Origin: a virus
DNA: 46,486 nucleotides
Reading direction: 5' to 3' (one strand)
IMG/VR virus record: IMGVR_UViG_3300017565_000009
Coordinates: 1-46,486 of that record
Shown here: piece by piece, positions 1 through 46,486 of the stretch
Numbering within the stretch: position 1 is the first letter of the stretch
How the letters are laid out: each line of letters begins with the position of its first letter
Notes under the pieces: model-generated
Seen by the model: the letters and a program-made list of their open reading frames with translations, nothing else
Database searches by the model: none
What the model was told of the DNA's origin: nothing
Program-made: the position numbers and the translations under genes

Positions 1-123
1 CGACGTTCCAACCCAGCGCCGCTTTCGGGGAGATCGTCACGGACTCATCAGGATTGAGCACGGTCAACGTCCACCAGCCCTACTCCCCGCCGACCAGTGA
101 CGCCGACGCCTCGCCGTTCGTAG
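1..123. repeat. Terminal overlap: bases 1-123 are identical to 46364-46486. This marks a circular or terminally redundant genome with 46363 bp of unique sequence.
   Basis: Base-by-base comparison of the two window ends. A single reading frame continues across the junction. Confidence 0.95.
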
Positions 124-1148
124 GGATGGTCAAACGCATGTTCCCCAATGAGCGTGACCATCAGATTTTGTTCAGTTACATGGCGGCGCTTCTCCAGCAT
201 CCGGGCGTTAAATTCCGCTGGTGGCCGGTCATTCAGGGCGTAAAAGGCTCCGGCAAGTCTTTGCTTGGCGAGATCATGAAAACGTTCTTCAAGCCCGAAT
301 ACCGATACGTCGCCGGGTATGATGAGACCAAGGGCGATTCAAACCATAACGCCTGGATAGAAAACAAGCTGTTTATTGTCATTGAAGAGATTGACCAGCG
401 TAACCGCTCCAGCTTTATGGAACGTCTCAAGGAAATGGTGGCCAACAATGAGCTGTCGGTTAACCCCAAGGGCGTCGACCAGCGCATGGTCCCCAATTTT
501 GCCAACGGCCTCATCCTGACCAACCACGCCGGTGGCGTTCCGGTGGATGACGACGAGCGTCGGTATGCCATGCTGACGCAAGCGCAGCAACGCGCCCAGG
601 ACCTGAAGGCCCACGGCATGACGGAGGATTATTTTCTGGGCATGGACAACTGGCTGCGGCGAGAGGGAGGTTTCGCGGCGATCGCCGGCTGGTTGATGCG
701 CTACCAGATCCCCGACGAACTAAACCCGGCCACCCGCGCCCTGCGCGCGCCGCGCACCACCACCTGGGCCAAGGCCGTCAATGACTCGCTCACCATTGCT
801 GAGCAAGAGGTGGTCGACGCGATTGAAGAGGGACGCCCGGGCTTCCGGGGCGGATGGGTGAGCGGCCACTACATGGCGATGCTGATGGAAGAGAAACGGA
901 TCAAGGCCACGCCCCGCAGCCGGGACCAGATTCTCGAAAAGCTGGGCTTTATCCGGCACCCCGCCCTTGTCTCCGGACGCCCCAACTCCCCCGTCATGCC
1001 GGACAACAAACGGTCGGTGCTATACGTGCGCGCCGGGCATCCCGTTTGCCTGGAGGCGCGGCCCGTCGCAGCTGCGGAGCATTATTCCAAAATGCAGCTC
1101 AATGCCCCCGTGGCCACGGATGCAGAAATAGCGTTCATTTCCCAATGA
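1..1148 (+). CDS. Primase-helicase, C-terminal SF3 (D5/P4-type) helicase part. It continues 45115-46486 across the circular junction, giving about 798 aa in total.
   Basis: The frame is continuous with 45115-46486 once the 123-bp overlap is removed. Walker A is GVKGSGKS and Walker B is FIVIEEID. The ATG at 54 in the track is internal. Confidence 0.85.
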   Translation, partial: TFQPSAAFGEIVTDSSGLSTVNVHQPYSPPTSDADASPFVGMVKRMFPNERDHQILFSYMAALLQHPGVKFRWWPVIQGVKGSGKSLLGEIMKTFFKPEYRYVAGYDETKGDSNHNAWIENKLFIVIEEIDQRNRSSFMERLKEMVANNELSVNPKGVDQRMVPNFANGLILTNHAGGVPVDDDERRYAMLTQAQQRAQDLKAHGMTEDYFLGMDNWLRREGGFAAIAGWLMRYQIPDELNPATRALRAPRTTTWAKAVNDSLTIAEQEVVDAIEEGRPGFRGGWVSGHYMAMLMEEKRIKATPRSRDQILEKLGFIRHPALVSGRPNSPVMPDNKRSVLYVRAGHPVCLEARPVAAAEHYSKMQLNAPVATDAEIAFISQ

Positions 1149-1151
1149 GTT

Positions 1152-1175
1152 AAGCCCTTCGGGGCTTTTCTTTTT
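1152..1175 (+). terminator. Rho-independent terminator after the primase-helicase gene
   Basis: AAGCCC-TTCG-GGGCTT hairpin followed by TTCTTTTT. Confidence 0.75.
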
Positions 1176-1184
1176 GCCGAGCAC

Positions 1185-1213
1185 TTGACGGGGCCGTCAA
1201 TTCGAGGGTAAGT
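1185..1213 (+). promoter_or_regulatory. Palindrome S1 (TTGACGGGGCCGTCAA, 1185-1200) overlapping a putative early promoter
   Basis: TTGACG as -35, then TAAGTT or GTAAGT 17-18 nt downstream. An adjacent 8-bp inverted repeat pairs CAATTCGA (1198-1205) with TCGAATTG (1221-1228). Confidence 0.45.
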
Positions 1214-1241
1214 TGAACCATCGAATTGAGAGGACGCCCAG

Positions 1242-1427
1242 ATGACCAACGCCGAAGCGCAATTCTTTCGCCACCACGGTCGCATCCGCGCCCACGTTAA
1301 AGGCCGCTGGTTCGTGTTTTCCGACGTCAAGGGTGGCTGGAGCAAACGCAAGCCGGCCTACCACGGCCCCATGCCGGACCAAGTCCCCGTGGCGGCAAAT
1401 CCGAGCCGCTGGGGGTTGCCGTCGTGA
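1242..1427 (+). CDS. Hypothetical small early protein (61 aa)
   Basis: ORF preceded by a GAGAGGA RBS. Its stop overlaps the next start (GTGA). Confidence 0.6.
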   Translation: MTNAEAQFFRHHGRIRAHVKGRWFVFSDVKGGWSKRKPAYHGPMPDQVPVAANPSRWGLPS

Positions 1428-1657
1428 CACCCAATTTTTCGGGAGTTTTCTTTACCGCCTTGGGAGAAGTTTTCCACCGCATTCCCTTCCGGACTGTATC
1501 GGCAGGAGGGATGGCCGTGGCGATGGATCACACGTGGCCGGTTCGTGGTGAGGAGCGCTGGACGATGATGGTCATTTACGACCACCGGGGCGAAGAGCCC
1601 GTCGCCGTGTGCCGCCGCTCTCGCACCCGTGGCGATTGGCAGAACATCAGGGATTGA
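1424..1657 (+). CDS. Hypothetical small early protein. The start is uncertain: GTG 1424, or ATG 1511 after AGGAGG.
   Basis: ORF with GTGA coupling to the upstream gene. There is an alternative internal ATG with a strong RBS. Confidence 0.45.
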   Translation: MTPNFSGVFFTALGEVFHRIPFRTVSAGGMAVAMDHTWPVRGEERWTMMVIYDHRGEEPVAVCRRSRTRGDWQNIRD

Positions 1658-1661
1658 GACC

Positions 1662-1847
1662 ATGTACGCAGTCAGCAAATTCACCCTCCGCTACGTCTAC
1701 CTGCGCCACGCGGGCAACTGGTGGCGGCTCCCCAACGAACCGGGCGGATGGGAGCGCCGGCGTCGCATGCGGAACCTGCCGGCGGACGCCAGCAACCTCG
1801 GCGCCTTGGCTCCGGCTACGGCCCGCATTCTGGGCGCGCCGTCATGA
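1662..1847 (+). CDS. Hypothetical small early protein (61 aa)
   Basis: ATG 1662 follows the upstream stop by 4 nt. The stop overlaps the next start (ATGA). Confidence 0.55.
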   Translation: MYAVSKFTLRYVYLRHAGNWWRLPNEPGGWERRRRMRNLPADASNLGALAPATARILGAPS

Positions 1848-2074
1848 GCTGGAGAGATGTGCAACGGCGGTTCTGGCCCGCGCCGCGCGCCGAGGCGCCT
1901 CTCATCACCTACCGCTACCCCAGCGCCTACGGGGGCTGGATCACCATTGGGGCCCGGGATTACCGGGAAGCGTTGCGTGAAGCAAACCGCTCGCTGTCCT
2001 ATCCCAACGCCCAAAAGGAACATCTGGAGATTTGGAATGCCGACCATGGAAAATGGGAGCCCTGCGAGGGGTGA
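1844..2074 (+). CDS. Hypothetical small early protein (76 aa)
   Basis: ATGA overlap with the upstream gene, in an ORF in the coding-strand series. Confidence 0.55.
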   Translation: MSWRDVQRRFWPAPRAEAPLITYRYPSAYGGWITIGARDYREALREANRSLSYPNAQKEHLEIWNADHGKWEPCEG

Positions 2075-2585
2075 GGTTTACTGGCACATCGCCACCGGAG
2101 CCGTAAATTCGGCGGTTTGGGATGGGGACAAAGTCGACCTACAGCGCCAGGAAGCCGGCAATGTTTTCTGGTCGCCCCGGGAGGCCCGCGCCCATCTGGA
2201 CGGCGTGCCGTATATCGGCCCGGGCGATCCCATCCCGACTTACGAGCGCGCGAAGCAATTGCATCAGATGATGCGGCTGGTGGATTTCAAAGGTTGCGAT
2301 GGGGGGTGGCATCGGGCCCGGCGTATTGGCGTGGGGATTGAGGACCGGGAATTTCGCGTCGCCCCAGTGGTCGAGGCGCATCTGGAATTGCCGGAACCGA
2401 TGCGACGCGCGCCAGCCATCGGGGCGGACGTCTGGTTTATCGCTCGCGGCGGCCGCGTAAAATGGGACGGGAGCGAGTGGGCCTTCGCGCAACTTCGCGC
2501 AGGTCTGGTCCACGCCTCCCAAGAGGGTTACCTCGCCACCCTCGCCGCCATCGGTTCCGCACTTGCTTTCACCTCGGAGGGTTGA
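2037..2585 (+). CDS. Hypothetical protein with two copies of a WDG...L..G...A repeat domain (182 aa)
   Basis: GGAG RBS 9 nt before ATG 2037. The internal duplication is VYWHI..VWDGDKVDL..AGNVFWSPREARAHL and VWFIA..VKWDGSEWAFAQLRAGLVHASQEGYLATL. Confidence 0.6.
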   Translation: MPTMENGSPARGEVYWHIATGAVNSAVWDGDKVDLQRQEAGNVFWSPREARAHLDGVPYIGPGDPIPTYERAKQLHQMMRLVDFKGCDGGWHRARRIGVGIEDREFRVAPVVEAHLELPEPMRRAPAIGADVWFIARGGRVKWDGSEWAFAQLRAGLVHASQEGYLATLAAIGSALAFTSEG

Positions 2586-2588
2586 TCC

Positions 2589-2948
2589 ATGTTCTCACGC
2601 TCCCTTGCCGCCATCGTTGCGGCCCTCACCCTGACCGTGGCCATCTCGGCGCCGCTCAACCTCAACTACGTTCCCAACGGAACCTTGTGGGCGCTGGCGT
2701 GCGGGTCATCGCTGGGCATCTATGTGTTTTACGCCAGCTCCGGCCGGGCGGCATGGTCACGGTTTCTGTTTCTTCTCGGCGCCGCTGTCGCGACGGTTCC
2801 GGTCGCGGGCTTCACGCGCGCCGCCCAACAGACCAATGCCATGGACCAATTTGGGCAGGGAATGGCCGCCGTCACGGTCGGGTTCTTCAGCGTGTTTGTC
2901 ATCATGATTTTGTGGGCGGGCGCCTGGGCGCTGAGCCGGAGGGGTTGA
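2589..2948 (+). CDS. Integral membrane protein (119 aa, about 4 hydrophobic helices)
   Basis: GGAGGG RBS. The translation is dominated by long hydrophobic segments. Confidence 0.7.
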   Translation: MFSRSLAAIVAALTLTVAISAPLNLNYVPNGTLWALACGSSLGIYVFYASSGRAAWSRFLFLLGAAVATVPVAGFTRAAQQTNAMDQFGQGMAAVTVGFFSVFVIMILWAGAWALSRRG

Positions 2949-2949
2949 G

Positions 2950-3567
2950 ATGATGACAACAACCCTCGCACAACGATTGCTGGTTGAGGATGATTTGCGG
3001 AAGCGCGCCGGGCGTCTGGTCTACATCCCATGCGACTCCAGTCAGGAGAACGCCAACAAGCGCGGCGCGCTTTGCTGGTGGGGGCGCCGGCGGGGGCTTC
3101 AGTTTGACGAGATCGCCAACATCCTGCAGTGCAGCGAGTCGACGGCGCACCGGCAGTTCCATCGCTTCAACAAGGTGGCCGCGCCAGACGCCTCGCCGGC
3201 CGAAGCGCTCAGGGCATATGAGAAGTTCCTCGCGGCGGGGGTGCGGGATCGGGTGGCCCGGCGTGCGGACAAGAAAGACGAGGATTTCGCCGTGAAATCT
3301 GGAAGCCTTCGGGCCCTTGCGGAAGATGTGGCCGGGATGGTCCCCGATGTCCCGGCGCGGCGCGCGGCGCTCTACTATTGGGCCAACTACCGTATGGGGA
3401 TGTCGCAAGCCGAGGTGGCTCGCGTGTTCGAGCGCAGCCCCACGGATGTCAGCCGGCACGTCCTGGAGGTGCGCGATCGTATCCGCGCCGGATTGGTCAA
3501 GGTCATGCCGGCCGGCGCGCCGGCCTACGTCGTCGCGGATCTTGCCGAACAGATGCGGCCATCGTGA
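2950..3567 (+). CDS. DNA-binding protein with two tandem sigma-70 region-4-like (ECF sigma4-like) HTH domains
   Basis: GLQFDEIANILQCSESTAHRQFHRFNK and GMSQAEVARVFERSPTDVSRHVLEVRDRIRAGL both follow the G-L-S-x-x-E-I-A-x-x-L-x-x-S-x-x-T-V pattern of sigma region 4.2. Confidence 0.6.
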   Translation: MMTTTLAQRLLVEDDLRKRAGRLVYIPCDSSQENANKRGALCWWGRRRGLQFDEIANILQCSESTAHRQFHRFNKVAAPDASPAEALRAYEKFLAAGVRDRVARRADKKDEDFAVKSGSLRALAEDVAGMVPDVPARRAALYYWANYRMGMSQAEVARVFERSPTDVSRHVLEVRDRIRAGLVKVMPAGAPAYVVADLAEQMRPS

Positions 3568-4709
3568 TTGACTTTGCCAGTGTGTGCAGCGGGATTGAGG
3601 CGGCCAGCGTGGCGTGGCATCCGTTGGGGTGGCGCGCTGCGTGGCTATCCGAGATTGACCGCAAGGCATCGGGGCTACTCGCGCACCATTACCCCAACAC
3701 CCCCAACTATGGCGACATGACCACGCTGGCGCCTCGCATCCGCGCCGGGGAGATCGCCGCACCCCCGCTCCTGGTTGGCGGCACGCCCTGCCAGAGCTAT
3801 TCCATCGCCGGCGCCCGGCAAGGGCTGGCCGACCCGCGCGGAGTGCTGACGATGCATTACGTCGACATTCTCAACGCGCTGGATGAGCGGCGCGCGGCGG
3901 CCGGAGATGGGCCGGCGCTTTGTCTGTGGGAGAACGTCCCGGGAGTCCTCAATGACAAAACCAACGCCTTCGGAAACTTCCTCGCAGCACTGGCCGGCGC
4001 GGGGCGCGCATATGACCCTCCAGACGGACGACGCTGGTCCGTCGCTGGTTGTGTGTTTGGACCCCGCCGCGTTGTCGCGTGGCGGGTTCTCGACGCCCAA
4101 TATTTCGGCTTGGCCCAACGACGCAAGCGTGTGTTCGTTGTGGCAAGTGCTCGACCCGGGCCCGATCCCCGAGAAATACTTTTTGAGCGCGAAGGCGTGC
4201 GCAGGGATTTTGCGCCGAGCCGAGAACCGTGGCAAGAAGTTGCCGGAACTATTACGGCAAGCGCTGGAAGAAGGAACGGTATCGGGAGCGATTTTGGCGG
4301 AAACCTTATCGCTTTCGGCGGCGGACGGACCGGTGGACCAATTGACGTCGCTGCCTGCCTGACGGCGCGGGGCCAACGGATAGATTTTGAAGTCGAGACG
4401 TTTGCCGTGTCGGTAGCGCTCCGGGGCCGCGACGGCGGCGCCACAGCGGAGCTTGGTGACGAGGTGGCCGGATGCTTGCGGGCGTCAACCGGGGGCGGGG
4501 ACAAACCGCATGTGCTGGCCGCCGCGCGCGTCCGTCGCCTCACCCCCACCGAATGCGAGCGCCTTCAGGGCTTTCCGGTGGGTTACACGGATGCGCCACG
4601 CGGCAACCGGCAGGCGGCTGACGGCACGCGCTACAAAGAGCTGGGCAACAGCAAGGCCGTCCCCGTGGTGCGGTGGATTGGCGAAAGGATTCAAAAATGC
4701 CTGACGTAA
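3564..4709 (+). CDS. DNA (cytosine-5)-methyltransferase
   Basis: C5-MTase motifs appear in order: CSGIE (I), GTPCQSYS (IV), ENVPG (VI), QRRKRVFVV (VIII), TPTECERLQGFPVGYT and GNSKAVPVV (X). The GTG start overlaps the upstream stop (GTGA). Confidence 0.9.
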   Translation: MIDFASVCSGIEAASVAWHPLGWRAAWLSEIDRKASGLLAHHYPNTPNYGDMTTLAPRIRAGEIAAPPLLVGGTPCQSYSIAGARQGLADPRGVLTMHYVDILNALDERRAAAGDGPALCLWENVPGVLNDKTNAFGNFLAALAGAGRAYDPPDGRRWSVAGCVFGPRRVVAWRVLDAQYFGLAQRRKRVFVVASARPGPDPREILFEREGVRRDFAPSREPWQEVAGTITASAGRRNGIGSDFGGNLIAFGGGRTGGPIDVAACLTARGQRIDFEVETFAVSVALRGRDGGATAELGDEVAGCLRASTGGGDKPHVLAAARVRRLTPTECERLQGFPVGYTDAPRGNRQAADGTRYKELGNSKAVPVVRWIGERIQKCLT

Positions 4710-5629
4710 CATTGTTGCATGGATGCAGCCTGGAGCTGTTGCGCATGTGGCCATCCAACAGCGTGGACAGCGTCGTGACGGACCCGCCATATGCGCTGGT
4801 GTCGATCGTCAAACGGTTCGGTGGGGAGGGCGCGGCGCCGGCAAAAGGAGATGTATACGCCCGGGCCTCGGCGGGCTTCATGGGCCAGCAGTGGGACACG
4901 GGCGAAGTAGCGTTCGCTGTCGAATTTTGGTCCGAGGTGATGCGGGTGCTCAAGCCGGGTGGCCACGTGTTGGCGTTTTCCGGGAGCCGCACATATCACC
5001 GGCTCGCCGTCGCTATTGAGGACGCGGGCTTTGAGATCCGAGACCAGATCATGTGGCTGTACGGGAGCGGATTCCCGAAGTCGCATGATGTGAGCAAGGG
5101 GATTGACAAGGCGGCGGGGGTAGAACGGGACGTAGTTGGGACTGTTCGTGCTGGTATTGGACGCGTTAGCAGAAACGGCGGTGAGCTTGTCGGTGGCGTT
5201 TGTGACGAGGGGGCCAAGCGGGTTGCGGTAGCCACCCCTGCAACCGACGCCGCCAAACAATGGGAAGGTTGGGGAACTGCGCTGAAACCGGCCCATGAGC
5301 CAATCGTCATGGCCCGCAAACCTCTTGTCGGCACGGTCGCCGCCAATGTGCTGGCGCACGGGACGGGGGCAATTAACGTGGACGGGTGTCGGGTGGGGGA
5401 TGAGCCGATGCAGGCTACCGCCAGCAACGGCGTCCTGATCTCGGAAAATGGAAGCATGGCCGGCGGCAACTATGGCAGAGTTGCCGCCGGCACAAAAACC
5501 GGTCGCTGGCCCGCCAACATCATCCACGACGGCAGCGACGAGGTTGTGGCGGCGTTTCCGAACAGTAAGTCTGGAGTGGAGAGTGCCCCCCGTGGCACGG
5601 GGGGGGATATGGTCTGGCGTAAGCAATAG
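4697..5629 (+). CDS. Beta-class amino DNA methyltransferase (N6-adenine or N4-cytosine), N-terminal fragment. It ends 7 codons after a G8 tract.
   Basis: VVTDPPY catalytic motif near the N-terminus. AAGGA RBS before ATG 4697. A premature stop follows the homopolymer. Confidence 0.8.
   Translation: MPDVTLLHGCSLELLRMWPSNSVDSVVTDPPYALVSIVKRFGGEGAAPAKGDVYARASAGFMGQQWDTGEVAFAVEFWSEVMRVLKPGGHVLAFSGSRTYHRLAVAIEDAGFEIRDQIMWLYGSGFPKSHDVSKGIDKAAGVERDVVGTVRAGIGRVSRNGGELVGGVCDEGAKRVAVATPATDAAKQWEGWGTALKPAHEPIVMARKPLVGTVAANVLAHGTGAINVDGCRVGDEPMQATASNGVLISENGSMAGGNYGRVAAGTKTGRWPANIIHDGSDEVVAAFPNSKSGVESAPRGTGGDMVWRKQ
5599..5606 (+). repeat. G8 homopolymer at the frameshift point of the methyltransferase gene
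   Basis: Upstream of the tract the coding frame is that of 4697. Downstream it is the +1 frame. Seven Gs would give an intact 409-aa ORF. Confidence 0.9.
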
Positions 5630-5927
5630 CCCATGTGGACCTCAGTACGGCGACTCCGGATCCGCCGCCCGCTTCTTCTATTGCGCCAAGCCAGGCAAGG
5701 CGGAGCGTGGCGAGGGCAACAACCACCCCACCGTCAAGCCCCTCAAGCTGATGGCCTATCTGTGCCGGCTGGTGACGCCGCCCGGGGGACTCATCCTCGA
5801 CCCGTTCGCCGGATCCGGGACGACAGGAATTGCCGCCCGCGACGCCGGCTTTCGCGCCCTGCTGATGGAACGTGAAGATGCGTATGTGAAAATTATCCGC
5901 CAGCGCTTGACGGCTTCGTCAACTTAA
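5607..5927 (+). CDS. Same methyltransferase, C-terminal fragment (AdoMet-binding domain) in the +1 frame
   Basis: GDSGSAARFFYCAK, HPTVKPLKLMAYL and LDPFAGSGTTG (FxGxG) are the hallmark C-terminal motifs of beta-class MTases. Confidence 0.8.
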   Translation: MWSGVSNSPCGPQYGDSGSAARFFYCAKPGKAERGEGNNHPTVKPLKLMAYLCRLVTPPGGLILDPFAGSGTTGIAARDAGFRALLMEREDAYVKIIRQRLTASST

Positions 5928-5935
5928 AATATTAA
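5907..5935 (+). promoter_or_regulatory. Palindrome S2 (TTGACGGCTTCGTCAA, 5907-5922) that is part of a strong sigma70-like promoter
   Basis: TTGACG, a 17-nt spacer, then TATTAA (5930-5935). An RBS (GGAGGA) and ATG 5960 lie downstream. Confidence 0.6.
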
Positions 5936-5959
5936 CTGAGCATCACTGGAGGACGCGAG

Positions 5960-6367
5960 ATGACTGAAACGCAAGAGTTGTTCAACGCGCGAGAGATGCT
6001 GGACGCTGACGACGCATGGCAAGAGCTTTGCGAAAAGGACGACCGCACGTCTCCTGATGAATACCCCAACCACGCGCTGATCACCCGTGACGAATTGGCG
6101 GCTTACGTGCGCGCCCCCACCTGCCCACCCGGCCACATCATGATCGGTGATCGCGCCGTGCCGGAGCCGATGCGGGAAGCGCCGGAGGTTGGCGCGCATG
6201 TCTACCTTGTCGGTCCGGGCGATCGAGATCTGTGCAGCATTATTCGGTGGGACGGCTCGCGGTTCTTCGCGGAGCTGCTAGATCGCGGCCTCATCCACTC
6301 CACCGAAGCCAACGCCCGCGCTCACGCAAAGGCAATCATCGCTATGTCTGCTGGGGAGAGCGTGTGA
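5960..6367 (+). CDS. Hypothetical protein (135 aa). It has an acidic N-terminus and a C-terminal WDG...L..G...A domain related to the 2037-2585 product.
   Basis: GGAGGA RBS. IIRWDGSRFFAELLDRGLIHSTEANARAHAKAI resembles the repeats in 2037-2585. Confidence 0.65.
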   Translation: MTETQELFNAREMLDADDAWQELCEKDDRTSPDEYPNHALITRDELAAYVRAPTCPPGHIMIGDRAVPEPMREAPEVGAHVYLVGPGDRDLCSIIRWDGSRFFAELLDRGLIHSTEANARAHAKAIIAMSAGESV

Positions 6368-7128
6368 TGCAGCCAGCCCCGGGAGACGTGATCGCCGTCT
6401 GGTTTAGCAATGGCGCTGCCAGCGCGATCGCATGGCAGGAAACCCTTCGCAGGTATGGCGACATGTGCGACGTGCGCGCCATCAACAACCCTGTTGCGGA
6501 GGAAGACGAGGACAACCTACGTTTTGGCGCTGACGTGTCGAAATGGCTGGGTCGCCCGCTGATTGAGTGCGTCAACCCTAAATTCCCAACCGCTTCAGCC
6601 GTCGATGTGTGGGCCAAGCGCGGCGCTATGAGCTTCATCCATGGTGCGCCATGCACGGTGCATCTGAAAAAAGAGGCCAGGCAGCATTACGAGCGTCAGA
6701 ACAAAGTCGACTGGCATGTTTTGGGCTTCACCGTTGAAGAAAAGCGGCGGCATGACCGATTTGTACTAACAGAGCGGAGCAACGTCTTGCCCGTGCTCAT
6801 CGAAGCCGGACTGTCAAAACAAGACTGCTTTGACCGGATACTCGCCGCCGGCATCGCCCCGCCAGCCGTGTACGCCAAGGGCTTCCCGAACGCTAACTGC
6901 ATCGGGTGTGTTAAGGCAACGAGCCCGACGTACTGGAACCTGGTGCGGGAGAAATACCCCGAAGTTTTCGCAGCCAGGGCCAAGCAGGGGCGCGAACTGG
7001 GCGGCGGAAAACTGGTTCGATACCAGGGAAAGCGCATCTTTCTGGATGAACTGCCTGCCGACGCCAAGGGCCGCAACCTCAAGAACATGACCTTTGAATG
7101 CGGCATCTTTTGCGAGGAACGTCCATGA
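6367..7128 (+). CDS. PAPS-reductase-fold (PP-loop, adenine nucleotide alpha-hydrolase) protein
   Basis: The N-terminal VWFSNGAAS sits in the PP-loop position (degenerate SGGxDS). The C-terminal ECGIFC resembles the CysH ECGLH motif. There is also a CIGC pair. TGATG overlap with the upstream gene. Confidence 0.6.
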   Translation: MQPAPGDVIAVWFSNGAASAIAWQETLRRYGDMCDVRAINNPVAEEDEDNLRFGADVSKWLGRPLIECVNPKFPTASAVDVWAKRGAMSFIHGAPCTVHLKKEARQHYERQNKVDWHVLGFTVEEKRRHDRFVLTERSNVLPVLIEAGLSKQDCFDRILAAGIAPPAVYAKGFPNANCIGCVKATSPTYWNLVREKYPEVFAARAKQGRELGGGKLVRYQGKRIFLDELPADAKGRNLKNMTFECGIFCEERP

Positions 7129-7358
7129 CTGACCGCACAGAGCGCGAGGGGCCGACATATGCCGATGGTCGATACCTTGTCCTGCCGGACGGGTCACGAC
7201 TTGGCCCTTTCTCCAGTCATTGGGCAGCATGCGCCGCGATGGTCCGCAGGAGCGATCCGACGTTTGTGTCACTCGGCGGCGACATGCCGAGCGATCTGGC
7301 GATAGAGGCCGGCCGCCCCACCGAAGCCCTTGCGGGTAAGGGAGGTGGGAATGTCTGA
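7125..7358 (+). CDS. Hypothetical protein (77 aa)
   Basis: ATGA coupling to the upstream gene. Confidence 0.55.
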   Translation: MTDRTEREGPTYADGRYLVLPDGSRLGPFSSHWAACAAMVRRSDPTFVSLGGDMPSDLAIEAGRPTEALAGKGGGNV

Positions 7359-7641
7359 CAAACTGACCATGGCGCAGCGCTGGGCGCTGCAAGCAATCGC
7401 AGACGGCCACGGCTGGTCCCCTGCGTCCCTCGGCCAAAAGATGATGGAGCGCCACGGAGCCGTCCCGGCTTGGCGTGGCACGATGCAATACAAGGCCCAG
7501 GGCTACGGCCGGATGGGCGGGGCCATGGCCGCGAGGTTGGAGCGCATGGGCCTCGTCAGTCTCTGGCGCGACGCCCGTGGCCGGAAATGGGCCGAGCCTA
7601 CAGCCGCCGGCCGCGCCGCCCTCAAGGAGGATCGCCCATGA
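7351..7641 (+). CDS. Small winged-helix-like DNA-binding protein (96 aa)
   Basis: GGAGGTGGGA RBS. The pattern MAARLERMGLVSL...AEPTAAGRAAL is typical of MarR-like wHTH proteins. Confidence 0.5.
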   Translation: MSDKLTMAQRWALQAIADGHGWSPASLGQKMMERHGAVPAWRGTMQYKAQGYGRMGGAMAARLERMGLVSLWRDARGRKWAEPTAAGRAALKEDRP

Positions 7642-7991
7642 GTAAGATCAACGATGATGGTCGCACATGGCCCTGCTCCATCAATGACAAGGGCTACGTC
7701 CAACCATGTTGGGCAATGGCGGAAAGCTTGGAGGACAATTTCGGGCGCGGAACGCGGGCGCAAGGGCTGAAGCTGGTTTCGCTGGTCAACACCAGAACGC
7801 ACGAAGGCGCTGGCTCCATGATCATTTGCAAGAGCGGGGGCCATTCAAAGCGCGGCATGACCATGAATTGGTGTCCGTTCTGCGGCGGATGGATCCGCAA
7901 GAACAAGACACAAGCCGAGTTTATTGCCGAGGTCGAAGCTGCGAAGGCCGAAGACGCTGCCCGCACCCAGGGAGGCGACGCCGATGGGTGA
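7638..7991 (+). CDS. Hypothetical protein with a CPFCGG zinc-ribbon-like element (117 aa)
   Basis: ATGA coupling to the upstream gene. ORF in series. Confidence 0.55.
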   Translation: MSKINDDGRTWPCSINDKGYVQPCWAMAESLEDNFGRGTRAQGLKLVSLVNTRTHEGAGSMIICKSGGHSKRGMTMNWCPFCGGWIRKNKTQAEFIAEVEAAKAEDAARTQGGDADG

Positions 7992-8271
7992 CAAGCTGAC
8001 AGTGGGTCGCGCCGTGTTCGGGCCGACAGCTGTTTCATCCGGAATGCCGCCAGACCCGCTCGGGGACAACACGGCTATGCAACTGCATTCCGCGTGGAAG
8101 CAATTGTGCATCGACAACCCTGCGCGCATTGCCGCGCTTGAGGCCGAGATCGCGAAACTTCAGGCGTCTCTGGAGAAGATCGCCTGCCGGCACGTCACCG
8201 TTGAACCCTTGTGGTGGCAATTGGAAGCCCGCGCCGCCCTCGCCAAATCGACAGGAGGGGATGATGGGTGA
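7984..8271 (+). CDS. Hypothetical coiled-coil protein (95 aa) ending ...AKSTGGDDG
   Basis: Overlaps the upstream stop. Its 3' end contains the 28-nt junction repeat. Confidence 0.55.
   Translation: MGDKLTVGRAVFGPTAVSSGMPPDPLGDNTAMQLHSAWKQLCIDNPARIAALEAEIAKLQASLEKIACRHVTVEPLWWQLEARAALAKSTGGDDG
8240..8267 (+). repeat. Junction repeat copy 1 (TCGCCAAATCGACAGGAGGGGATGATGG)
   Basis: 27 of 28 nt are identical to 8538-8565. It carries the RBS and ATG of the next gene and encodes the K(S/A)TGGDDG tail of the previous one. Confidence 0.9.
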
Positions 8272-8575
8272 TGCGCAGATGAAAATTCTGGATGCGGCGG
8301 GGATGCTGATGAGGGCCACGGGACAGGTAGAAAAAGCGGAGGCGTTTGAGAGTATCAAGTGCCGCATCGCCGCCCTCACCGCCGAACGTGACGCCCTCCG
8401 CGCCAAGTTCGAGGAAGCTCGGGGGGCAATACAAGCCGCGATTGACTGCGGAATGGTGCCTACCACGTCCGCAAGTGAGGGCGGCGCGTCCCGATACGCA
8501 GAGCAAGTCATCGTGGCTGACAGGCTTCGGCAGGTCATCGCCAAAGCGACAGGAGGGGATGATGGCCAGCAGTAA
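8261..8575 (+). CDS. Hypothetical coiled-coil protein (104 aa) ending ...AKATGGDDGQQ
   Basis: GGAGGGG RBS inside the junction repeat. The gene is bracketed by the two repeat copies. Confidence 0.6.
   Translation: MMGDAQMKILDAAGMLMRATGQVEKAEAFESIKCRIAALTAERDALRAKFEEARGAIQAAIDCGMVPTTSASEGGASRYAEQVIVADRLRQVIAKATGGDDGQQ
8538..8565 (+). repeat. Junction repeat copy 2
   Basis: See 8240-8267. Confidence 0.9.
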
Positions 8576-8648
8576 CGCATCGCTGCACTACGCCCTCGCC
8601 ATTGAATTGTGGGTGGCGATTATCTGGATAGCCCGGATCGCCGCCTAA
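8559..8648 (+). CDS. Possible 29-aa hydrophobic peptide (MMASSNASLHYALAIELWVAIIWIARIAA)
   Basis: It has the same RBS-ATG context as the preceding gene and one predicted TM-like segment. It is very short. Confidence 0.35.
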   Translation: MMASSNASLHYALAIELWVAIIWIARIAA

Positions 8649-8679
8649 CAACTGAAAAATCAACCCTGGAGTTTGTTTG

Positions 8680-9315
8680 ATGAACGCCAAATTCAAGCTG
8701 ACCAGCGAAACCAAGAACTGGTTCGGCAGAACTCTGTTTCGTATCGAGGCCCTGATTTCGTTTGGGTCAGTCGAGGCCGGCGACAAGGGCGGTTTTGTCG
8801 AGAAGGAAGAGAATATCTCTCCGGACGGCAACGCCTGGGTCTCCGGCGACGCCCGGGTCTTCGGCGACGCCCGGGTCTCCGGCAACGCCCTGGTCTCCGG
8901 CGACGCCCAGGTCTTCGGCAACGCCCGGGTCTCCGTCAACGCCCGGGTCTCCGGCGACACCCGGGTCTACGGCGACGCCCGGGTCTCCGGCGACGCCCGG
9001 GTCTACGGCAACGCCTGGGTCTCCGGCAACGCCCGGGTCTACGGCGACGCCCGGGTCTCCGGCAACGCCCTGGTCGTAAAGCCCATCACCACGGCCACCC
9101 GCTCTGACGGCTACACTTTCGCGCTGTTGCCCCACAAGGATGGATCGTTCCGTATCACGGCAGGATGCAGGCATTTCACGTTCAGTGAGGCTGACGCCCA
9201 CTGGACGTGGCGAGACGGGACGCCTCTGGGCGACGAGACCCGGGCCATTCTCAAGTTTTTCCGGACAGCGGCAGCGATCCCCGGCATCGCTCACGTTGCG
9301 GAGGACGCAGCATGA
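8680..9315 (+). CDS. Hexapeptide-repeat (left-handed beta-helix-like) protein with a C-terminal AGCRHFT...HW domain
   Basis: 14 consecutive [GV][ND]AxV[SFY] hexads. GGAG RBS 8 nt before ATG 8680. Confidence 0.8.
8827..9078 (+). repeat. Tandem array of 18 bp x 14 (consensus GGCGACGCCCGGGTCTCC) that encodes the hexapeptide repeats
   Basis: Units counted directly. The array keeps all six frames open, which explains the overlapping track ORFs here. Confidence 0.95.
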
Positions 9316-10121
9316 CCACCACCCCAGAAACCCGCGTCGTGCCGGTTGAACCAGACGACAACATGATCGACGCTGCTAAGCGCGCCTGGTCGCAGAAGTG
9401 CGCGGACGTGGAGGCCAATTACCCGACTGAGCATCCTGATGATGGTGGTGGGCCTATGGGATATGCGATCCGAGCAGCAATCGCCGCCGCCCCTGCCGCG
9501 CCTGCGCCGGAGCCGGAGCCGGAGCCGGTGGCGTACCAGACGCTGACGGCCGGCAAGTGGGTGGAGTGCTCAGAATTTGTCGCCAAGGGATGGGGTGACA
9601 CCCTTGCTGATGGGTGTCGGGCGCTCTACGCCGCCCCGCTAGCCCCCGTTGCCGCCAGTGCGGTGGAGCCGCCGTATGTCACGCACCGGCCCTTGATCCG
9701 CAATGCCATTGCGTTGCTACGCATGCGCGGTGGCAGCACGGACGCCATGCGTGTGGTGCGCGATCTGGAGGCGTTGCTGCAAGGGATGCCTACGCCGGCC
9801 GATCTAGTGTCTCCAAAATGGCTGAGCATTGCCGCCAGTGCGGACATGCGGGACGCCTACGTTGGCGCGCGCGAGGACTTGGCGATCTGGAAGAAACGGG
9901 CGCTTGAGGCAGAAGCGAAGTTGCGGGCAAACCCCGTTGCCGCCAGTGCGGTGGATGCGATCCAGTTTATCGAGAAGCGCCGCGACGACTACGTGCGCGA
10001 CCACGGTATCTATGACCCATCGACAGGCGTGACGGAATTTCCGGGCAACGGCGACGAATACGTTGGCGAGCTTGAGGAAATCATTGACGGCTTGCGCGCA
10101 GCGGCGGAGGGAAACCGATGA
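9312..10121 (+). CDS. Hypothetical protein (269 aa) with a Pro/Ala/Glu linker and repeated PVAASAV motifs
   Basis: ATGA coupling to the upstream gene. Long ORF in series. Confidence 0.7.
   Translation: MTTTPETRVVPVEPDDNMIDAAKRAWSQKCADVEANYPTEHPDDGGGPMGYAIRAAIAAAPAAPAPEPEPEPVAYQTLTAGKWVECSEFVAKGWGDTLADGCRALYAAPLAPVAASAVEPPYVTHRPLIRNAIALLRMRGGSTDAMRVVRDLEALLQGMPTPADLVSPKWLSIAASADMRDAYVGAREDLAIWKKRALEAEAKLRANPVAASAVDAIQFIEKRRDDYVRDHGIYDPSTGVTEFPGNGDEYVGELEEIIDGLRAAAEGNR
9644..9955 (+). repeat. Dispersed direct repeats inside the CDS. A 24-nt repeat, CCCCGTTGCCGCCAGTGCGGTGGA, lies at 9644-9667 and 9932-9955. A 15-nt core, TTGCCGCCAGTGCGG, also lies at 9829-9843.
   Basis: Exact matches read from the sequence. 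Confidence 0.9.
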
Positions 10122-10615
10122 CCCCTAATGAGGCAAAGGCGGCGGTAAAGATGCTCCGGGCCGTCTGGGCGCATCAGGAGGAATCCCGGCGGGGCAAGTG
10201 GCGCAAGCGCTGGATGAACCAGGCCGAGTTGATTGGCGGCTGGTCCAAAGACCCCCGAACGCACGTTGGATGCGTATTTGTCAAAGACAACCATCGGCTC
10301 ATGGACGGATACAACGGCCTGCCGCGCGGCGTCTGCGATGACCCGCCGGTGAGGTGGGGGCCGGAGGAAAAGTACGACTGGATGTGCCATGCGGAAGCCA
10401 GCGGCGTGGCCAAGGCGGCCCGACATGGCGTCAGTCTCATGGGGTCGACGTGCTTTGTCACGCACAAGCCCTGCTCGCAGTGCATGTCCCTGATGCTCAA
10501 TGCGGGCGTCGCGGCTGTCATTTACGGGCCGGGCAAAACCAGCATGCCGGAACAGAAATTCCGGATAACGACAATCATGTGCGAGGAAGCCGGGGTGCGG
10601 CTGGAGGCTTACTGA
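10118..10615 (+). CDS. dCMP (deoxycytidylate) deaminase
   Basis: Zinc-binding motifs CHAE and PCSQC with the spacing of the cytidine/dCMP deaminase family. Confidence 0.85.
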   Translation: MTPNEAKAAVKMLRAVWAHQEESRRGKWRKRWMNQAELIGGWSKDPRTHVGCVFVKDNHRLMDGYNGLPRGVCDDPPVRWGPEEKYDWMCHAEASGVAKAARHGVSLMGSTCFVTHKPCSQCMSLMLNAGVAAVIYGPGKTSMPEQKFRITTIMCEEAGVRLEAY

Positions 10616-11151
10616 TGAGCTGGATTCAAACTTACTCGGGCGCCGTCTTCGATCCGCTGGAGCCCATGCGGCACGAAATGCCCCTGCGGGATATCGCCCA
10701 CTCGCTCTCCATGCAGTGCCGCTACAACGGCCATTGCCTGAAATTCTACAGCGTGGCCGAGCACTGCATACTCCTGGTCGCGGCCCTGAGCCGGGATGGC
10801 GTCAAGGATCGTGACATCCTGCGGTGGGCGCTCATGCACGACGCCCCCGAAAGTTGGCTTTGTGACCTGCCGCGCCCGCTCAAGCCTCATGTGTTGGGGT
10901 TTGCCGACCTTGAAGAGGCGGCGGAACGGGCCGTGGCCGAGCGTTTCGACCTCTCCCCCGCCATCCCCGATATCGTCAAGGAATATGACGCCCGGGTCCT
11001 GCACGATGAGAAAGCCCAGAACATGGCGCCCGGACCGGAATGGGGTATCCCCGGCGAGCCGCTGGGGGTCAAACTGAAATTCTGGTCGCCGGAGGATGCG
11101 AAAATTCGCTTCATCACCACCGCGCGCATGCTGGGCCTGCGTGTCACATGA
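10615..11151 (+). CDS. HD-domain phosphohydrolase (YfbR-like 5'-deoxynucleotidase type)
   Basis: SVAEHC ... MHDAPE ... D motifs of the HD superfamily. TGATG overlap with the deaminase gene. Confidence 0.75.
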   Translation: MSWIQTYSGAVFDPLEPMRHEMPLRDIAHSLSMQCRYNGHCLKFYSVAEHCILLVAALSRDGVKDRDILRWALMHDAPESWLCDLPRPLKPHVLGFADLEEAAERAVAERFDLSPAIPDIVKEYDARVLHDEKAQNMAPGPEWGIPGEPLGVKLKFWSPEDAKIRFITTARMLGLRVT

Positions 11152-11543
11152 CGCCGGCCGATCGCATTGAAATGCTGCAGGAGGAAAACCGCCAGTTGCG
11201 TGAGGCGCTGGCCCCTACCCTCCCCATACTCCCCCGGGTGCGGCTGACGCCCTGCGAGAGTGTTCTGGTCTCGCTGATGTTACATCAGGACGTGGCCAGC
11301 TATGAGCGCATCCGGCTGTCCGTCAAACCCCTGTTTCCGCACGATTATGACATGAGTGAGTCGGGGGTGCGGGTGCTGGCCTACAAGACCCGGATCAAGT
11401 TGCGAATGCTGGGGGTCGAGATGCAGACGCTCTACAAGGTGGGGCACTACCTGCTCCCGGAAGACAAGGATATCCTGCGTGGCCAACTGGACAAAAGCCG
11501 ACGAGCGGCGCCGGCAGAAGGCGCTGGAGCGGGGGGCGCTTAA
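11148..11543 (+). CDS. OmpR/PhoB-type winged-helix DNA-binding protein with an N-terminal coiled coil
   Basis: LTPCESVLVSLML...SESGVRVLAYKTRIKLRMLGVEMQTLYKVGHYL parallels the LTxxE...V.VHI..LR.KL....I.TV.G.GY pattern. Confidence 0.55.
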   Translation: MTPADRIEMLQEENRQLREALAPTLPILPRVRLTPCESVLVSLMLHQDVASYERIRLSVKPLFPHDYDMSESGVRVLAYKTRIKLRMLGVEMQTLYKVGHYLLPEDKDILRGQLDKSRRAAPAEGAGAGGA

Positions 11544-11811
11544 CCGGCGCCTTCTGAACGAATGGCAACTGGCGGAACGCATCTGGATTTCCTGGGCTTC
11601 CCGCAATGCCAAGCCGCCTGGCCGGCGCTCCCGGCTGGTGCGGGCCCGGGTTGGAGATGTTCCCGTGCGCATCAATTTGCGCCGCGCTCTCCCCCAACCC
11701 CATCTGGATGTAGAAATTGACCCCGCGTCTGAGCTAGGACGCGATTTACTGGAGTGGTTGAAGTCCAGAACCGCGCCGGGCCAGTTGGAGCGCGAGTTGT
11801 TGACCTACTGA
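11479..11811 (+). CDS. Hypothetical basic protein. The start is uncertain (GTG 11479 after AAGGA). It overlaps the upstream gene by 65 nt.
   Basis: Open frame with coding-like composition and no in-frame ATG. Confidence 0.4.
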   Translation: MANWTKADERRRQKALERGALNRRLLNEWQLAERIWISWASRNAKPPGRRSRLVRARVGDVPVRINLRRALPQPHLDVEIDPASELGRDLLEWLKSRTAPGQLERELLTY

Positions 11812-11829
11812 GCAAAGAGAGGATGCGAA

Positions 11830-12357
11830 ATGAGACTGACGAATTTGTTCCGGTCGAAGATTGCCACACGGGCGATTGAGGCGGCGTACGCCAAGCGCGC
11901 GGCGGAACTGCTGGACCGCGAATATCGGGTGGCGTGGGATGTCTACCGGGTCTTTGTTTCCGCTGAAGTGGAAATGCGGGTGAAGAGGCTCCCCAAAGGG
12001 TGGGTGCGGTATGGTGACGTGGTCAGGTTTCACGCGGCGGACGGGCGGTTTTTGCACCTCAAGATTCGGGCGGAGCACCCCATGGCCGACCAAACCCGAT
12101 GGCAGTTGAGGGACGTGGGGTCTCCCGTCTCTATTGATGTCGATCGCCTTTTGCGGGACGAGGAAAAGCTGCGGGCCGACAAGGCCGAAACCCGGCTGAA
12201 GCTGGAAACGCTTCTGGAGAGCTACACGACCGACAATGCCTTGCGGGAAGCGTGGCCCGAGGGCCGACCGTTCATTGACGCAGCGATGGCCCCACCGTCG
12301 GCGCCCAAAGTTCTCGCTCCTGATTTCAGTTTCTTCAGGGGATTGATCGACGGCTAG
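11830..12357 (+). CDS. Hypothetical protein (175 aa), last gene of the early block
   Basis: GAGAGGA RBS. Followed by a terminator. Confidence 0.7.
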   Translation: MRLTNLFRSKIATRAIEAAYAKRAAELLDREYRVAWDVYRVFVSAEVEMRVKRLPKGWVRYGDVVRFHAADGRFLHLKIRAEHPMADQTRWQLRDVGSPVSIDVDRLLRDEEKLRADKAETRLKLETLLESYTTDNALREAWPEGRPFIDAAMAPPSAPKVLAPDFSFFRGLIDG

Positions 12358-12406
12358 AATACCGCTAAGTTTCGCGTGCGTCAGTTAGTAGAGCGTCCTC
12401 CCAATG

Positions 12407-12442
12407 AAGACCCCCGGGCCCATCCCTCCCGGGGGTCTTTTT
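12407..12442. terminator. Terminator hairpin between the convergent early (+) and lysis (-) units
   Basis: 12-bp perfect stem, AAGACCCCCGGG with CCCGGGGGTCTT, followed by a T-run on the + strand. Confidence 0.75.
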
Positions 12443-12446
12443 GCGT

Positions 12447-12689
12447 TCAGGAGTTGCTGGCGGTAGCGGCGGCCCGGGCCAGCTTGGGATCCGAGCTGTA
12501 AACCGTCACGTCCGGCATGGCCGCGACACTGGCGACCTGAGCCGCCGGACGGCGCGCCCAGAGCCCCCACAAGGCCGTCGCCGCGACGATGAGGGCGCCG
12601 GCCGCCTCTTCCATACCATCAAGCGGTATCCAGCCCTTGCTGGCCGCCCACGTGCCGAGGGCAATGAGGGCATATCGCAGCAGCATCAT
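12447..12689 (-). CDS. Small two-TM membrane protein of the lysis cassette (holin-like or spanin-like)
   Basis: Two hydrophobic helices. ATGA overlap with the upstream lipoprotein gene. Confidence 0.6.
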   Translation of the reverse strand: MMLLRYALIALGTWAASKGWIPLDGMEEAAGALIVAATALWGLWARRPAAQVASVAAMPDVTVYSSDPKLARAAATASNS

Positions 12690-12964
12690 TTACGGGCCTC
12701 CTGAAGCGCCAGCAGCGCGCGCCGTACGGCGCCGAGGGCCGAGACGGTATCGGTGGGCGGCGTGGCGCACACGGCGCTGATGACCATGACGGCCTCGGCG
12801 GCCTTGAGGCGGACCTTCTCGGGCGCCCCGACCTGCACGGCCAGCACTGCGAGCTGGAGGGCCTGACATTGCTGCCCCAGCTTGCTGGCGGCGTTGTCGA
12901 GCGTCTGGCAGGCGCCCAGGGACATGGCGAGGGCAACCGCCCCCGCCGCAAATAACTTGCGCAT
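12686..12964 (-). CDS. Lipoprotein (92 aa), a possible outer-membrane spanin component
   Basis: Signal peptide MRKLFAAGAVALAMSLGAC with an L-G-A-C lipobox. GGAG RBS. Immediately downstream of the endolysin gene. Confidence 0.65.
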   Translation of the reverse strand: MRKLFAAGAVALAMSLGACQTLDNAASKLGQQCQALQLAVLAVQVGAPEKVRLKAAEAVMVISAVCATPPTDTVSALGAVRRALLALQEARK

Positions 12965-12968
12965 GTGA

Positions 12969-13688
12969 TTACTCCAGTGCGGCCCAGGTGGCCGGCCCCA
13001 CCTTACCGTCAACCATCAGCTTGCGCGAGCGCTGGAAGGCTTCCACGGCCTTTTGCGTCAGATCGCCAAAGTCGCCATCTTCCCGCAGTTTGGGGCTGGC
13101 CCCCAGAGCGTTGAGGCGCTGCTGCAGGTATTCGACGTGCGGCCCCAGATGGCCACGAAGGGTGAGAGGGCGCGCGGGTTTGGGTGCGCTTGGGGAGGGT
13201 GGCGGAAGGCGCGCGGGGCTGGCTTTGGTCCACGCCGCCTGGAAGTGCATGCCGTCAGGGTTGCTCCAGTGGCCACCCCATTCCCAGCCCTCAGCCTCAA
13301 AGGCGCGGATGACGAGCGGGTCCATCTTCGGGTTGCGGTTGCCCAGGCCATTGCGGGCCGGGTCAAAGTCCACGGCGCAGCCATAGGAGTGCATGGACAG
13401 TGAGGATCCCGTACGCATGGGCCGGTAGTTGTAGCCCCCACCCCAGTTGCTCATGCCGATGCGGTCAATTTCCGCCTGAGACCTTCCGCAGGCCTCCCAG
13501 ATGGCGTTCAGCACCCGCTTGAGGCTGTCCGCGCACTTGCGGTGGACACGCATCCCGGAGGTCTTTTTGCCATCGTAATAGAGGGTCCAGGGGGCCGGGA
13601 TCGATACCAGATTCGCGGCCTCCCAGGCGGCGGTTCCGGGCACGCCGTAGAAGGTCGGACAGGCGGATTGAAGTGGCCACGTGGTCAT
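12969..13688 (-). CDS. Endolysin: M15-family peptidase with a C-terminal peptidoglycan-binding domain
   Basis: SMHSYGCAVDFD and DGMHF are zinc-peptidase M15 motifs. DGDFGDLTQKAVEAFQ...VDGKVGPATWAAL is PG_binding_1-like. GGAGA RBS before ATG 13688. Confidence 0.85.
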   Translation of the reverse strand: MTTWPLQSACPTFYGVPGTAAWEAANLVSIPAPWTLYYDGKKTSGMRVHRKCADSLKRVLNAIWEACGRSQAEIDRIGMSNWGGGYNYRPMRTGSSLSMHSYGCAVDFDPARNGLGNRNPKMDPLVIRAFEAEGWEWGGHWSNPDGMHFQAAWTKASPARLPPPSPSAPKPARPLTLRGHLGPHVEYLQQRLNALGASPKLREDGDFGDLTQKAVEAFQRSRKLMVDGKVGPATWAALE

Positions 13689-13702
13689 ATTTGGGGTCTC
13701 CG

Positions 13703-13743
13703 TTAATTGCCGGGGGAATATAGCACGTCTCGCCGGCAATTAA
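13703..13743. promoter_or_regulatory. 11-bp perfect inverted repeat, TTAATTGCCGG-N19-CCGGCAATTAA, just upstream of the endolysin RBS
   Basis: Read directly. The spacer contains TATATT on the - strand. Confidence 0.6.
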
Positions 13744-14454
13744 AATGAGGCAACTTTGTGGCGGAGCGTCGTGGCGCAAAATAACAAGTTTTTAATTGCT
13801 GGAGGGCTTTTGGTAACGGTTCCGTGATGTTGGGGGCATATCGTATTGAAGACGTTGAGATATTTTTGGAGATAGGCATAGGTTGTTGAAATCGTTGGGG
13901 AAATTTGGGCTCCTGAATTTTGGTCGAGCGGGACGGCTTGAAGTAAAGGTTCATGAACCAGGGCTTAGGGTACTGTAATTGGCTGATGTTCGTCCGAAAT
14001 CCCACGATCCCACACTTTTTGGCCGGTCAGCCCCATGTGACGAGGGGTAAATGTAACAATGTTGCATTATGACAATCGTTAACTAAAGGATTAACCTTTA
14101 CACGGGGGATTCCGAAAAATATCCGTTTTTCCGTTTTTTTTATTAAATTATATAATAAATAGAATAAGATAACCCTCCCAAACTCAGGATTTTCAAAACC
14201 GTTTTTTTTGTGGGATCGTCCAAAAACACCCCTCTTCAACTCTATTTTCTTAAAGAATTTCAAATACCTAAGCCTTACAAAAATTTGGTTTTCGCGCTCT
14301 CCCCAAATCCCGGGATCGCAAATTGCACCGTGACCATCCCCCACAATGGCCCGTGCGTGTGTTTGGTATCGCCCAGAATTGACGCTTTGAGGGCGTCGGG
14401 TATGATGAGGGCCAGGGGCCGCTTTTAGCCGCTGACGACGCTACCGGAGACAAA
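13744..14454. other. AT-rich region between the divergent lysis and late units, with no convincing gene. Candidate pac/cos site, origin or promoter hub.
   Basis: Hand-counted G+C is about 27-50% per 60-nt line, against above 60% in flanking genes. It has T5-T8 tracts, an AT core at 14140-14170, and an inverted repeat ACGATCCCACA (14004-14014) with TGTGGGATCGT (14209-14219). Confidence 0.6.
14379..14406 (+). promoter_or_regulatory. Sigma70-like promoter in front of the late/packaging operon
   Basis: TTGACG, a 16-nt spacer, then TATGAT. It lies 49 nt upstream of ATG 14455. Confidence 0.55.
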
Positions 14455-14760
14455 ATGGATATTTTGATCATCGTCACCCCAACGGGTAACGGAACGCGCG
14501 GACCGCGCTATCGGGCGGAGTGGATGGGCGTCCCCGTGGCCAATTCCCGGACGCCATTTTTCGCCGCCGCCCGGACGCTTCTGGCGCAGGGGTTGCCGCC
14601 GGACGCAACGCTGGTCATGCGGCACGCGGGAAGCCAGATTGACTCCATCCGTCAACGTCTGGGGCGCGCGGCGGCACTGACGATCTCGGAGCCCGACAAG
14701 GGGCGGGTGCGCGCGACGCGATGGACGCCACACGAGGCAAACGTTACAAAGGGGGCATGA
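14455..14760 (+). CDS. Hypothetical protein (101 aa), first gene of the late operon
   Basis: GGAGA RBS. ATGA coupling to terS. Confidence 0.65.
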   Translation: MDILIIVTPTGNGTRGPRYRAEWMGVPVANSRTPFFAAARTLLAQGLPPDATLVMRHAGSQIDSIRQRLGRAAALTISEPDKGRVRATRWTPHEANVTKGA

Positions 14761-15509
14761 CGGACCTGTCAGAACCCGAAGAACTGTTCCTCCAGCTCTG
14801 GTCGCAAAGCCGCGACCGGATTGAGTCGTGGCGCGCGGCGTTTCCCGACCGTGACCATCGCCGGCGCCCCGTTTCGGAGCGCATCGCGGAATTGCTCAAA
14901 AGGCCCGAGGTGCGTGCGAGGTGGGAAGAGCTGGAGCTGAAGCGGGCGGAGCGCCTGGGGTTCTCGCGGGAATCGGCCATCCGGATGCTGCTCGACGTGT
15001 GGCATGCGGACGTCAATGAGGTCGTCAGCTTGCGCCGGGGATGCTGCCGGCACTGCCATGGCGAGGATCACCGCTACCAGTGGACGGAAGTTGAATACGC
15101 CGACGCGCTGGCCAAGGCCGCCGCAAACAAACCGGAGCCACTGCCTCCCCCGGATATTGCGGGGGGTTTCGGTTTTGACCACGCGCAGGACCCCCACCCC
15201 GACTGCCCGCAATGCCAGGGAGACGGAGACGCCCGGCTGGTCATGCGTGACACGACGCAGCTCAGCGAGGAAGGACGCCGGCTCTATCTGGGCGTGAGGG
15301 AGCGCAAGGGGGGTCTGGAGGTCGTCATTGCGGACCGGCAGAAGGCGCTGGAGCTGGCGTGCCGGCTCGCCGGGTTCCTTGGGGGTGGCATTGAACAGCT
15401 CATGGGGGCGGCCTTTGCGGGCGTCATGCGCGCCCAGGAGCTGAAAGACCTTGACCCCGAGGCCGCAGCCCGGGCATACCAGAGTATGTTGACGGGACGG
15501 TCAACCTAA
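14757..15509 (+). CDS. terS: Terminase small subunit (with a Cys-rich zinc-ribbon insertion)
   Basis: It lies upstream of terL. The C-terminal ADRQKALELACRLAGFLGG resembles the Terminase_2 family. Cys motifs are CCRHCHG and CPQCQG. Confidence 0.6.
   Translation: MTDLSEPEELFLQLWSQSRDRIESWRAAFPDRDHRRRPVSERIAELLKRPEVRARWEELELKRAERLGFSRESAIRMLLDVWHADVNEVVSLRRGCCRHCHGEDHRYQWTEVEYADALAKAAANKPEPLPPPDIAGGFGFDHAQDPHPDCPQCQGDGDARLVMRDTTQLSEEGRRLYLGVRERKGGLEVVIADRQKALELACRLAGFLGGGIEQLMGAAFAGVMRAQELKDLDPEAAARAYQSMLTGRST
15489..15504. promoter_or_regulatory. Palindrome S3, TTGACGGGACGGTCAA, the exact reverse complement of S4
   Basis: It lies in the last 7 codons of terS and ends 2 nt before the TAA stop. 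Confidence 0.6.
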
Positions 15510-15529
15510 CTGGAGACGAGGTGACGTCG

Positions 15530-15739
15530 ATGGCTGAGTACTTCCCGCCCCTCGCCGGCCGCACCGGCGCCCAACATGACGAATGGGAGCGCATGCAAAA
15601 AGCGACCCGCCGCGCGGAAGGGCCGCAGGACGTCATGAACGTGGCGTTACCGGCTCTCATTGAAAAGGGGCTTGACGCCAAGGCCGCCGCGCAATGGGTG
15701 GCGGAGTTTACTGACGAACTGATGAGGGTTGAGGCATGA
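15530..15739 (+). CDS. Hypothetical protein (69 aa, or 72 aa from GTG 15521)
   Basis: GAGG RBS. ATGA coupling to the next gene. Confidence 0.55.
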   Translation: MAEYFPPLAGRTGAQHDEWERMQKATRRAEGPQDVMNVALPALIEKGLDAKAAAQWVAEFTDELMRVEA

Positions 15740-16107
15740 CGCCCGAGGATTATGAGCGAGAGCTGGCGCGCAAAGACAATGAGTTAGAGGCAATCAAAGC
15801 CCTGCTCATGACGCAGGCCGTCCCTGACGAGGTAAAGCGCTTGCAAAATGATCTGGCGGCGGCGTTGGGGGACATAGCGAGCCTGAGAGCGTCCGCGCGG
15901 GACGTGGATGGCGGGCTTGATCAGGCGACCGGGCAACACGAGGCGGAAATAGCGGCGCTGGAGGACGAGCACGCCAAAGACTGGGAGCCGATAGAGGGGG
16001 CAGTTGAGGACCTTTGCGTGTCGTTCGGCCTGCCGCGCCGCCCGTCTCCTGTGGACCTGTGCCGCTGGCCGGCGCTCAAAAGACTGGTGGACCTTGTCCA
16101 GCTTTAA
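15736..16107 (+). CDS. Hypothetical coiled-coil protein (123 aa)
   Basis: ORF in series with ATGA coupling. Confidence 0.55.
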   Translation: MTPEDYERELARKDNELEAIKALLMTQAVPDEVKRLQNDLAAALGDIASLRASARDVDGGLDQATGQHEAEIAALEDEHAKDWEPIEGAVEDLCVSFGLPRRPSPVDLCRWPALKRLVDLVQL

Positions 16108-17692
16108 TCCCGACTACGCCGCAATTTATCAGGAGCGCATGCAGCGGCTGGAGTATATCCGGGCCAACCCGGAGCAACTCCCACTGCTGAAACGCTATTA
16201 TCGCGAAAACATCGCGCAATTTATTGACGACTGGGGGATGACATACGACCCCCGTAACGCCGACATCGGGTTGCCGCCGGTCGTGCCCTTCGTTCTGTTT
16301 CCAAAGCAACGGGAATGGATCGAAAAGGTTATCTGGTGCTGGAAAAATCGGGTGCCTTTGACCACGGAGAAGAGCCGCGACGCCGGCGTGTCCTGGCTGG
16401 CGGTCTCGACGGCCAGCAGTCTGTGCCTGTTCCACAATGACCTGGCCATCGGCTTCGGGTCGCGCAAGGCCGAATACGTCGACCGGCTGGGATTCCCAAA
16501 ATCTCTGTTCTTCAAGGGCCGCATGTTCCTGCGGATGCTTCCGCCGGAGTTTCTGGACGGCTGGGACGAAAAGCGCCATTCGCCCCTCATGCGCATCAGT
16601 TTCCCGGGGACCGGATCAGTCATCAGCGGCGAGGCAGGCGACGGCATAGGCCGTGGCGATCGGTCGTCTCTCTATTTCGTTGACGAATCGGCTTGGCTGG
16701 AACGTCCGGAACTGGCCGACGCCGGTCTGTCCGCGACGACCAATTGCCGTATCGACATTTCGTCAGTCAACGGCATGGACAATCCATTTGCCGTCAAGCG
16801 CTGGTCCGGTAAATATGAGGTCTTCACATTTCACTGGCGCGACGACCCGCGCAAGGATGACGCCTGGTATGCGCGCCAGTGTGAGCTGCTGGCCGCCAAC
16901 ATCGTCGCGCAGGAAATCGACATCGACTATCACGCATCGACGGAAGGCAAGCTGATTGAGGCGGCGTGGGTTGAGGCCGCCATTGGCGCCGCCGCCAAAC
17001 TGGGCATTCCGCTCCGGGGCCGCAGGCGCGCCGCGCTCGACATCGCTGATGAAGGCAAAGACCTTAACTCCTGGGCGATGGCCGAGGGCATCCAGCTTGA
17101 GCACCTTCAGAGCTGGAGCGGCAAGGGCGGCGACATTTACAAGACGGCGGTCCGGGCGTTCGACCTGTGCGACGAGCACGGAATCGAAGACCAGAGCTAT
17201 GACGCCGACGGTTTGGGGGCCGGCTTCCGTGGCGATGCGCGCGTCATCAACGACAGGCGGGGCCGGGGCCGCGAGATTAACGCAACGGCCTTCAGGGGAT
17301 CCGGAGCCGTGCAGGACCCGGAGAAACCGATCCCCACCGCCGCTCCTGCCGGAAAGACATTCCGCCGGAGCGAATCGCGGACCAACGAGGATTATTTCGC
17401 CAACGCCAAGGCGCAAGCGTGGTGGAATCTCCGCGTCAAATTCCAGCGCACCGCGCGCGCCGTCGAGGCAGGGAGCATTGAAGGGTATGACCCGGACGAC
17501 CTGATCAGCATCAACCCGGATTTGCCCGAATTGAACAAGCTTCGCATGGAGTTGGGGCAGGTCACTTATGAGCTGACGGACGTCGGACGCGTCAAGGTCG
17601 TCAAGACGCCAGATGGCATGTCGAGCCCCAACCGCGCCGACGCCGTCATGATCCTCAACGCCCCACGCAAAACTCACTGGAGTCGGGCTTGA
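16094..17692 (+). CDS. terL: Terminase large subunit. The start is uncertain: TTG 16094 or ATG 16139.
   Basis: ATPase motifs are KSRDAGVSW (Walker A-like) and LYFVDESAW (Walker B). A C-terminal nuclease-size domain is present. Position is next to terS. Confidence 0.85.
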   Translation: MSSFNPDYAAIYQERMQRLEYIRANPEQLPLLKRYYRENIAQFIDDWGMTYDPRNADIGLPPVVPFVLFPKQREWIEKVIWCWKNRVPLTTEKSRDAGVSWLAVSTASSLCLFHNDLAIGFGSRKAEYVDRLGFPKSLFFKGRMFLRMLPPEFLDGWDEKRHSPLMRISFPGTGSVISGEAGDGIGRGDRSSLYFVDESAWLERPELADAGLSATTNCRIDISSVNGMDNPFAVKRWSGKYEVFTFHWRDDPRKDDAWYARQCELLAANIVAQEIDIDYHASTEGKLIEAAWVEAAIGAAAKLGIPLRGRRRAALDIADEGKDLNSWAMAEGIQLEHLQSWSGKGGDIYKTAVRAFDLCDEHGIEDQSYDADGLGAGFRGDARVINDRRGRGREINATAFRGSGAVQDPEKPIPTAAPAGKTFRRSESRTNEDYFANAKAQAWWNLRVKFQRTARAVEAGSIEGYDPDDLISINPDLPELNKLRMELGQVTYELTDVGRVKVVKTPDGMSSPNRADAVMILNAPRKTHWSRA

Positions 17693-17716
17693 CCGTCCCG
17701 TCAATTGCGGTATGGT
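17689..17716 (+). promoter_or_regulatory. Palindrome S4 (TTGACCGTCCCGTCAA, 17689-17704) with a -10-like TATGGT. Putative promoter firing into the terL-portal gap.
   Basis: TTGACC, a 16-nt spacer, then TATGGT. It overlaps the terL stop codon. Confidence 0.45.
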
Positions 17717-18073
17717 CACGGTAGCGAAGTCAATGTGTATCGGCAGGCAGACGACGGAGGCCCGGCCATGTAGCCCAAACCCCGGCAAGCCATCAGCGAT
17801 GACGAGAACCGAAGTTGGGAACGGTTAGAATTGAGCGGACATGGGGAGCCGCAATTACCCAACACTCCCCTTTGAAATTCAGAACGCGTTATGGGCCGGG
17901 CGTATCCCCCGGGGGCTCGTCGTGGGGTCCAACCGTAACGCGCCCGGCTTCAGGCGTCTGAACCGTCCGGGCCGGGACCAATTGTAAAGTGCTGGAGAGG
18001 ACGACTCAAAGTCAGGTTAGGTTTTTCCGGGCTTTTCCCAATCTTTGAACGGACCGCCAGTGCTTTACGATGC

Positions 18074-18113
18074 GCCCCCTCCGGACCACTCTTCTGGAGG
18101 GGGCTTTTATTTT
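18074..18113 (+). terminator. Strong rho-independent terminator
   Basis: GCCCCCTCC pairs with GGAGGGGGC and the stem extends to 12 bp. The loop is 7 nt. TTTTATTTT follows. Confidence 0.8.
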
Positions 18114-18125
18114 GGGAGGAACGGA

Positions 18126-18320
18126 ATGCCATCAAAGCCGCCAAGTCAAAAGAGTCCGTCAACTCTGGAACGGGCTTCCATCATCTTGCTGGATCGCTTG
18201 TGGGCCGCCGCTGCGCGGCTTTACGCCCCGGACCCCGCCACGCTCGACACCCGGTTTGCCGATTTCAGCCGGCGACTGGACGCGGCGCTGGCGCGCAGGC
18301 ATACTGCTCCGCGCTGCTAG
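18126..18320 (+). CDS. Hypothetical 64-aa protein bracketed by two terminators
   Basis: GGGAGGA RBS 5 nt before ATG 18126. Confidence 0.55.
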   Translation: MPSKPPSQKSPSTLERASIILLDRLWAAAARLYAPDPATLDTRFADFSRRLDAALARRHTAPRC

Positions 18321-18348
18321 GTATGATGGTTGTGTTTGTGTCACCCCC

Positions 18349-18384
18349 AGCCCGCCCCACGCCACGGGGCGGGCTTTACTTTTT
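18349..18384 (+). terminator. Rho-independent terminator immediately upstream of the portal gene
   Basis: 10-bp stem AGCCCGCCCC with GGGGCGGGCT, a 7-nt loop, then TTACTTTTT. Confidence 0.8.
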
Positions 18385-18410
18385 GACGGGGCTGTCGGCA
18401 TATTCCCTGC

Positions 18411-19934
18411 ATGTGGCCATTTCGCAAATCCCCAGCACCGACGCCCGCCCCCGAGCCCAAGCCGGCGCGCTGGGAACAGGCGTTTTCTACCGACCTTCTG
18501 CAGGACGGGGAGGCGCGCGCGCGGGCCCTGCGGCTCAAGCAGGCCATTCTCGACGCCCAGCCGCCGACGTCGCGCACCAGCGCCATGGATGCGTGCGTGT
18601 TCCCCGAGGGCGAGAACGGCGCCGACGACGGGTCAATTCCGGACGCCGTTCTGGGGTGGTTTACGTCCGGGCAGTTTCTCGGCTACCAAAATCTCGCGGT
18701 AATCGCCCAGAACTGGCTGATCGACAAGGCGTGCGCCATGCCGGCGCGCGACGCGGTTCGCCACGGGTTCGATCTGACGCTGTCCGACGCCGGCGGTCAG
18801 GAAGAGTCCGGGGATCTGGAGAAGCGGATCAACGAGTTGAACCGCGAACAGTTCGCCTTGAGCAAACATCTCGTTGAGTTTGTGCGGTTCGGTCGGGTGT
18901 TCGGCATTCGCCACGTGCTGTTCGACGTGCGGCCGAAGGGTGTCAACATCAACACGTGGCGCGAAAACCCCTTCAATTTCGACGCCGTATCGCCGGGGTC
19001 CTACAGGGGCCTCGTGCAGATTGATCCCTACTGGATGGCGCCGGAAATGTCGGCCGTGGGAACGTCCGATCCGACGGACCCCGACTTCTATGAGCCAGAA
19101 TGGTGGAATGTCATGGGGCGGCGCATCCACCGTTCCCACTTCGCCATCTTCGTCCCTAACCCGATCGCGGACATCCTGAAGCCGCTCTATCTCTATGGCG
19201 GCGTCAGCGTCCCCCAGCGCATCCTGGAGCGCGTCTACGCGGCGGAGCGCACGGCCAATGAGGCGCCGCAGCTCGCCATGAGCAAGCGCCTTGACGTGCT
19301 CAAGACTGATCTGGCTGGCGTCATGGCCAATCACGAGAATTTCCAGCAGAACATGCAGTTCCGGTCCCGGAACATGAACAATTACGGCATCCAGGTGGTC
19401 GACTCGGACGATACGCTGGAACGTCACGACACGGCGCTGACGGACCTGGACGTCACCGTGATGACGCAGTATCAGCTCGTCGCGGCGGCGGCCAACGTGC
19501 CGGCTACCAAACTTCTGGGAACGACCCCCAAGGGCTTTAACGCCACCGGTGAGTATGAGGAATCCAGCTATCACGAAGAGTTGGAGACCATCCAGAATAA
19601 CGATCTGACGCCGTTGGTAGAGCGGCACATTCAGTTGCTCATGAAATCCGAGGGGCTGGACGACAGCGATGAAATCAAAATCGTCGTCAACTGGCTCCCG
19701 GTCGACAGCCCGACCGCCAAGGAAGTGGCAGAAATCCAGGAGCTGGAGAGCCGTCGTGACGTCAACCTGGTCAACGCTGGCGCCATTGACGGGCTGGACG
19801 TGCGCAACCGGCTTATTGCGGACCGGCGTAGCGGCTACGCGGATCTGAGCGAAGAGACGGAAGCGGACGAGGGAGAGATTGACGACCGGCCGCCCGGCGA
19901 CATCCCGGAGGAAACCGTTGGCAAAAGCTCCTGA
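18411..19934 (+). CDS. Portal protein
   Basis: 507 aa. Located between terL and the MuF-like head morphogenesis gene. Acidic C-terminus. Confidence 0.75.
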   Translation: MWPFRKSPAPTPAPEPKPARWEQAFSTDLLQDGEARARALRLKQAILDAQPPTSRTSAMDACVFPEGENGADDGSIPDAVLGWFTSGQFLGYQNLAVIAQNWLIDKACAMPARDAVRHGFDLTLSDAGGQEESGDLEKRINELNREQFALSKHLVEFVRFGRVFGIRHVLFDVRPKGVNINTWRENPFNFDAVSPGSYRGLVQIDPYWMAPEMSAVGTSDPTDPDFYEPEWWNVMGRRIHRSHFAIFVPNPIADILKPLYLYGGVSVPQRILERVYAAERTANEAPQLAMSKRLDVLKTDLAGVMANHENFQQNMQFRSRNMNNYGIQVVDSDDTLERHDTALTDLDVTVMTQYQLVAAAANVPATKLLGTTPKGFNATGEYEESSYHEELETIQNNDLTPLVERHIQLLMKSEGLDDSDEIKIVVNWLPVDSPTAKEVAEIQELESRRDVNLVNAGAIDGLDVRNRLIADRRSGYADLSEETEADEGEIDDRPPGDIPEETVGKSS

Positions 19935-20784
19935 CCGCCTCCTGACCCGCAAGCGCCAGAAGTGGGCGGAAGAGCGTGGCGGCGCACAGTTCCGGGGCAC
20001 GCCCCTGACCGCGCCGGCCGCGCCCGAGGTGCGGCTACGGCAGTCCCTGGAGAAGATGATAACGGAGATGTCCCGGACGTGCATCCGGGAGGTCAAGACG
20101 CTCTACCGCCAGCCGGAAGCGGCCACCGTGGCCATGGACGCCAGCTTTGCGGAGATGGCCGGCCGCCTGATGAGCAAACTGCGCCAGAAGTTCGAGAAGC
20201 TGTTCGGGTCCCGTGCGCTCAGTCTTTCCCGCACCATGCAGGAGGGCGTCAACCGCGCCAGCGCCGGCCAGCTCCGGCAAAGCCTCAAAGAGGTCAGCGG
20301 CGGGCTGTCTCTCAAGACGGACGTCATCAAAGGCCCGATCGAAGAGAGTATGAAAGCCGGCATCAAGGATGGGGTGTCGCTCATCAAGTCTTTGCCGTCT
20401 AAATATTTTGACGACATTGAAGGCGCCGTGTTCCGGTCAATCCAGTCCGGGCGCGGCATGGCCGACCTTGTCCCCACGCTGGAACGGATGGGCGGGATCT
20501 CCAAACGCCGCGCCGCGCTCATCGCGCGCGACCAGACCAGCAAGGCAACGACGGCCCTCAACAAGGCCCGCATGAAATCCATGGGCGTCAAGCAATTTGA
20601 ATGGCTGCATTCGGGGGGAGGCAAAGAGCCCCGAAAATTGCACCTGGCATTTAATGGCCGTATATTCAGCCTGGACGACCCGCCGGTCATTGACGAACGG
20701 ACGGGGGAGCGAGGTTACCCCGGGCAGTTAATCAACTGCCGGTGCCGGATGGTCCCGGTGCTGACGTTTGGAGACGACGAATAA
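19918..20784 (+). CDS. Head morphogenesis protein (Mu F / SPP1 gp7 family). The start is TTG 19918 after GGAGGA, or ATG 19879.
   Basis: C-terminal motif HLAFNGRIFSLDDP...PGQLINCRCRMVPV. Confidence 0.8.
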   Translation: MAKAPDRLLTRKRQKWAEERGGAQFRGTPLTAPAAPEVRLRQSLEKMITEMSRTCIREVKTLYRQPEAATVAMDASFAEMAGRLMSKLRQKFEKLFGSRALSLSRTMQEGVNRASAGQLRQSLKEVSGGLSLKTDVIKGPIEESMKAGIKDGVSLIKSLPSKYFDDIEGAVFRSIQSGRGMADLVPTLERMGGISKRRAALIARDQTSKATTALNKARMKSMGVKQFEWLHSGGGKEPRKLHLAFNGRIFSLDDPPVIDERTGERGYPGQLINCRCRMVPVLTFGDDE

Positions 20785-21953
20785 TGGTGACGGCGCGGCG
20801 GTATGACCATAACGGATGGTTTGAGGTGCGCGAGAACCCCATCAGCAAGGTGGGGGTTTTCCCATATCTGGGCCGGTCCCTCGGCGCCGGGTATGAGCCT
20901 GATCGCGTTTATAACGTCCTGCGCCCGGCCGAAGAACTGAGCGACCCGGAGACCATTGACAGCTTCAAGATGATTCCCCTCGTGGACGACCACGAGATGC
21001 TGGGGGAGCACGGCACGTCTGACGCCGAGAATTACGGCGTCCACGGCACGCTGGGCGAAAGCGTCGTCTTCCGGGACGGGACGCTGTACAGCAATATCAA
21101 AGTATTCTCGCGCGAGATGGCCGACAAGATTGACCGTAAAGAAAAGGTCGAGTTGTCCTGCGGCTATTTTTGCGAGTATGAAAAGGCGAACGGCGTCTTT
21201 AACGGCGAGCCTTATGAGGTGATCCAGCGGAAAATCCGTGGTAATCACATTGCACTTGTGGGAGAGGGCCGGATGGGCAGTGAGGTCCGCGTGCTCGACC
21301 ATATGGACCACGCGCAGTTTGCGCTTGATTCAGCGGAGTTTGTTAAGATGAGCAAAAAGCGGAAGCTGCGCGCTGGTCTGGACGCCAACGACGTCCTGGC
21401 TCAACTGGCCGCCGTCATCAACGGCGCCATGGTGATGGACGAGTCGGAAGACGAGACCGAAACCAACAGCGACGAGGATGACGAGGCCACCGACGCCGAG
21501 CTGGAGATCGAAGCCACCGGCGACGAGGGCGAAGATCCGGAAGCCGGCGAGGATGAAGGTGAAGACCCAGAGGCCGCCGGCGACGAGGGCGAAGATCCGG
21601 AAGCCGGCGAGGATGAGGACGAGCCCGCCAAGGGCGAAGACCGCGCCGTGAGCCTCGACATGTCGGACGTGTTCCGCGAGATGGGCGCCCGCGATCGTCT
21701 GGCCAAACAGCTCTTCCCAGCCATCGGCGCCTTTGACGCCAGCGAGATGCGCCTTGGCGACGTCGCCCGTTACGGCGCGCGCAAACTGGGCCTCAAGAAC
21801 GTGCCGAAGGGTCAGGAGCGCGCCGCCGTCGAGGCGTATTTGCTCGGCCGCAAGTCGGCGCGACCGGCCACCGTGGCCACGGACGCCGCCCCGGCCCGCT
21901 CCCCGAACAACCCCGTTGGCGCCTGGATCGCCAGCGCTGGCAAGAAAGGCTGA
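20784..21953 (+). CDS. Scaffold or prohead-protease-like protein with an acidic repeat region
   Basis: The N-terminal NGWFEVRENPISKVGVFPYLG pattern matches phage scaffold/protease (DUF2213-like) proteins. The central region is Asp/Glu-rich. It lies upstream of the capsid gene. Confidence 0.7.
   Translation: MVTARRYDHNGWFEVRENPISKVGVFPYLGRSLGAGYEPDRVYNVLRPAEELSDPETIDSFKMIPLVDDHEMLGEHGTSDAENYGVHGTLGESVVFRDGTLYSNIKVFSREMADKIDRKEKVELSCGYFCEYEKANGVFNGEPYEVIQRKIRGNHIALVGEGRMGSEVRVLDHMDHAQFALDSAEFVKMSKKRKLRAGLDANDVLAQLAAVINGAMVMDESEDETETNSDEDDEATDAELEIEATGDEGEDPEAGEDEGEDPEAAGDEGEDPEAGEDEDEPAKGEDRAVSLDMSDVFREMGARDRLAKQLFPAIGAFDASEMRLGDVARYGARKLGLKNVPKGQERAAVEAYLLGRKSARPATVATDAAPARSPNNPVGAWIASAGKKG
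21517..21616 (+). repeat. 40-nt perfect direct repeat with a 60-bp period (21517-21556 and 21577-21616). It encodes GDEGEDPEAGEDE.
   Basis: Exact match read from the sequence. Confidence 0.9.
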
Positions 21954-21958
21954 TCAAC

Positions 21959-22519
21959 ATGGCTTTCCAGGCTTCCGTCAACAACATCGGCCTTGCCTTC
22001 GGCATCCCGGGTGAGTTTTTTGACGACTCGCCACGCCGCGCGCAGCCGGGCTGGCTCGACTCCGCCAGCGCCGCCAACAACGTGTTCGGCCGCGCTTTCA
22101 CCGTGAAGGACGACGCCACCGGCAACTTCGTCACGTCGAAGGACCCGCAGCCGCTGGTCGTTCAGGCGGGCGGCACGGGTGTTTTCGCCGGCATCATGGT
22201 GCATCCGAAGGAGCATGTCGCCAACGGCACGGCGGCGGACGGTCCGCTGGCTGCAACTCTCACCATCCCCAACAACCGCATCGCGGCTTTCGCCACCATG
22301 GGACGCGTCATCGTCCCGGTCGCGGCGGCGGTCGCGGTGGGCGACGTGGCGGAGTTCGTCAACACCACGGGCGTTATCAGCTTCCGTGCTCCGGGCGGCA
22401 CGGTCCCGGCCGGGTCCACCCGTATCGTCGGCTCGCAGGTCTACCATTACGAGGCGGGTCCGACCGGCCTCGCGGTGGTCGAGCTGGGCGGCATCCTCAC
22501 CCTGCAGGCCGGCGCCTGA
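21959..22519 (+). CDS. Putative head decoration or cement protein (186 aa)
   Basis: Its position between the scaffold and major capsid genes. Gly/Ala/Val-rich, beta-strand-like sequence. Confidence 0.55.
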   Translation: MAFQASVNNIGLAFGIPGEFFDDSPRRAQPGWLDSASAANNVFGRAFTVKDDATGNFVTSKDPQPLVVQAGGTGVFAGIMVHPKEHVANGTAADGPLAATLTIPNNRIAAFATMGRVIVPVAAAVAVGDVAEFVNTTGVISFRAPGGTVPAGSTRIVGSQVYHYEAGPTGLAVVELGGILTLQAGA

Positions 22520-22543
22520 TCGAAAAGGTTGGAGAGTTAAGTC

Positions 22544-23635
22544 ATGAAGGAATCCGTTATTCACTCCAGCCTGCCGCCGGGTTTTGCGAGCCTCGCCGCC
22601 AGCGGCATGGACGCGCGCGCGGTCAAGGCGCTCTGCATGGACACGTCGGCGCTTGCCGACATTGGCCTGCATTTGCCAAAGAACGTTCTCGGCGCCATGG
22701 ATGCGGCGCTGTCCCCCAACGTCACCACCCCCAGTATCCCGGGACTGCTCCAGTTCCTGCAGGCATGGCTTCCCGGCTTTGTCGAGACGATGACCCGGGC
22801 GCGCAAGATCGACGATCTGGTGGGCGTGACCACGGCCGGCGCGTGGGAGGATGAGGAAGTTGTGCAAGGCATGCTGGAGCCGGTTGGCCTGGCGGTCCCG
22901 TACAGCGACGTCACCCCCGTGTCGTTGGCGAGCTGGAACCTCGTCTGGGAGCGCCGGACCATCGTGCGTTTCGAGAAGGGCATGGAAGTTGGCAAGCTGG
23001 AAGAGCGCCGCGCCGGGCGCGCCATGGTCAACAGCGCCGCGCGCAAGCGCGCCGCCGCCGGCCTCGCCCTGGACATCCAGCGTAACCGCATCGGCTTCTA
23101 TGGCTACATGGACGGCGCGGGCCGCACTTTCGGCTTCCTGAACGATCCGAGCCTGCCGGCTTACGTCACGGTCCCGGGCGGCACCTGGGCAACCAAGACC
23201 TTCCTGCAGATCACGGCCGATATTCGTTCGGCCCTGCAGGCGTTGCGCGTCCAGTCGGGTGACAATATTGACCCGAAAACCACGTCCATCACCATGGCGA
23301 TCGCCACGAGCGCATTCGAGTATCTGACCGTCACGTCGGATTTCGGCAACAGCGTCATGGACTGGCTGACCAGCACCTATCCCAACGTCCGCGTTGAGAC
23401 GGCGCCGGAACTGGATGGGGCCAATGGCGGCGCCAACGTCTTCTACCTCTACGCCGACCGCGTGGAGGACGGCGGGGATGACGGCGGCCAGACGTTTGTC
23501 CAGATCGTCCCCTCGCGTTTTATGGCGCTGGGCGTCGAGAACAAAACCAAGACCTACGTCGAAGACTATTCCAACGCAACGGCGGGTGTTATGGTCAAGC
23601 GCCCCTTTGCAGTGGTGCGCCGCTCCGGCATCTGA
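22544..23635 (+). CDS. Major capsid protein
   Basis: 363 aa. GGAGAG RBS. Followed by a strong terminator. Synteny of scaffold, decoration, capsid. Confidence 0.8.
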   Translation: MKESVIHSSLPPGFASLAASGMDARAVKALCMDTSALADIGLHLPKNVLGAMDAALSPNVTTPSIPGLLQFLQAWLPGFVETMTRARKIDDLVGVTTAGAWEDEEVVQGMLEPVGLAVPYSDVTPVSLASWNLVWERRTIVRFEKGMEVGKLEERRAGRAMVNSAARKRAAAGLALDIQRNRIGFYGYMDGAGRTFGFLNDPSLPAYVTVPGGTWATKTFLQITADIRSALQALRVQSGDNIDPKTTSITMAIATSAFEYLTVTSDFGNSVMDWLTSTYPNVRVETAPELDGANGGANVFYLYADRVEDGGDDGGQTFVQIVPSRFMALGVENKTKTYVEDYSNATAGVMVKRPFAVVRRSGI

Positions 23636-23669
23636 CGGACAGGTCACCAGCGAGACGATTGAACTACAA

Positions 23670-23698
23670 GGGGGCCCTTCGGGGGCCCCTCTTTATTT
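23670..23698 (+). terminator. Rho-independent terminator after the major capsid gene
   Basis: GGGGGCCC pairs with GGGCCCCT (8 bp), followed by CTTTATTT. Confidence 0.75.
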
Positions 23699-23710
23699 GG
23701 AGAACCGCAA

Positions 23711-24103
23711 GTGAGCAAAGACCTCTACGTTTACAGCACCCTGACCACGGACATGGACTATACGGCCTACCGCAAGGGCGGCGGCGACGTTCCGGTGGCC
23801 GAGGTGTCGGTGCGCATCAACGGCGGCGCCAACCTCGCCAACAAGCACCTCGTCACCCCGCGTGGCGTCGTGACCCGCGTCACTCCGGAACAGGCGGAGA
23901 TCCTGCGCGAGAACCTGGTGTTCCAGCTTCACGAAAAGAACGGCTACGTCAGCATCAGCGAGAAGCAGGAGGACCCCGAGAAGGTCGTGGCCGAGGGCAT
24001 GGAAGCCCGCGCGCCGGACGCCCCACTGGAGCCGGGCGACTATGAGGCGGCGCCCGAGGCCGTGGCCAAGCCGGCCGCCACGAAGCCCAGCCGAAAGGCT
24101 TGA
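23711..24103 (+). CDS. Hypothetical virion-module protein (130 aa), GTG start
   Basis: GGAGA RBS 7 nt before GTG. Confidence 0.6.
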   Translation: MSKDLYVYSTLTTDMDYTAYRKGGGDVPVAEVSVRINGGANLANKHLVTPRGVVTRVTPEQAEILRENLVFQLHEKNGYVSISEKQEDPEKVVAEGMEARAPDAPLEPGDYEAAPEAVAKPAATKPSRKA

Positions 24104-24106
24104 CCC

Positions 24107-24556
24107 ATGAAAATAATCTTTGATCTGGTCGCGTGGCGGAAGCAGTTCCCGGCGTTTGATAACCTCTCGGATGATCAGATCAAGGGTTACTGGGATGTCG
24201 CCACGACGATTATTTCGCCGTGGGAAAGTTGCCTGCTCAATGACGGCCGGCTGACGATCGCCCTCAATTACCTGACGGCCCACATCGCCTATCTGGCCAC
24301 GCAACCGCCGGCCGGCGGCGCGGGCCCGGGCGGGGTTCCTCCGGCGGGGGGCGTCGTCACCGGCGTCGTGGTCGACAAAATCCAAATCCAGATGGCCGCG
24401 CCGCCCACACGCGACGGCTGGTCGTACTGGTTGGCCACGTCCCCCTATGGGATGGCCCTTTGGGCTTTCCTGTCCGCATGGTCCGCCGGCGGCTTCTACA
24501 TCGGCGGCCGGCCGGAACGCGCGGCGTTCCGCAAAGTCGGGGGGCGTTTCCCGTGA
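24107..24556 (+). CDS. Head-tail adaptor/connector-like protein
   Basis: The N-terminal FDLVAWRKQFPAFDNLSD pattern is typical of DUF4054-type connector proteins. Position supports the call. Confidence 0.55.
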   Translation: MKIIFDLVAWRKQFPAFDNLSDDQIKGYWDVATTIISPWESCLLNDGRLTIALNYLTAHIAYLATQPPAGGAGPGGVPPAGGVVTGVVVDKIQIQMAAPPTRDGWSYWLATSPYGMALWAFLSAWSAGGFYIGGRPERAAFRKVGGRFP

Positions 24557-25008
24557 GCGTCGTGCGAGAGGGCGACAATCTGCTCAAGCTCAAGGTGGCG
24601 CTCAAAGAGCTGGACGACCAAAAGGCGTCTGTGGGCTGGTACGAATCGGCGCACTACCCCGGCGGAACGCCCGTCGCTTACGTCGCCAGCATCCACGAGT
24701 TCGGCGCCCCCGGCGCGGGCATCCCACCCCGTCCCTTCATGCGGCCGGCGATGGCGCAGTATGGGCCTGCGTGGATGGTTGCGTTGGGGGATGGCGTCAA
24801 GTCTGTGTTGCGGGGCGGCATGTCGGCAACGCAATTACTGGAGGCGGTGACGGCGCGCGCGGCGGGCGATGTAGCCAAGAGCATCCAGGCCGTGACGGCG
24901 CCGGCGCTCAAACCCGCCACGATCCGGCGCAAAGGCTTTGCGAAACCGCTGGTCGACACGGGCCAGATGGTCCAGAGCGTGACAAACAGGGTGGGACCCG
25001 ATGCTTAA
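24553..25008 (+). CDS. HK97 gp10-like head-tail joining or tail-completion protein
   Basis: IPPRPFMRPA motif. GTGA coupling to the upstream gene. Confidence 0.6.
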   Translation: MSVVREGDNLLKLKVALKELDDQKASVGWYESAHYPGGTPVAYVASIHEFGAPGAGIPPRPFMRPAMAQYGPAWMVALGDGVKSVLRGGMSATQLLEAVTARAAGDVAKSIQAVTAPALKPATIRRKGFAKPLVDTGQMVQSVTNRVGPDA

Positions 25009-25372
25009 TCCCGGCTCCAACTTGCTCGCCATCGCGTTGCGCTACATCAACCCGTCCGCCGTGCAGATTCAGCCGTACGTGGGCCGCACCCTGACCCCGG
25101 ATCGCCGGTATGTGCCGACGTACGGCCCCGCCGTGCCGGCGCAGGCGTCGTTTCAGCCCCTGGATCGCAAGGCGGTCATCGATAATGGACTGGAGCTGGA
25201 GCGCGACTACGCAAACGTCTACGTCGTCGGGGACGTCCGGAGCGTCGAGCCTGACGGTGCGCCAGATCGCGTGCTGTACAACGGCAGCTTTTGGACTCCG
25301 GTCGGCAAAGCCGGCTGGACCCGGGAGGACGGGTGGGCGCGCGCCCTGTGCGTGAGGGAGCCGGCGGCATGA
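25001..25372 (+). CDS. Hypothetical neck or tail-joining protein (123 aa)
   Basis: ORF in series with overlapping stop and start. Confidence 0.6.
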   Translation: MLNPGSNLLAIALRYINPSAVQIQPYVGRTLTPDRRYVPTYGPAVPAQASFQPLDRKAVIDNGLELERDYANVYVVGDVRSVEPDGAPDRVLYNGSFWTPVGKAGWTREDGWARALCVREPAA

Positions 25373-25899
25373 CGGAAGCGGAATTGATCGCCCTGATGGC
25401 CACGCAGATCGAGGCGGAGGCGGCGCGGCGCGCGGTGACGCTGACCGTGGTGCGCGCTTTCCAGCCGACGCATGAGGGGCGCAGTCTGACCGGGCCGATG
25501 ATCTACGTCTTCCCGGTGACCGCCATACGCGGCGGCGCTCAAGGGCAGACTTACACCAATCCCGACGATCGCCCGGACGAGCTGGACCAGAACCGCAAAG
25601 AGCTTTGGTTCACAACGTTTCAGTTCAGCGCGCGCGGCATGCCCGGGGCGCTCGACGCACTGGACCTGCTGACCGTGGCGTGGGGAACTTTCAATTCCGA
25701 CCATGCCCGCATCGCCTTCCGGGATGCGGGGTGCCTGCCGTGGGCGCCGGGGCCGATCCGCCACACCTACATGCAGGACGAGGGGGCGCGGCAGGAGGCG
25801 CACCCATCCTTTGACGTGACAATGGGGCACCATCGTTCCATGGTCGACAACTGGCCAGCAATTGCAGATCACGGCCCGGAGTTTTACCCCGTCAACTAG
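25369..25899 (+). CDS. Hypothetical neck or tail-terminator-like protein (176 aa)
   Basis: ATGA coupling to the upstream gene. Position upstream of the sheath gene. Confidence 0.6.
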   Translation: MTEAELIALMATQIEAEAARRAVTLTVVRAFQPTHEGRSLTGPMIYVFPVTAIRGGAQGQTYTNPDDRPDELDQNRKELWFTTFQFSARGMPGALDALDLLTVAWGTFNSDHARIAFRDAGCLPWAPGPIRHTYMQDEGARQEAHPSFDVTMGHHRSMVDNWPAIADHGPEFYPVN

Positions 25900-25935
25900 T
25901 GTGGTATTTGAAATCAAATCTTTGGAGTCTCCAGT

Positions 25936-27456
25936 ATGAGCATCAGCATCACGCGGTATGTTGACATTATTTCGGGGGTCGGCGGCGGCGCGGCAGTTGC
26001 GCAGCGGGACTTCTCCGGACTGGTGTTCACCACGGACGAACGCGTCCCCACGCAAACGCTCGTTTCCTTCACGAGCGCGGCGGAGGTCGAACAGTTCTTT
26101 CGGGGCTCCATGCCCCCATCTCCCATGATCCGGCTGGCCACGGATTATTTCGGCTACGTGTCGCCGCTCATCTCCAGCCCGGAACGTCTTCTGGTGGCGC
26201 GCCTGGTGACCGGGACCGCGTCTTTTGCGTGGGTGCGCGGCCAGCCCTTTACCGGCACGCTGGCCAGTCTCAAGGCCCTGTCTGGCCCGCAGCTCGCCAC
26301 GCAAATTACGGCGCCGGATGGCGACGTCAATTTCACGGTCGACCTGACCGCCGCCAACTCCCTGAGCGATGTTGCGGCGGCGTTCCAGACGGCCATGCGC
26401 GCGGCGGCCGGCGCTCCTGCGTGGGCGGCCACCATGAATTGCACGTATGACGCCACGTCCGGACGGTTTTCCGTGACCGCCAGCGCTACCCCGCCCACGT
26501 CTTTCCGCTTTACGGCGACCGGCCAGTTAGCGGCCATGATGGGGCTTCTGGATGGCGTGGCGTCGGCGTATCTCGACGTCCAGACGCCCGTCGAGGCGTT
26601 CAACGACCTGGTGTCGCGGACCAACAACTTCGGCGGCTTCACGTTCGTGCAGGCCCTGAGCGTGGCCGATGCGACGGAAGTGGCCGCCGCCAATCATGCG
26701 CTCAACGTCGAGTTCCTGTTCTCCAACGGGTTCGCGTCCCTGTCGGATGCGGATGCGTTCTACGCGGCGGCCAAAGACCTGTCAGGCGCTTGGTCACAAC
26801 ATTCCCCGCCGAATGGCGACGTGGTCTTTACCTATTCCATCATCCCGCTGGCTATTCTGGCGGCGACGGATTTTGAAGATCCGCAGTCCGTCGTGAACTA
26901 TATGTTCAAGGATTTCAGCCTGCCGGCCACGATCGACTCCAATGCCGACGCCGACCGCGCGGACGCGGCGCGCCTCAACTACATGGGGCAGACGCAGACG
27001 GCCGGCCAGCTCCTGAAGTTCACGCAGCGCGGCGTGCTCATGGGCTCGGCTACGGCGCCGGTGGACGCCAACGTCTACGCCAACGAGATGTGGCTCAAAG
27101 ATGCGTGCCGCGCCCGGCTGATGTCCCTGCTCCTGAGCACGGGGCGCGTGCCGGCGAATGACGATGGCCGCGCCATGGTCCGCACCATCCTGCAGGACGC
27201 CATTGACCGTGCCCTGCTTAACGGGACCATCAGCCCGGGCAAGCCGCTGACGGTCGTGCAGCAGGTCTACATCAAACAGATCACGCGCGACCCCCGCGCG
27301 CCGGCGCAGGTGCGCACGGACGGTTACTGGTGCGATGTTGAGATGCGGCCCTACGTGACCACGGACGGGCGCACCGAATGGAAGGCGGTTTACGTGCTGG
27401 TCTACAGCAAGGATGACGCCATCCGTAAGATCGAAGGCACGCACGTTCTGATTTAA
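25936..27456 (+). CDS. Tail sheath protein (contractile tail)
   Basis: 506 aa. The N-terminal ITRYVDIISGVGG pattern matches DUF3383-type sheaths. The tube gene follows. Confidence 0.75.
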   Translation: MSISITRYVDIISGVGGGAAVAQRDFSGLVFTTDERVPTQTLVSFTSAAEVEQFFRGSMPPSPMIRLATDYFGYVSPLISSPERLLVARLVTGTASFAWVRGQPFTGTLASLKALSGPQLATQITAPDGDVNFTVDLTAANSLSDVAAAFQTAMRAAAGAPAWAATMNCTYDATSGRFSVTASATPPTSFRFTATGQLAAMMGLLDGVASAYLDVQTPVEAFNDLVSRTNNFGGFTFVQALSVADATEVAAANHALNVEFLFSNGFASLSDADAFYAAAKDLSGAWSQHSPPNGDVVFTYSIIPLAILAATDFEDPQSVVNYMFKDFSLPATIDSNADADRADAARLNYMGQTQTAGQLLKFTQRGVLMGSATAPVDANVYANEMWLKDACRARLMSLLLSTGRVPANDDGRAMVRTILQDAIDRALLNGTISPGKPLTVVQQVYIKQITRDPRAPAQVRTDGYWCDVEMRPYVTTDGRTEWKAVYVLVYSKDDAIRKIEGTHVLI

Positions 27457-27468
27457 GGAGTCGCACAA

Positions 27469-27912
27469 ATGCAGGATATTTCCGGCCACGGAATCAAGGT
27501 GCGGGTCGTTGCGTCCAGCACCTACCCCGCAGGCATCACCCTCACGGAGTTTGCGGACGACGCCGATCCGTTGGACCTTCCGTCCCAGGAGATCCAGGGC
27601 AAGGGGATGGGCGTCAATGGTGATCTCGTCACCTGGTCCCGGGCCATCCCCACGGATATGACCATCAACCTCATCCCCGGGGGTGAGGACGACCTGAACA
27701 TGGGCGTGCTGCTGGAGGCCAACCGGGTCGGCAAGGGACGGACGTCGGCGCGCGACATCATCCAGTTAACGGTGATGTACCCGGATGGCCGCACCATCAC
27801 CCTGTCGCCGGGCAAGCTGACCAACGGTGTCCCCGGCCGGTCGGTTGCCAGCGCCGGCCGTCAAAAGAGCAAGGCTTACACCTTCACCTTTGAAAATTCC
27901 GTCCGCGCGTAA
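27469..27912 (+). CDS. Tail tube protein
   Basis: 147 aa. AAGGAG RBS. Located between the sheath gene and the chaperones. A terminator lies downstream. Confidence 0.7.
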   Translation: MQDISGHGIKVRVVASSTYPAGITLTEFADDADPLDLPSQEIQGKGMGVNGDLVTWSRAIPTDMTINLIPGGEDDLNMGVLLEANRVGKGRTSARDIIQLTVMYPDGRTITLSPGKLTNGVPGRSVASAGRQKSKAYTFTFENSVRA

Positions 27913-27937
27913 GGGGCCTTGCGGTTGTAGACGGATG

Positions 27938-27977
27938 GGGGCCGGCGCCGCTACTATGCGCCGGCCCCTTACTTTTT
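27938..27977 (+). terminator. Rho-independent terminator after the tube gene
   Basis: 11-bp stem GGGGCCGGCGC with GCGCCGGCCCC, followed by TTACTTTTT. Confidence 0.8.
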
Positions 27978-27993
27978 GCGCGGAAGGCAAAGC

Positions 27994-28443
27994 ATGGAAC
28001 TGATCAACCCCAAAGAGGTGGAAGTCACGCGCCAGGACGGCTCGACGGCCACTTATCTCATCGGCAAATACCCCGCCATTGCCGGCCGGGAAATCGTCAC
28101 TCAGTATCCGGTCAACAACATCCCCAAGCTGTCGGAATACCACGCCAGCGAAGAGGTGATGCTGAAGTTGATGCAATTCGTGGCCATCCAGCCCGCCGGC
28201 GAAGACGCGCAGCCCATCATTCTCCGCACCCGGGCCCTGGTGGATAATCACGCGGGGGACTGGGAGACCCTGGCGCGGCTGGAGTGGGCGTCGTTGGAGT
28301 ATAATTGCAGTTTTTTCGGGAAAGGCTCCCCCTCCGATATCTTTCAGGAGTGGAGCCAGAAGATTATACAGTCGATTGTCCAAACGTTGACGGCTTCATT
28401 GCGGCCCTCATCTCCAGCGGCAAGGCAACGCTCCGGGAGCTGA
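27994..28443 (+). CDS. Tail assembly chaperone (gpG-like)
   Basis: Position between the tube and tape measure genes. It contains the slippery heptamer. Confidence 0.75.
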   Translation: MELINPKEVEVTRQDGSTATYLIGKYPAIAGREIVTQYPVNNIPKLSEYHASEEVMLKLMQFVAIQPAGEDAQPIILRTRALVDNHAGDWETLARLEWASLEYNCSFFGKGSPSDIFQEWSQKIIQSIVQTLTASLRPSSPAARQRSGS

Positions 28444-28544
28444 AAGAAGTTTACACCCTGGAGGACGCCTGGGACCTTTGGGAAATCGTCATGACGGAAC
28501 GCGTCAACGAATACAGGGCTCTAGAACATGCTCGACAAATTTAG
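27994..28544 (+). CDS. gpGT-like frameshift fusion chaperone (27994-28317 joined to the -1 frame through 28544)
   Basis: The -1 frame ORF 28305-28544 has no RBS of its own, overlaps the G gene, and ends at the tape-measure start. Confidence 0.65.
28311..28317 (+). promoter_or_regulatory. -1 programmed frameshift slippery site, T TTT TTC
   Basis: X XXY YYZ heptamer in the zero frame of the chaperone gene. The -1 frame stays open to 28544. Confidence 0.75.
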
Positions 28545-30408
28545 AATCCTGTTTGAAACGGACGCGGGAAACGCCAACGCGGACCTGGACGCGCTCAACA
28601 AAAACGCCGAGAAAACGGCGGAGAACGTCGACAAGGCCGGAAAGAAAGTCAACGAGGCTACCAAGGGGACGCGGGGCCTCGCCGCCGGCCTGACTGAAGC
28701 GGCGACGGCGGCCGGCGGCCTCCGTTCCGTTCTCATCGCCGTGGCGGGCCCCCTTGCGGGCCTGTTGTCCGTTTCCGGGCTGGTGGCCGGCGTCAACGCC
28801 GTGGCGGATCGCGTGGCGGCGCTCGACGCCGAGGCCAAGAAGATTGGCACGAGTGCAACCAATCTGGACGCCTTGCGCAAATCCATGACGGCACTGGGTG
28901 GAGAGGCGGAGACCGCCACCGGGCTCATCGGCAAGCTGGGAGACATGACGCAAGAGGCGTTTGTTGACCGCACCAGCACGAGCGCCAAGGCCCTCGCCAG
29001 CCTCGGGATCAAGGTCAAGGAAAGCACCGGTGGCATGCGCGATTCGCTCGCGGTGCTGCTCGACATGTCCGACAAGCTGTCCGGGCGCTCCCCGATGAAG
29101 GCCATGGAACTGGCCGCCAAGATGGGCATTACCGACCTGCAGCAGATTGACCTGCTGCGCCGGGGCCGCGCCGCCATCGTCGCCGCCATGGACGCCGAGA
29201 AAGAGCGCGGCGTGGTCACGGAGAATCTGGTGCGGCTCCAGCGCGAGCACAAGCGCGAGACTGAAGACTGGTCGCGTTCGCTGGAGGTCGTCGGGCTCAA
29301 GATTGCGGAAGTCGTCTTGCCGTGGATGACGGCCTTCTATCGCGCCATGAACCAGCTTCGGGGATGGATGGCGCAAAACTCGGATTTGGTCACGGGGTTT
29401 TTCGTCGCGGTCGCCGGCGCCATCACGGCCATTTACCTGCCGGCCATGGCGCGCGCCGTCGTCGCCACGATTGCATTCCTCGCCCCATGGCTGCTCATTA
29501 TCGCCGCCATGGCGGCTGTCGGCGCGGCGTTCGCGCTGGCATGGGAGGACGTGCAGTTTTTCTTGCGTGGTCAACCCTCCCTGCTGGGGGAGCTGGTCAA
29601 GCGATACACGTGGGTTGCCGACGCCGTCAAGGCGATTGGCGAGGCGTATAAATGGTTGACCGGGCGTTCCGCCGACGCCACCGCCGCCATGAAGAGCGAC
29701 TCCCTGTCTCTGGGGGCCATCTGGTCGTCGCAGTGGTCGCAGTTTCTGCGCGACGCCAAGGGGGCGTTTGATGACGTAGAGACGGCATACAACTGGCTGA
29801 AAAACAAGCTGGCTGAGGGTGGATGGGAGGCGGTTACGCAATCCATCATTGACGCTTTCGAGAAGGCCGGGAATGCCATGATGGCCAAATTTGACGCCGC
29901 CGTGGACTACATGATCAAGTCTCTGCAGCGGCTGGCGGCGGCGATCGCCAACACGTTGACCGGCGGCGTGTTCAACTTCTCCTGGGGCAATGTCACGCCC
30001 CCTGGCGCCGGCACGCCCACCCCCGGGCCACAGGTCCCCACCGGCACTGGCGCGCCGGCCGCCCCTGTGGCCCCGCCCGTGCCGATCGGGGGCGCCGGTC
30101 AGAAACTGGGCTTCGCGCCCCCCTCCGTGTCGGACGCCCAACGCAAGACAGCGGAAGCGCCGGCCGGGCTCCGGGATGGCCAGCGCCAGTTCGCCAGCGC
30201 CTCGCGCGCGCCGTTGTCCACGGGAGCGCCCGGGCGAGGGGCCGTGACGGAGATCCGGCAGGACCAGCGCAAGATTGACGTCAAGGGCGGCCCCGTGACC
30301 ATCCACGCGGGCATGTCAGCCAGTGAGGTGACGTCGGCCATTGACCGGGCCAACCGAAACATGATCCGCACGGCGGCGGCGGCATTTGATGACGGGGTGA
30401 AGGCATGA
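28528..30408 (+). CDS. Tape measure protein
   Basis: 626 aa. Ala/Gly-rich and helical, with hydrophobic central segments. Position after G/GT. Confidence 0.85.
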   Translation: MLDKFRILFETDAGNANADLDALNKNAEKTAENVDKAGKKVNEATKGTRGLAAGLTEAATAAGGLRSVLIAVAGPLAGLLSVSGLVAGVNAVADRVAALDAEAKKIGTSATNLDALRKSMTALGGEAETATGLIGKLGDMTQEAFVDRTSTSAKALASLGIKVKESTGGMRDSLAVLLDMSDKLSGRSPMKAMELAAKMGITDLQQIDLLRRGRAAIVAAMDAEKERGVVTENLVRLQREHKRETEDWSRSLEVVGLKIAEVVLPWMTAFYRAMNQLRGWMAQNSDLVTGFFVAVAGAITAIYLPAMARAVVATIAFLAPWLLIIAAMAAVGAAFALAWEDVQFFLRGQPSLLGELVKRYTWVADAVKAIGEAYKWLTGRSADATAAMKSDSLSLGAIWSSQWSQFLRDAKGAFDDVETAYNWLKNKLAEGGWEAVTQSIIDAFEKAGNAMMAKFDAAVDYMIKSLQRLAAAIANTLTGGVFNFSWGNVTPPGAGTPTPGPQVPTGTGAPAAPVAPPVPIGGAGQKLGFAPPSVSDAQRKTAEAPAGLRDGQRQFASASRAPLSTGAPGRGAVTEIRQDQRKIDVKGGPVTIHAGMSASEVTSAIDRANRNMIRTAAAAFDDGVKA

Positions 30409-31022
30409 TTGGCGATACGCTCCGGGGAGTGGTGGGGCGCGTCATGGCGGCGGCCGGCGGCGCGAATACGGATGAGGTGATTGTCACGCGCAATGGATCG
30501 CCGGCCTTTAGCGCCGCCGTGCGCCCCATGGACGTTTACGTGACGCGCGAGGCGCGCCTCATGGAACACCCCGTAGAGGACGGATCCAAAGTTACGGATC
30601 ACATCGTTTATGAGCCGACCGAAGTGGCCGTAGAGTGCAACATTATCGGGGATTACCGGTCGGCCTATGCGGAAATTGAGGGCATCTTCAGCCAGGCTCT
30701 GGTGCTGGAGGTGTCGACCAAGTCGAAAACCTACCCCAGCATGGTCATCAAGGAAATGCCGCACGGAGAGGACGGCGACAAGTTCGACGCCCTGTCCATG
30801 TCGCTCATTTTGCGTGAGGTAGTTTTCGTCCAGCCCGAGACCGCCCAGACTGAGGGCGGGGACAGTTTGTCCGGAGCGTCGGACAGCAAGAGCAAGCCAA
30901 CCACGGCGCGCGGCCAGCAGTCCACCTCCACGCCCACACGCGGGCAAGCGGCGTCGGCCACATCCAGCGCCAACCGCGCCCAAACGGGGTCCACGCTCTA
31001 CCGCAACACGTTCGGGAGGTAA
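30405..31022 (+). CDS. Tail-tip or baseplate protein (Mu gp43-like position)
   Basis: The EHPVEDGSKVTDHIV pattern resembles DNA-circulation/Dit-like N-terminal domains. ATGA coupling to the upstream gene. Confidence 0.55.
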   Translation: MIGDTLRGVVGRVMAAAGGANTDEVIVTRNGSPAFSAAVRPMDVYVTREARLMEHPVEDGSKVTDHIVYEPTEVAVECNIIGDYRSAYAEIEGIFSQALVLEVSTKSKTYPSMVIKEMPHGEDGDKFDALSMSLILREVVFVQPETAQTEGGDSLSGASDSKSKPTTARGQQSTSTPTRGQAASATSSANRAQTGSTLYRNTFGR

Positions 31023-31025
31023 CCC

Positions 31026-31337
31026 ATGCAGATTCTCCCGCTCATTCAGGTCGCCAGTCAGGAATTTACTTTCCGGGATGGCGACACCCGATGGACCGTC
31101 CGGCTCAAAGACTGCGGCGACGTCATGGCAGCCACCATCCTCCGGGATGAGATTGAGGTGGTGTCGGGCGTGCGCGCGCTCCCGGGGGAGTTTTTGATCC
31201 CGTTCGCCTATCTGGAGACCGGCAACTTCATGTTCGTCACGGAGGGCGACGAGTTGCCATCCGGTCCGATGCTTGGGATGGGCCAAGAGCTGTATTATTT
31301 CGACGCCGCCGAGATGGTAGAGTTGCGCAATGGATAA
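31026..31337 (+). CDS. Hypothetical baseplate-module protein (103 aa)
   Basis: ORF in series. Confidence 0.6.
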   Translation: MQILPLIQVASQEFTFRDGDTRWTVRLKDCGDVMAATILRDEIEVVSGVRALPGEFLIPFAYLETGNFMFVTEGDELPSGPMLGMGQELYYFDAAEMVELRNG

Positions 31338-32163
31338 AATTGATCTGCGCGTTATCAAAGTGACGGTAGAAGTTGGAGAGGAAAGCAAAGTCTATTCCGG
31401 CCCAATGGACATTCACGTCACAGGCAATAAAACAACCAGCTCCACCCCCAACAATGCAGACATCAAAATCAGCAATTTGACGGCCGAGGTGCGCAACTAT
31501 CTTCTGACGGAGACGAGTCCGTTCAACAAAAACCGCAAAAAGAAACGCGTCAAAATTGAGGCGGGTCGCGAGAGCACCGGAACGACGGTCGTGTTCATCG
31601 GGGACGTCACGGCGTCCAGCCCAACGCAACCGCCGGACATCGGCATCACTTTGAAATCCCAGACGGGCGCCGCGAGCAAAAACAACGTCGTCCGGCAATC
31701 CGGCCGTTCCCAGGAGGGGTTGAAGGACATCTCCGGCCGCGTGGCCAAGGATATGAACCTTGGGTTGGAATTTGAGGCCGATGAGAAAAACATCGCCAAT
31801 TACAACTTCACGGGCGGAGCGGGCGTTCAGGTTGACGCGCTGTCCCGCGCCGGCCAGTCCCAAGCTTTCGTGGATGACGAAACTCTGGTCGTCAAGAAAC
31901 GGGGAGCCGCTCGCAAAGGCACGAAAATTATCCTGAATAAAAAATCGGGAATGATCGGAGTGCCAGAAGTGACGGAGACGGGGGTTAACGTCAAAATGTT
32001 ATTCACCCCAGATGCAAAAATCGGCGGAGAGGTGGAAATAACCAGCGATTTAAACCCTTCCGTCAATGGAAATTACGAAATTTACACGCTTCGATTTGAG
32101 CTATCCACGCGGCAAGAGGCGTTTTACTATGTGGCCGAATGTAAAAGACTGGACAAAAAATGA
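31330..32163 (+). CDS. Baseplate hub-like protein (Mu gp44 / P2 gpD position). G+C is markedly lower than in neighbouring genes.
   Basis: Synteny upstream of the spike gene. Hand-counted G+C is about 45-47% in sampled 60-nt lines. Confidence 0.6.
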   Translation: MDKIDLRVIKVTVEVGEESKVYSGPMDIHVTGNKTTSSTPNNADIKISNLTAEVRNYLLTETSPFNKNRKKKRVKIEAGRESTGTTVVFIGDVTASSPTQPPDIGITLKSQTGAASKNNVVRQSGRSQEGLKDISGRVAKDMNLGLEFEADEKNIANYNFTGGAGVQVDALSRAGQSQAFVDDETLVVKKRGAARKGTKIILNKKSGMIGVPEVTETGVNVKMLFTPDAKIGGEVEITSDLNPSVNGNYEIYTLRFELSTRQEAFYYVAECKRLDKK

Positions 32164-32834
32164 CCGAACAAGACCCTTCCCGGGGATTGGACCCGGCAGA
32201 TTTTGACGGATCGCTTCCGGGGCTGATGCGCTTCGCGTTCCAAAAGATGGCGCAGCGGCAAGAGGGCATGTTGCCGGCCAGGGTCGTGGCATATGACCGC
32301 AAAGCGAACCGCGTCAAGCTGGAGATCATGACAAACGTCGTGGGGACGGATGGGAGCGTGACGAAACGGGCGGAAATCGCCAGCGTCCCGGTCCATCGGT
32401 TCGGCGGCGGCGGGCTGGTCATCTCAGCGCCGCTTAACCCCGGGGACGTGGGGTGGGTATTCGCCGGGGACCGCGACACCAGCCTTGTCCAGCAGGGAGA
32501 TTTCGCCAAAGACGCGGCGCCTAACACGGACCGGACGCACTCTTTCGCGGACGGCCTCTTCCTACCGGACAGCGCGCCGCAGTATGACCCGCAGGCCGGG
32601 GAGGATGGGGCGCTGACCATCGGGACGCGCGACGGGTCTTTCCGGATCGTTATGGGCGCAGACGGCAAGGCCAAGATTTTCGGAGTGGCGCTGGATATCA
32701 CCGGCCCCGTGACCATCGACGGCGACTTGACCGTCAGCGGTAGCGTCACGGGCATGGGTGGGGTAAAACTGGAAACGCACCGGCATAAGGACGTTCAGCC
32801 GGGCGGCGGCAACAGTGGAGAGCCCATCCCTTGA
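32160..32834 (+). CDS. Baseplate central spike (gpV / Gp138-like)
   Basis: LPARVVAYD...VKLE N-terminal OB-like pattern. The C-terminus is LETHRHKDVQPGGGNSGEP. Confidence 0.7.
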   Translation: MTEQDPSRGLDPADFDGSLPGLMRFAFQKMAQRQEGMLPARVVAYDRKANRVKLEIMTNVVGTDGSVTKRAEIASVPVHRFGGGGLVISAPLNPGDVGWVFAGDRDTSLVQQGDFAKDAAPNTDRTHSFADGLFLPDSAPQYDPQAGEDGALTIGTRDGSFRIVMGADGKAKIFGVALDITGPVTIDGDLTVSGSVTGMGGVKLETHRHKDVQPGGGNSGEPIP

Positions 32835-33175
32835 TCACGCTGGACACCACGGCCACCCGGGACATCTTTGTGGACGCGCAGGGCAATCTGGCGTTCGCGC
32901 GGGATGCGCAGGCTATCGCCAATGTGACCGCGCGCGCGGCCATGACACGGCGGGGGGACATGGTGCTTTTTCCGGAGCGGGGCTTGCCGATGTTTGAGGC
33001 TGTTTGGAATAGCCCGCCCCGTCTTGCGCTCTATGAGGCCGCCTTGCGCGCCCGGTTGCTGGCCGTGCGTGGCGTGCAGGAAATCGAATCGTTGCTGTTG
33101 ACGCGAGAGGGAGGTGTCCTCCGATACCGCGCGCAGCTCCGCACCATCTATGGCCCGAGGACCGTCAATGGCTGA
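32831..33175 (+). CDS. Baseplate wedge protein (gpW / gp25-like)
   Basis: 114 aa. Position between the spike and gpJ-like genes. TTGA coupling to the upstream gene. Confidence 0.55.
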   Translation: MITLDTTATRDIFVDAQGNLAFARDAQAIANVTARAAMTRRGDMVLFPERGLPMFEAVWNSPPRLALYEAALRARLLAVRGVQEIESLLLTREGGVLRYRAQLRTIYGPRTVNG

Positions 33176-34376
33176 CCCCCTTTATGACCTGATCAACTCG
33201 GCCGGCGTTATTATCCCGGATACCGCTGGGCTACTGCAGGACGTCCGAAACGAGTGGACGCAGGCCCTCGGCGCCGAGCTGGTGACGGACCCCGAGACGC
33301 CGCAGGGTCGATTGATCACGGCGGAGGTGCTGGCGCGCGAAGCGGTCGTCCAGAATAACGCCAAGCTGGCAAACCAGATTAACCCCAATCAGGCTGGCGG
33401 AATTTTTCTGGACGCCATTTGGGCCCTGACTGGCGGTCGGCGCCAACGGGCAATCCAAAGCATCGTTCGGGGCGTCGAGCTGCGTGGGTACCCGGGGACG
33501 CAGGTCCTGTCCGGGTCACTCATTGCCAGCAACGACGCGGATTCTCCGCTCTGGCAATTGCTTTCAACCGTCATCCTGTCCGCCGCCGGCGTTGGGTATG
33601 GTGATTTCCAGGCGGTCGTTGCGGGCCCAACTCCCGCCGCCGCCAACACCCTGACCCGGATCGTTTCGGCCACGCTGGGATGGGAACAGGTCAACAACCC
33701 GGTCGCGGCCGAGTTGGGGGTGGCCGAAGAAACGGATTTGGCGGCCCGCCAGCGTCGGCGCCTGACGCTTGCCCTCCAGGGGGTGGCGCTCCCCGAAGCT
33801 ATCATTTCGGGGCTCAACGATACTCCGGGCGTGCGGTCCTGCACGTTTCGGGAGAATTACACTAACCTGCCCGTCACCATAGAGGGCGTCACCCTCGGGC
33901 CGCATTCCATTTACGCGTGTGTGGATGGGGGAACCGACGCAGCCGTAGCCGAAACCCTCCTGCGCGAAAAATCCATGGGATGTGCATGGAACGGCGGGAC
34001 CGTGGTCACGGTGACAGAACCCATTTCGGGGCAGGAGTATGCCGTGCGGTTCGATCGCCCGACCGCCATTCCCATTTACATGGCCGTCACAGTCCGGATG
34101 AGCGCTCCGGTTGCCGACCCCGCCGGCGCCGTGCGCGCCGCCATCATGCGTTACGTGCGCGGGGAACAAGATGGCGAGGTGGGATTCGCGGTCGGCGCCG
34201 ACGTCAGCGCCTTTGAGATTTCCGGCGCCGTCAACCGTGACTATCCGGGCCTGTTCGTTCAGGACGTCAAAGTCGGGACGTCTCTGGGGGCAGTCAACCA
34301 AACCGTCGTCAACATCCTGATCAACCAGATTGGGACAACGGTAGAGGGTTTCATCGCCGTGACGGTGCTCCCATGA
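33168..34376 (+). CDS. Baseplate J-like protein
   Basis: 402 aa. Synteny and a gpJ-like N-terminal pattern (IIPDTAGLLQDVRNEW...). Confidence 0.7.
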   Translation: MADPLYDLINSAGVIIPDTAGLLQDVRNEWTQALGAELVTDPETPQGRLITAEVLAREAVVQNNAKLANQINPNQAGGIFLDAIWALTGGRRQRAIQSIVRGVELRGYPGTQVLSGSLIASNDADSPLWQLLSTVILSAAGVGYGDFQAVVAGPTPAAANTLTRIVSATLGWEQVNNPVAAELGVAEETDLAARQRRRLTLALQGVALPEAIISGLNDTPGVRSCTFRENYTNLPVTIEGVTLGPHSIYACVDGGTDAAVAETLLREKSMGCAWNGGTVVTVTEPISGQEYAVRFDRPTAIPIYMAVTVRMSAPVADPAGAVRAAIMRYVRGEQDGEVGFAVGADVSAFEISGAVNRDYPGLFVQDVKVGTSLGAVNQTVVNILINQIGTTVEGFIAVTVLP

Positions 34377-35023
34377 GCGCAATTCAGAACATTGACCTTA
34401 GCGTCAATTTGCTTCGGGCCATCCTTTGGCAATATGACGAAGCCGAGGCGCTGCAATCGCTCATCAGCCAGAAGAACGATTGGTTGGACGAGCACAATTC
34501 GGGGTTTTGGTCCTGGTGGTATCGCGCGGTTTTCAATGTCGACACGGCCGAAGATTTCGGGCTGGCCGTATGGTCCATCATTCTGGACATTCCCCTGGGT
34601 TATGACGTCCCGGCCTCGGGTGACCGCCCAGTATTCGGGTTCGATCCCTATTACCAGAATTTCACCCACGGAAACTTCGGACGCGATCAGGCGGGATTCG
34701 TCGGATTGTCACGGGAGCAAAAGCGCCTCGTCATCAAACTCCGGTATTTCCAGCTCATCAGTCGGGGGACCTTGCCGGACGTCAACTATTTCCTGTCCCA
34801 GATGTTCGGAGACGCCTATGCGCTCGACAATCTGGACATGACTTTCACCGTGATTTTCCGCACCCGTCCGAGCGCCGCCATTTGGTTCGTCCTGGAAAAC
34901 TTCGATTTGCTCCCACGCCCGGCGGGGGTAGAAGTCAAGTTGCTGGTGCGCCCCGGTGACTATTTTGGGTTCGACCCGTACTATCAGAATTTTACAAACG
35001 GCGTGTTCGCCCCGAGGGTTTGA
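34373..35023 (+). CDS. Baseplate/tail protein (DUF2612-like, Mu gp48 / P2 gpI position)
   Basis: N-terminal LLRAILWQYDEAEALQSLI pattern. An internal duplicated FGFDPYYQNFT motif. Confidence 0.65.
   Translation: MSAIQNIDLSVNLLRAILWQYDEAEALQSLISQKNDWLDEHNSGFWSWWYRAVFNVDTAEDFGLAVWSIILDIPLGYDVPASGDRPVFGFDPYYQNFTHGNFGRDQAGFVGLSREQKRLVIKLRYFQLISRGTLPDVNYFLSQMFGDAYALDNLDMTFTVIFRTRPSAAIWFVLENFDLLPRPAGVEVKLLVRPGDYFGFDPYYQNFTNGVFAPRV
34392..34407. promoter_or_regulatory. Palindrome S6, TTGACCTTAGCGTCAA
   Basis: Perfect arms. It lies 16 nt after the baseplate J stop. Confidence 0.5.
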
Positions 35024-35025
35024 CG

Positions 35026-36381
35026 ATGGCAATCAACATCAAGCGTTGGCTTTTTCCTTTTGCGGTTGCTGGAGACAAAACCCCCATTCCGGAGGCGGTA
35101 GACCCTGCGGGCGCCGTCAGCTATCCGCAGGGATGGGGGCCGGATTATGAACGGGACCCGGCAACCGACCCGCTGGCCAAGCGTGTTCCACGCTTGGAAT
35201 CCAACCAGGCGATGTATGACGTGACGGCCACGTTGAAGGACCTGCAGGAGCAGGGCCTTTCATGGTTCATCGCAGCGGCCCAGAATGAAGGGGTTGCGTT
35301 CCCGTACATCAAAGGCGCCCGGGTCCTTTACGACAATGCCGGGGACGTGGGCGTTTATGAGAGTTTGGTAGATTCCAATACCGCCGTCCCCACCGACGCA
35401 TCCAAATGGGTGAGAGACGTGGCGGCGCGGTTTGCCACGCAGGTGGAAACTGGCGATGGGGCGCGGGGGGATGTCATGATCGCCCCCCGGGAGCTGTCCC
35501 GGGCGGTCCAGCGTGGCGCGTGGAATTACGCAGCCGCCGGCGGAACGGCCAACGCCCTGACGGTGACGCTTAATCCGGCTCCCGCCAACAACGCGGCGCT
35601 CATCGGCGCGCCCGTACACATCAAACTCGCCGCCAACGCGACGGCGGACGCAACGCTGGCCGTCAACGGTCTCGCCGCGTTGCCGCTCACATATCCCGTA
35701 GGAGGGAACCTCAAATATCAGCAACTCCGCGCGGGGGCGATCATTACCGTCATTTCTGACGGGACGCGCTACCAGGTCGTGTCTGGCGCGGCGGTATCCC
35801 AGGGGGACATTGCCTTTTTGACGACGACAGGATCGTTCGTCGTCCCGGATGGCGTCTACGAGCTTTTTGTCGAGTGCGTCGGCGCTGGCGGCGGCGGGGG
35901 CGGCACGGGGTCCGCTAATACTGGCGGCGGCGGAGGTGGAGGCGGCGGCTACTGCATGGGTATCATCCAGGTCACTCCGGGGCAGGTCATTCCGTACACG
36001 ATCGGCAACGGGGGAGCGGGCAGCAGCAGCAATGGCGCGACCGGCGGATCCACGAGTTTCGGGTCATTCTTCACCGCCAATGGCGGCGGGGGTGGAGCAT
36101 CATTCGCGTCCAGTCCGTATGGCGGGATTGGGGGGAGTGGCGCGGGCGGGTACGTGATCAGTGGATGCTACGGTACAGACGGCGGCTGGGACACCCGGGT
36201 TGGCGGCAATGGCGGCGCTCCTGGCGGTATCGGCGGAGGCGCTGGCCGTGGCGGCAACGGCCTCGGGATCTCTGCCATCAGCTACGGCGCTGGCGGCGGC
36301 GGTGCGTATACCGGTGTCAACGGCGTGGTCAACGGCGGCAACGGCGGTCCCGGCGCGATTATTATCAGATTGGTGAGGTGA
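35026..36381 (+). CDS. Tail fibre protein with a glycine-rich C-terminal domain
   Basis: The N-terminal FPFAVAGDKTPIP...YPQGWGPDY pattern is typical of fibre attachment domains. Long GGxGxGG tracts. GAGGG RBS (a TTG at 35020 is an alternative start). Confidence 0.8.
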   Translation: MAINIKRWLFPFAVAGDKTPIPEAVDPAGAVSYPQGWGPDYERDPATDPLAKRVPRLESNQAMYDVTATLKDLQEQGLSWFIAAAQNEGVAFPYIKGARVLYDNAGDVGVYESLVDSNTAVPTDASKWVRDVAARFATQVETGDGARGDVMIAPRELSRAVQRGAWNYAAAGGTANALTVTLNPAPANNAALIGAPVHIKLAANATADATLAVNGLAALPLTYPVGGNLKYQQLRAGAIITVISDGTRYQVVSGAAVSQGDIAFLTTTGSFVVPDGVYELFVECVGAGGGGGGTGSANTGGGGGGGGGYCMGIIQVTPGQVIPYTIGNGGAGSSSNGATGGSTSFGSFFTANGGGGGASFASSPYGGIGGSGAGGYVISGCYGTDGGWDTRVGGNGGAPGGIGGGAGRGGNGLGISAISYGAGGGGAYTGVNGVVNGGNGGPGAIIIRLVR

Positions 36382-36893
36382 TGATGATGTACGCTCGAAT
36401 TGATAATGGCGTCGTCGCCGAGATTTTGCGCCCCGTTGAGGGGTTTGAGATCGCTAAATGTTTCCACGCCGATATCGTGGCCGCACTGGTTGCGTGCGGC
36501 CCTGACGTTGAGCAGGGATGGACCTACGACGGTGTCGCATTCGCGGCGCCCGTCACCCCTCCGGTAGATCTTGTAGCCTACGCCGCCAACAAGCGCTGGC
36601 GCGTCGAGACCGGCGGGATCATGGTTGGCGGCATGCCAGTGGCGACTGACCGCGAGAGCCAGAGCCTCATTACCGGCGCCCATGCCTATGTACTGGCCAA
36701 TCCGGACGTGACCATCAAGTACAAGTCTGGGGCGGGATTTGTCGAGCTGGATGCGCCGACCGTGACCTCCGTCGCCACCGCTGTTGCGGCTCACGTGCAG
36801 GCGTGCTTTGCCGCAGAGGCTGACGTGGTTGCAGCCATTCAGCGCGGCGGAGTACTCACTTTGGATGACGTAGACGCTTGGCCGTGGCCGTAG
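36381..36893 (+). CDS. Tail fibre assembly chaperone
   Basis: MMMYARIDNGVVAEIL and ANKRWRVETGGI...D.ESQ patterns (DUF4376-like). TGATG overlap with the fibre gene. Confidence 0.65.
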   Translation: MMMYARIDNGVVAEILRPVEGFEIAKCFHADIVAALVACGPDVEQGWTYDGVAFAAPVTPPVDLVAYAANKRWRVETGGIMVGGMPVATDRESQSLITGAHAYVLANPDVTIKYKSGAGFVELDAPTVTSVATAVAAHVQACFAAEADVVAAIQRGGVLTLDDVDAWPWP

Positions 36894-36930
36894 CGGCCTC
36901 TATACTTCACCCCCAGGAGGGCCGGGGCTG

Positions 36931-37278
36931 ATGAGCTGGCTAGATGATATTGATAAAATCGTGCCGGTCGCCGCAGGTCTCCTGGGGGCCTCTCTCGCCG
37001 CAAGTTACGGGCCGGAGCCTGTCTCCCGGCGCCGCTGGTATGCCATCCTGCTTTCGGGGGTGGCGTTCGCCTTTTTTCTCGCTCCGATGACCGCCGCAGC
37101 CACGCGCCACTATTGGCCCCTCCCGTGGATTCCCCAGGACGGCAGTCTGGAGGGAGTGGCCGGACTTCTATTGGGAATTTTCGGTATCCACATCACGGGA
37201 GCCGTGACGGCCATCGGAACAAAATTTTCCTCGGATCCGTTTGCATGGGTGCCGTGGCTTCGGAGGCTTCGCAAATGA
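36931..37278 (+). CDS. Holin-like membrane protein (3 TM, basic C-terminus)
   Basis: Three hydrophobic helices and a C-terminal WLRRLRK. AGGAGGG RBS. Confidence 0.55.
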   Translation: MSWLDDIDKIVPVAAGLLGASLAASYGPEPVSRRRWYAILLSGVAFAFFLAPMTAAATRHYWPLPWIPQDGSLEGVAGLLLGIFGIHITGAVTAIGTKFSSDPFAWVPWLRRLRK

Positions 37279-37553
37279 CCTTCCGCGATCTGGTCGTCAT
37301 CCTGTCCATTGCCGGGATTCCGCTGATCTGGATCGGGCTGGAACGTCTGCGGACAATTCCACGCGGCGCGTCTTTCCTGCGGCGTTGCGGTTTTGCGGGA
37401 GTGGCGGCTGGCGGCGTGATTATGGCCGCTGCGCAATCCCGCATCGGGGAACACCCTTCCGACACCTGGGCCGCCGCGCGCGTGCTGTTGAGCGGCGGCC
37501 TGATGGTCACGCTGGCCGGGGCCATCGCCTGGTCCCGTCACCCCTTGCGATAG
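37275..37553 (+). CDS. Small membrane protein (3 TM), a possible holin partner or antiholin
   Basis: ATGA coupling to the upstream gene. Hydrophobic helices. The 3' end overlaps the convergent polymerase gene by 16 nt. Confidence 0.5.
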   Translation: MTFRDLVVILSIAGIPLIWIGLERLRTIPRGASFLRRCGFAGVAAGGVIMAAAQSRIGEHPSDTWAAARVLLSGGLMVTLAGAIAWSRHPLR

Positions 37554-39766
37554 CGCCGCCCCACCCAACCGCCGGACGCCCGGATGGGCCAGCCTCGCGC
37601 CCACCACGGCATGGTTGCCATGAGGCGTTCGACTTCCTCAACGGTTCCGGTCCCGGCGGAGACTTCTACAACGATTTCGTCATAGACGTGCAGCACGGTC
37701 GGATAGCCGGCGGCCTTCAGAAGCCGAATGCCGTGACGTAGAATGTCGTGGGCGATAGCCTGGATGATATTCTCGGCCAGCTTCCCCCCGTAGGTCTTCA
37801 TGCAGACCTCACCCATCGAACCGTATTTGACGTTCGTGTTGTAAGTCCAATAGGTGATGATTTGCTGGCCGCCCCGATCGGGGTTTGGCGTCAAGCGCGG
37901 CGTTCTATAGGTGAGATCGCGGTCAGACGGGAGCGTGATCAGCAGCTTGTCGACGTCGGGGTGGTAACAAAAAGTCAGTCCCCGGAAGAACTGCGGCGCT
38001 CCGGGCTGTTTGAGCGCCTGGACGAACATTCCTTCCACGCCGTGAAGGTCTTCAACGAAAGGGTCCCACGGTTTGCCGCGTGACTGGCCGCCCCAAAACT
38101 CCACAATAGCCGGGCTCTCATCCCGCCACCGCAGGATAATTTTGCGAATTTCGGTCTCGTCAAACTGGCCGCTCTTGTCGAAATTAAGCCACGCGTTGAT
38201 CCAGCCGCCGTAACCGAGGGCCAATTCCGCCACCTTGCCGATCTGACGGTCCGGGTGGTGCTTCGTGTGCTCGTCATAGTAGCGCAGATATTCGGAAACT
38301 GGCGTCCCGGTAATCTTGCTGGCGGAAACCAGATACATCGGTTCGTCGGCAAGGAAGGCGTCGATTCGCCATTGTTCGCCGGCCATCATGGCCGTGACCA
38401 CGGCCTCAATGCTGCTGTAGTCACTGGCGATAAGCTGGTTTCCTTCGGACGCCCAGAACAGGCTGCGCAAGCACCCCTGGATGGCCAGCACCGGGTCTCC
38501 GTAAAAGTCTGTCAGCAAGCCGGGGTCGCGGCGCGCCATGACCTTGAGGGCGCTCGTTGCCGCTTCGCCATCCTTGCCGGGCCATTCGCGTTTTTTCCGG
38601 GCTTCCGTCGTCTCTCGTAACGCAAGGCAATGGTGACACCGGTTCGCATTGGCGTCCTGCTCGCCGCACGATTCGCACCAGTATACGTCCGGCCCCGCCT
38701 TGGGCATGTTGAGGGGCTGCGCTCCCGCGCCCGTGGGGCGCCCCGTGCGCGCGCCGTGGTGAAGCATCAGCCCCCGAAGACGCCCGTCAGTGTTGGTCGT
38801 ATGGCGCATGGCATACAGTTTTTTGACGCTGGCGCTGCCAACAGCTTGCCGGATCTCCAGCACGCGGCGCACATCAGGCGGCAGGAGCGGGCGCCGTAAC
38901 GCAGCCTCGACGTCATCTTCGGCCAGGGAAGGGATCGGTTGGCCACGGCCTGCGCACCAGCCGACCAGCGCCGAAACCTGCGTCGGGGAAAGTCCTCCCG
39001 TCAACGCGGCGCATTCCGGGAAAAGCTTGTCCCGGACTTCCTCATAGACCGCAATGCAGTCCTCGACGCCCTTCAGGTCGACGCCGAGGCCGCGCCAGTT
39101 TATCTCCTGGTCAACCAGCCAGAACGCCTCTTCGTCTTCGGACATCGGGGCCATGCGGGGGTGATCGGAGCACTGCTCTTCAGACTCCACGTCCCCCTCG
39201 CAATAGATCCCGAAGCGCTCGAAATCTTGGGGGTCGTCCCACGGGAAAATACGGGGAAAGGGCTGCTTTTTGGTCGGGTTCTGGGGGACCGAAAACTTGT
39301 TGATGAGCCGCGCGCCCTCGTCATCCTTGAGCTGCACTCCCAAAGTTTTGGCGAGCTGTCCCAGCGCGGGAGGAAAGGTGTTAACCCGGGCTTTGGCTTG
39401 CGAGCACCGAACCTGGTGGAAAGGGAGGGGAGGCCACCCCATGCGGAGATGCGCCACGTAATGCCACATGGCGCGCTCGAAGAAAGCGTTGTGAAACTCA
39501 ATAAGCCCACCGCCGGCCAACCAGCGGAGCAAATCCCATGGCGGGGGATCGCCCTGCGTCCAACGCTGGATGGGCCCACCCGGCAGGCGATAGCGCATGA
39601 GCAAAATTTCGGTGCTGGGGTGCTCCGCGTAGGCGTGTGCGCTGACGACCGATATCCCCCGTTTCTTGCTGGCGGCTCCGGCTGGAACCGTCCATTTTTG
39701 CCTGTCCGCATCCCACACATTGCCGGCGGCGGAGTACGTTTCCATGTCGGCTGTCGCTTTGAGCAT
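37538..39766 (-). CDS. Family A DNA polymerase with a 3'-5' exonuclease domain and a Cys4 insertion
   Basis: Exo motifs are DMETYS, FHNAFFERAMW and YCEGDV. Pol motif A is IASDYSSIE, motif B is RQIGKVAELALGYGG, and motif C is VLHVYDEIVVE. Confidence 0.9.
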   Translation of the reverse strand: MLKATADMETYSAAGNVWDADRQKWTVPAGAASKKRGISVVSAHAYAEHPSTEILLMRYRLPGGPIQRWTQGDPPPWDLLRWLAGGGLIEFHNAFFERAMWHYVAHLRMGWPPLPFHQVRCSQAKARVNTFPPALGQLAKTLGVQLKDDEGARLINKFSVPQNPTKKQPFPRIFPWDDPQDFERFGIYCEGDVESEEQCSDHPRMAPMSEDEEAFWLVDQEINWRGLGVDLKGVEDCIAVYEEVRDKLFPECAALTGGLSPTQVSALVGWCAGRGQPIPSLAEDDVEAALRRPLLPPDVRRVLEIRQAVGSASVKKLYAMRHTTNTDGRLRGLMLHHGARTGRPTGAGAQPLNMPKAGPDVYWCESCGEQDANANRCHHCLALRETTEARKKREWPGKDGEAATSALKVMARRDPGLLTDFYGDPVLAIQGCLRSLFWASEGNQLIASDYSSIEAVVTAMMAGEQWRIDAFLADEPMYLVSASKITGTPVSEYLRYYDEHTKHHPDRQIGKVAELALGYGGWINAWLNFDKSGQFDETEIRKIILRWRDESPAIVEFWGGQSRGKPWDPFVEDLHGVEGMFVQALKQPGAPQFFRGLTFCYHPDVDKLLITLPSDRDLTYRTPRLTPNPDRGGQQIITYWTYNTNVKYGSMGEVCMKTYGGKLAENIIQAIAHDILRHGIRLLKAAGYPTVLHVYDEIVVEVSAGTGTVEEVERLMATMPWWARGWPIRASGGWVGRRYRKG

Positions 39767-39780
39767 CCCTGCGTCCCTTC

Positions 39781-39812
39781 AAAACCAAAGGGCCCGAGTC
39801 TCCCCGGGCCCT
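39781..39812 (-). terminator. Hairpin with a U-tract between the SSB and polymerase genes (attenuator or terminator)
   Basis: AGGGCCCG pairs with CGGGCCCT. On the - strand TTGGTTTT follows. Confidence 0.5.
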
Positions 39813-39834
39813 CCGCATTTTTAACCCGTGGCCA

Positions 39835-40728
39835 TCAGGCGATGAAGCCGGCGTCCCGCATCTGCTGGTCCGTCCACCCGGCCGCCTGGTATTGGGCGTA
39901 GGTGACGCCGCCAGCGGCCGGGAGCATCTGCGGGCCTGCCGGAGGCGCGGGCGGCGCTGGGGGAGCGGCAGGAGCCGGCGGTGCGGCCGGAACCGCCCCT
40001 GGCTGCATATATCCCGCGTACGGCTGGACCGGAGCCACAGGGGCGGGAGCGGGAGCGGCCGGGGCCATTGCCGGCGCGGTGAGCGGGGCGGCCGGCGCGA
40101 TCGGGGTCGCGCTGGCGCCTGCGGGGAGCGCGGCTGGCGTACCGAAAGCTTCCGTGGCGTCGGGCCCCGAGGTGATGACCTCGCCATGCCCCGTCATCTG
40201 GACCAGGGAAAAGTTGGCATACATTCCCGGGTTCTGGGGGTTGCCGTTGGTTTTGTACTGGATGGCGGCACGGCCGTAGTAGCCACGGGGGAAGGCGTTC
40301 CGGTCGGACAGGATTCCGTCCGGGGTGTTCTTGCCCATGGCGTAAAGCACCGGCGCAAATCCTGACGCCAGCCGGAGAATTTCGCAGCCAGCATAGCCCG
40401 GCTTGGTTGCGTTGTGCTTGCCTTTTTTGTCGTAGCCGTCGCCGTCCACGATCTTGAAGGAAAAGCTGTTGTTGACGCAATTCCCGTTGGGGTCAAAGAA
40501 CTGCGGCCACGCAGCCCGCGCCGTGGCCATGAGTTGCGCCTTGAAGGCAACCCAAGCCGGGTCGTTCTTCGGGAACGCGAGGCCGAGAACAAATTCAACC
40601 CGGGGCGAACCGTCGCTGTTGACGAGGGGTTTGTCCTCGTAATTGGTCGTCTCGGGATTGAAAAGGTCGCCAAAGACAAAGCGGCCGGAGGGGGTGGTTG
40701 CCTGGAAAACGGCTGGATTGGTCGACAT
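39835..40728 (-). CDS. ssDNA-binding protein (T7 gp2.5-like / DUF2815-like) with a long Pro/Ala linker
   Basis: N-terminal GRFVFGDLFNPE...PRVEFVLGLAFPK pattern. Synteny with the Cas4-like nuclease and PolA. Confidence 0.7.
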   Translation of the reverse strand: MSTNPAVFQATTPSGRFVFGDLFNPETTNYEDKPLVNSDGSPRVEFVLGLAFPKNDPAWVAFKAQLMATARAAWPQFFDPNGNCVNNSFSFKIVDGDGYDKKGKHNATKPGYAGCEILRLASGFAPVLYAMGKNTPDGILSDRNAFPRGYYGRAAIQYKTNGNPQNPGMYANFSLVQMTGHGEVITSGPDATEAFGTPAALPAGASATPIAPAAPLTAPAMAPAAPAPAPVAPVQPYAGYMQPGAVPAAPPAPAAPPAPPAPPAGPQMLPAAGGVTYAQYQAAGWTDQQMRDAGFIA

Positions 40729-41873
40729 CAGTCAAAAGCCCTTCGTGCGTCAGATTCGGAGACGAGTTTAACAACCGCCTCGCCGGGCGGCCTATGAGAG
40801 ATAGCCGAAATGACGGCTTCGTCAACTCCCATTTGCCGGGCCTGCGTGGGGGTAACGGTTCCTGGCTTGGCCAGGTTTTTGCCGGCGCCCAAGCCGATGG
40901 CAATGACCATCTCGTCGGGAACAGACCATTTGGCGTGCGTCGTCCGGTTTTCCCGGATGACCCCGGGGACCCGGTCGCCGCGCGTGACGCGCGCCAGCAG
41001 ATCACCCTCAAGACCAGCAATGGCGTGTTTGAGGGTTTGCGCCGCATCGCGCCATTGTTTGAGCACCAGGTGCGCGACGTCCGATTCCACGGCGCCGGCA
41101 TGAAGCATCCCGGCCACCGCGACCGCCCCGTAAGCGGACTCCCGGAACACTGAGCACGCATGGTTCGCGCAGTCCCGACACCAGGGGCCGGCCTTGGCTT
41201 CCGCGAGATGCGGGGGCTTTTCCGCCTGAAGGCGCGCCAGAGCTTCCGCCGCGCGAGTCTTCAGGATGGCCGCCCGCTCTTTCAGATAACCCGCCGGGAC
41301 TTCCCAGGTCCGCGCGACGCCACGCGGATGAAAAGCACGAGGCTGGACAATGGTCACGGAGGCCGACCAGACGTCCATGTTAAACCCCAGCGTGACCATC
41401 ACGGAAATCAGGTAAATCACGCACTGTTCGTTCAAATATTCTTCCACAATGCGGAATCCATATTTGTAATCGAACAACAATACCTTGTTTTCCTGACGGT
41501 CCACGACGACTATGTCCGGCGTACCCCAAACATCGGGGTTAATCGTCATGCCGGAAAACGCCCGTTGCTCCACGAGAACCGTGTAACGACTGGGATCGTC
41601 CAGGTAGTGCCGCACCAGTTCAACAAGCTTGTCGCCATGATACGCCATTTCCTGCGTGATCGGGGTCCCGGCAGAGTCCGCGTCGTCCACGGCGGGGATG
41701 CAGTCCGTCAGGCATTGCGACACATACCAATGCGCCGCCGTGCCTTCTGGCGCCGAGTCCTCATCCCCCGACGAAAGTCGGAGGACGCCGAAGTCTTTGA
41801 TCATGCGGAGCGCCATGGCGCAATTGGCCCACAACTCCGCAGATGAGGGAGGGAGTAGGGCGTGCTCCGTCAT
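40728..41873 (-). CDS. PD-(D/E)xK Cas4-like exonuclease (DUF2800-like)
   Basis: N-terminal LLPPSSAELWANC pattern. C-terminal Cys cluster CRDCANHAC. Synteny with the SSB gene. Confidence 0.7.
   Translation of the reverse strand: MTEHALLPPSSAELWANCAMALRMIKDFGVLRLSSGDEDSAPEGTAAHWYVSQCLTDCIPAVDDADSAGTPITQEMAYHGDKLVELVRHYLDDPSRYTVLVEQRAFSGMTINPDVWGTPDIVVVDRQENKVLLFDYKYGFRIVEEYLNEQCVIYLISVMVTLGFNMDVWSASVTIVQPRAFHPRGVARTWEVPAGYLKERAAILKTRAAEALARLQAEKPPHLAEAKAGPWCRDCANHACSVFRESAYGAVAVAGMLHAGAVESDVAHLVLKQWRDAAQTLKHAIAGLEGDLLARVTRGDRVPGVIRENRTTHAKWSVPDEMVIAIGLGAGKNLAKPGTVTPTQARQMGVDEAVISAISHRPPGEAVVKLVSESDARRAFD
40810..40825. promoter_or_regulatory. Palindrome S7, ATGACGGCTTCGTCAA (one mismatch; 15 of 16 nt identical to S2)
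   Basis: On the - strand it reads TTGACGAAGCCGTCAT, 82 nt upstream of the SSB start. Confidence 0.45.
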
Positions 41874-42538
41874 GCGTCGAACGCCTGGAGTCGGGCGAAG
41901 AGCCGGGCGCAAAGGTCGGGATTGGTCATCGCAAGCCCGATGTCCCCGCCCTCTTCCTTGGCCAGTTCCATGATGGCGGTCGGGGCGATCTTGCCTGAAT
42001 CCGCAAGCCGCTTGTTGAGCTGCATTAGCGCCGTGAAATCGACGGCCCCGGTTGCGACCGGGGCGGCTGGCGCTGCGGGAGCGGGAGGCGCGGGAGGCGC
42101 GGCAGGAGCCGGCGGCGGCGCAATCGGGGTGGGACCTGCAGGAACGGCCGAGGGGTCAACGCCGCGCTTCCGGCGCCACAGGCCGTCAGACGCGTTAATC
42201 TTGGCCGGCGTCGAATGGTACTCCGGATTCCACGGAATGCCGCTCTTGTCGACCTCAACGCCCGGGGTGGTCGCGGCGGGGGCCGGCGGCGCGGGGGCGA
42301 ACGCCTCTTCGGCGCTGACGGTCGCGGTCGGTTGGGGGGTATCAAAACCCGGACCCTCGTCCACATCATCGCCCCGATCCACCTCAACATTCCCGGGCAC
42401 GATGCGAACGCCCTGAGAGGAAAGTTGGATGTGCGGCAGATTTTCGGCTTTGCTCATGAGAGCCGCCAAAAACGCCGTAAGGGCCCGGGCGCCCCGGTCG
42501 TCAATTGTGTCTGTGTCAAATTCAATCTTGATACCCAT
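41870..42538 (-). CDS. Hypothetical replication-module protein (222 aa) with a Pro/Ala linker
   Basis: AGGAGA RBS. ATGA coupling to the nuclease gene. It is only the 3' third of the 720-aa track ORF. Confidence 0.7.
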   Translation of the reverse strand: MGIKIEFDTDTIDDRGARALTAFLAALMSKAENLPHIQLSSQGVRIVPGNVEVDRGDDVDEGPGFDTPQPTATVSAEEAFAPAPPAPAATTPGVEVDKSGIPWNPEYHSTPAKINASDGLWRRKRGVDPSAVPAGPTPIAPPPAPAAPPAPPAPAAPAAPVATGAVDFTALMQLNKRLADSGKIAPTAIMELAKEEGGDIGLAMTNPDLCARLFARLQAFDA

Positions 42539-42554
42539 CGGGCTTTTCTCCTGG

Positions 42555-42595
42555 TTGACGGGGGTATGTCTGGCACGATATGACGGAGCCGTCAA
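42555..42595 (+). promoter_or_regulatory. Divergent control region: TTGACG -35 (42555-42560), ATATGA -10-like, and palindrome S5 ATGACGGAGCCGTCAA (42580-42595)
   Basis: 60-bp gap between divergent replication operons. S5 overlaps the -10/+1 region. GTTGACGG (42554-42561) and CCGTCAAC (42589-42596) are also inverted. Confidence 0.5.
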
Positions 42596-42598
42596 CTT

Positions 42599-44272
42599 GT
42601 GAGGTGCGCTTTGTTTGAGCTGTTCGACCATCAGGCGACGATCCTGGCCAAGACCCGAAAAGCGTGGGACGAAGGCCATCAGAACGTGCTGTTGCGGGCG
42701 GACACGGGCATCGGAAAGACCGTCATGCTGTCGGACGAAGTCCGGCGCCGTGGCAATCTCCCCTCCTGCACTTTCGCCCACCGGCAAGAGCTGGTTGGCC
42801 AGCTTTCTCTGTCCCTGGCGCGGCAGGGCGTGCAGCATAACGTCATCGCCCCTGAAAAAGTAGTGCGCGCCATCAGCGCCAACCACGTCCGCAAGGTCGG
42901 CCGCAGCTTTTTTGTCCCCAATGCGCCTGCCGCCGTGGCCGGCGTGGATACCCTTATCCGACGACCCGTGACCGCGTGGGACCGGAGCGTCAGGCTCTGG
43001 ACGGCTGACGAAGCGCATCACGTTCTGCGCGCCAACAAATGGGGCACCGCGACCGAGCGCTTCACGCACCCGCAATGTCAGGGTTTGGGGCCGACCGCCA
43101 CGCCCCAGCGTGCCGATGGCCACGGGCTTGGGCGTCACGCTTCGGGCCTCTTTGACGTGATGGTTGAGGGGCCGCCCATGCGTTGGGCGATCGACAACGG
43201 CTATCTGACGCCTTATCGCATCGTCCTCCCCGAGACGGACCTTGCCAAAATTGACATCGGAGACGTGTCCGCCGGCGGGGACTGGTCGTCCCAAAAACTG
43301 CGTGACGCGTCGGTAAAATCCCGCATCGTCGGGAACGTGGTCGAGGAATACCGCAAGCGCGCCGCCGGCATGCTGACGGTGGTGTTCGCCACGGACGTCG
43401 ACACGGCCGAAGAGATGGCCGCCAATTTCCGCGCCGCCGGCGTGCCCGCCTCCAGCATCACCGGCGAAATGCACGACTCGGCGCGCTGGCAGGTCATTGA
43501 AGATTTCGAGGCCCGGCGCCTCCAGGTGCTGGTGGCCGTGGACATCATTTCCGAAGGCTTCGATCTGCCCGCCGTCGAGTGTGCCATTTTCTGCCGACCC
43601 ACCATGTCCCTCGCGCTTTACATGCAACAGTTTGGCCGCGCCCTGCGCGTCATGGCCGGCAAGCTGGAAGCGCTCATCATCGATATGGCCGGCAACTTCA
43701 AAAATTTCGGGCCGCCGGATCGCCCGCGCCAGTGGACGCTGGACGGCGCCGACCGCAAGAGTGGAACGCGCAATTACGTCGAGCCGACCTATACTTGCTC
43801 CAGCGACTCCTGCGCCCAGCCTTACGAAAAATGGCGCACGGAATGCCCGCATTGCGGCGCGCTCCCGCCGCCGCCGGCGGACAGGTCCTCCCCGATGGTC
43901 GTGGCCGGCGATCTGGTAGAACTTGACCCGGCCACCCTCGCGGCGATGCTGGGCGACGTGGGGCGCGCCGAAATGTCGGCCGCTGAGTTTGCGCAAGACC
44001 TGCACGCACGCCGCGTCCCGCTCATCGGCCACAGTCGCCAGCTATCGCATCACCTCGCCAAACAGGCAGCCCGCGAACCCTTGCGGGCTGCCATGGAGTT
44101 GTGGGGCGGCGCGCGGCTGGCGGACGGCCTCAACGATCGCGAGATGCAGAAGCTGTTCTTCCACCGTTTCGGCGTGGATGTGATCACGGCGCGCACGCTC
44201 CCCGTGGCCGAAACCGAATCCCTGACCATCAAAATCTATGAGGAATTTGCCAATGCAGACGCAGCTCTTTGA
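42599..44272 (+). CDS. SF2 DEAD/DEAH-box DNA helicase
   Basis: Motif I is ADTGIGKT and motif II is TADEAHH. The helicase-C region is VLVAVDIISEGFDLP...QQFGRALR. The start is approximate (GTG 42599). Confidence 0.85.
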   Translation: MRCALFELFDHQATILAKTRKAWDEGHQNVLLRADTGIGKTVMLSDEVRRRGNLPSCTFAHRQELVGQLSLSLARQGVQHNVIAPEKVVRAISANHVRKVGRSFFVPNAPAAVAGVDTLIRRPVTAWDRSVRLWTADEAHHVLRANKWGTATERFTHPQCQGLGPTATPQRADGHGLGRHASGLFDVMVEGPPMRWAIDNGYLTPYRIVLPETDLAKIDIGDVSAGGDWSSQKLRDASVKSRIVGNVVEEYRKRAAGMLTVVFATDVDTAEEMAANFRAAGVPASSITGEMHDSARWQVIEDFEARRLQVLVAVDIISEGFDLPAVECAIFCRPTMSLALYMQQFGRALRVMAGKLEALIIDMAGNFKNFGPPDRPRQWTLDGADRKSGTRNYVEPTYTCSSDSCAQPYEKWRTECPHCGALPPPPADRSSPMVVAGDLVELDPATLAAMLGDVGRAEMSAAEFAQDLHARRVPLIGHSRQLSHHLAKQAAREPLRAAMELWGGARLADGLNDREMQKLFFHRFGVDVITARTLPVAETESLTIKIYEEFANADAAL

Positions 44273-44744
44273 CTGGGCTCGCCGCTGGGGCGTGCCGGAA
44301 CAGGCCATCCCGGAGCTGGCCACGCTGCTGGGCACGAGCGATCTGCCGCCTATTGCCCCTCCCCCGCCGCCCAGCGCGCGCGAGGGGTGGGTGCAAGGCC
44401 AGGTGCGTATGCGCGCACCCTACGTGGGCATGCACTTGTGGCGCAACAACGTCGGCGCCCTCAAAGATGAACGCGGCGTGCCGGTGCGCTACGGGCTGGC
44501 CAATGACAGCAAGCAACTCAACGACCGGATCAAGAGCGGGGACCTCATCGGCATCCGCCGCGTGACCATCACCCCCGCCATGGTCGGGCACGTCATCGGA
44601 CAGTTTGTCAGCCGGGAATGCAAAGCGCCGGGGTGGCGCTACACCGGCACTCCGCGCGAGAAAGCCCAACTGGCCTGGGCGTCACTGGTCCAACTCAACG
44701 GGGGAGACGCCGGCTTTATAGCCAACCCCGACGAGTTGCGCTAA
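44253..44744 (+). CDS. VRR-NUC domain nuclease
   Basis: GDLIGI...GQFVSRECKAPG...EKAQLAW...NGGDAGF follows the D...E.K VRR-NUC layout. GAGGA RBS. Confidence 0.7.
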   Translation: MQTQLFDWARRWGVPEQAIPELATLLGTSDLPPIAPPPPPSAREGWVQGQVRMRAPYVGMHLWRNNVGALKDERGVPVRYGLANDSKQLNDRIKSGDLIGIRRVTITPAMVGHVIGQFVSRECKAPGWRYTGTPREKAQLAWASLVQLNGGDAGFIANPDELR

Positions 44745-44745
44745 G

Positions 44746-44761
44746 TTGACCGCCACGTCAG
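44746..44761. promoter_or_regulatory. Palindrome S8, TTGACCGCCACGTCAG (one mismatch), directly upstream of the TetR-like gene
   Basis: It lies in the 30-bp gap between the VRR-NUC stop and the RBS of 44775. Confidence 0.45.
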
Positions 44762-44774
44762 GAGGTTTTTATTT

Positions 44775-45104
44775 ATGCACCAGATAGATTTTCGACGCGA
44801 GCGGGGGCCGACAGCCACCGAACGCAAGCGGGCCGCGCTCGTGGACGTCGGCTTGCAGTTGGCCGAGGTCGACGGCTATCAATGGTTGACGCGGGATGGC
44901 GTCGCCCGGGCCGCTGGAGTGGCGGCGGGGACGGTCAGCAACCTTTGCGGGACCATGCGCGATTTCAAGCGCGCGGTGCTGCAGGCGGCGGTTGATCGCA
45001 ACATTCCCGCCATCGTGGCGCAGGGACTGGCGGATCGTCACGAGATCGCCCTTGCCGCGCCGGAGGACGTAAAACGGGCCGCGCTCGCCCGTCTCTCTAA
45101 CTGA
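44775..45104 (+). CDS. TetR-like HTH DNA-binding protein (109 aa, N-terminal-domain size only)
   Basis: RKRAALVDVGLQLAEVDGYQWLTRDGVARAAGVAAGTVSNLCGTMRDFKRAVL matches the TetR_N helix-turn-helix pattern. AGGAGG RBS. Confidence 0.6.
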   Translation: MHQIDFRRERGPTATERKRAALVDVGLQLAEVDGYQWLTRDGVARAAGVAAGTVSNLCGTMRDFKRAVLQAAVDRNIPAIVAQGLADRHEIALAAPEDVKRAALARLSN

Positions 45105-45114
45105 CGGGGCCGCC

Positions 45115-46486
45115 GTGCTGACGCTACCTGACGCAATTTCACCCCTCGCGGCTTATCCGCAATGGATTCACTGGCGCGCCGAATGGGACCCGGCTCGCAA
45201 CAAATGGCAAAAAATCCCCGAGCAAATCAACGGCTACGGGGCCTCCACCACAAACCCGGCGCACTGGGCTACCCATGCCGCCGCCGCCGCCGCGCTGGCG
45301 TCCCGGCCTGCCGGGTTTGAGGGCGGACTGGCGTTCGTCTTTGCTGACTCGGACCCGTTCTTTTTTCTCGACATTGACAATTGCGGCGACGGCGCGGGCG
45401 GTTGGTCACAGCACGCCTTGACCATTTTGGGATGCTTCCCCGGATGCGCGGTCGAGGTGTCGCACAGCGGCTCCGGCCTGCACGTCTTCGGGTCGTGTCC
45501 GCCCGGCATCGCCAAAGACAAGGGCCGCAAGAATGCCGCCAAGGGCCTGGAGTTTTATACGCGCGAGCGGTTCGTGGCGTTCACCGGCAATTTCGCGGCA
45601 ACCGGCTCCGCCGCGACCGCCGTGGACTGGCGCCCGTTCGTGGCGACTCAATTCCCGGAGACCGTGGCTAATGGTATCGGCTGGACCACGGAGCCGGTCG
45701 AGGGCTGGAAAGGCCCGGAGGATGATGACGAGCTGATTCGCCGGATGATGGAAAGCCGGCCCAGCGCCGCCGCGTCCCTCGGCAACAAGCCGACCATCCA
45801 GGATTACTGGCACAACAACGTGCCCAAGCTGGCCGCCGGCTGGCCGCACGCCACGGACGAATATGACCGCTCGCAGGCGGACAGCGCCTTTGCCACGCTG
45901 CTGGCGTTCTGGACGGGCAAGGATTGCGAGCGCATGGAGCGCCTTATGCGGCGCAGCGCCATGGTCCGCGACAAGTGGGACCGGGACAGCTACTTGACCC
46001 CCACCATCATCAACGCCGCCAACCGCGCCTCGGCGGTTTATGTCGAGCGGGACGCCTCGCCGGCGCAAGAGGAAGCCCCGGCTCCCCCGCCGCCCGGGAC
46101 CGCTATCGCCGCCCCCATCCGGGGGCAACAGTCTGTCTGTCACGACTTCCAGTTCGCAGCCCATTTTGAGGGGTGCGTTTACGTTGTGGACCGCAACATG
46201 GTGTTCGACCGCAAATACGCCCGGCTCATGGACCAGGGGCGGTTCAACGCGGTCTATGGGGGCTTCAAGTTCTTCCTGTTTCCGAACGGCACGGCGCCGG
46301 CGCGCAACGCATGGGAGGCGTTCCTCCAGTCCAGCCATTTCCACCCGCCCATCGTGGCCAGCTCGACGTTCCAACCCAGCGCCGCTTTCGGGGAGATCGT
46401 CACGGACTCATCAGGATTGAGCACGGTCAACGTCCACCAGCCCTACTCCCCGCCGACCAGTGACGCCGACGCCTCGCCGTTCGTAG
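45115..46486 (+). CDS. Primase-helicase, N-terminal prim-pol (AEP) and PriCT-like part. It runs off the window end and continues at 124-1148.
   Basis: FFFLDIDN (DxD) and EVSHSGSGLHVF (sGxGxH) are AEP motifs. SQADSAFATLLAFWTGKDCERMERLMRRSAMVRDKWDR is PriCT-like. There is no in-frame stop to the end of the window. GTG start. Confidence 0.85.
   Translation, partial: MLTLPDAISPLAAYPQWIHWRAEWDPARNKWQKIPEQINGYGASTTNPAHWATHAAAAAALASRPAGFEGGLAFVFADSDPFFFLDIDNCGDGAGGWSQHALTILGCFPGCAVEVSHSGSGLHVFGSCPPGIAKDKGRKNAAKGLEFYTRERFVAFTGNFAATGSAATAVDWRPFVATQFPETVANGIGWTTEPVEGWKGPEDDDELIRRMMESRPSAAASLGNKPTIQDYWHNNVPKLAAGWPHATDEYDRSQADSAFATLLAFWTGKDCERMERLMRRSAMVRDKWDRDSYLTPTIINAANRASAVYVERDASPAQEEAPAPPPPGTAIAAPIRGQQSVCHDFQFAAHFEGCVYVVDRNMVFDRKYARLMDQGRFNAVYGGFKFFLFPNGTAPARNAWEAFLQSSHFHPPIVASSTFQPSAAFGEIVTDSSGLSTVNVHQPYSPPTSDADASPFV
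46364..46486. repeat. Terminal overlap, identical to 1-123
   Basis: See the first feature. Confidence 0.95.

Follow-up and report, generated by a model that had tools for sequence, protein, structure and literature searches.

The viral DNA analysed here (the window: 46,486 nt, one strand, of IMG/VR record IMGVR_UViG_3300017565_000009) carries a 16-bp palindrome, TTGAC-N6-GTCAA, in perfect or near-perfect form at eight sites, S1 to S8, which raises the question of what the repeat does and which protein, if any, reads it. An earlier note on this DNA had expected far fewer than one perfect copy by chance. Exactly the five perfect-arm copies that it named were recovered (S1, S2, S3, S4 and S6, starting at 1185, 5907, 15489, 17689 and 34392), while dinucleotide-preserving shuffles held 0.02 perfect copies on average, with none of 100 reaching five. 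When one mismatch was allowed, ten copies were found against 0.85 expected, including S5 (42580), S7 (40810) and S8 (44746), which the note had given as one-mismatch copies. Two further intragenic matches at this level, at 3104 and 29615, were absent from its list and, judging by their low family weight-matrix scores, are probably due to chance. The flank CGTCAACT, which was said to be shared by S8 as well, does not occur there; S8 reads CGTCAGGA instead. For S5 and S7 the better reading is that of the minus strand, TTGACG...CGTCAT.

A weight matrix built from relatives only picked up all eight sites, seven window sites exceeding all 50 simulated genomes, and in a de novo scan the palindrome ranked first among gapped palindromes in the window, L089 and L092. 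The repeated palindrome in the window is real. Its refined consensus is a 7-2-7 palindrome, TTGACGG-NN-CCGTCA(A/T/G), with G at positions 6 and 7 in 87% and 60% of cases. In 48 of 95 sites only one TTGAC arm is present, the other arm being GTCAT or GTCAG, and the inner palindrome is kept. The sites and their surroundings in the window are as follows.

1152 to 1167, plus strand: intrinsic-terminator-like hairpin with T-run, directly ahead of S1, where it ends the primase transcription unit
1185 to 1200, plus strand: S1, TTGACGGGGCCGTCAA, putative operator/-35, after the primase-polymerase stop and the terminator
1209 to 1214: -10-like TAAGTT of S1, spacer 18, next gene start at 1242
5907 to 5922, plus strand: S2, TTGACGGCTTCGTCAA, putative operator/-35, in the final six codons of the DNA methyltransferase gene
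5930 to 5935: -10-like TATTAA of S2, spacer 17, next gene start at 5960
15489 to 15504, no strand assigned: S3, TTGACGGGACGGTCAA, in the final six TerS codons; 19.1 bits with the family matrix
17689 to 17704, plus strand: S4, TTGACCGTCCCGTCAA, putative operator/-35, overlapping the TerL stop codon
17711 to 17716: -10-like TATGGT of S4, spacer 16, directed into the 700-nt TerL-portal gap
34392 to 34407, no strand assigned: S6, TTGACCTTAGCGTCAA, in codons 7-12 of the DUF2612 gene (34373-35023)
40810 to 40825, minus strand: S7, TTGACGAAGCCGTCAT as read on that strand, within the 3' end of the exonuclease gene
40803 to 40798, minus strand: -10-like TATCTC of S7, with the gp2.5-like SSB and DNA polymerase genes downstream
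42555 to 42560 and 42579 to 42584: -35 TTGACG and -10 TATGAC of a rightward promoter-like site, the -10 overlapped by S5
42580 to 42595, no strand assigned: S5, ATGACGGAGCCGTCAA, where the exonuclease and helicase gene blocks diverge
44746 to 44761, plus strand: S8, TTGACCGCCACGTCAG, ending 13 nt 5' of the mini-TetR start codon and abutting a GAGG ribosome-binding site
44775 to 45104, plus strand: mini-TetR gene, 109 aa, with a TetR-type N-terminal HTH; proposed palindrome binder

The sites gather at gene ends: their centres are a median of 24 nt away from a called stop codon, compared with 254 nt when positions are random (p = 4e-11). The local placements given in the earlier note agree with the coordinates in most respects. 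S2 and S3 do each end 2 nt short of a TAA stop and give two unrelated proteins the ending L-T-x-x-S-T-stop (L-T-A-S-S-T* for S2, L-T-G-R-S-T* for S3), the TGA of TerL sits within the left arm of S4, and S3 and S4 are exact reverse complements. S6, described as lying just after the baseplate J stop, is indeed 16 nt downstream of it but is not intergenic, since it falls inside the overlapping DUF2612 gene; it is the weakest site with perfect arms, at 17.2 bits with the family matrix.

All perfect sites have a left arm, TTGAC(G/C), close to the -35 hexamer TTGACA. A -10 was defined as a TA-starting hexamer with at least four of six matches to TATAAT, 16-18 nt after TTGAC. It was found after 25% of motif TTGAC arms compared with 2.8% of TTGAC without the right arm, an enrichment of about 9-fold, although a clear -10 by strict criteria is present at only about one quarter to one third of sites. 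The spacers are 16-18 bp, most commonly 17, unlike those of MerR-type promoters, in which a dyad operator lies in an over-long spacer of 19-20 bp. In the window, the -10-like hexamers that had been reported 16-18 nt after S1, S2 and S4 were found as listed above, and further ones are present at S7 and upstream of S5. None was found at S6 or S8, nor at S3 in either direction. A -10 at promoter spacing is far commoner than after ordinary TTGAC. S3, S6 and S8 have no usable -10 and are not promoters as placed, and S8 is in addition too near the ATG to be the promoter of the mini-TetR gene. S3 may be an orphan or roadblock-type site. The best reading of the sequence is that the sites are sigma-70-type promoters with an embedded operator.

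Conservation in related phages, a check suggested earlier, was found in uncultured contigs as well as in named phages. Every examined relative with a close homologue of mini-TetR carries the motif, as do IMG/VR contigs with TerL 55-60% identical and all nine IMG/VR contigs found via mini-TetR. Vibrio phage CP-T1 (45% GC) has six perfect copies, Edwardsiella phage MSW-3 has five, and vB_KsaM-C1 has five perfect and nine near copies. Both sequence and position are kept across relatives whose proteins are just 35-60% identical. Among close relatives the arms are retained and the central NN or the flanks altered; in the near-relative L082, both arms of S1 are unchanged and the central NN alone goes from GG to CC.

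Four landmarks recur across genomes: a place in front of the mini-TetR gene, one that follows the primase gene, the region where exonuclease and helicase genes diverge, and the exonuclease 3' end, ahead of the SSB gene. S8 is identical in L082 and L083 and keeps its arms in L084, whose mini-TetR is 75% identical. Post-primase counterparts of S1 were found in MSW-3 (39679) and vB_KsaM-C1 (20996), and divergent-region counterparts of S5 in CP-T1 (6537), MSW-3 (34326, 34354) and vB_KsaM-C1 (13967, 14024). A site directly 3' of TerL, as S4 is, also occurs in L004, L017, L010 and L067. The codon register of S7 is identical in six genomes, and its offset from the exonuclease gene end is 82 nt both here and in CP-T1 and 85 nt in MSW-3. 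At this exonuclease-internal site, the synonymous arm positions (GAC, GTC, xTT) are invariant in all six genomes while neighbouring ones vary. This invariance and the shared ending of two unrelated proteins indicate that selection acts on the DNA, as had been argued. The comparative evidence also supports the idea of an operator/promoter regulon, although the motif is family-wide and not specific to one phage.

Four HTH proteins of the window had been named as candidate binders, and the comparative evidence singles out mini-TetR (44775-45104) as the predicted one. No homologue of any other window HTH protein was found in motif-bearing loci; 2950-3567 is among these other proteins. The TetR three-helix N-terminal HTH (PF00440, TetR_N) of mini-TetR was recognised through its family profile, its homologues and its structure. 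The profile matched TetR N-domains in the PDB (5vl9, E = 4e-9) over profile positions 5-59 only, and homologues P0003-P0012 carry PF00440; the window protein alone scored 16.1 bits (E = 0.0099) against Pfam TetR_N, below the cut-off of 24. The structure model has a pLDDT of 95.9, and every top Foldseek match is a TetR regulator, at TM-scores of about 0.3 when normalised to the targets. The C-terminal core of TetR proteins (about six helices, total 190-210 aa) is absent from this 109-aa protein, in which the HTH is followed by a short conserved tail (VAQGLADRH...APE) of about 50 residues, modelled as short helices, with no ligand-binding core. Dimer formation is assumed, since the canonical TetR dimerisation core is missing. 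In the window, as in nearly all relatives, a copy of the palindrome precedes the mini-TetR gene, and S8 is proposed as a candidate autoregulatory site. Comeau et al. 2012 (PMC3391216) noted tetR-like genes in phiPLPE, CP-T1 and vB_VchM-138, which belong to the same gene family and the same phage group; gp14 of CP-T1 is a mini-TetR homologue. The gene was viewed there as a co-opted cellular regulator and no operator or promoter motif was described, the reported repeats being tandem arrays unrelated to the palindrome (PMC3391216).

Phages with a mini-TetR of the x-G-x-[VI]-[SN] type carry 14-18 perfect sites per 100 kb, while the other TerL relatives, 1.07 Mb in total, have 0.94 per 100 kb; for most TerL loci 20 kb of contig is visible, and absence of mini-TetR refers to that stretch. 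No perfect site was found in 178 kb from four phages. Three of them, PD0307, Vibrio 97.13 and Stenotrophomonas B2, have a mini-TetR with a different recognition helix, and the fourth, TPWB-08, has no annotated homologue, with a marginal 23-residue HMM match only. These counts, from a modest number of related, non-independent lineages, support the view that the motif tracks the presence and recognition-helix type of mini-TetR. The co-occurrence is correlative only. A similar correlation would be expected for any other clade-conserved gene.

On this evidence, the palindromes are probably operators, mostly placed within host sigma-70-type promoters and bound by a dimer of the one-domain TetR-like protein that the phage itself encodes; mini-TetR most likely governs the early and replication genes of the phage. 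The motif, its conservation, its association with promoters and its co-occurrence with mini-TetR are observed; for binding by this protein, dimerisation, repression over activation and timing, we infer the following course. The left arm, TTGAC(G/C), would serve as the -35 hexamer with the right arm in the spacer, while at S5 the site would lie over the -10; mini-TetR bound to either arrangement should therefore exclude RNA polymerase. The promoters would head early, replication and nucleotide-metabolism units and, in relatives, also small opposite-strand cassettes inserted among structural genes. At entry all of them would fire; mini-TetR would then build up and lower these promoters together with its own gene, through the site before it, so that early expression would come as a pulse or settle at a feedback-controlled level. 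In relatives that are temperate, CP-T1 for instance, mini-TetR might be a general lytic repressor. S3, S6 and S8, which lack a -10, could act as roadblocks or spare binding sites.

The same protein might instead bind these sites and activate or license transcription, as an anti-silencer or by polymerase recruitment. Some TetR-type proteins (LuxR/HapR) activate transcription too, the structural neighbours of mini-TetR include the TetR-type LuxR/HapR/SmcR, which both activate and repress, and many gene classes lie downstream of the sites, including late-region cassettes in CP-T1 and MSW-3. We consider this unlikely, as the sites cover the -35 and spacer (the -10 in S5), where only MerR-type activators bind, and those need longer spacers than are present; no activator would be needed, because the TTGAC -35 is already near consensus. 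It is just as doubtful that the binder is another clade-conserved phage protein or an exploited host regulator, TetR-type or otherwise dimeric (RutR-like, for example). The identical outer arms of the RutR box, the correlative nature of the co-occurrence and the other HTH proteins of the window, such as 2950-3567, would fit such a binder. Against it, the motif is the same despite widely differing hosts (Vibrio, Edwardsiella, unnamed high-GC hosts and, for vB_KsaM-C1, an unrecorded one), is missing where related phages have a mini-TetR with another recognition helix, and stands before the mini-TetR gene in almost all genomes; those HTH proteins have no homologues in motif-bearing loci, and positions 6-7 are GG and not the CA of the RutR box.

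A dedicated binder would be unnecessary if the arms were back-to-back -35 hexamers of bidirectional promoters for the host polymerase. Many sites do lie between divergent genes in CP-T1, MSW-3 and vB_KsaM-C1, and some perfect sites have a -10 on both sides. This explanation is improbable, however: the arms are always exactly 6 bp apart, G/G is favoured over the sigma-70 consensus A at positions 6-7, and the single-armed half of the sites still keeps the inner palindrome. Most window sites are flanked by genes that run in one direction, and transcription to the left would there be antisense; no correlation with the mini-TetR recognition helix would be predicted. Least probable is a role in RNA, with gene-end hairpins as terminators, processing sites or stabilisers, for which the stop-codon clustering and possible 5-6-bp stems might speak. 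The hairpins are weak (-4.5 to -7.6 kcal/mol, z-scores -0.2 to -2.1) and no T-run follows, and the true terminators of the window bear little resemblance to them; a terminator scan called no palindrome site, with the sole exception of a partial, wrong-strand overlap at S2. The arm sequence is moreover invariant and not co-varying, inner positions are often unpaired, and the common variants ATGAC, GTCAT and GTCAG break pairing without compensation.

Among known systems, the closest analogues of the mini-TetR operators appear to be the CIR sites of phiC31, the stoperators of L5 and the E. coli RutR box. The gene c repressor of phiC31 reportedly recognises conserved inverted repeats (CIRs) of about 17 bp, which are said to occur in many intergenic copies, often at early promoters, one of them autoregulating the repressor gene. 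The window resembles this in its highly conserved inverted repeat, its genome-wide copies and its phage-encoded, here predicted, regulator, but the phiC31 protein is unrelated to mini-TetR and the repeat sequence differs. phiC31 is clearly temperate; the part of the window genes that was scanned revealed neither an integrase nor a classic immunity region. The stoperators of L5 and other cluster A phages are asymmetric 13-bp sites, oriented relative to transcription and bound by a monomer of the gp71 repressor, and they occur in many copies across the genome, concentrated in short gaps at stop/start codons; some lie in promoters and others would act as roadblocks. The palindromes likewise concentrate at gene ends and starts, but are symmetric 7-2-7 sites, often with a -10 at promoter spacing. 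RutR, a TetR-family protein of E. coli, binds the 16-bp 7-2-7 palindrome TTGACCAnnTGGTCAA, and many of its sites lie within genes (PMC2475637). It differs in being a cellular regulator of full length (about 212 aa) that responds to uracil and whose sites are not within promoters, and the phage sites depart from its consensus at positions 6-7. The likeness is at the operator level, where the 16-bp 7-2-7 architecture is the same and the outer arms, TTGAC...GTCAA, are identical.

A palindrome of the form TTGAC-N6-GTCAA, proposed in an earlier note as a phage-specific operator/promoter, recurs in the window beyond chance. Five copies with perfect arms (S1 at 1185, S2 at 5907, S3 at 15489, S4 at 17689 and S6 at 34392) were counted against 0.02 expected from dinucleotide-preserving shuffles, and ten copies with at most one mismatch against 0.85 expected. 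When every gapped 5-mer palindrome in the window was ranked de novo, TTGAC-6 came top. Alignment of the sites gave a longer 7-2-7 palindrome, TTGACGG-NN-CCGTCAA, with loose outermost bases (A/T at position 1; A/T/G at position 16). A weight matrix was trained on sites from relatives only and used to score the window, with 50 simulated genomes as control. The eight sites of the earlier note, which include the one-mismatch copies S5 (42580), S7 (40810) and S8 (44746), were the window's highest scorers with this matrix; seven of them reached at least 17.2 bits, against a best score of 16.8 bits in the simulated genomes, and S8 scored 13.5 bits. Extra one-mismatch copies at 3104 and 29615, together with a copy at 14757, scored about 13 bits each and may be chance occurrences. 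The motif is a real feature of this genome, and its interpretation in the earlier note is supported.

The window, with a G+C content of 63%, is a phage genome whose two ends (1-123 and 46364-46486) share 123 identical bp; the assembly is thus either circular or terminally redundant, and one unit measures 46,363 bp. The junction lies inside the primase-polymerase gene, which encodes 798 aa in the near relative L082. The main features are as follows:

about 45115 to 1148, across the junction: primase-polymerase
2950-3567: 205-aa protein with two HTH regions and weak sigma-70 region 4 matches
4673-5629 and 5448-5927: second of two DNA methyltransferases, as two overlapping ORFs matching the N- and C-terminal halves of PF01555
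5960-12357, downstream of S2: PAPS-reductase-like protein, dCMP deaminase, dNMP phosphatase and Nmad5-domain protein
minus strand: endolysin
structural and packaging genes: TerS, TerL, portal, myovirus head and tail genes
lysis: holin
minus strand: DNA polymerase A, gp2.5-like SSB and DUF2800 exonuclease
after the minus-strand block: helicase, nuclease and, at 44775-45104 on the plus strand, a 109-aa one-domain TetR-like HTH protein (mini-TetR)

The split methyltransferase could reflect a frameshift, a sequencing error or programmed recoding, and the nucleotide or DNA-modification module at 5960-12357 suggests that the phage may modify its own DNA. The product of 2950-3567 has no homologue in motif-bearing loci and might be a separate, perhaps late, regulator. 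Neither an integrase nor a classic immunity region turned up among the window genes scanned, and the window gave no Rfam or tRNA matches. Searched at near identity, the phage collection yielded no cultured phage with closely similar DNA, and protein identity in the best matches reached 59% for TerL and 47% for DNA polymerase; a scan of genome contigs returned two short MAG contigs only and no clue to the host.

Several sites are embedded in gene ends. S2 supplies the final six codons of the methyltransferase gene and S3 those of the TerS gene, both of which read L-T-x-x-S-T-stop as had been noticed, and S4 contains the TGA stop codon of TerL. S3 and S4 are indeed exact reverse complements, a match that is confined to the 16 bp and could be a coincidence given the constrained inner positions. 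Two details of the earlier note did not hold: S6 is not intergenic and lies within an overlapping DUF2612 gene, and S8 does not have the CGTCAACT flank ascribed to it. Across the motif set, the distance from site centre to called stop codon had a median of 24 nt, compared with 254 nt for random positions (p = 4e-11), and 38% of site centres lay within 15 nt of a stop codon, compared with 4% of random positions.

The proposed overlap with promoters fits S1, S2 and S4, which are promoter-like on the plus strand with the right arm in the spacer, and S7 has the same arrangement on the minus strand. At S5, the palindrome overlaps the -10 of a promoter-like site that faces rightward and has its -35 at 42555. 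S8 ends 13 nt ahead of the ATG and so cannot be the promoter of the mini-TetR gene, and no -10 was found for S3 or S6. In 95 sites from 15 genomes, a -10 hexamer (starting with TA, with at least 4 of 6 matches to TATAAT, 16-18 nt downstream) followed 25% of motif TTGAC arms, compared with 2.8% of 847 TTGAC occurrences that lack the right arm; a spacer of 17 was the most frequent. With a stricter TAnnnT test, 22 of 75 sites were positive, compared with control rates of 1-2.4% per orientation. Within the exonuclease gene, the site keeps one codon register in six genomes, where it encodes G-[VI]-D-x-x-V-I. Its Asp is always GAC, its Val always GTC and the preceding codon always xTT, its -10 is supplied by the downstream Tyr codon TAT, and conserved residues nearby show free synonymous variation. 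To judge from this codon pattern, selection at the exonuclease site is directed at the DNA.

Other elements were observed around the packaging genes. The gap between TerL and portal (17705-18410, about 700 nt), into which S4 points, holds no convincing ORF, no Rfam match and two strong intrinsic terminators at 18074-18104 and 18349-18375, and is a possible cassette for a small RNA or peptide. Directly past the second terminator, and 12 nt ahead of the portal start codon, lies a degenerate copy of the palindrome at 18383-18398, TTGACGGGGCTGTCGG, which scored 9.4 bits with the family matrix. Three relatives (L004, L017 and L026) carry an insertion of about 5 kb at the same position. A sigma-70 promoter-like site close to consensus (TTGACG, 16 nt, TATGAT) precedes the packaging and structural genes at 14379-14406; it is free of the palindrome and could represent a late or constitutive promoter that has no operator.

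The motif is also kept in related phages, both in IMG/VR contigs and in cultured isolates. A 98%-identical relative has an unaltered S8, and in its S1 both arms are intact and the central NN alone differs; the arms of S8 are also kept in a 75%-identical relative. Among 80 IMG/VR loci found via TerL at 55-60% identity, a few hold several palindrome copies, and four (L004, L017, L010 and L067) have a copy directly after TerL, like S4. A single-sequence locus search for contigs encoding mini-TetR gave none, and an alignment-based scan gave nine IMG/VR contigs, all nine of which carry multiple motif copies (L089, for example, has 5 perfect and 6 near copies within 20 kb). In almost every one of these contigs a copy lies a short way upstream of the mini-TetR gene, and three of the contigs were motif-rich loci already found via TerL. 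Three cultured phages encode a mini-TetR homologue together with the motif:

Vibrio phage CP-T1 (45% G+C): 6 perfect copies
Edwardsiella phage MSW-3: 5 perfect copies
vB_KsaM-C1: 5 perfect and 9 near copies

Comparison of their annotated genomes with the window placed the sites at shared landmarks:

upstream of the mini-TetR gene: equivalent of S8
directly after the primase gene, behind a terminator: equivalent of S1
divergent exonuclease/helicase region: equivalent of S5
within the exonuclease 3' end, upstream of the SSB gene: equivalent of S7

Further sites in the cultured relatives head small opposite-strand cassettes inserted among structural genes.

The occurrence of the motif follows the type of mini-TetR. 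Phages with the recognition helix x-G-x-[VI]-[SN] have 14-18 perfect sites per 100 kb, compared with 0.94 per 100 kb in other TerL relatives (1.07 Mb), and no perfect site was found in 178 kb from four related phages (PD0307, 97.13, B2 and TPWB-08). The mini-TetRs of Oceanospirillum phage PD0307 (L100) and Vibrio phage 97.13 (L103) have the helix TPPA[LI][TS], and that of Stenotrophomonas phage B2 (L102) has SRPRIL; TPWB-08 has no annotated homologue, and its HMM match is marginal, at 23 residues (E = 3e-10). No replacement operator was found in L100, L103 or L102, and CTAA-N15-TTAG was rejected as a repeated operator of PD0307 on the basis of its single occurrence. In the locus L001, a divergent homologue accompanies two TTGACT...GTCAG sites, one directly upstream of the homologue's gene. 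These comparisons are few and phylogenetically related, and hence they support the motif-protein link and do not prove it.

The mini-TetR homologues are about 100 aa long and carry Pfam TetR_N. Their family profile matches the N-terminal DNA-binding domains alone of solved TetR regulators (best E = 4e-9), the AlphaFold model (pLDDT 95.9) has seven short helices, and the top Foldseek matches are all TetR-family with low target coverage, which together indicate that the TetR HTH is present and the ligand-binding/dimerisation core absent. The conserved tail, VAQGLADRH...APE, is a likely dimer contact. The family comprises at least 1,515 clusters at 50% identity (E <= 1e-10), mostly of about 100 aa, among which no characterised member was found. 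Three homologues of about 165-190 aa (P0013, P0014 and P0017) are natural tandems of an extra N-terminal HTH unit and a complete mini-TetR unit.

Read most economically, the evidence makes mini-TetR a dimeric repressor, with binding, dimerisation, sign of regulation and timing all inferred. A dimer bound to the 16-bp palindrome would cover the -35 and some of the spacer, or at S5 the -10, and would thereby block host polymerase. Mini-TetR would also limit its own synthesis, and the early, replication and nucleotide-metabolism units, like the inserted cassettes of relatives, would switch on when the phage enters the cell and be turned down once the protein builds up. An activator role for mini-TetR is a less likely alternative that fits poorly with the position of the sites, and a MerR-type promoter is ruled out by spacer length. 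A host factor binding the same sites is unlikely, as the hosts are diverse and the motif depends on the helix type of a phage protein. An RNA hairpin or terminator is likewise unlikely and was rejected: the sites form weak stems and lack a following T-run, and the arm sequence is invariant instead of co-varying, its common variants being uncompensated. If the sites were plain bidirectional promoters, the constant 6-bp gap, the G at positions 6-7 and the co-directional genes around the sites would go unexplained.

Beyond repression by mini-TetR, fusion of the operator to the -35 would freeze the specificity of the protein across hosts, from Vibrio to high-GC bacteria. Since each genome copy adds about 8-14 binding sites, early transcription could be tied to genome copy number. 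In temperate members without an integrase, mini-TetR could be the only lysogeny repressor, and gene cassettes might be exchanged at junctions formed by the 16-bp sites that their borders share. That all of this holds jointly, with a ligand-domain-less mini-TetR as master governor of a small-myovirus group including CP-T1, MSW-3 and vB_KsaM-C1, is speculative and, as a whole, unlikely. If confirmed, the system would give these widespread, poorly studied myoviruses of about 45 kb a simple wiring diagram of one small repressor and one -35-fused operator, and a large uncharacterised family of one-domain TetR-like proteins its first function. The compact repressor and its 16-bp operator-promoter are a possible synthetic-biology part, and the existence of cultured members makes the predictions directly testable.

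Among known phage systems, phiC31 uses a repressor with conserved inverted repeats and L5 uses stoperators. The window system resembles both by function, and it is a member of neither type because the protein and the type of site differ. In the literature searched, whose incomplete coverage means that absence is not proof, no description of this palindrome/mini-TetR system was found, and the literal arm strings TTGACGG/CCGTCAA returned primer noise only. Comeau et al. reported tetR-like genes in phiPLPE, CP-T1 and vB_VchM-138 and described no operator (Comeau et al., 2012; PMC3391216). The closest operator is the RutR box, TTGACCAnnTGGTCAA, which is bound by a full-length TetR protein and shares its architecture and outer arms with the palindrome, whereas the inner bases differ (PMC2475637).

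Follow-up and report, generated by a model that had tools for sequence, protein, structure and literature searches.

T-phi of phage T7, which follows the capsid gene, is an internal partial terminator of a phage late operon. T4-type phages carry repeat-flanked gene cassettes with promoter-early stem-loops (“PeSLs”). Morons of tailed phages, in the HK97/HK022 definition, are stretches of extra DNA that lie between two adjacent late-operon genes and are absent in relatives. The P22-like ant moron includes a small RNA (sar) as well, and it alters how often polymerases from the late promoter reach the downstream gene (PMC2629481). The 718-bp interval between the terL and portal genes described here has features in common with each of these systems; it looks like an ordinary accessory (“moron-like”) insertion rather than a demonstrated new RNA element.

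The interval lies in a stretch of 46,486 nucleotides of viral DNA, which in its full length is called the window below. The phage carries its own DNA polymerase, primase and helicase, no integrase was found in its genome, and it is probably a virulent myovirus. The gap runs from the terL stop codon (TGA, 17690-17692) to the portal start at 18411, which confirms the unusually wide spacing pointed out in an earlier note made from the sequence alone. The interval and its flanks contain the following features:

16004/16094-17692: terL, matches phrog_2
17689-17704, no strand assigned: S4, a perfect TTGAC-N6-GTCAA palindrome sharing bases with the terL stop codon; left boundary of the insert
17705-17877, plus strand: spacer; coding signal absent, fold not unusual
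17841-17987, plus strand: ORF48, a doubtful ORF with no Shine-Dalgarno (SD) site
17880-17960, plus strand: SL-B, a branched, GC-rich hairpin containing the stem GCCGGGCG/CGCCCGGC
17981-18072, plus strand: SL-A, a long hairpin with imperfect pairing; basal stem of 15 bp (3 G-U pairs); directly 5' of T1
18074-18113, plus strand: T1, intrinsic terminator; stem of 12 bp, UUUUAUUUU tract
18114-18120 and 18126-18320, plus strand: SD sequence GGGAGGA and ORF64, an orphan 64-aa basic protein, predicted two-helix hairpin
18349-18384, plus strand: T2, intrinsic terminator; stem of 10 bp with Watson-Crick pairs throughout, UUUACUUUUU tract
18383-18398, no strand assigned: S4', a degenerate S copy (TTGACGGGGCTGTCGG, mismatched at two arm positions), 12 nt upstream of the portal ATG; right boundary of the insert
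18411-19934: portal, matches PF06381

In about 15 of 17 distant viral relatives terL and portal adjoin or overlap, and all other late-gene junctions of this genome are shorter than 100 nt. The 718-bp sequence is absent from every relative compared (blastn and tblastx against 43 loci returned chance matches only), and the gap DNA has no blastn match in phage and plasmid collections. Two of the relatives, L011 and L016, have the same slot filled by unrelated ORFs of 80 aa and 86 aa. A different portal type follows the TerL relatives in Pseudomonas and Xenorhabdus prophages, which makes this a mosaic boundary. No portal or TerL relative above 59% protein identity was found in viral, metagenome or genome contigs; the nearest portal relatives available for comparison are about 50% identical, with none between about 52% and 99%.

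As in morons, extra DNA here separates two adjacent late-operon genes, is missing from relatives, occupies a slot whose content varies among those relatives (different small ORFs), is of atypical composition and has a factor-independent terminator, T2, downstream. Unlike morons, the insert has no credible promoter of its own, and more than half of it (about 380 nt) is without coding signal. The missing promoter, one classic moron feature, speaks against a moron reading. Prophage expression is unlikely in a phage with its own replication genes and no integrase, and because the integrase is lacking the prophage-expression rationale for a moron does not apply. The strong hairpin-plus-U-tract sites within the late operon, with the next cistron immediately after, recall T-phi, and the layout of a terminator followed by an SD recurs in this phage at 23670 and 27938, after the capsid gene and the tube gene; however, the two sites considered here lie upstream of head genes that need high expression, and they bracket an orphan gene instead of trailing an abundant structural gene. 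The insert shares with leader-peptide and riboswitch attenuators a long untranslated leader, a terminator with the SD of the following gene immediately behind it, and a predicted helix that competes for the 5' arm of the terminator, but it has no recognisable leader peptide with an SD and no Rfam leader or riboswitch match, and its competing helix is weak. The nearest parallel to the PeSLs is that a short repeated palindrome at gene junctions flanks a lineage-specific insert of small ORFs; in contrast to the PeSLs, the S motif (TTGAC-N6-GTCAA) is positioned between a stop codon and the next SD without a consistent -10 element, and is a candidate for a recombination role only.

The two terminators are the most conspicuous elements of the interval. 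T1 (18074-18104 plus its T tract) has 12 pairs, a folding energy of -25.9 kcal/mol and a z-score of -4.5, and T2 (18349-18375 plus its T tract) has 10 pairs, -25.7 kcal/mol and z -3.6. They occupy ranks 1 and 2 among the sites listed by a terminator scan of the 46.5-kb genome, with the most stem pairs and G-C pairs, so their earlier description as two strong terminators holds. T2 stands 28 nt past the ORF64 stop codon and about 25 nt ahead of the portal ATG. The exact T1 pattern has no match in viral contigs.

The first unit of the insert, 17693-18125, is as poor in ORFs as had been claimed: no ORF of at least 60 aa lies within it, and its longest stop-free run in six frames (77 codons) falls in the lowest 0.7% of 433-nt windows genome-wide. 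The coding signal of 17693-18073 is not above that of shuffled sequence, 8% of shuffles reaching the same frame score, and a decayed gene with a frameshift was rejected for this reason. Within the spacer, GGAGG (17756-17760) is followed after 7 nt by the start-stop mini-ORF ATG-TAG (17768-17773). In its plus-strand frames the spacer matches nothing in Pfam or PHROGs; the six frames read through with X match nothing in either collection except one PHROG of unknown function (E 0.014), which was dismissed and falls on a minus-strand ORF overlapping T1. Reading through in the terL frame gave no homologue in a word-based (5-mer) search, and for no part of the first unit was a homologue found.

ORF48 had been put forward as a possible micro-protein. 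The hand counts behind that suggestion are correct (G+C of 0.75 at third and 0.54 at second codon positions), but the proposal finds no support: ORF48 lacks an SD, its borderline codon log-likelihood ratio (LLR) of +0.06 per codon is equalled by 8.8% of off-frame ORFs, a word-based search found no homologue, and the AlphaFold2 model (pLDDT 64) is mainly coil. It is not called in any public assembly and was dropped as a gene.

The RNA fold of the first unit is uneven. The 5' third (17700-17835) folds no better than shuffled sequence (z +1.4), and the whole 423-nt unit only marginally better (z -1.87). SL-B has a predicted energy of -41.6 kcal/mol and a z-score of -2.2 on the plus strand versus -0.6 on the minus strand; the corresponding values for SL-A are -35.6 kcal/mol and -4.0 versus -1.4, and SL-A together with T1 reaches z -5.3. 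All three internal complementarities listed in the earlier note exist, but only the stem joining 17895 and 17941 belongs to a mildly unusual fold, that of SL-B, whereas the GGGGAG/CTCCCC hairpin is ordinary (z -0.9). An Rfam 15 scan of the whole window found nothing at the gathering threshold, and the same search, proposed earlier for the first unit, yielded no family there: the best sub-threshold matches, obtained with a permissive E-value on the region, score at most 24 bits and cover the terminators only (PyrG_leader, at 24 bits against a threshold of 65, covers a terminator alone) and amount to terminator-driven noise. A tRNA and tmRNA scan of the window found none. A ToxIN-like (Type III toxin-antitoxin) system was also rejected; 17600-18450 contains no tandem or multi-copy direct repeats, only short two-copy matches and hence no repeat array, and ORF64 matches no Pfam or PHROG family, toxin families included.

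The promoter proposed at S4 with TATGGT as its -10 element (TTGACC-16-TATGGT, 17689-17716) agrees with the consensus at 9 of 12 positions, and five such matches were found against 4.9 expected (shuffled, 20 kb) in a scan that does not cover phage-specific promoter types. Its TTGAC is one arm of the recurrent S palindrome, and the other S copies have no -10 at that spacing; this promoter was discarded as a chance-level match, as was one on the minus strand at 18009-17981. No promoter fits before ORF64 because T1 adjoins its SD. Of the discrete RNA of about 390 nt predicted earlier, the 3' end alone is supported, by T1, which follows a strand-specific 95-nt hairpin; its promoter is at chance level and Rfam is blank.

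The second unit begins directly after T1 with the GGGAGGA site and the 64-aa ORF that the earlier note had placed there. The ORF64 ATG lies 5 nt after this SD, and in 14 of the 15 other cases in this genome GGAGG with an ATG at 5-9 nt and an ORF of at least 60 aa is a true gene start. The codon evidence is divided. The overall LLR of ORF64 is -0.08 per codon versus +0.41 for the genes of the phage, its codon periodicity is weak (GC1/2/3 of 0.64/0.62/0.70), and a crude codon-based gene caller that passes other genes of 48-72 aa rejects it; its central codon window exceeds 97.7% of shuffles. Searches of 5.8 billion and 1.84 billion proteins returned no homologue except one 97% variant, there is no Pfam or PHROG match, and the back-translated sequence has no match in viral, metagenome or genome collections. 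A single-sequence AlphaFold2 model (pLDDT 77.5) is a confident helical hairpin with helices at 13-32 and 37-60; it has no fold match with E below 1 among viral structures, and its structural neighbours in the ESM Atlas are generic helical hairpins. SD context, central codon window and helical model are set against overall codon score, weak periodicity and orphan status; ORF64 probably encodes a genuine small helical protein.

The best-fitting explanation, a tentative one, is that a moron-like insertion specific to this lineage makes up the 718-bp interval at a mosaic terL/portal junction; in it ORF64 is probably real, the upstream 380 nt are probably an untranslated terL trailer and ORF64 leader, and the terminators would throttle the head genes. 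Among the options named in the earlier note, the moron-like one suits the second unit (SD, ORF64 and T2) best, by its absence in relatives, gene-start context and atypical codon use, while a noncoding RNA is weakened by the promoter and Rfam results. On the preferred reading, polymerases reading through from terL would make the 380 nt as untranslated RNA, with SL-A plus T1 at its 3' end, and ORF64 would be translated into a small basic two-helix protein. Most transcripts would end at T1 or T2, so that ORF64, portal and the head genes would be expressed only from read-through polymerases, and the insert would throttle transcription in two steps on its way from the packaging genes to the head genes. 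The insert would then add to the orphan accessory cassettes that sit at phage module junctions, and annotation should keep ORF64, not call ORF48, and mark T1 and T2.

Absence of coding signal in 17693-18113, the strong terminator T1, the z-score of SL-A plus T1 with its strand asymmetry due to G-U pairs, and an unstructured 5' third of the kind often seen in the seed regions of small RNAs are all consistent with a regulatory small RNA, transcribed from near S4 or cut from the terL 3' UTR, with a targeting region at the 5' end and with SL-B, SL-A and T1 as a structured 3' body. Such an RNA is nevertheless unlikely, given the chance-level promoter, the lack of an Rfam match, the modest z-score of the unit as a whole, and the stability of SL-A, which falls outside the top 30 of all 100-nt windows genome-wide. 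Candidate targets within the phage were rejected, complementarity to its transcripts being at chance level, and covariation support is absent because the sequence is not conserved outside the lineage. About equally improbable is an interval that has no function today, left by recombination or by the decay of accessory genes; ORF64 and ORF48 would then be ORFs that arose by chance, and the terminators would be leftovers of former cassettes. The total lack of homologues and the atypical codon use throughout agree with this, the SD and ATG-TAG at 17756-17773 resemble a gene killed at codon 2, and the best-scoring frame shifts from +2 to +0 near 17810, like a frameshifted remnant, although the underlying frame signal does not exceed that of shuffles. 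The ORF64 variant differs at 2 of 64 residues (3%), against 4 of 507 (0.8%) for portal variants, and this sequence comparison hints at relaxed constraint on ORF64. Phage genomes are, however, under packaging-size pressure, and the late-gene junctions elsewhere in this genome are short. Junk would also be unlikely to retain the SD of ORF64, the spacing of that SD and the exact placement of the ORF between two strong terminators that are both intact.

Somewhat less probable still is a cis-acting attenuator serving as a gate for ORF64, portal and the head genes. In this scheme the T1 5' arm would pair with 17966-17976, as an antiterminator, before the T1 3' arm is made, and a ribosome finishing ORF48 or a bound factor would decide the outcome. 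The pairing, which would extend the base of SL-A, has a predicted probability of 0.65-0.81 in the nascent transcript, T1 directly precedes the ORF64 SD, and the two alternative helices meet exactly at the ORF48 stop codon (17985), which lies at the base of SL-A; with no promoter room before portal, read-through of T1 and T2 is obligatory. Yet ORF48 lacks an SD and is rather long to serve as a leader peptide, and T1 is much stronger than the alternative helix of 5 + 3 bp. In DNA of 60% G+C, short complementarities of the CCGG type occur often. No device comparable to that of T1 is visible upstream of T2, T3 or T4, and comparative support is lacking. The least probable proposal, a distinctly doubtful one, makes the insert a dedicated transcriptional gate, in which the leader RNA (SL-B, SL-A and the competing helix) would set read-through of the tandem terminators and so adjust when, or how strongly, portal and the head genes are expressed in relation to the terminase genes; ORF64 might be its protein partner. 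If true, this gate would be a type of processive antitermination or attenuation so far undescribed for the late operon of a virulent myovirus.

The S palindrome occurs in six copies in the genome versus 0.18 expected, and S4 is the exact reverse complement of S3 (15489-15504). S4' is in the list of S sites with at most two mismatches and forms the inverted repeat I1 with 17691-17704; an S-like site in its slot is estimated to arise by chance in about 2-3% of cases. A cos or pac site and a mobile element with terminal inverted repeats were considered and rejected, the “repeats” being copies of this genome-wide motif. The S palindromes that flank the insert may mark sites of cassette exchange.

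The head and tail genes of this phage are all placed behind four strong intrinsic terminators, where promoters find no space, and the phage therefore either tolerates heavy attenuation or carries an antitermination mechanism. Two strong terminators ahead of head genes that are highly expressed seem a high price for an insert that is only a passenger, which leaves room for a regulatory role.

The virus record is complete (46,486 bp, with terminal repeats) and encodes a primase, helicase, DNA polymerase, Gp2.5-like SSB, methyltransferases and nucleotide-modifying enzymes, as well as a late region with small terminase, TerL, portal, Mu-F-like protein, protease, capsid, sheath and tail genes. No tyrosine integrase was found in the genome, which makes a virulent lifestyle probable. 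Genes are tightly packed: a crude codon-based map of the whole genome leaves only two stretches of more than 700 bp without coding signal. One (13644-14454) separates the lysis unit from the divergently oriented packaging unit; the other is the 718-bp gap between terL and portal. The former also contains the genome's best sigma-70-like promoter (TTGACG-16-TATGAT, 10/12, at 14379-14406), upstream of the packaging genes, where the late or packaging operon likely begins.

The terL gene ends at 17692 and the portal gene starts at 18411, a start supported by relatives whose portals align from residue 2. The interval contains the following features.

Features of the terL-portal interval (S4 and S4' are palindromic; the others are on the plus strand)
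17689-17704, S4, a TTGAC-N6-GTCAA palindrome overlapping the terL stop
17693-18113, first unit
17841-17987, ORF48, a 48-codon ORF
17880-17960, SL-B, a hairpin
17981-18072, SL-A, a hairpin directly 5' of T1
18074-18113, T1, a terminator
18126-18320, ORF64, a 64-aa ORF
18349-18384, T2, a terminator
18383-18398, S4', a degenerate copy of the palindrome

No ORF of at least 60 aa lies within 17693-18125; stop-free runs there reach 77 codons at most, whatever the frame, a maximum in the lowest 0.7% for windows of that size. The terminator-scan listing for the genome is topped by T1 and T2 (z -4.5 and -3.6, each about -26 kcal/mol). ORF64 is immediately 3' of T1, with GGGAGGA 5 nt upstream of its ATG; 28 nt separate its stop from T2, and about 25 nt separate the T2 tail from the portal ATG. 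Coordinates and the ORF and terminator scans thus bear out the anatomy described in the earlier note (a gap poor in ORFs, two terminators, and an RBS with a 64-aa ORF). The gap region also holds three of the nine plus-strand copies of GGAACGG in the genome (17818, 18118 and 18167), one of them between the ORF64 Shine-Dalgarno (SD) sequence and ATG, and a shorter GAACGG at 18047.

Related portals (43-52% identity) are encoded by 17 viral contigs, and wherever both genes are present the terminase ORF and portal abut or overlap, except in two loci, L011 and L016, which carry unrelated ORFs of 80 aa and 86 aa in this slot. TerL relatives at 53-59% identity occur in prophage-like loci (L019-L032) of Pseudomonas, Xenorhabdus, Paludibacterium and Rhodanobacter genomes. 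Most of these loci lack a portal of the present family downstream of TerL, and in Pseudomonas, Xenorhabdus and Rhodanobacter (at most 59% identity) a different portal type mostly comes next. This makes the junction a mosaic boundary, and a site where small accessory genes have landed more than once. Relatives were found only at about 50% or about 99% identity, the latter in Logan contigs. The L011 TerL homologue (712-2251) is split over two reading frames at about 1080-1085, perhaps by a frameshift or by an error in the assembly.

The proposed promoter at S4, with TATGGT as its -10, finds no support. TTGACC-16-TATGGT matches at 9 of 12 positions, a grade of match equally common in the genome and in shuffles, and its TTGAC forms an arm of a recurrent palindrome (five perfect copies and one with N7, against 0.18 expected). 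Sites lie at 1185, 5907, 14639, 15489, 17689, 34392, 40810, 42580 and 44746, at cistron junctions 3-45 nt upstream of the next gene start and just before its SD. The upstream stop codon is overlapped or only a few nt away; S4 and S5 overlap it, and S2, S3 and S8 are 1-3 nt from theirs. No common -10 element was found at the S sites. S4 is thus a junction element, with TATGGT most simply a coincidence, and the sites resemble a promoter less than they do a signal between cistrons for protein binding or an RNA hairpin. With S4 at the left edge and S4' 12 nt upstream of the portal ATG (estimated probability of such a degenerate site in the pre-portal slot, 2-3%), the whole insert is bracketed by S copies. 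S3 (15489-15504) and S4 are exact reverse complements, forming a perfect 16-bp inverted repeat whose arms, 2.2 kb apart, enclose two small genes and terL. A candidate protein for reading the palindrome is one of 205 aa (2950-3567) that gives two weak sigma-70 region 4/HTH matches, at residues 48-75 and 147-171.

The first unit is treated as non-coding. A micro-protein from ORF48, which the earlier note did not exclude, is not supported: the ORF has no SD, is called as a gene in no public assembly, is modeled mostly as coil, and scores +0.06 per codon (ORF38, -0.21; real genes, +0.41; off-frame ORFs, -0.36). The best 25-codon window of the unit is equalled by 8% of shuffles, and nothing credible came from Pfam and PHROGs with all six frames read through, or from word-based searches of 5.8 billion proteins. 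A GGAGG followed 7 nt on by ATG-TAG (17756-17773; about 0.2 such sites estimated genome-wide) is either a mini-ORF of one start and one stop codon or a small gene inactivated at its second codon, and the best-scoring frame changes from +2 to +0 near 17810; together these hint at a dead gene, although the signal is not significant.

ORF64 is somewhat more probably a real gene than a chance frame. In its favor, of the 15 other cases in the genome where GGAGG precedes an ATG by 5-9 nt and the ORF reaches at least 60 aa, 14 are true gene starts; the terminator-then-SD arrangement recurs at 23711 and 27994, in front of bona fide late genes; the central codon window exceeds 97.7% of shuffles; and AlphaFold2, run on the single sequence, predicts a two-helix hairpin (pLDDT 77.5). 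Against it stand the overall codon score (-0.08), GC by codon position (0.64/0.62/0.70), a sole variant with 2 changes in 64 residues (portal, 4 in 507), and strict orphan status, as HMMER run exhaustively over 1.84 billion representatives found only its own cluster.

The discrete RNA of about 390 nt envisaged earlier keeps support only at its 3' end, in T1 and SL-A (together z -5.3); its promoter is at chance level and the Rfam scan proposed for it found no family. The whole unit folds with z -1.87 on the plus strand and +0.13 on the minus strand; the 5' third is unstructured (z +1.4) and SL-B is mild (z -2.2). SL-A is strong (z -4.0, against -1.4 on the opposite strand) and strand-specific because of G-U pairs, yet it lies outside the 30 most stable 100-nt windows of a genome-wide scan and is thus unusual, not exceptional. 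In the nascent RNA, 17966-17976, at the foot of SL-A, is predicted to pair with the T1 5' arm, a possible but weak antiterminator.

On the likeliest account, transcription from terL would cross an untranslated 380 nt and mostly stop at T1, so that SL-A and T1 would shield the 3' end of the RNA. The fraction reading through would allow translation of ORF64 and then mostly end at T2. As the 25 nt before portal are too short for a promoter, portal and head genes would be expressed only by polymerases passing both terminators; no antiterminator for this read-through was identified. The moron-like option of the earlier note agrees with the insert in origin and layout, and P22 ant, a moron that affects downstream late transcription (PMC2629481), offers a likeness in this side effect; unlike morons, however, the insert has no detectable promoter of its own and its phage no sign of lysogeny. 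The T1-ORF64 arrangement is the same as that after the capsid gene (23670-23713) and the tube gene (27938-27996), where the SD and start codon of the next gene come within about 10-20 nt of a strong terminator. The head and tail genes as a whole thus sit downstream of four terminators, and no space is left for promoters.
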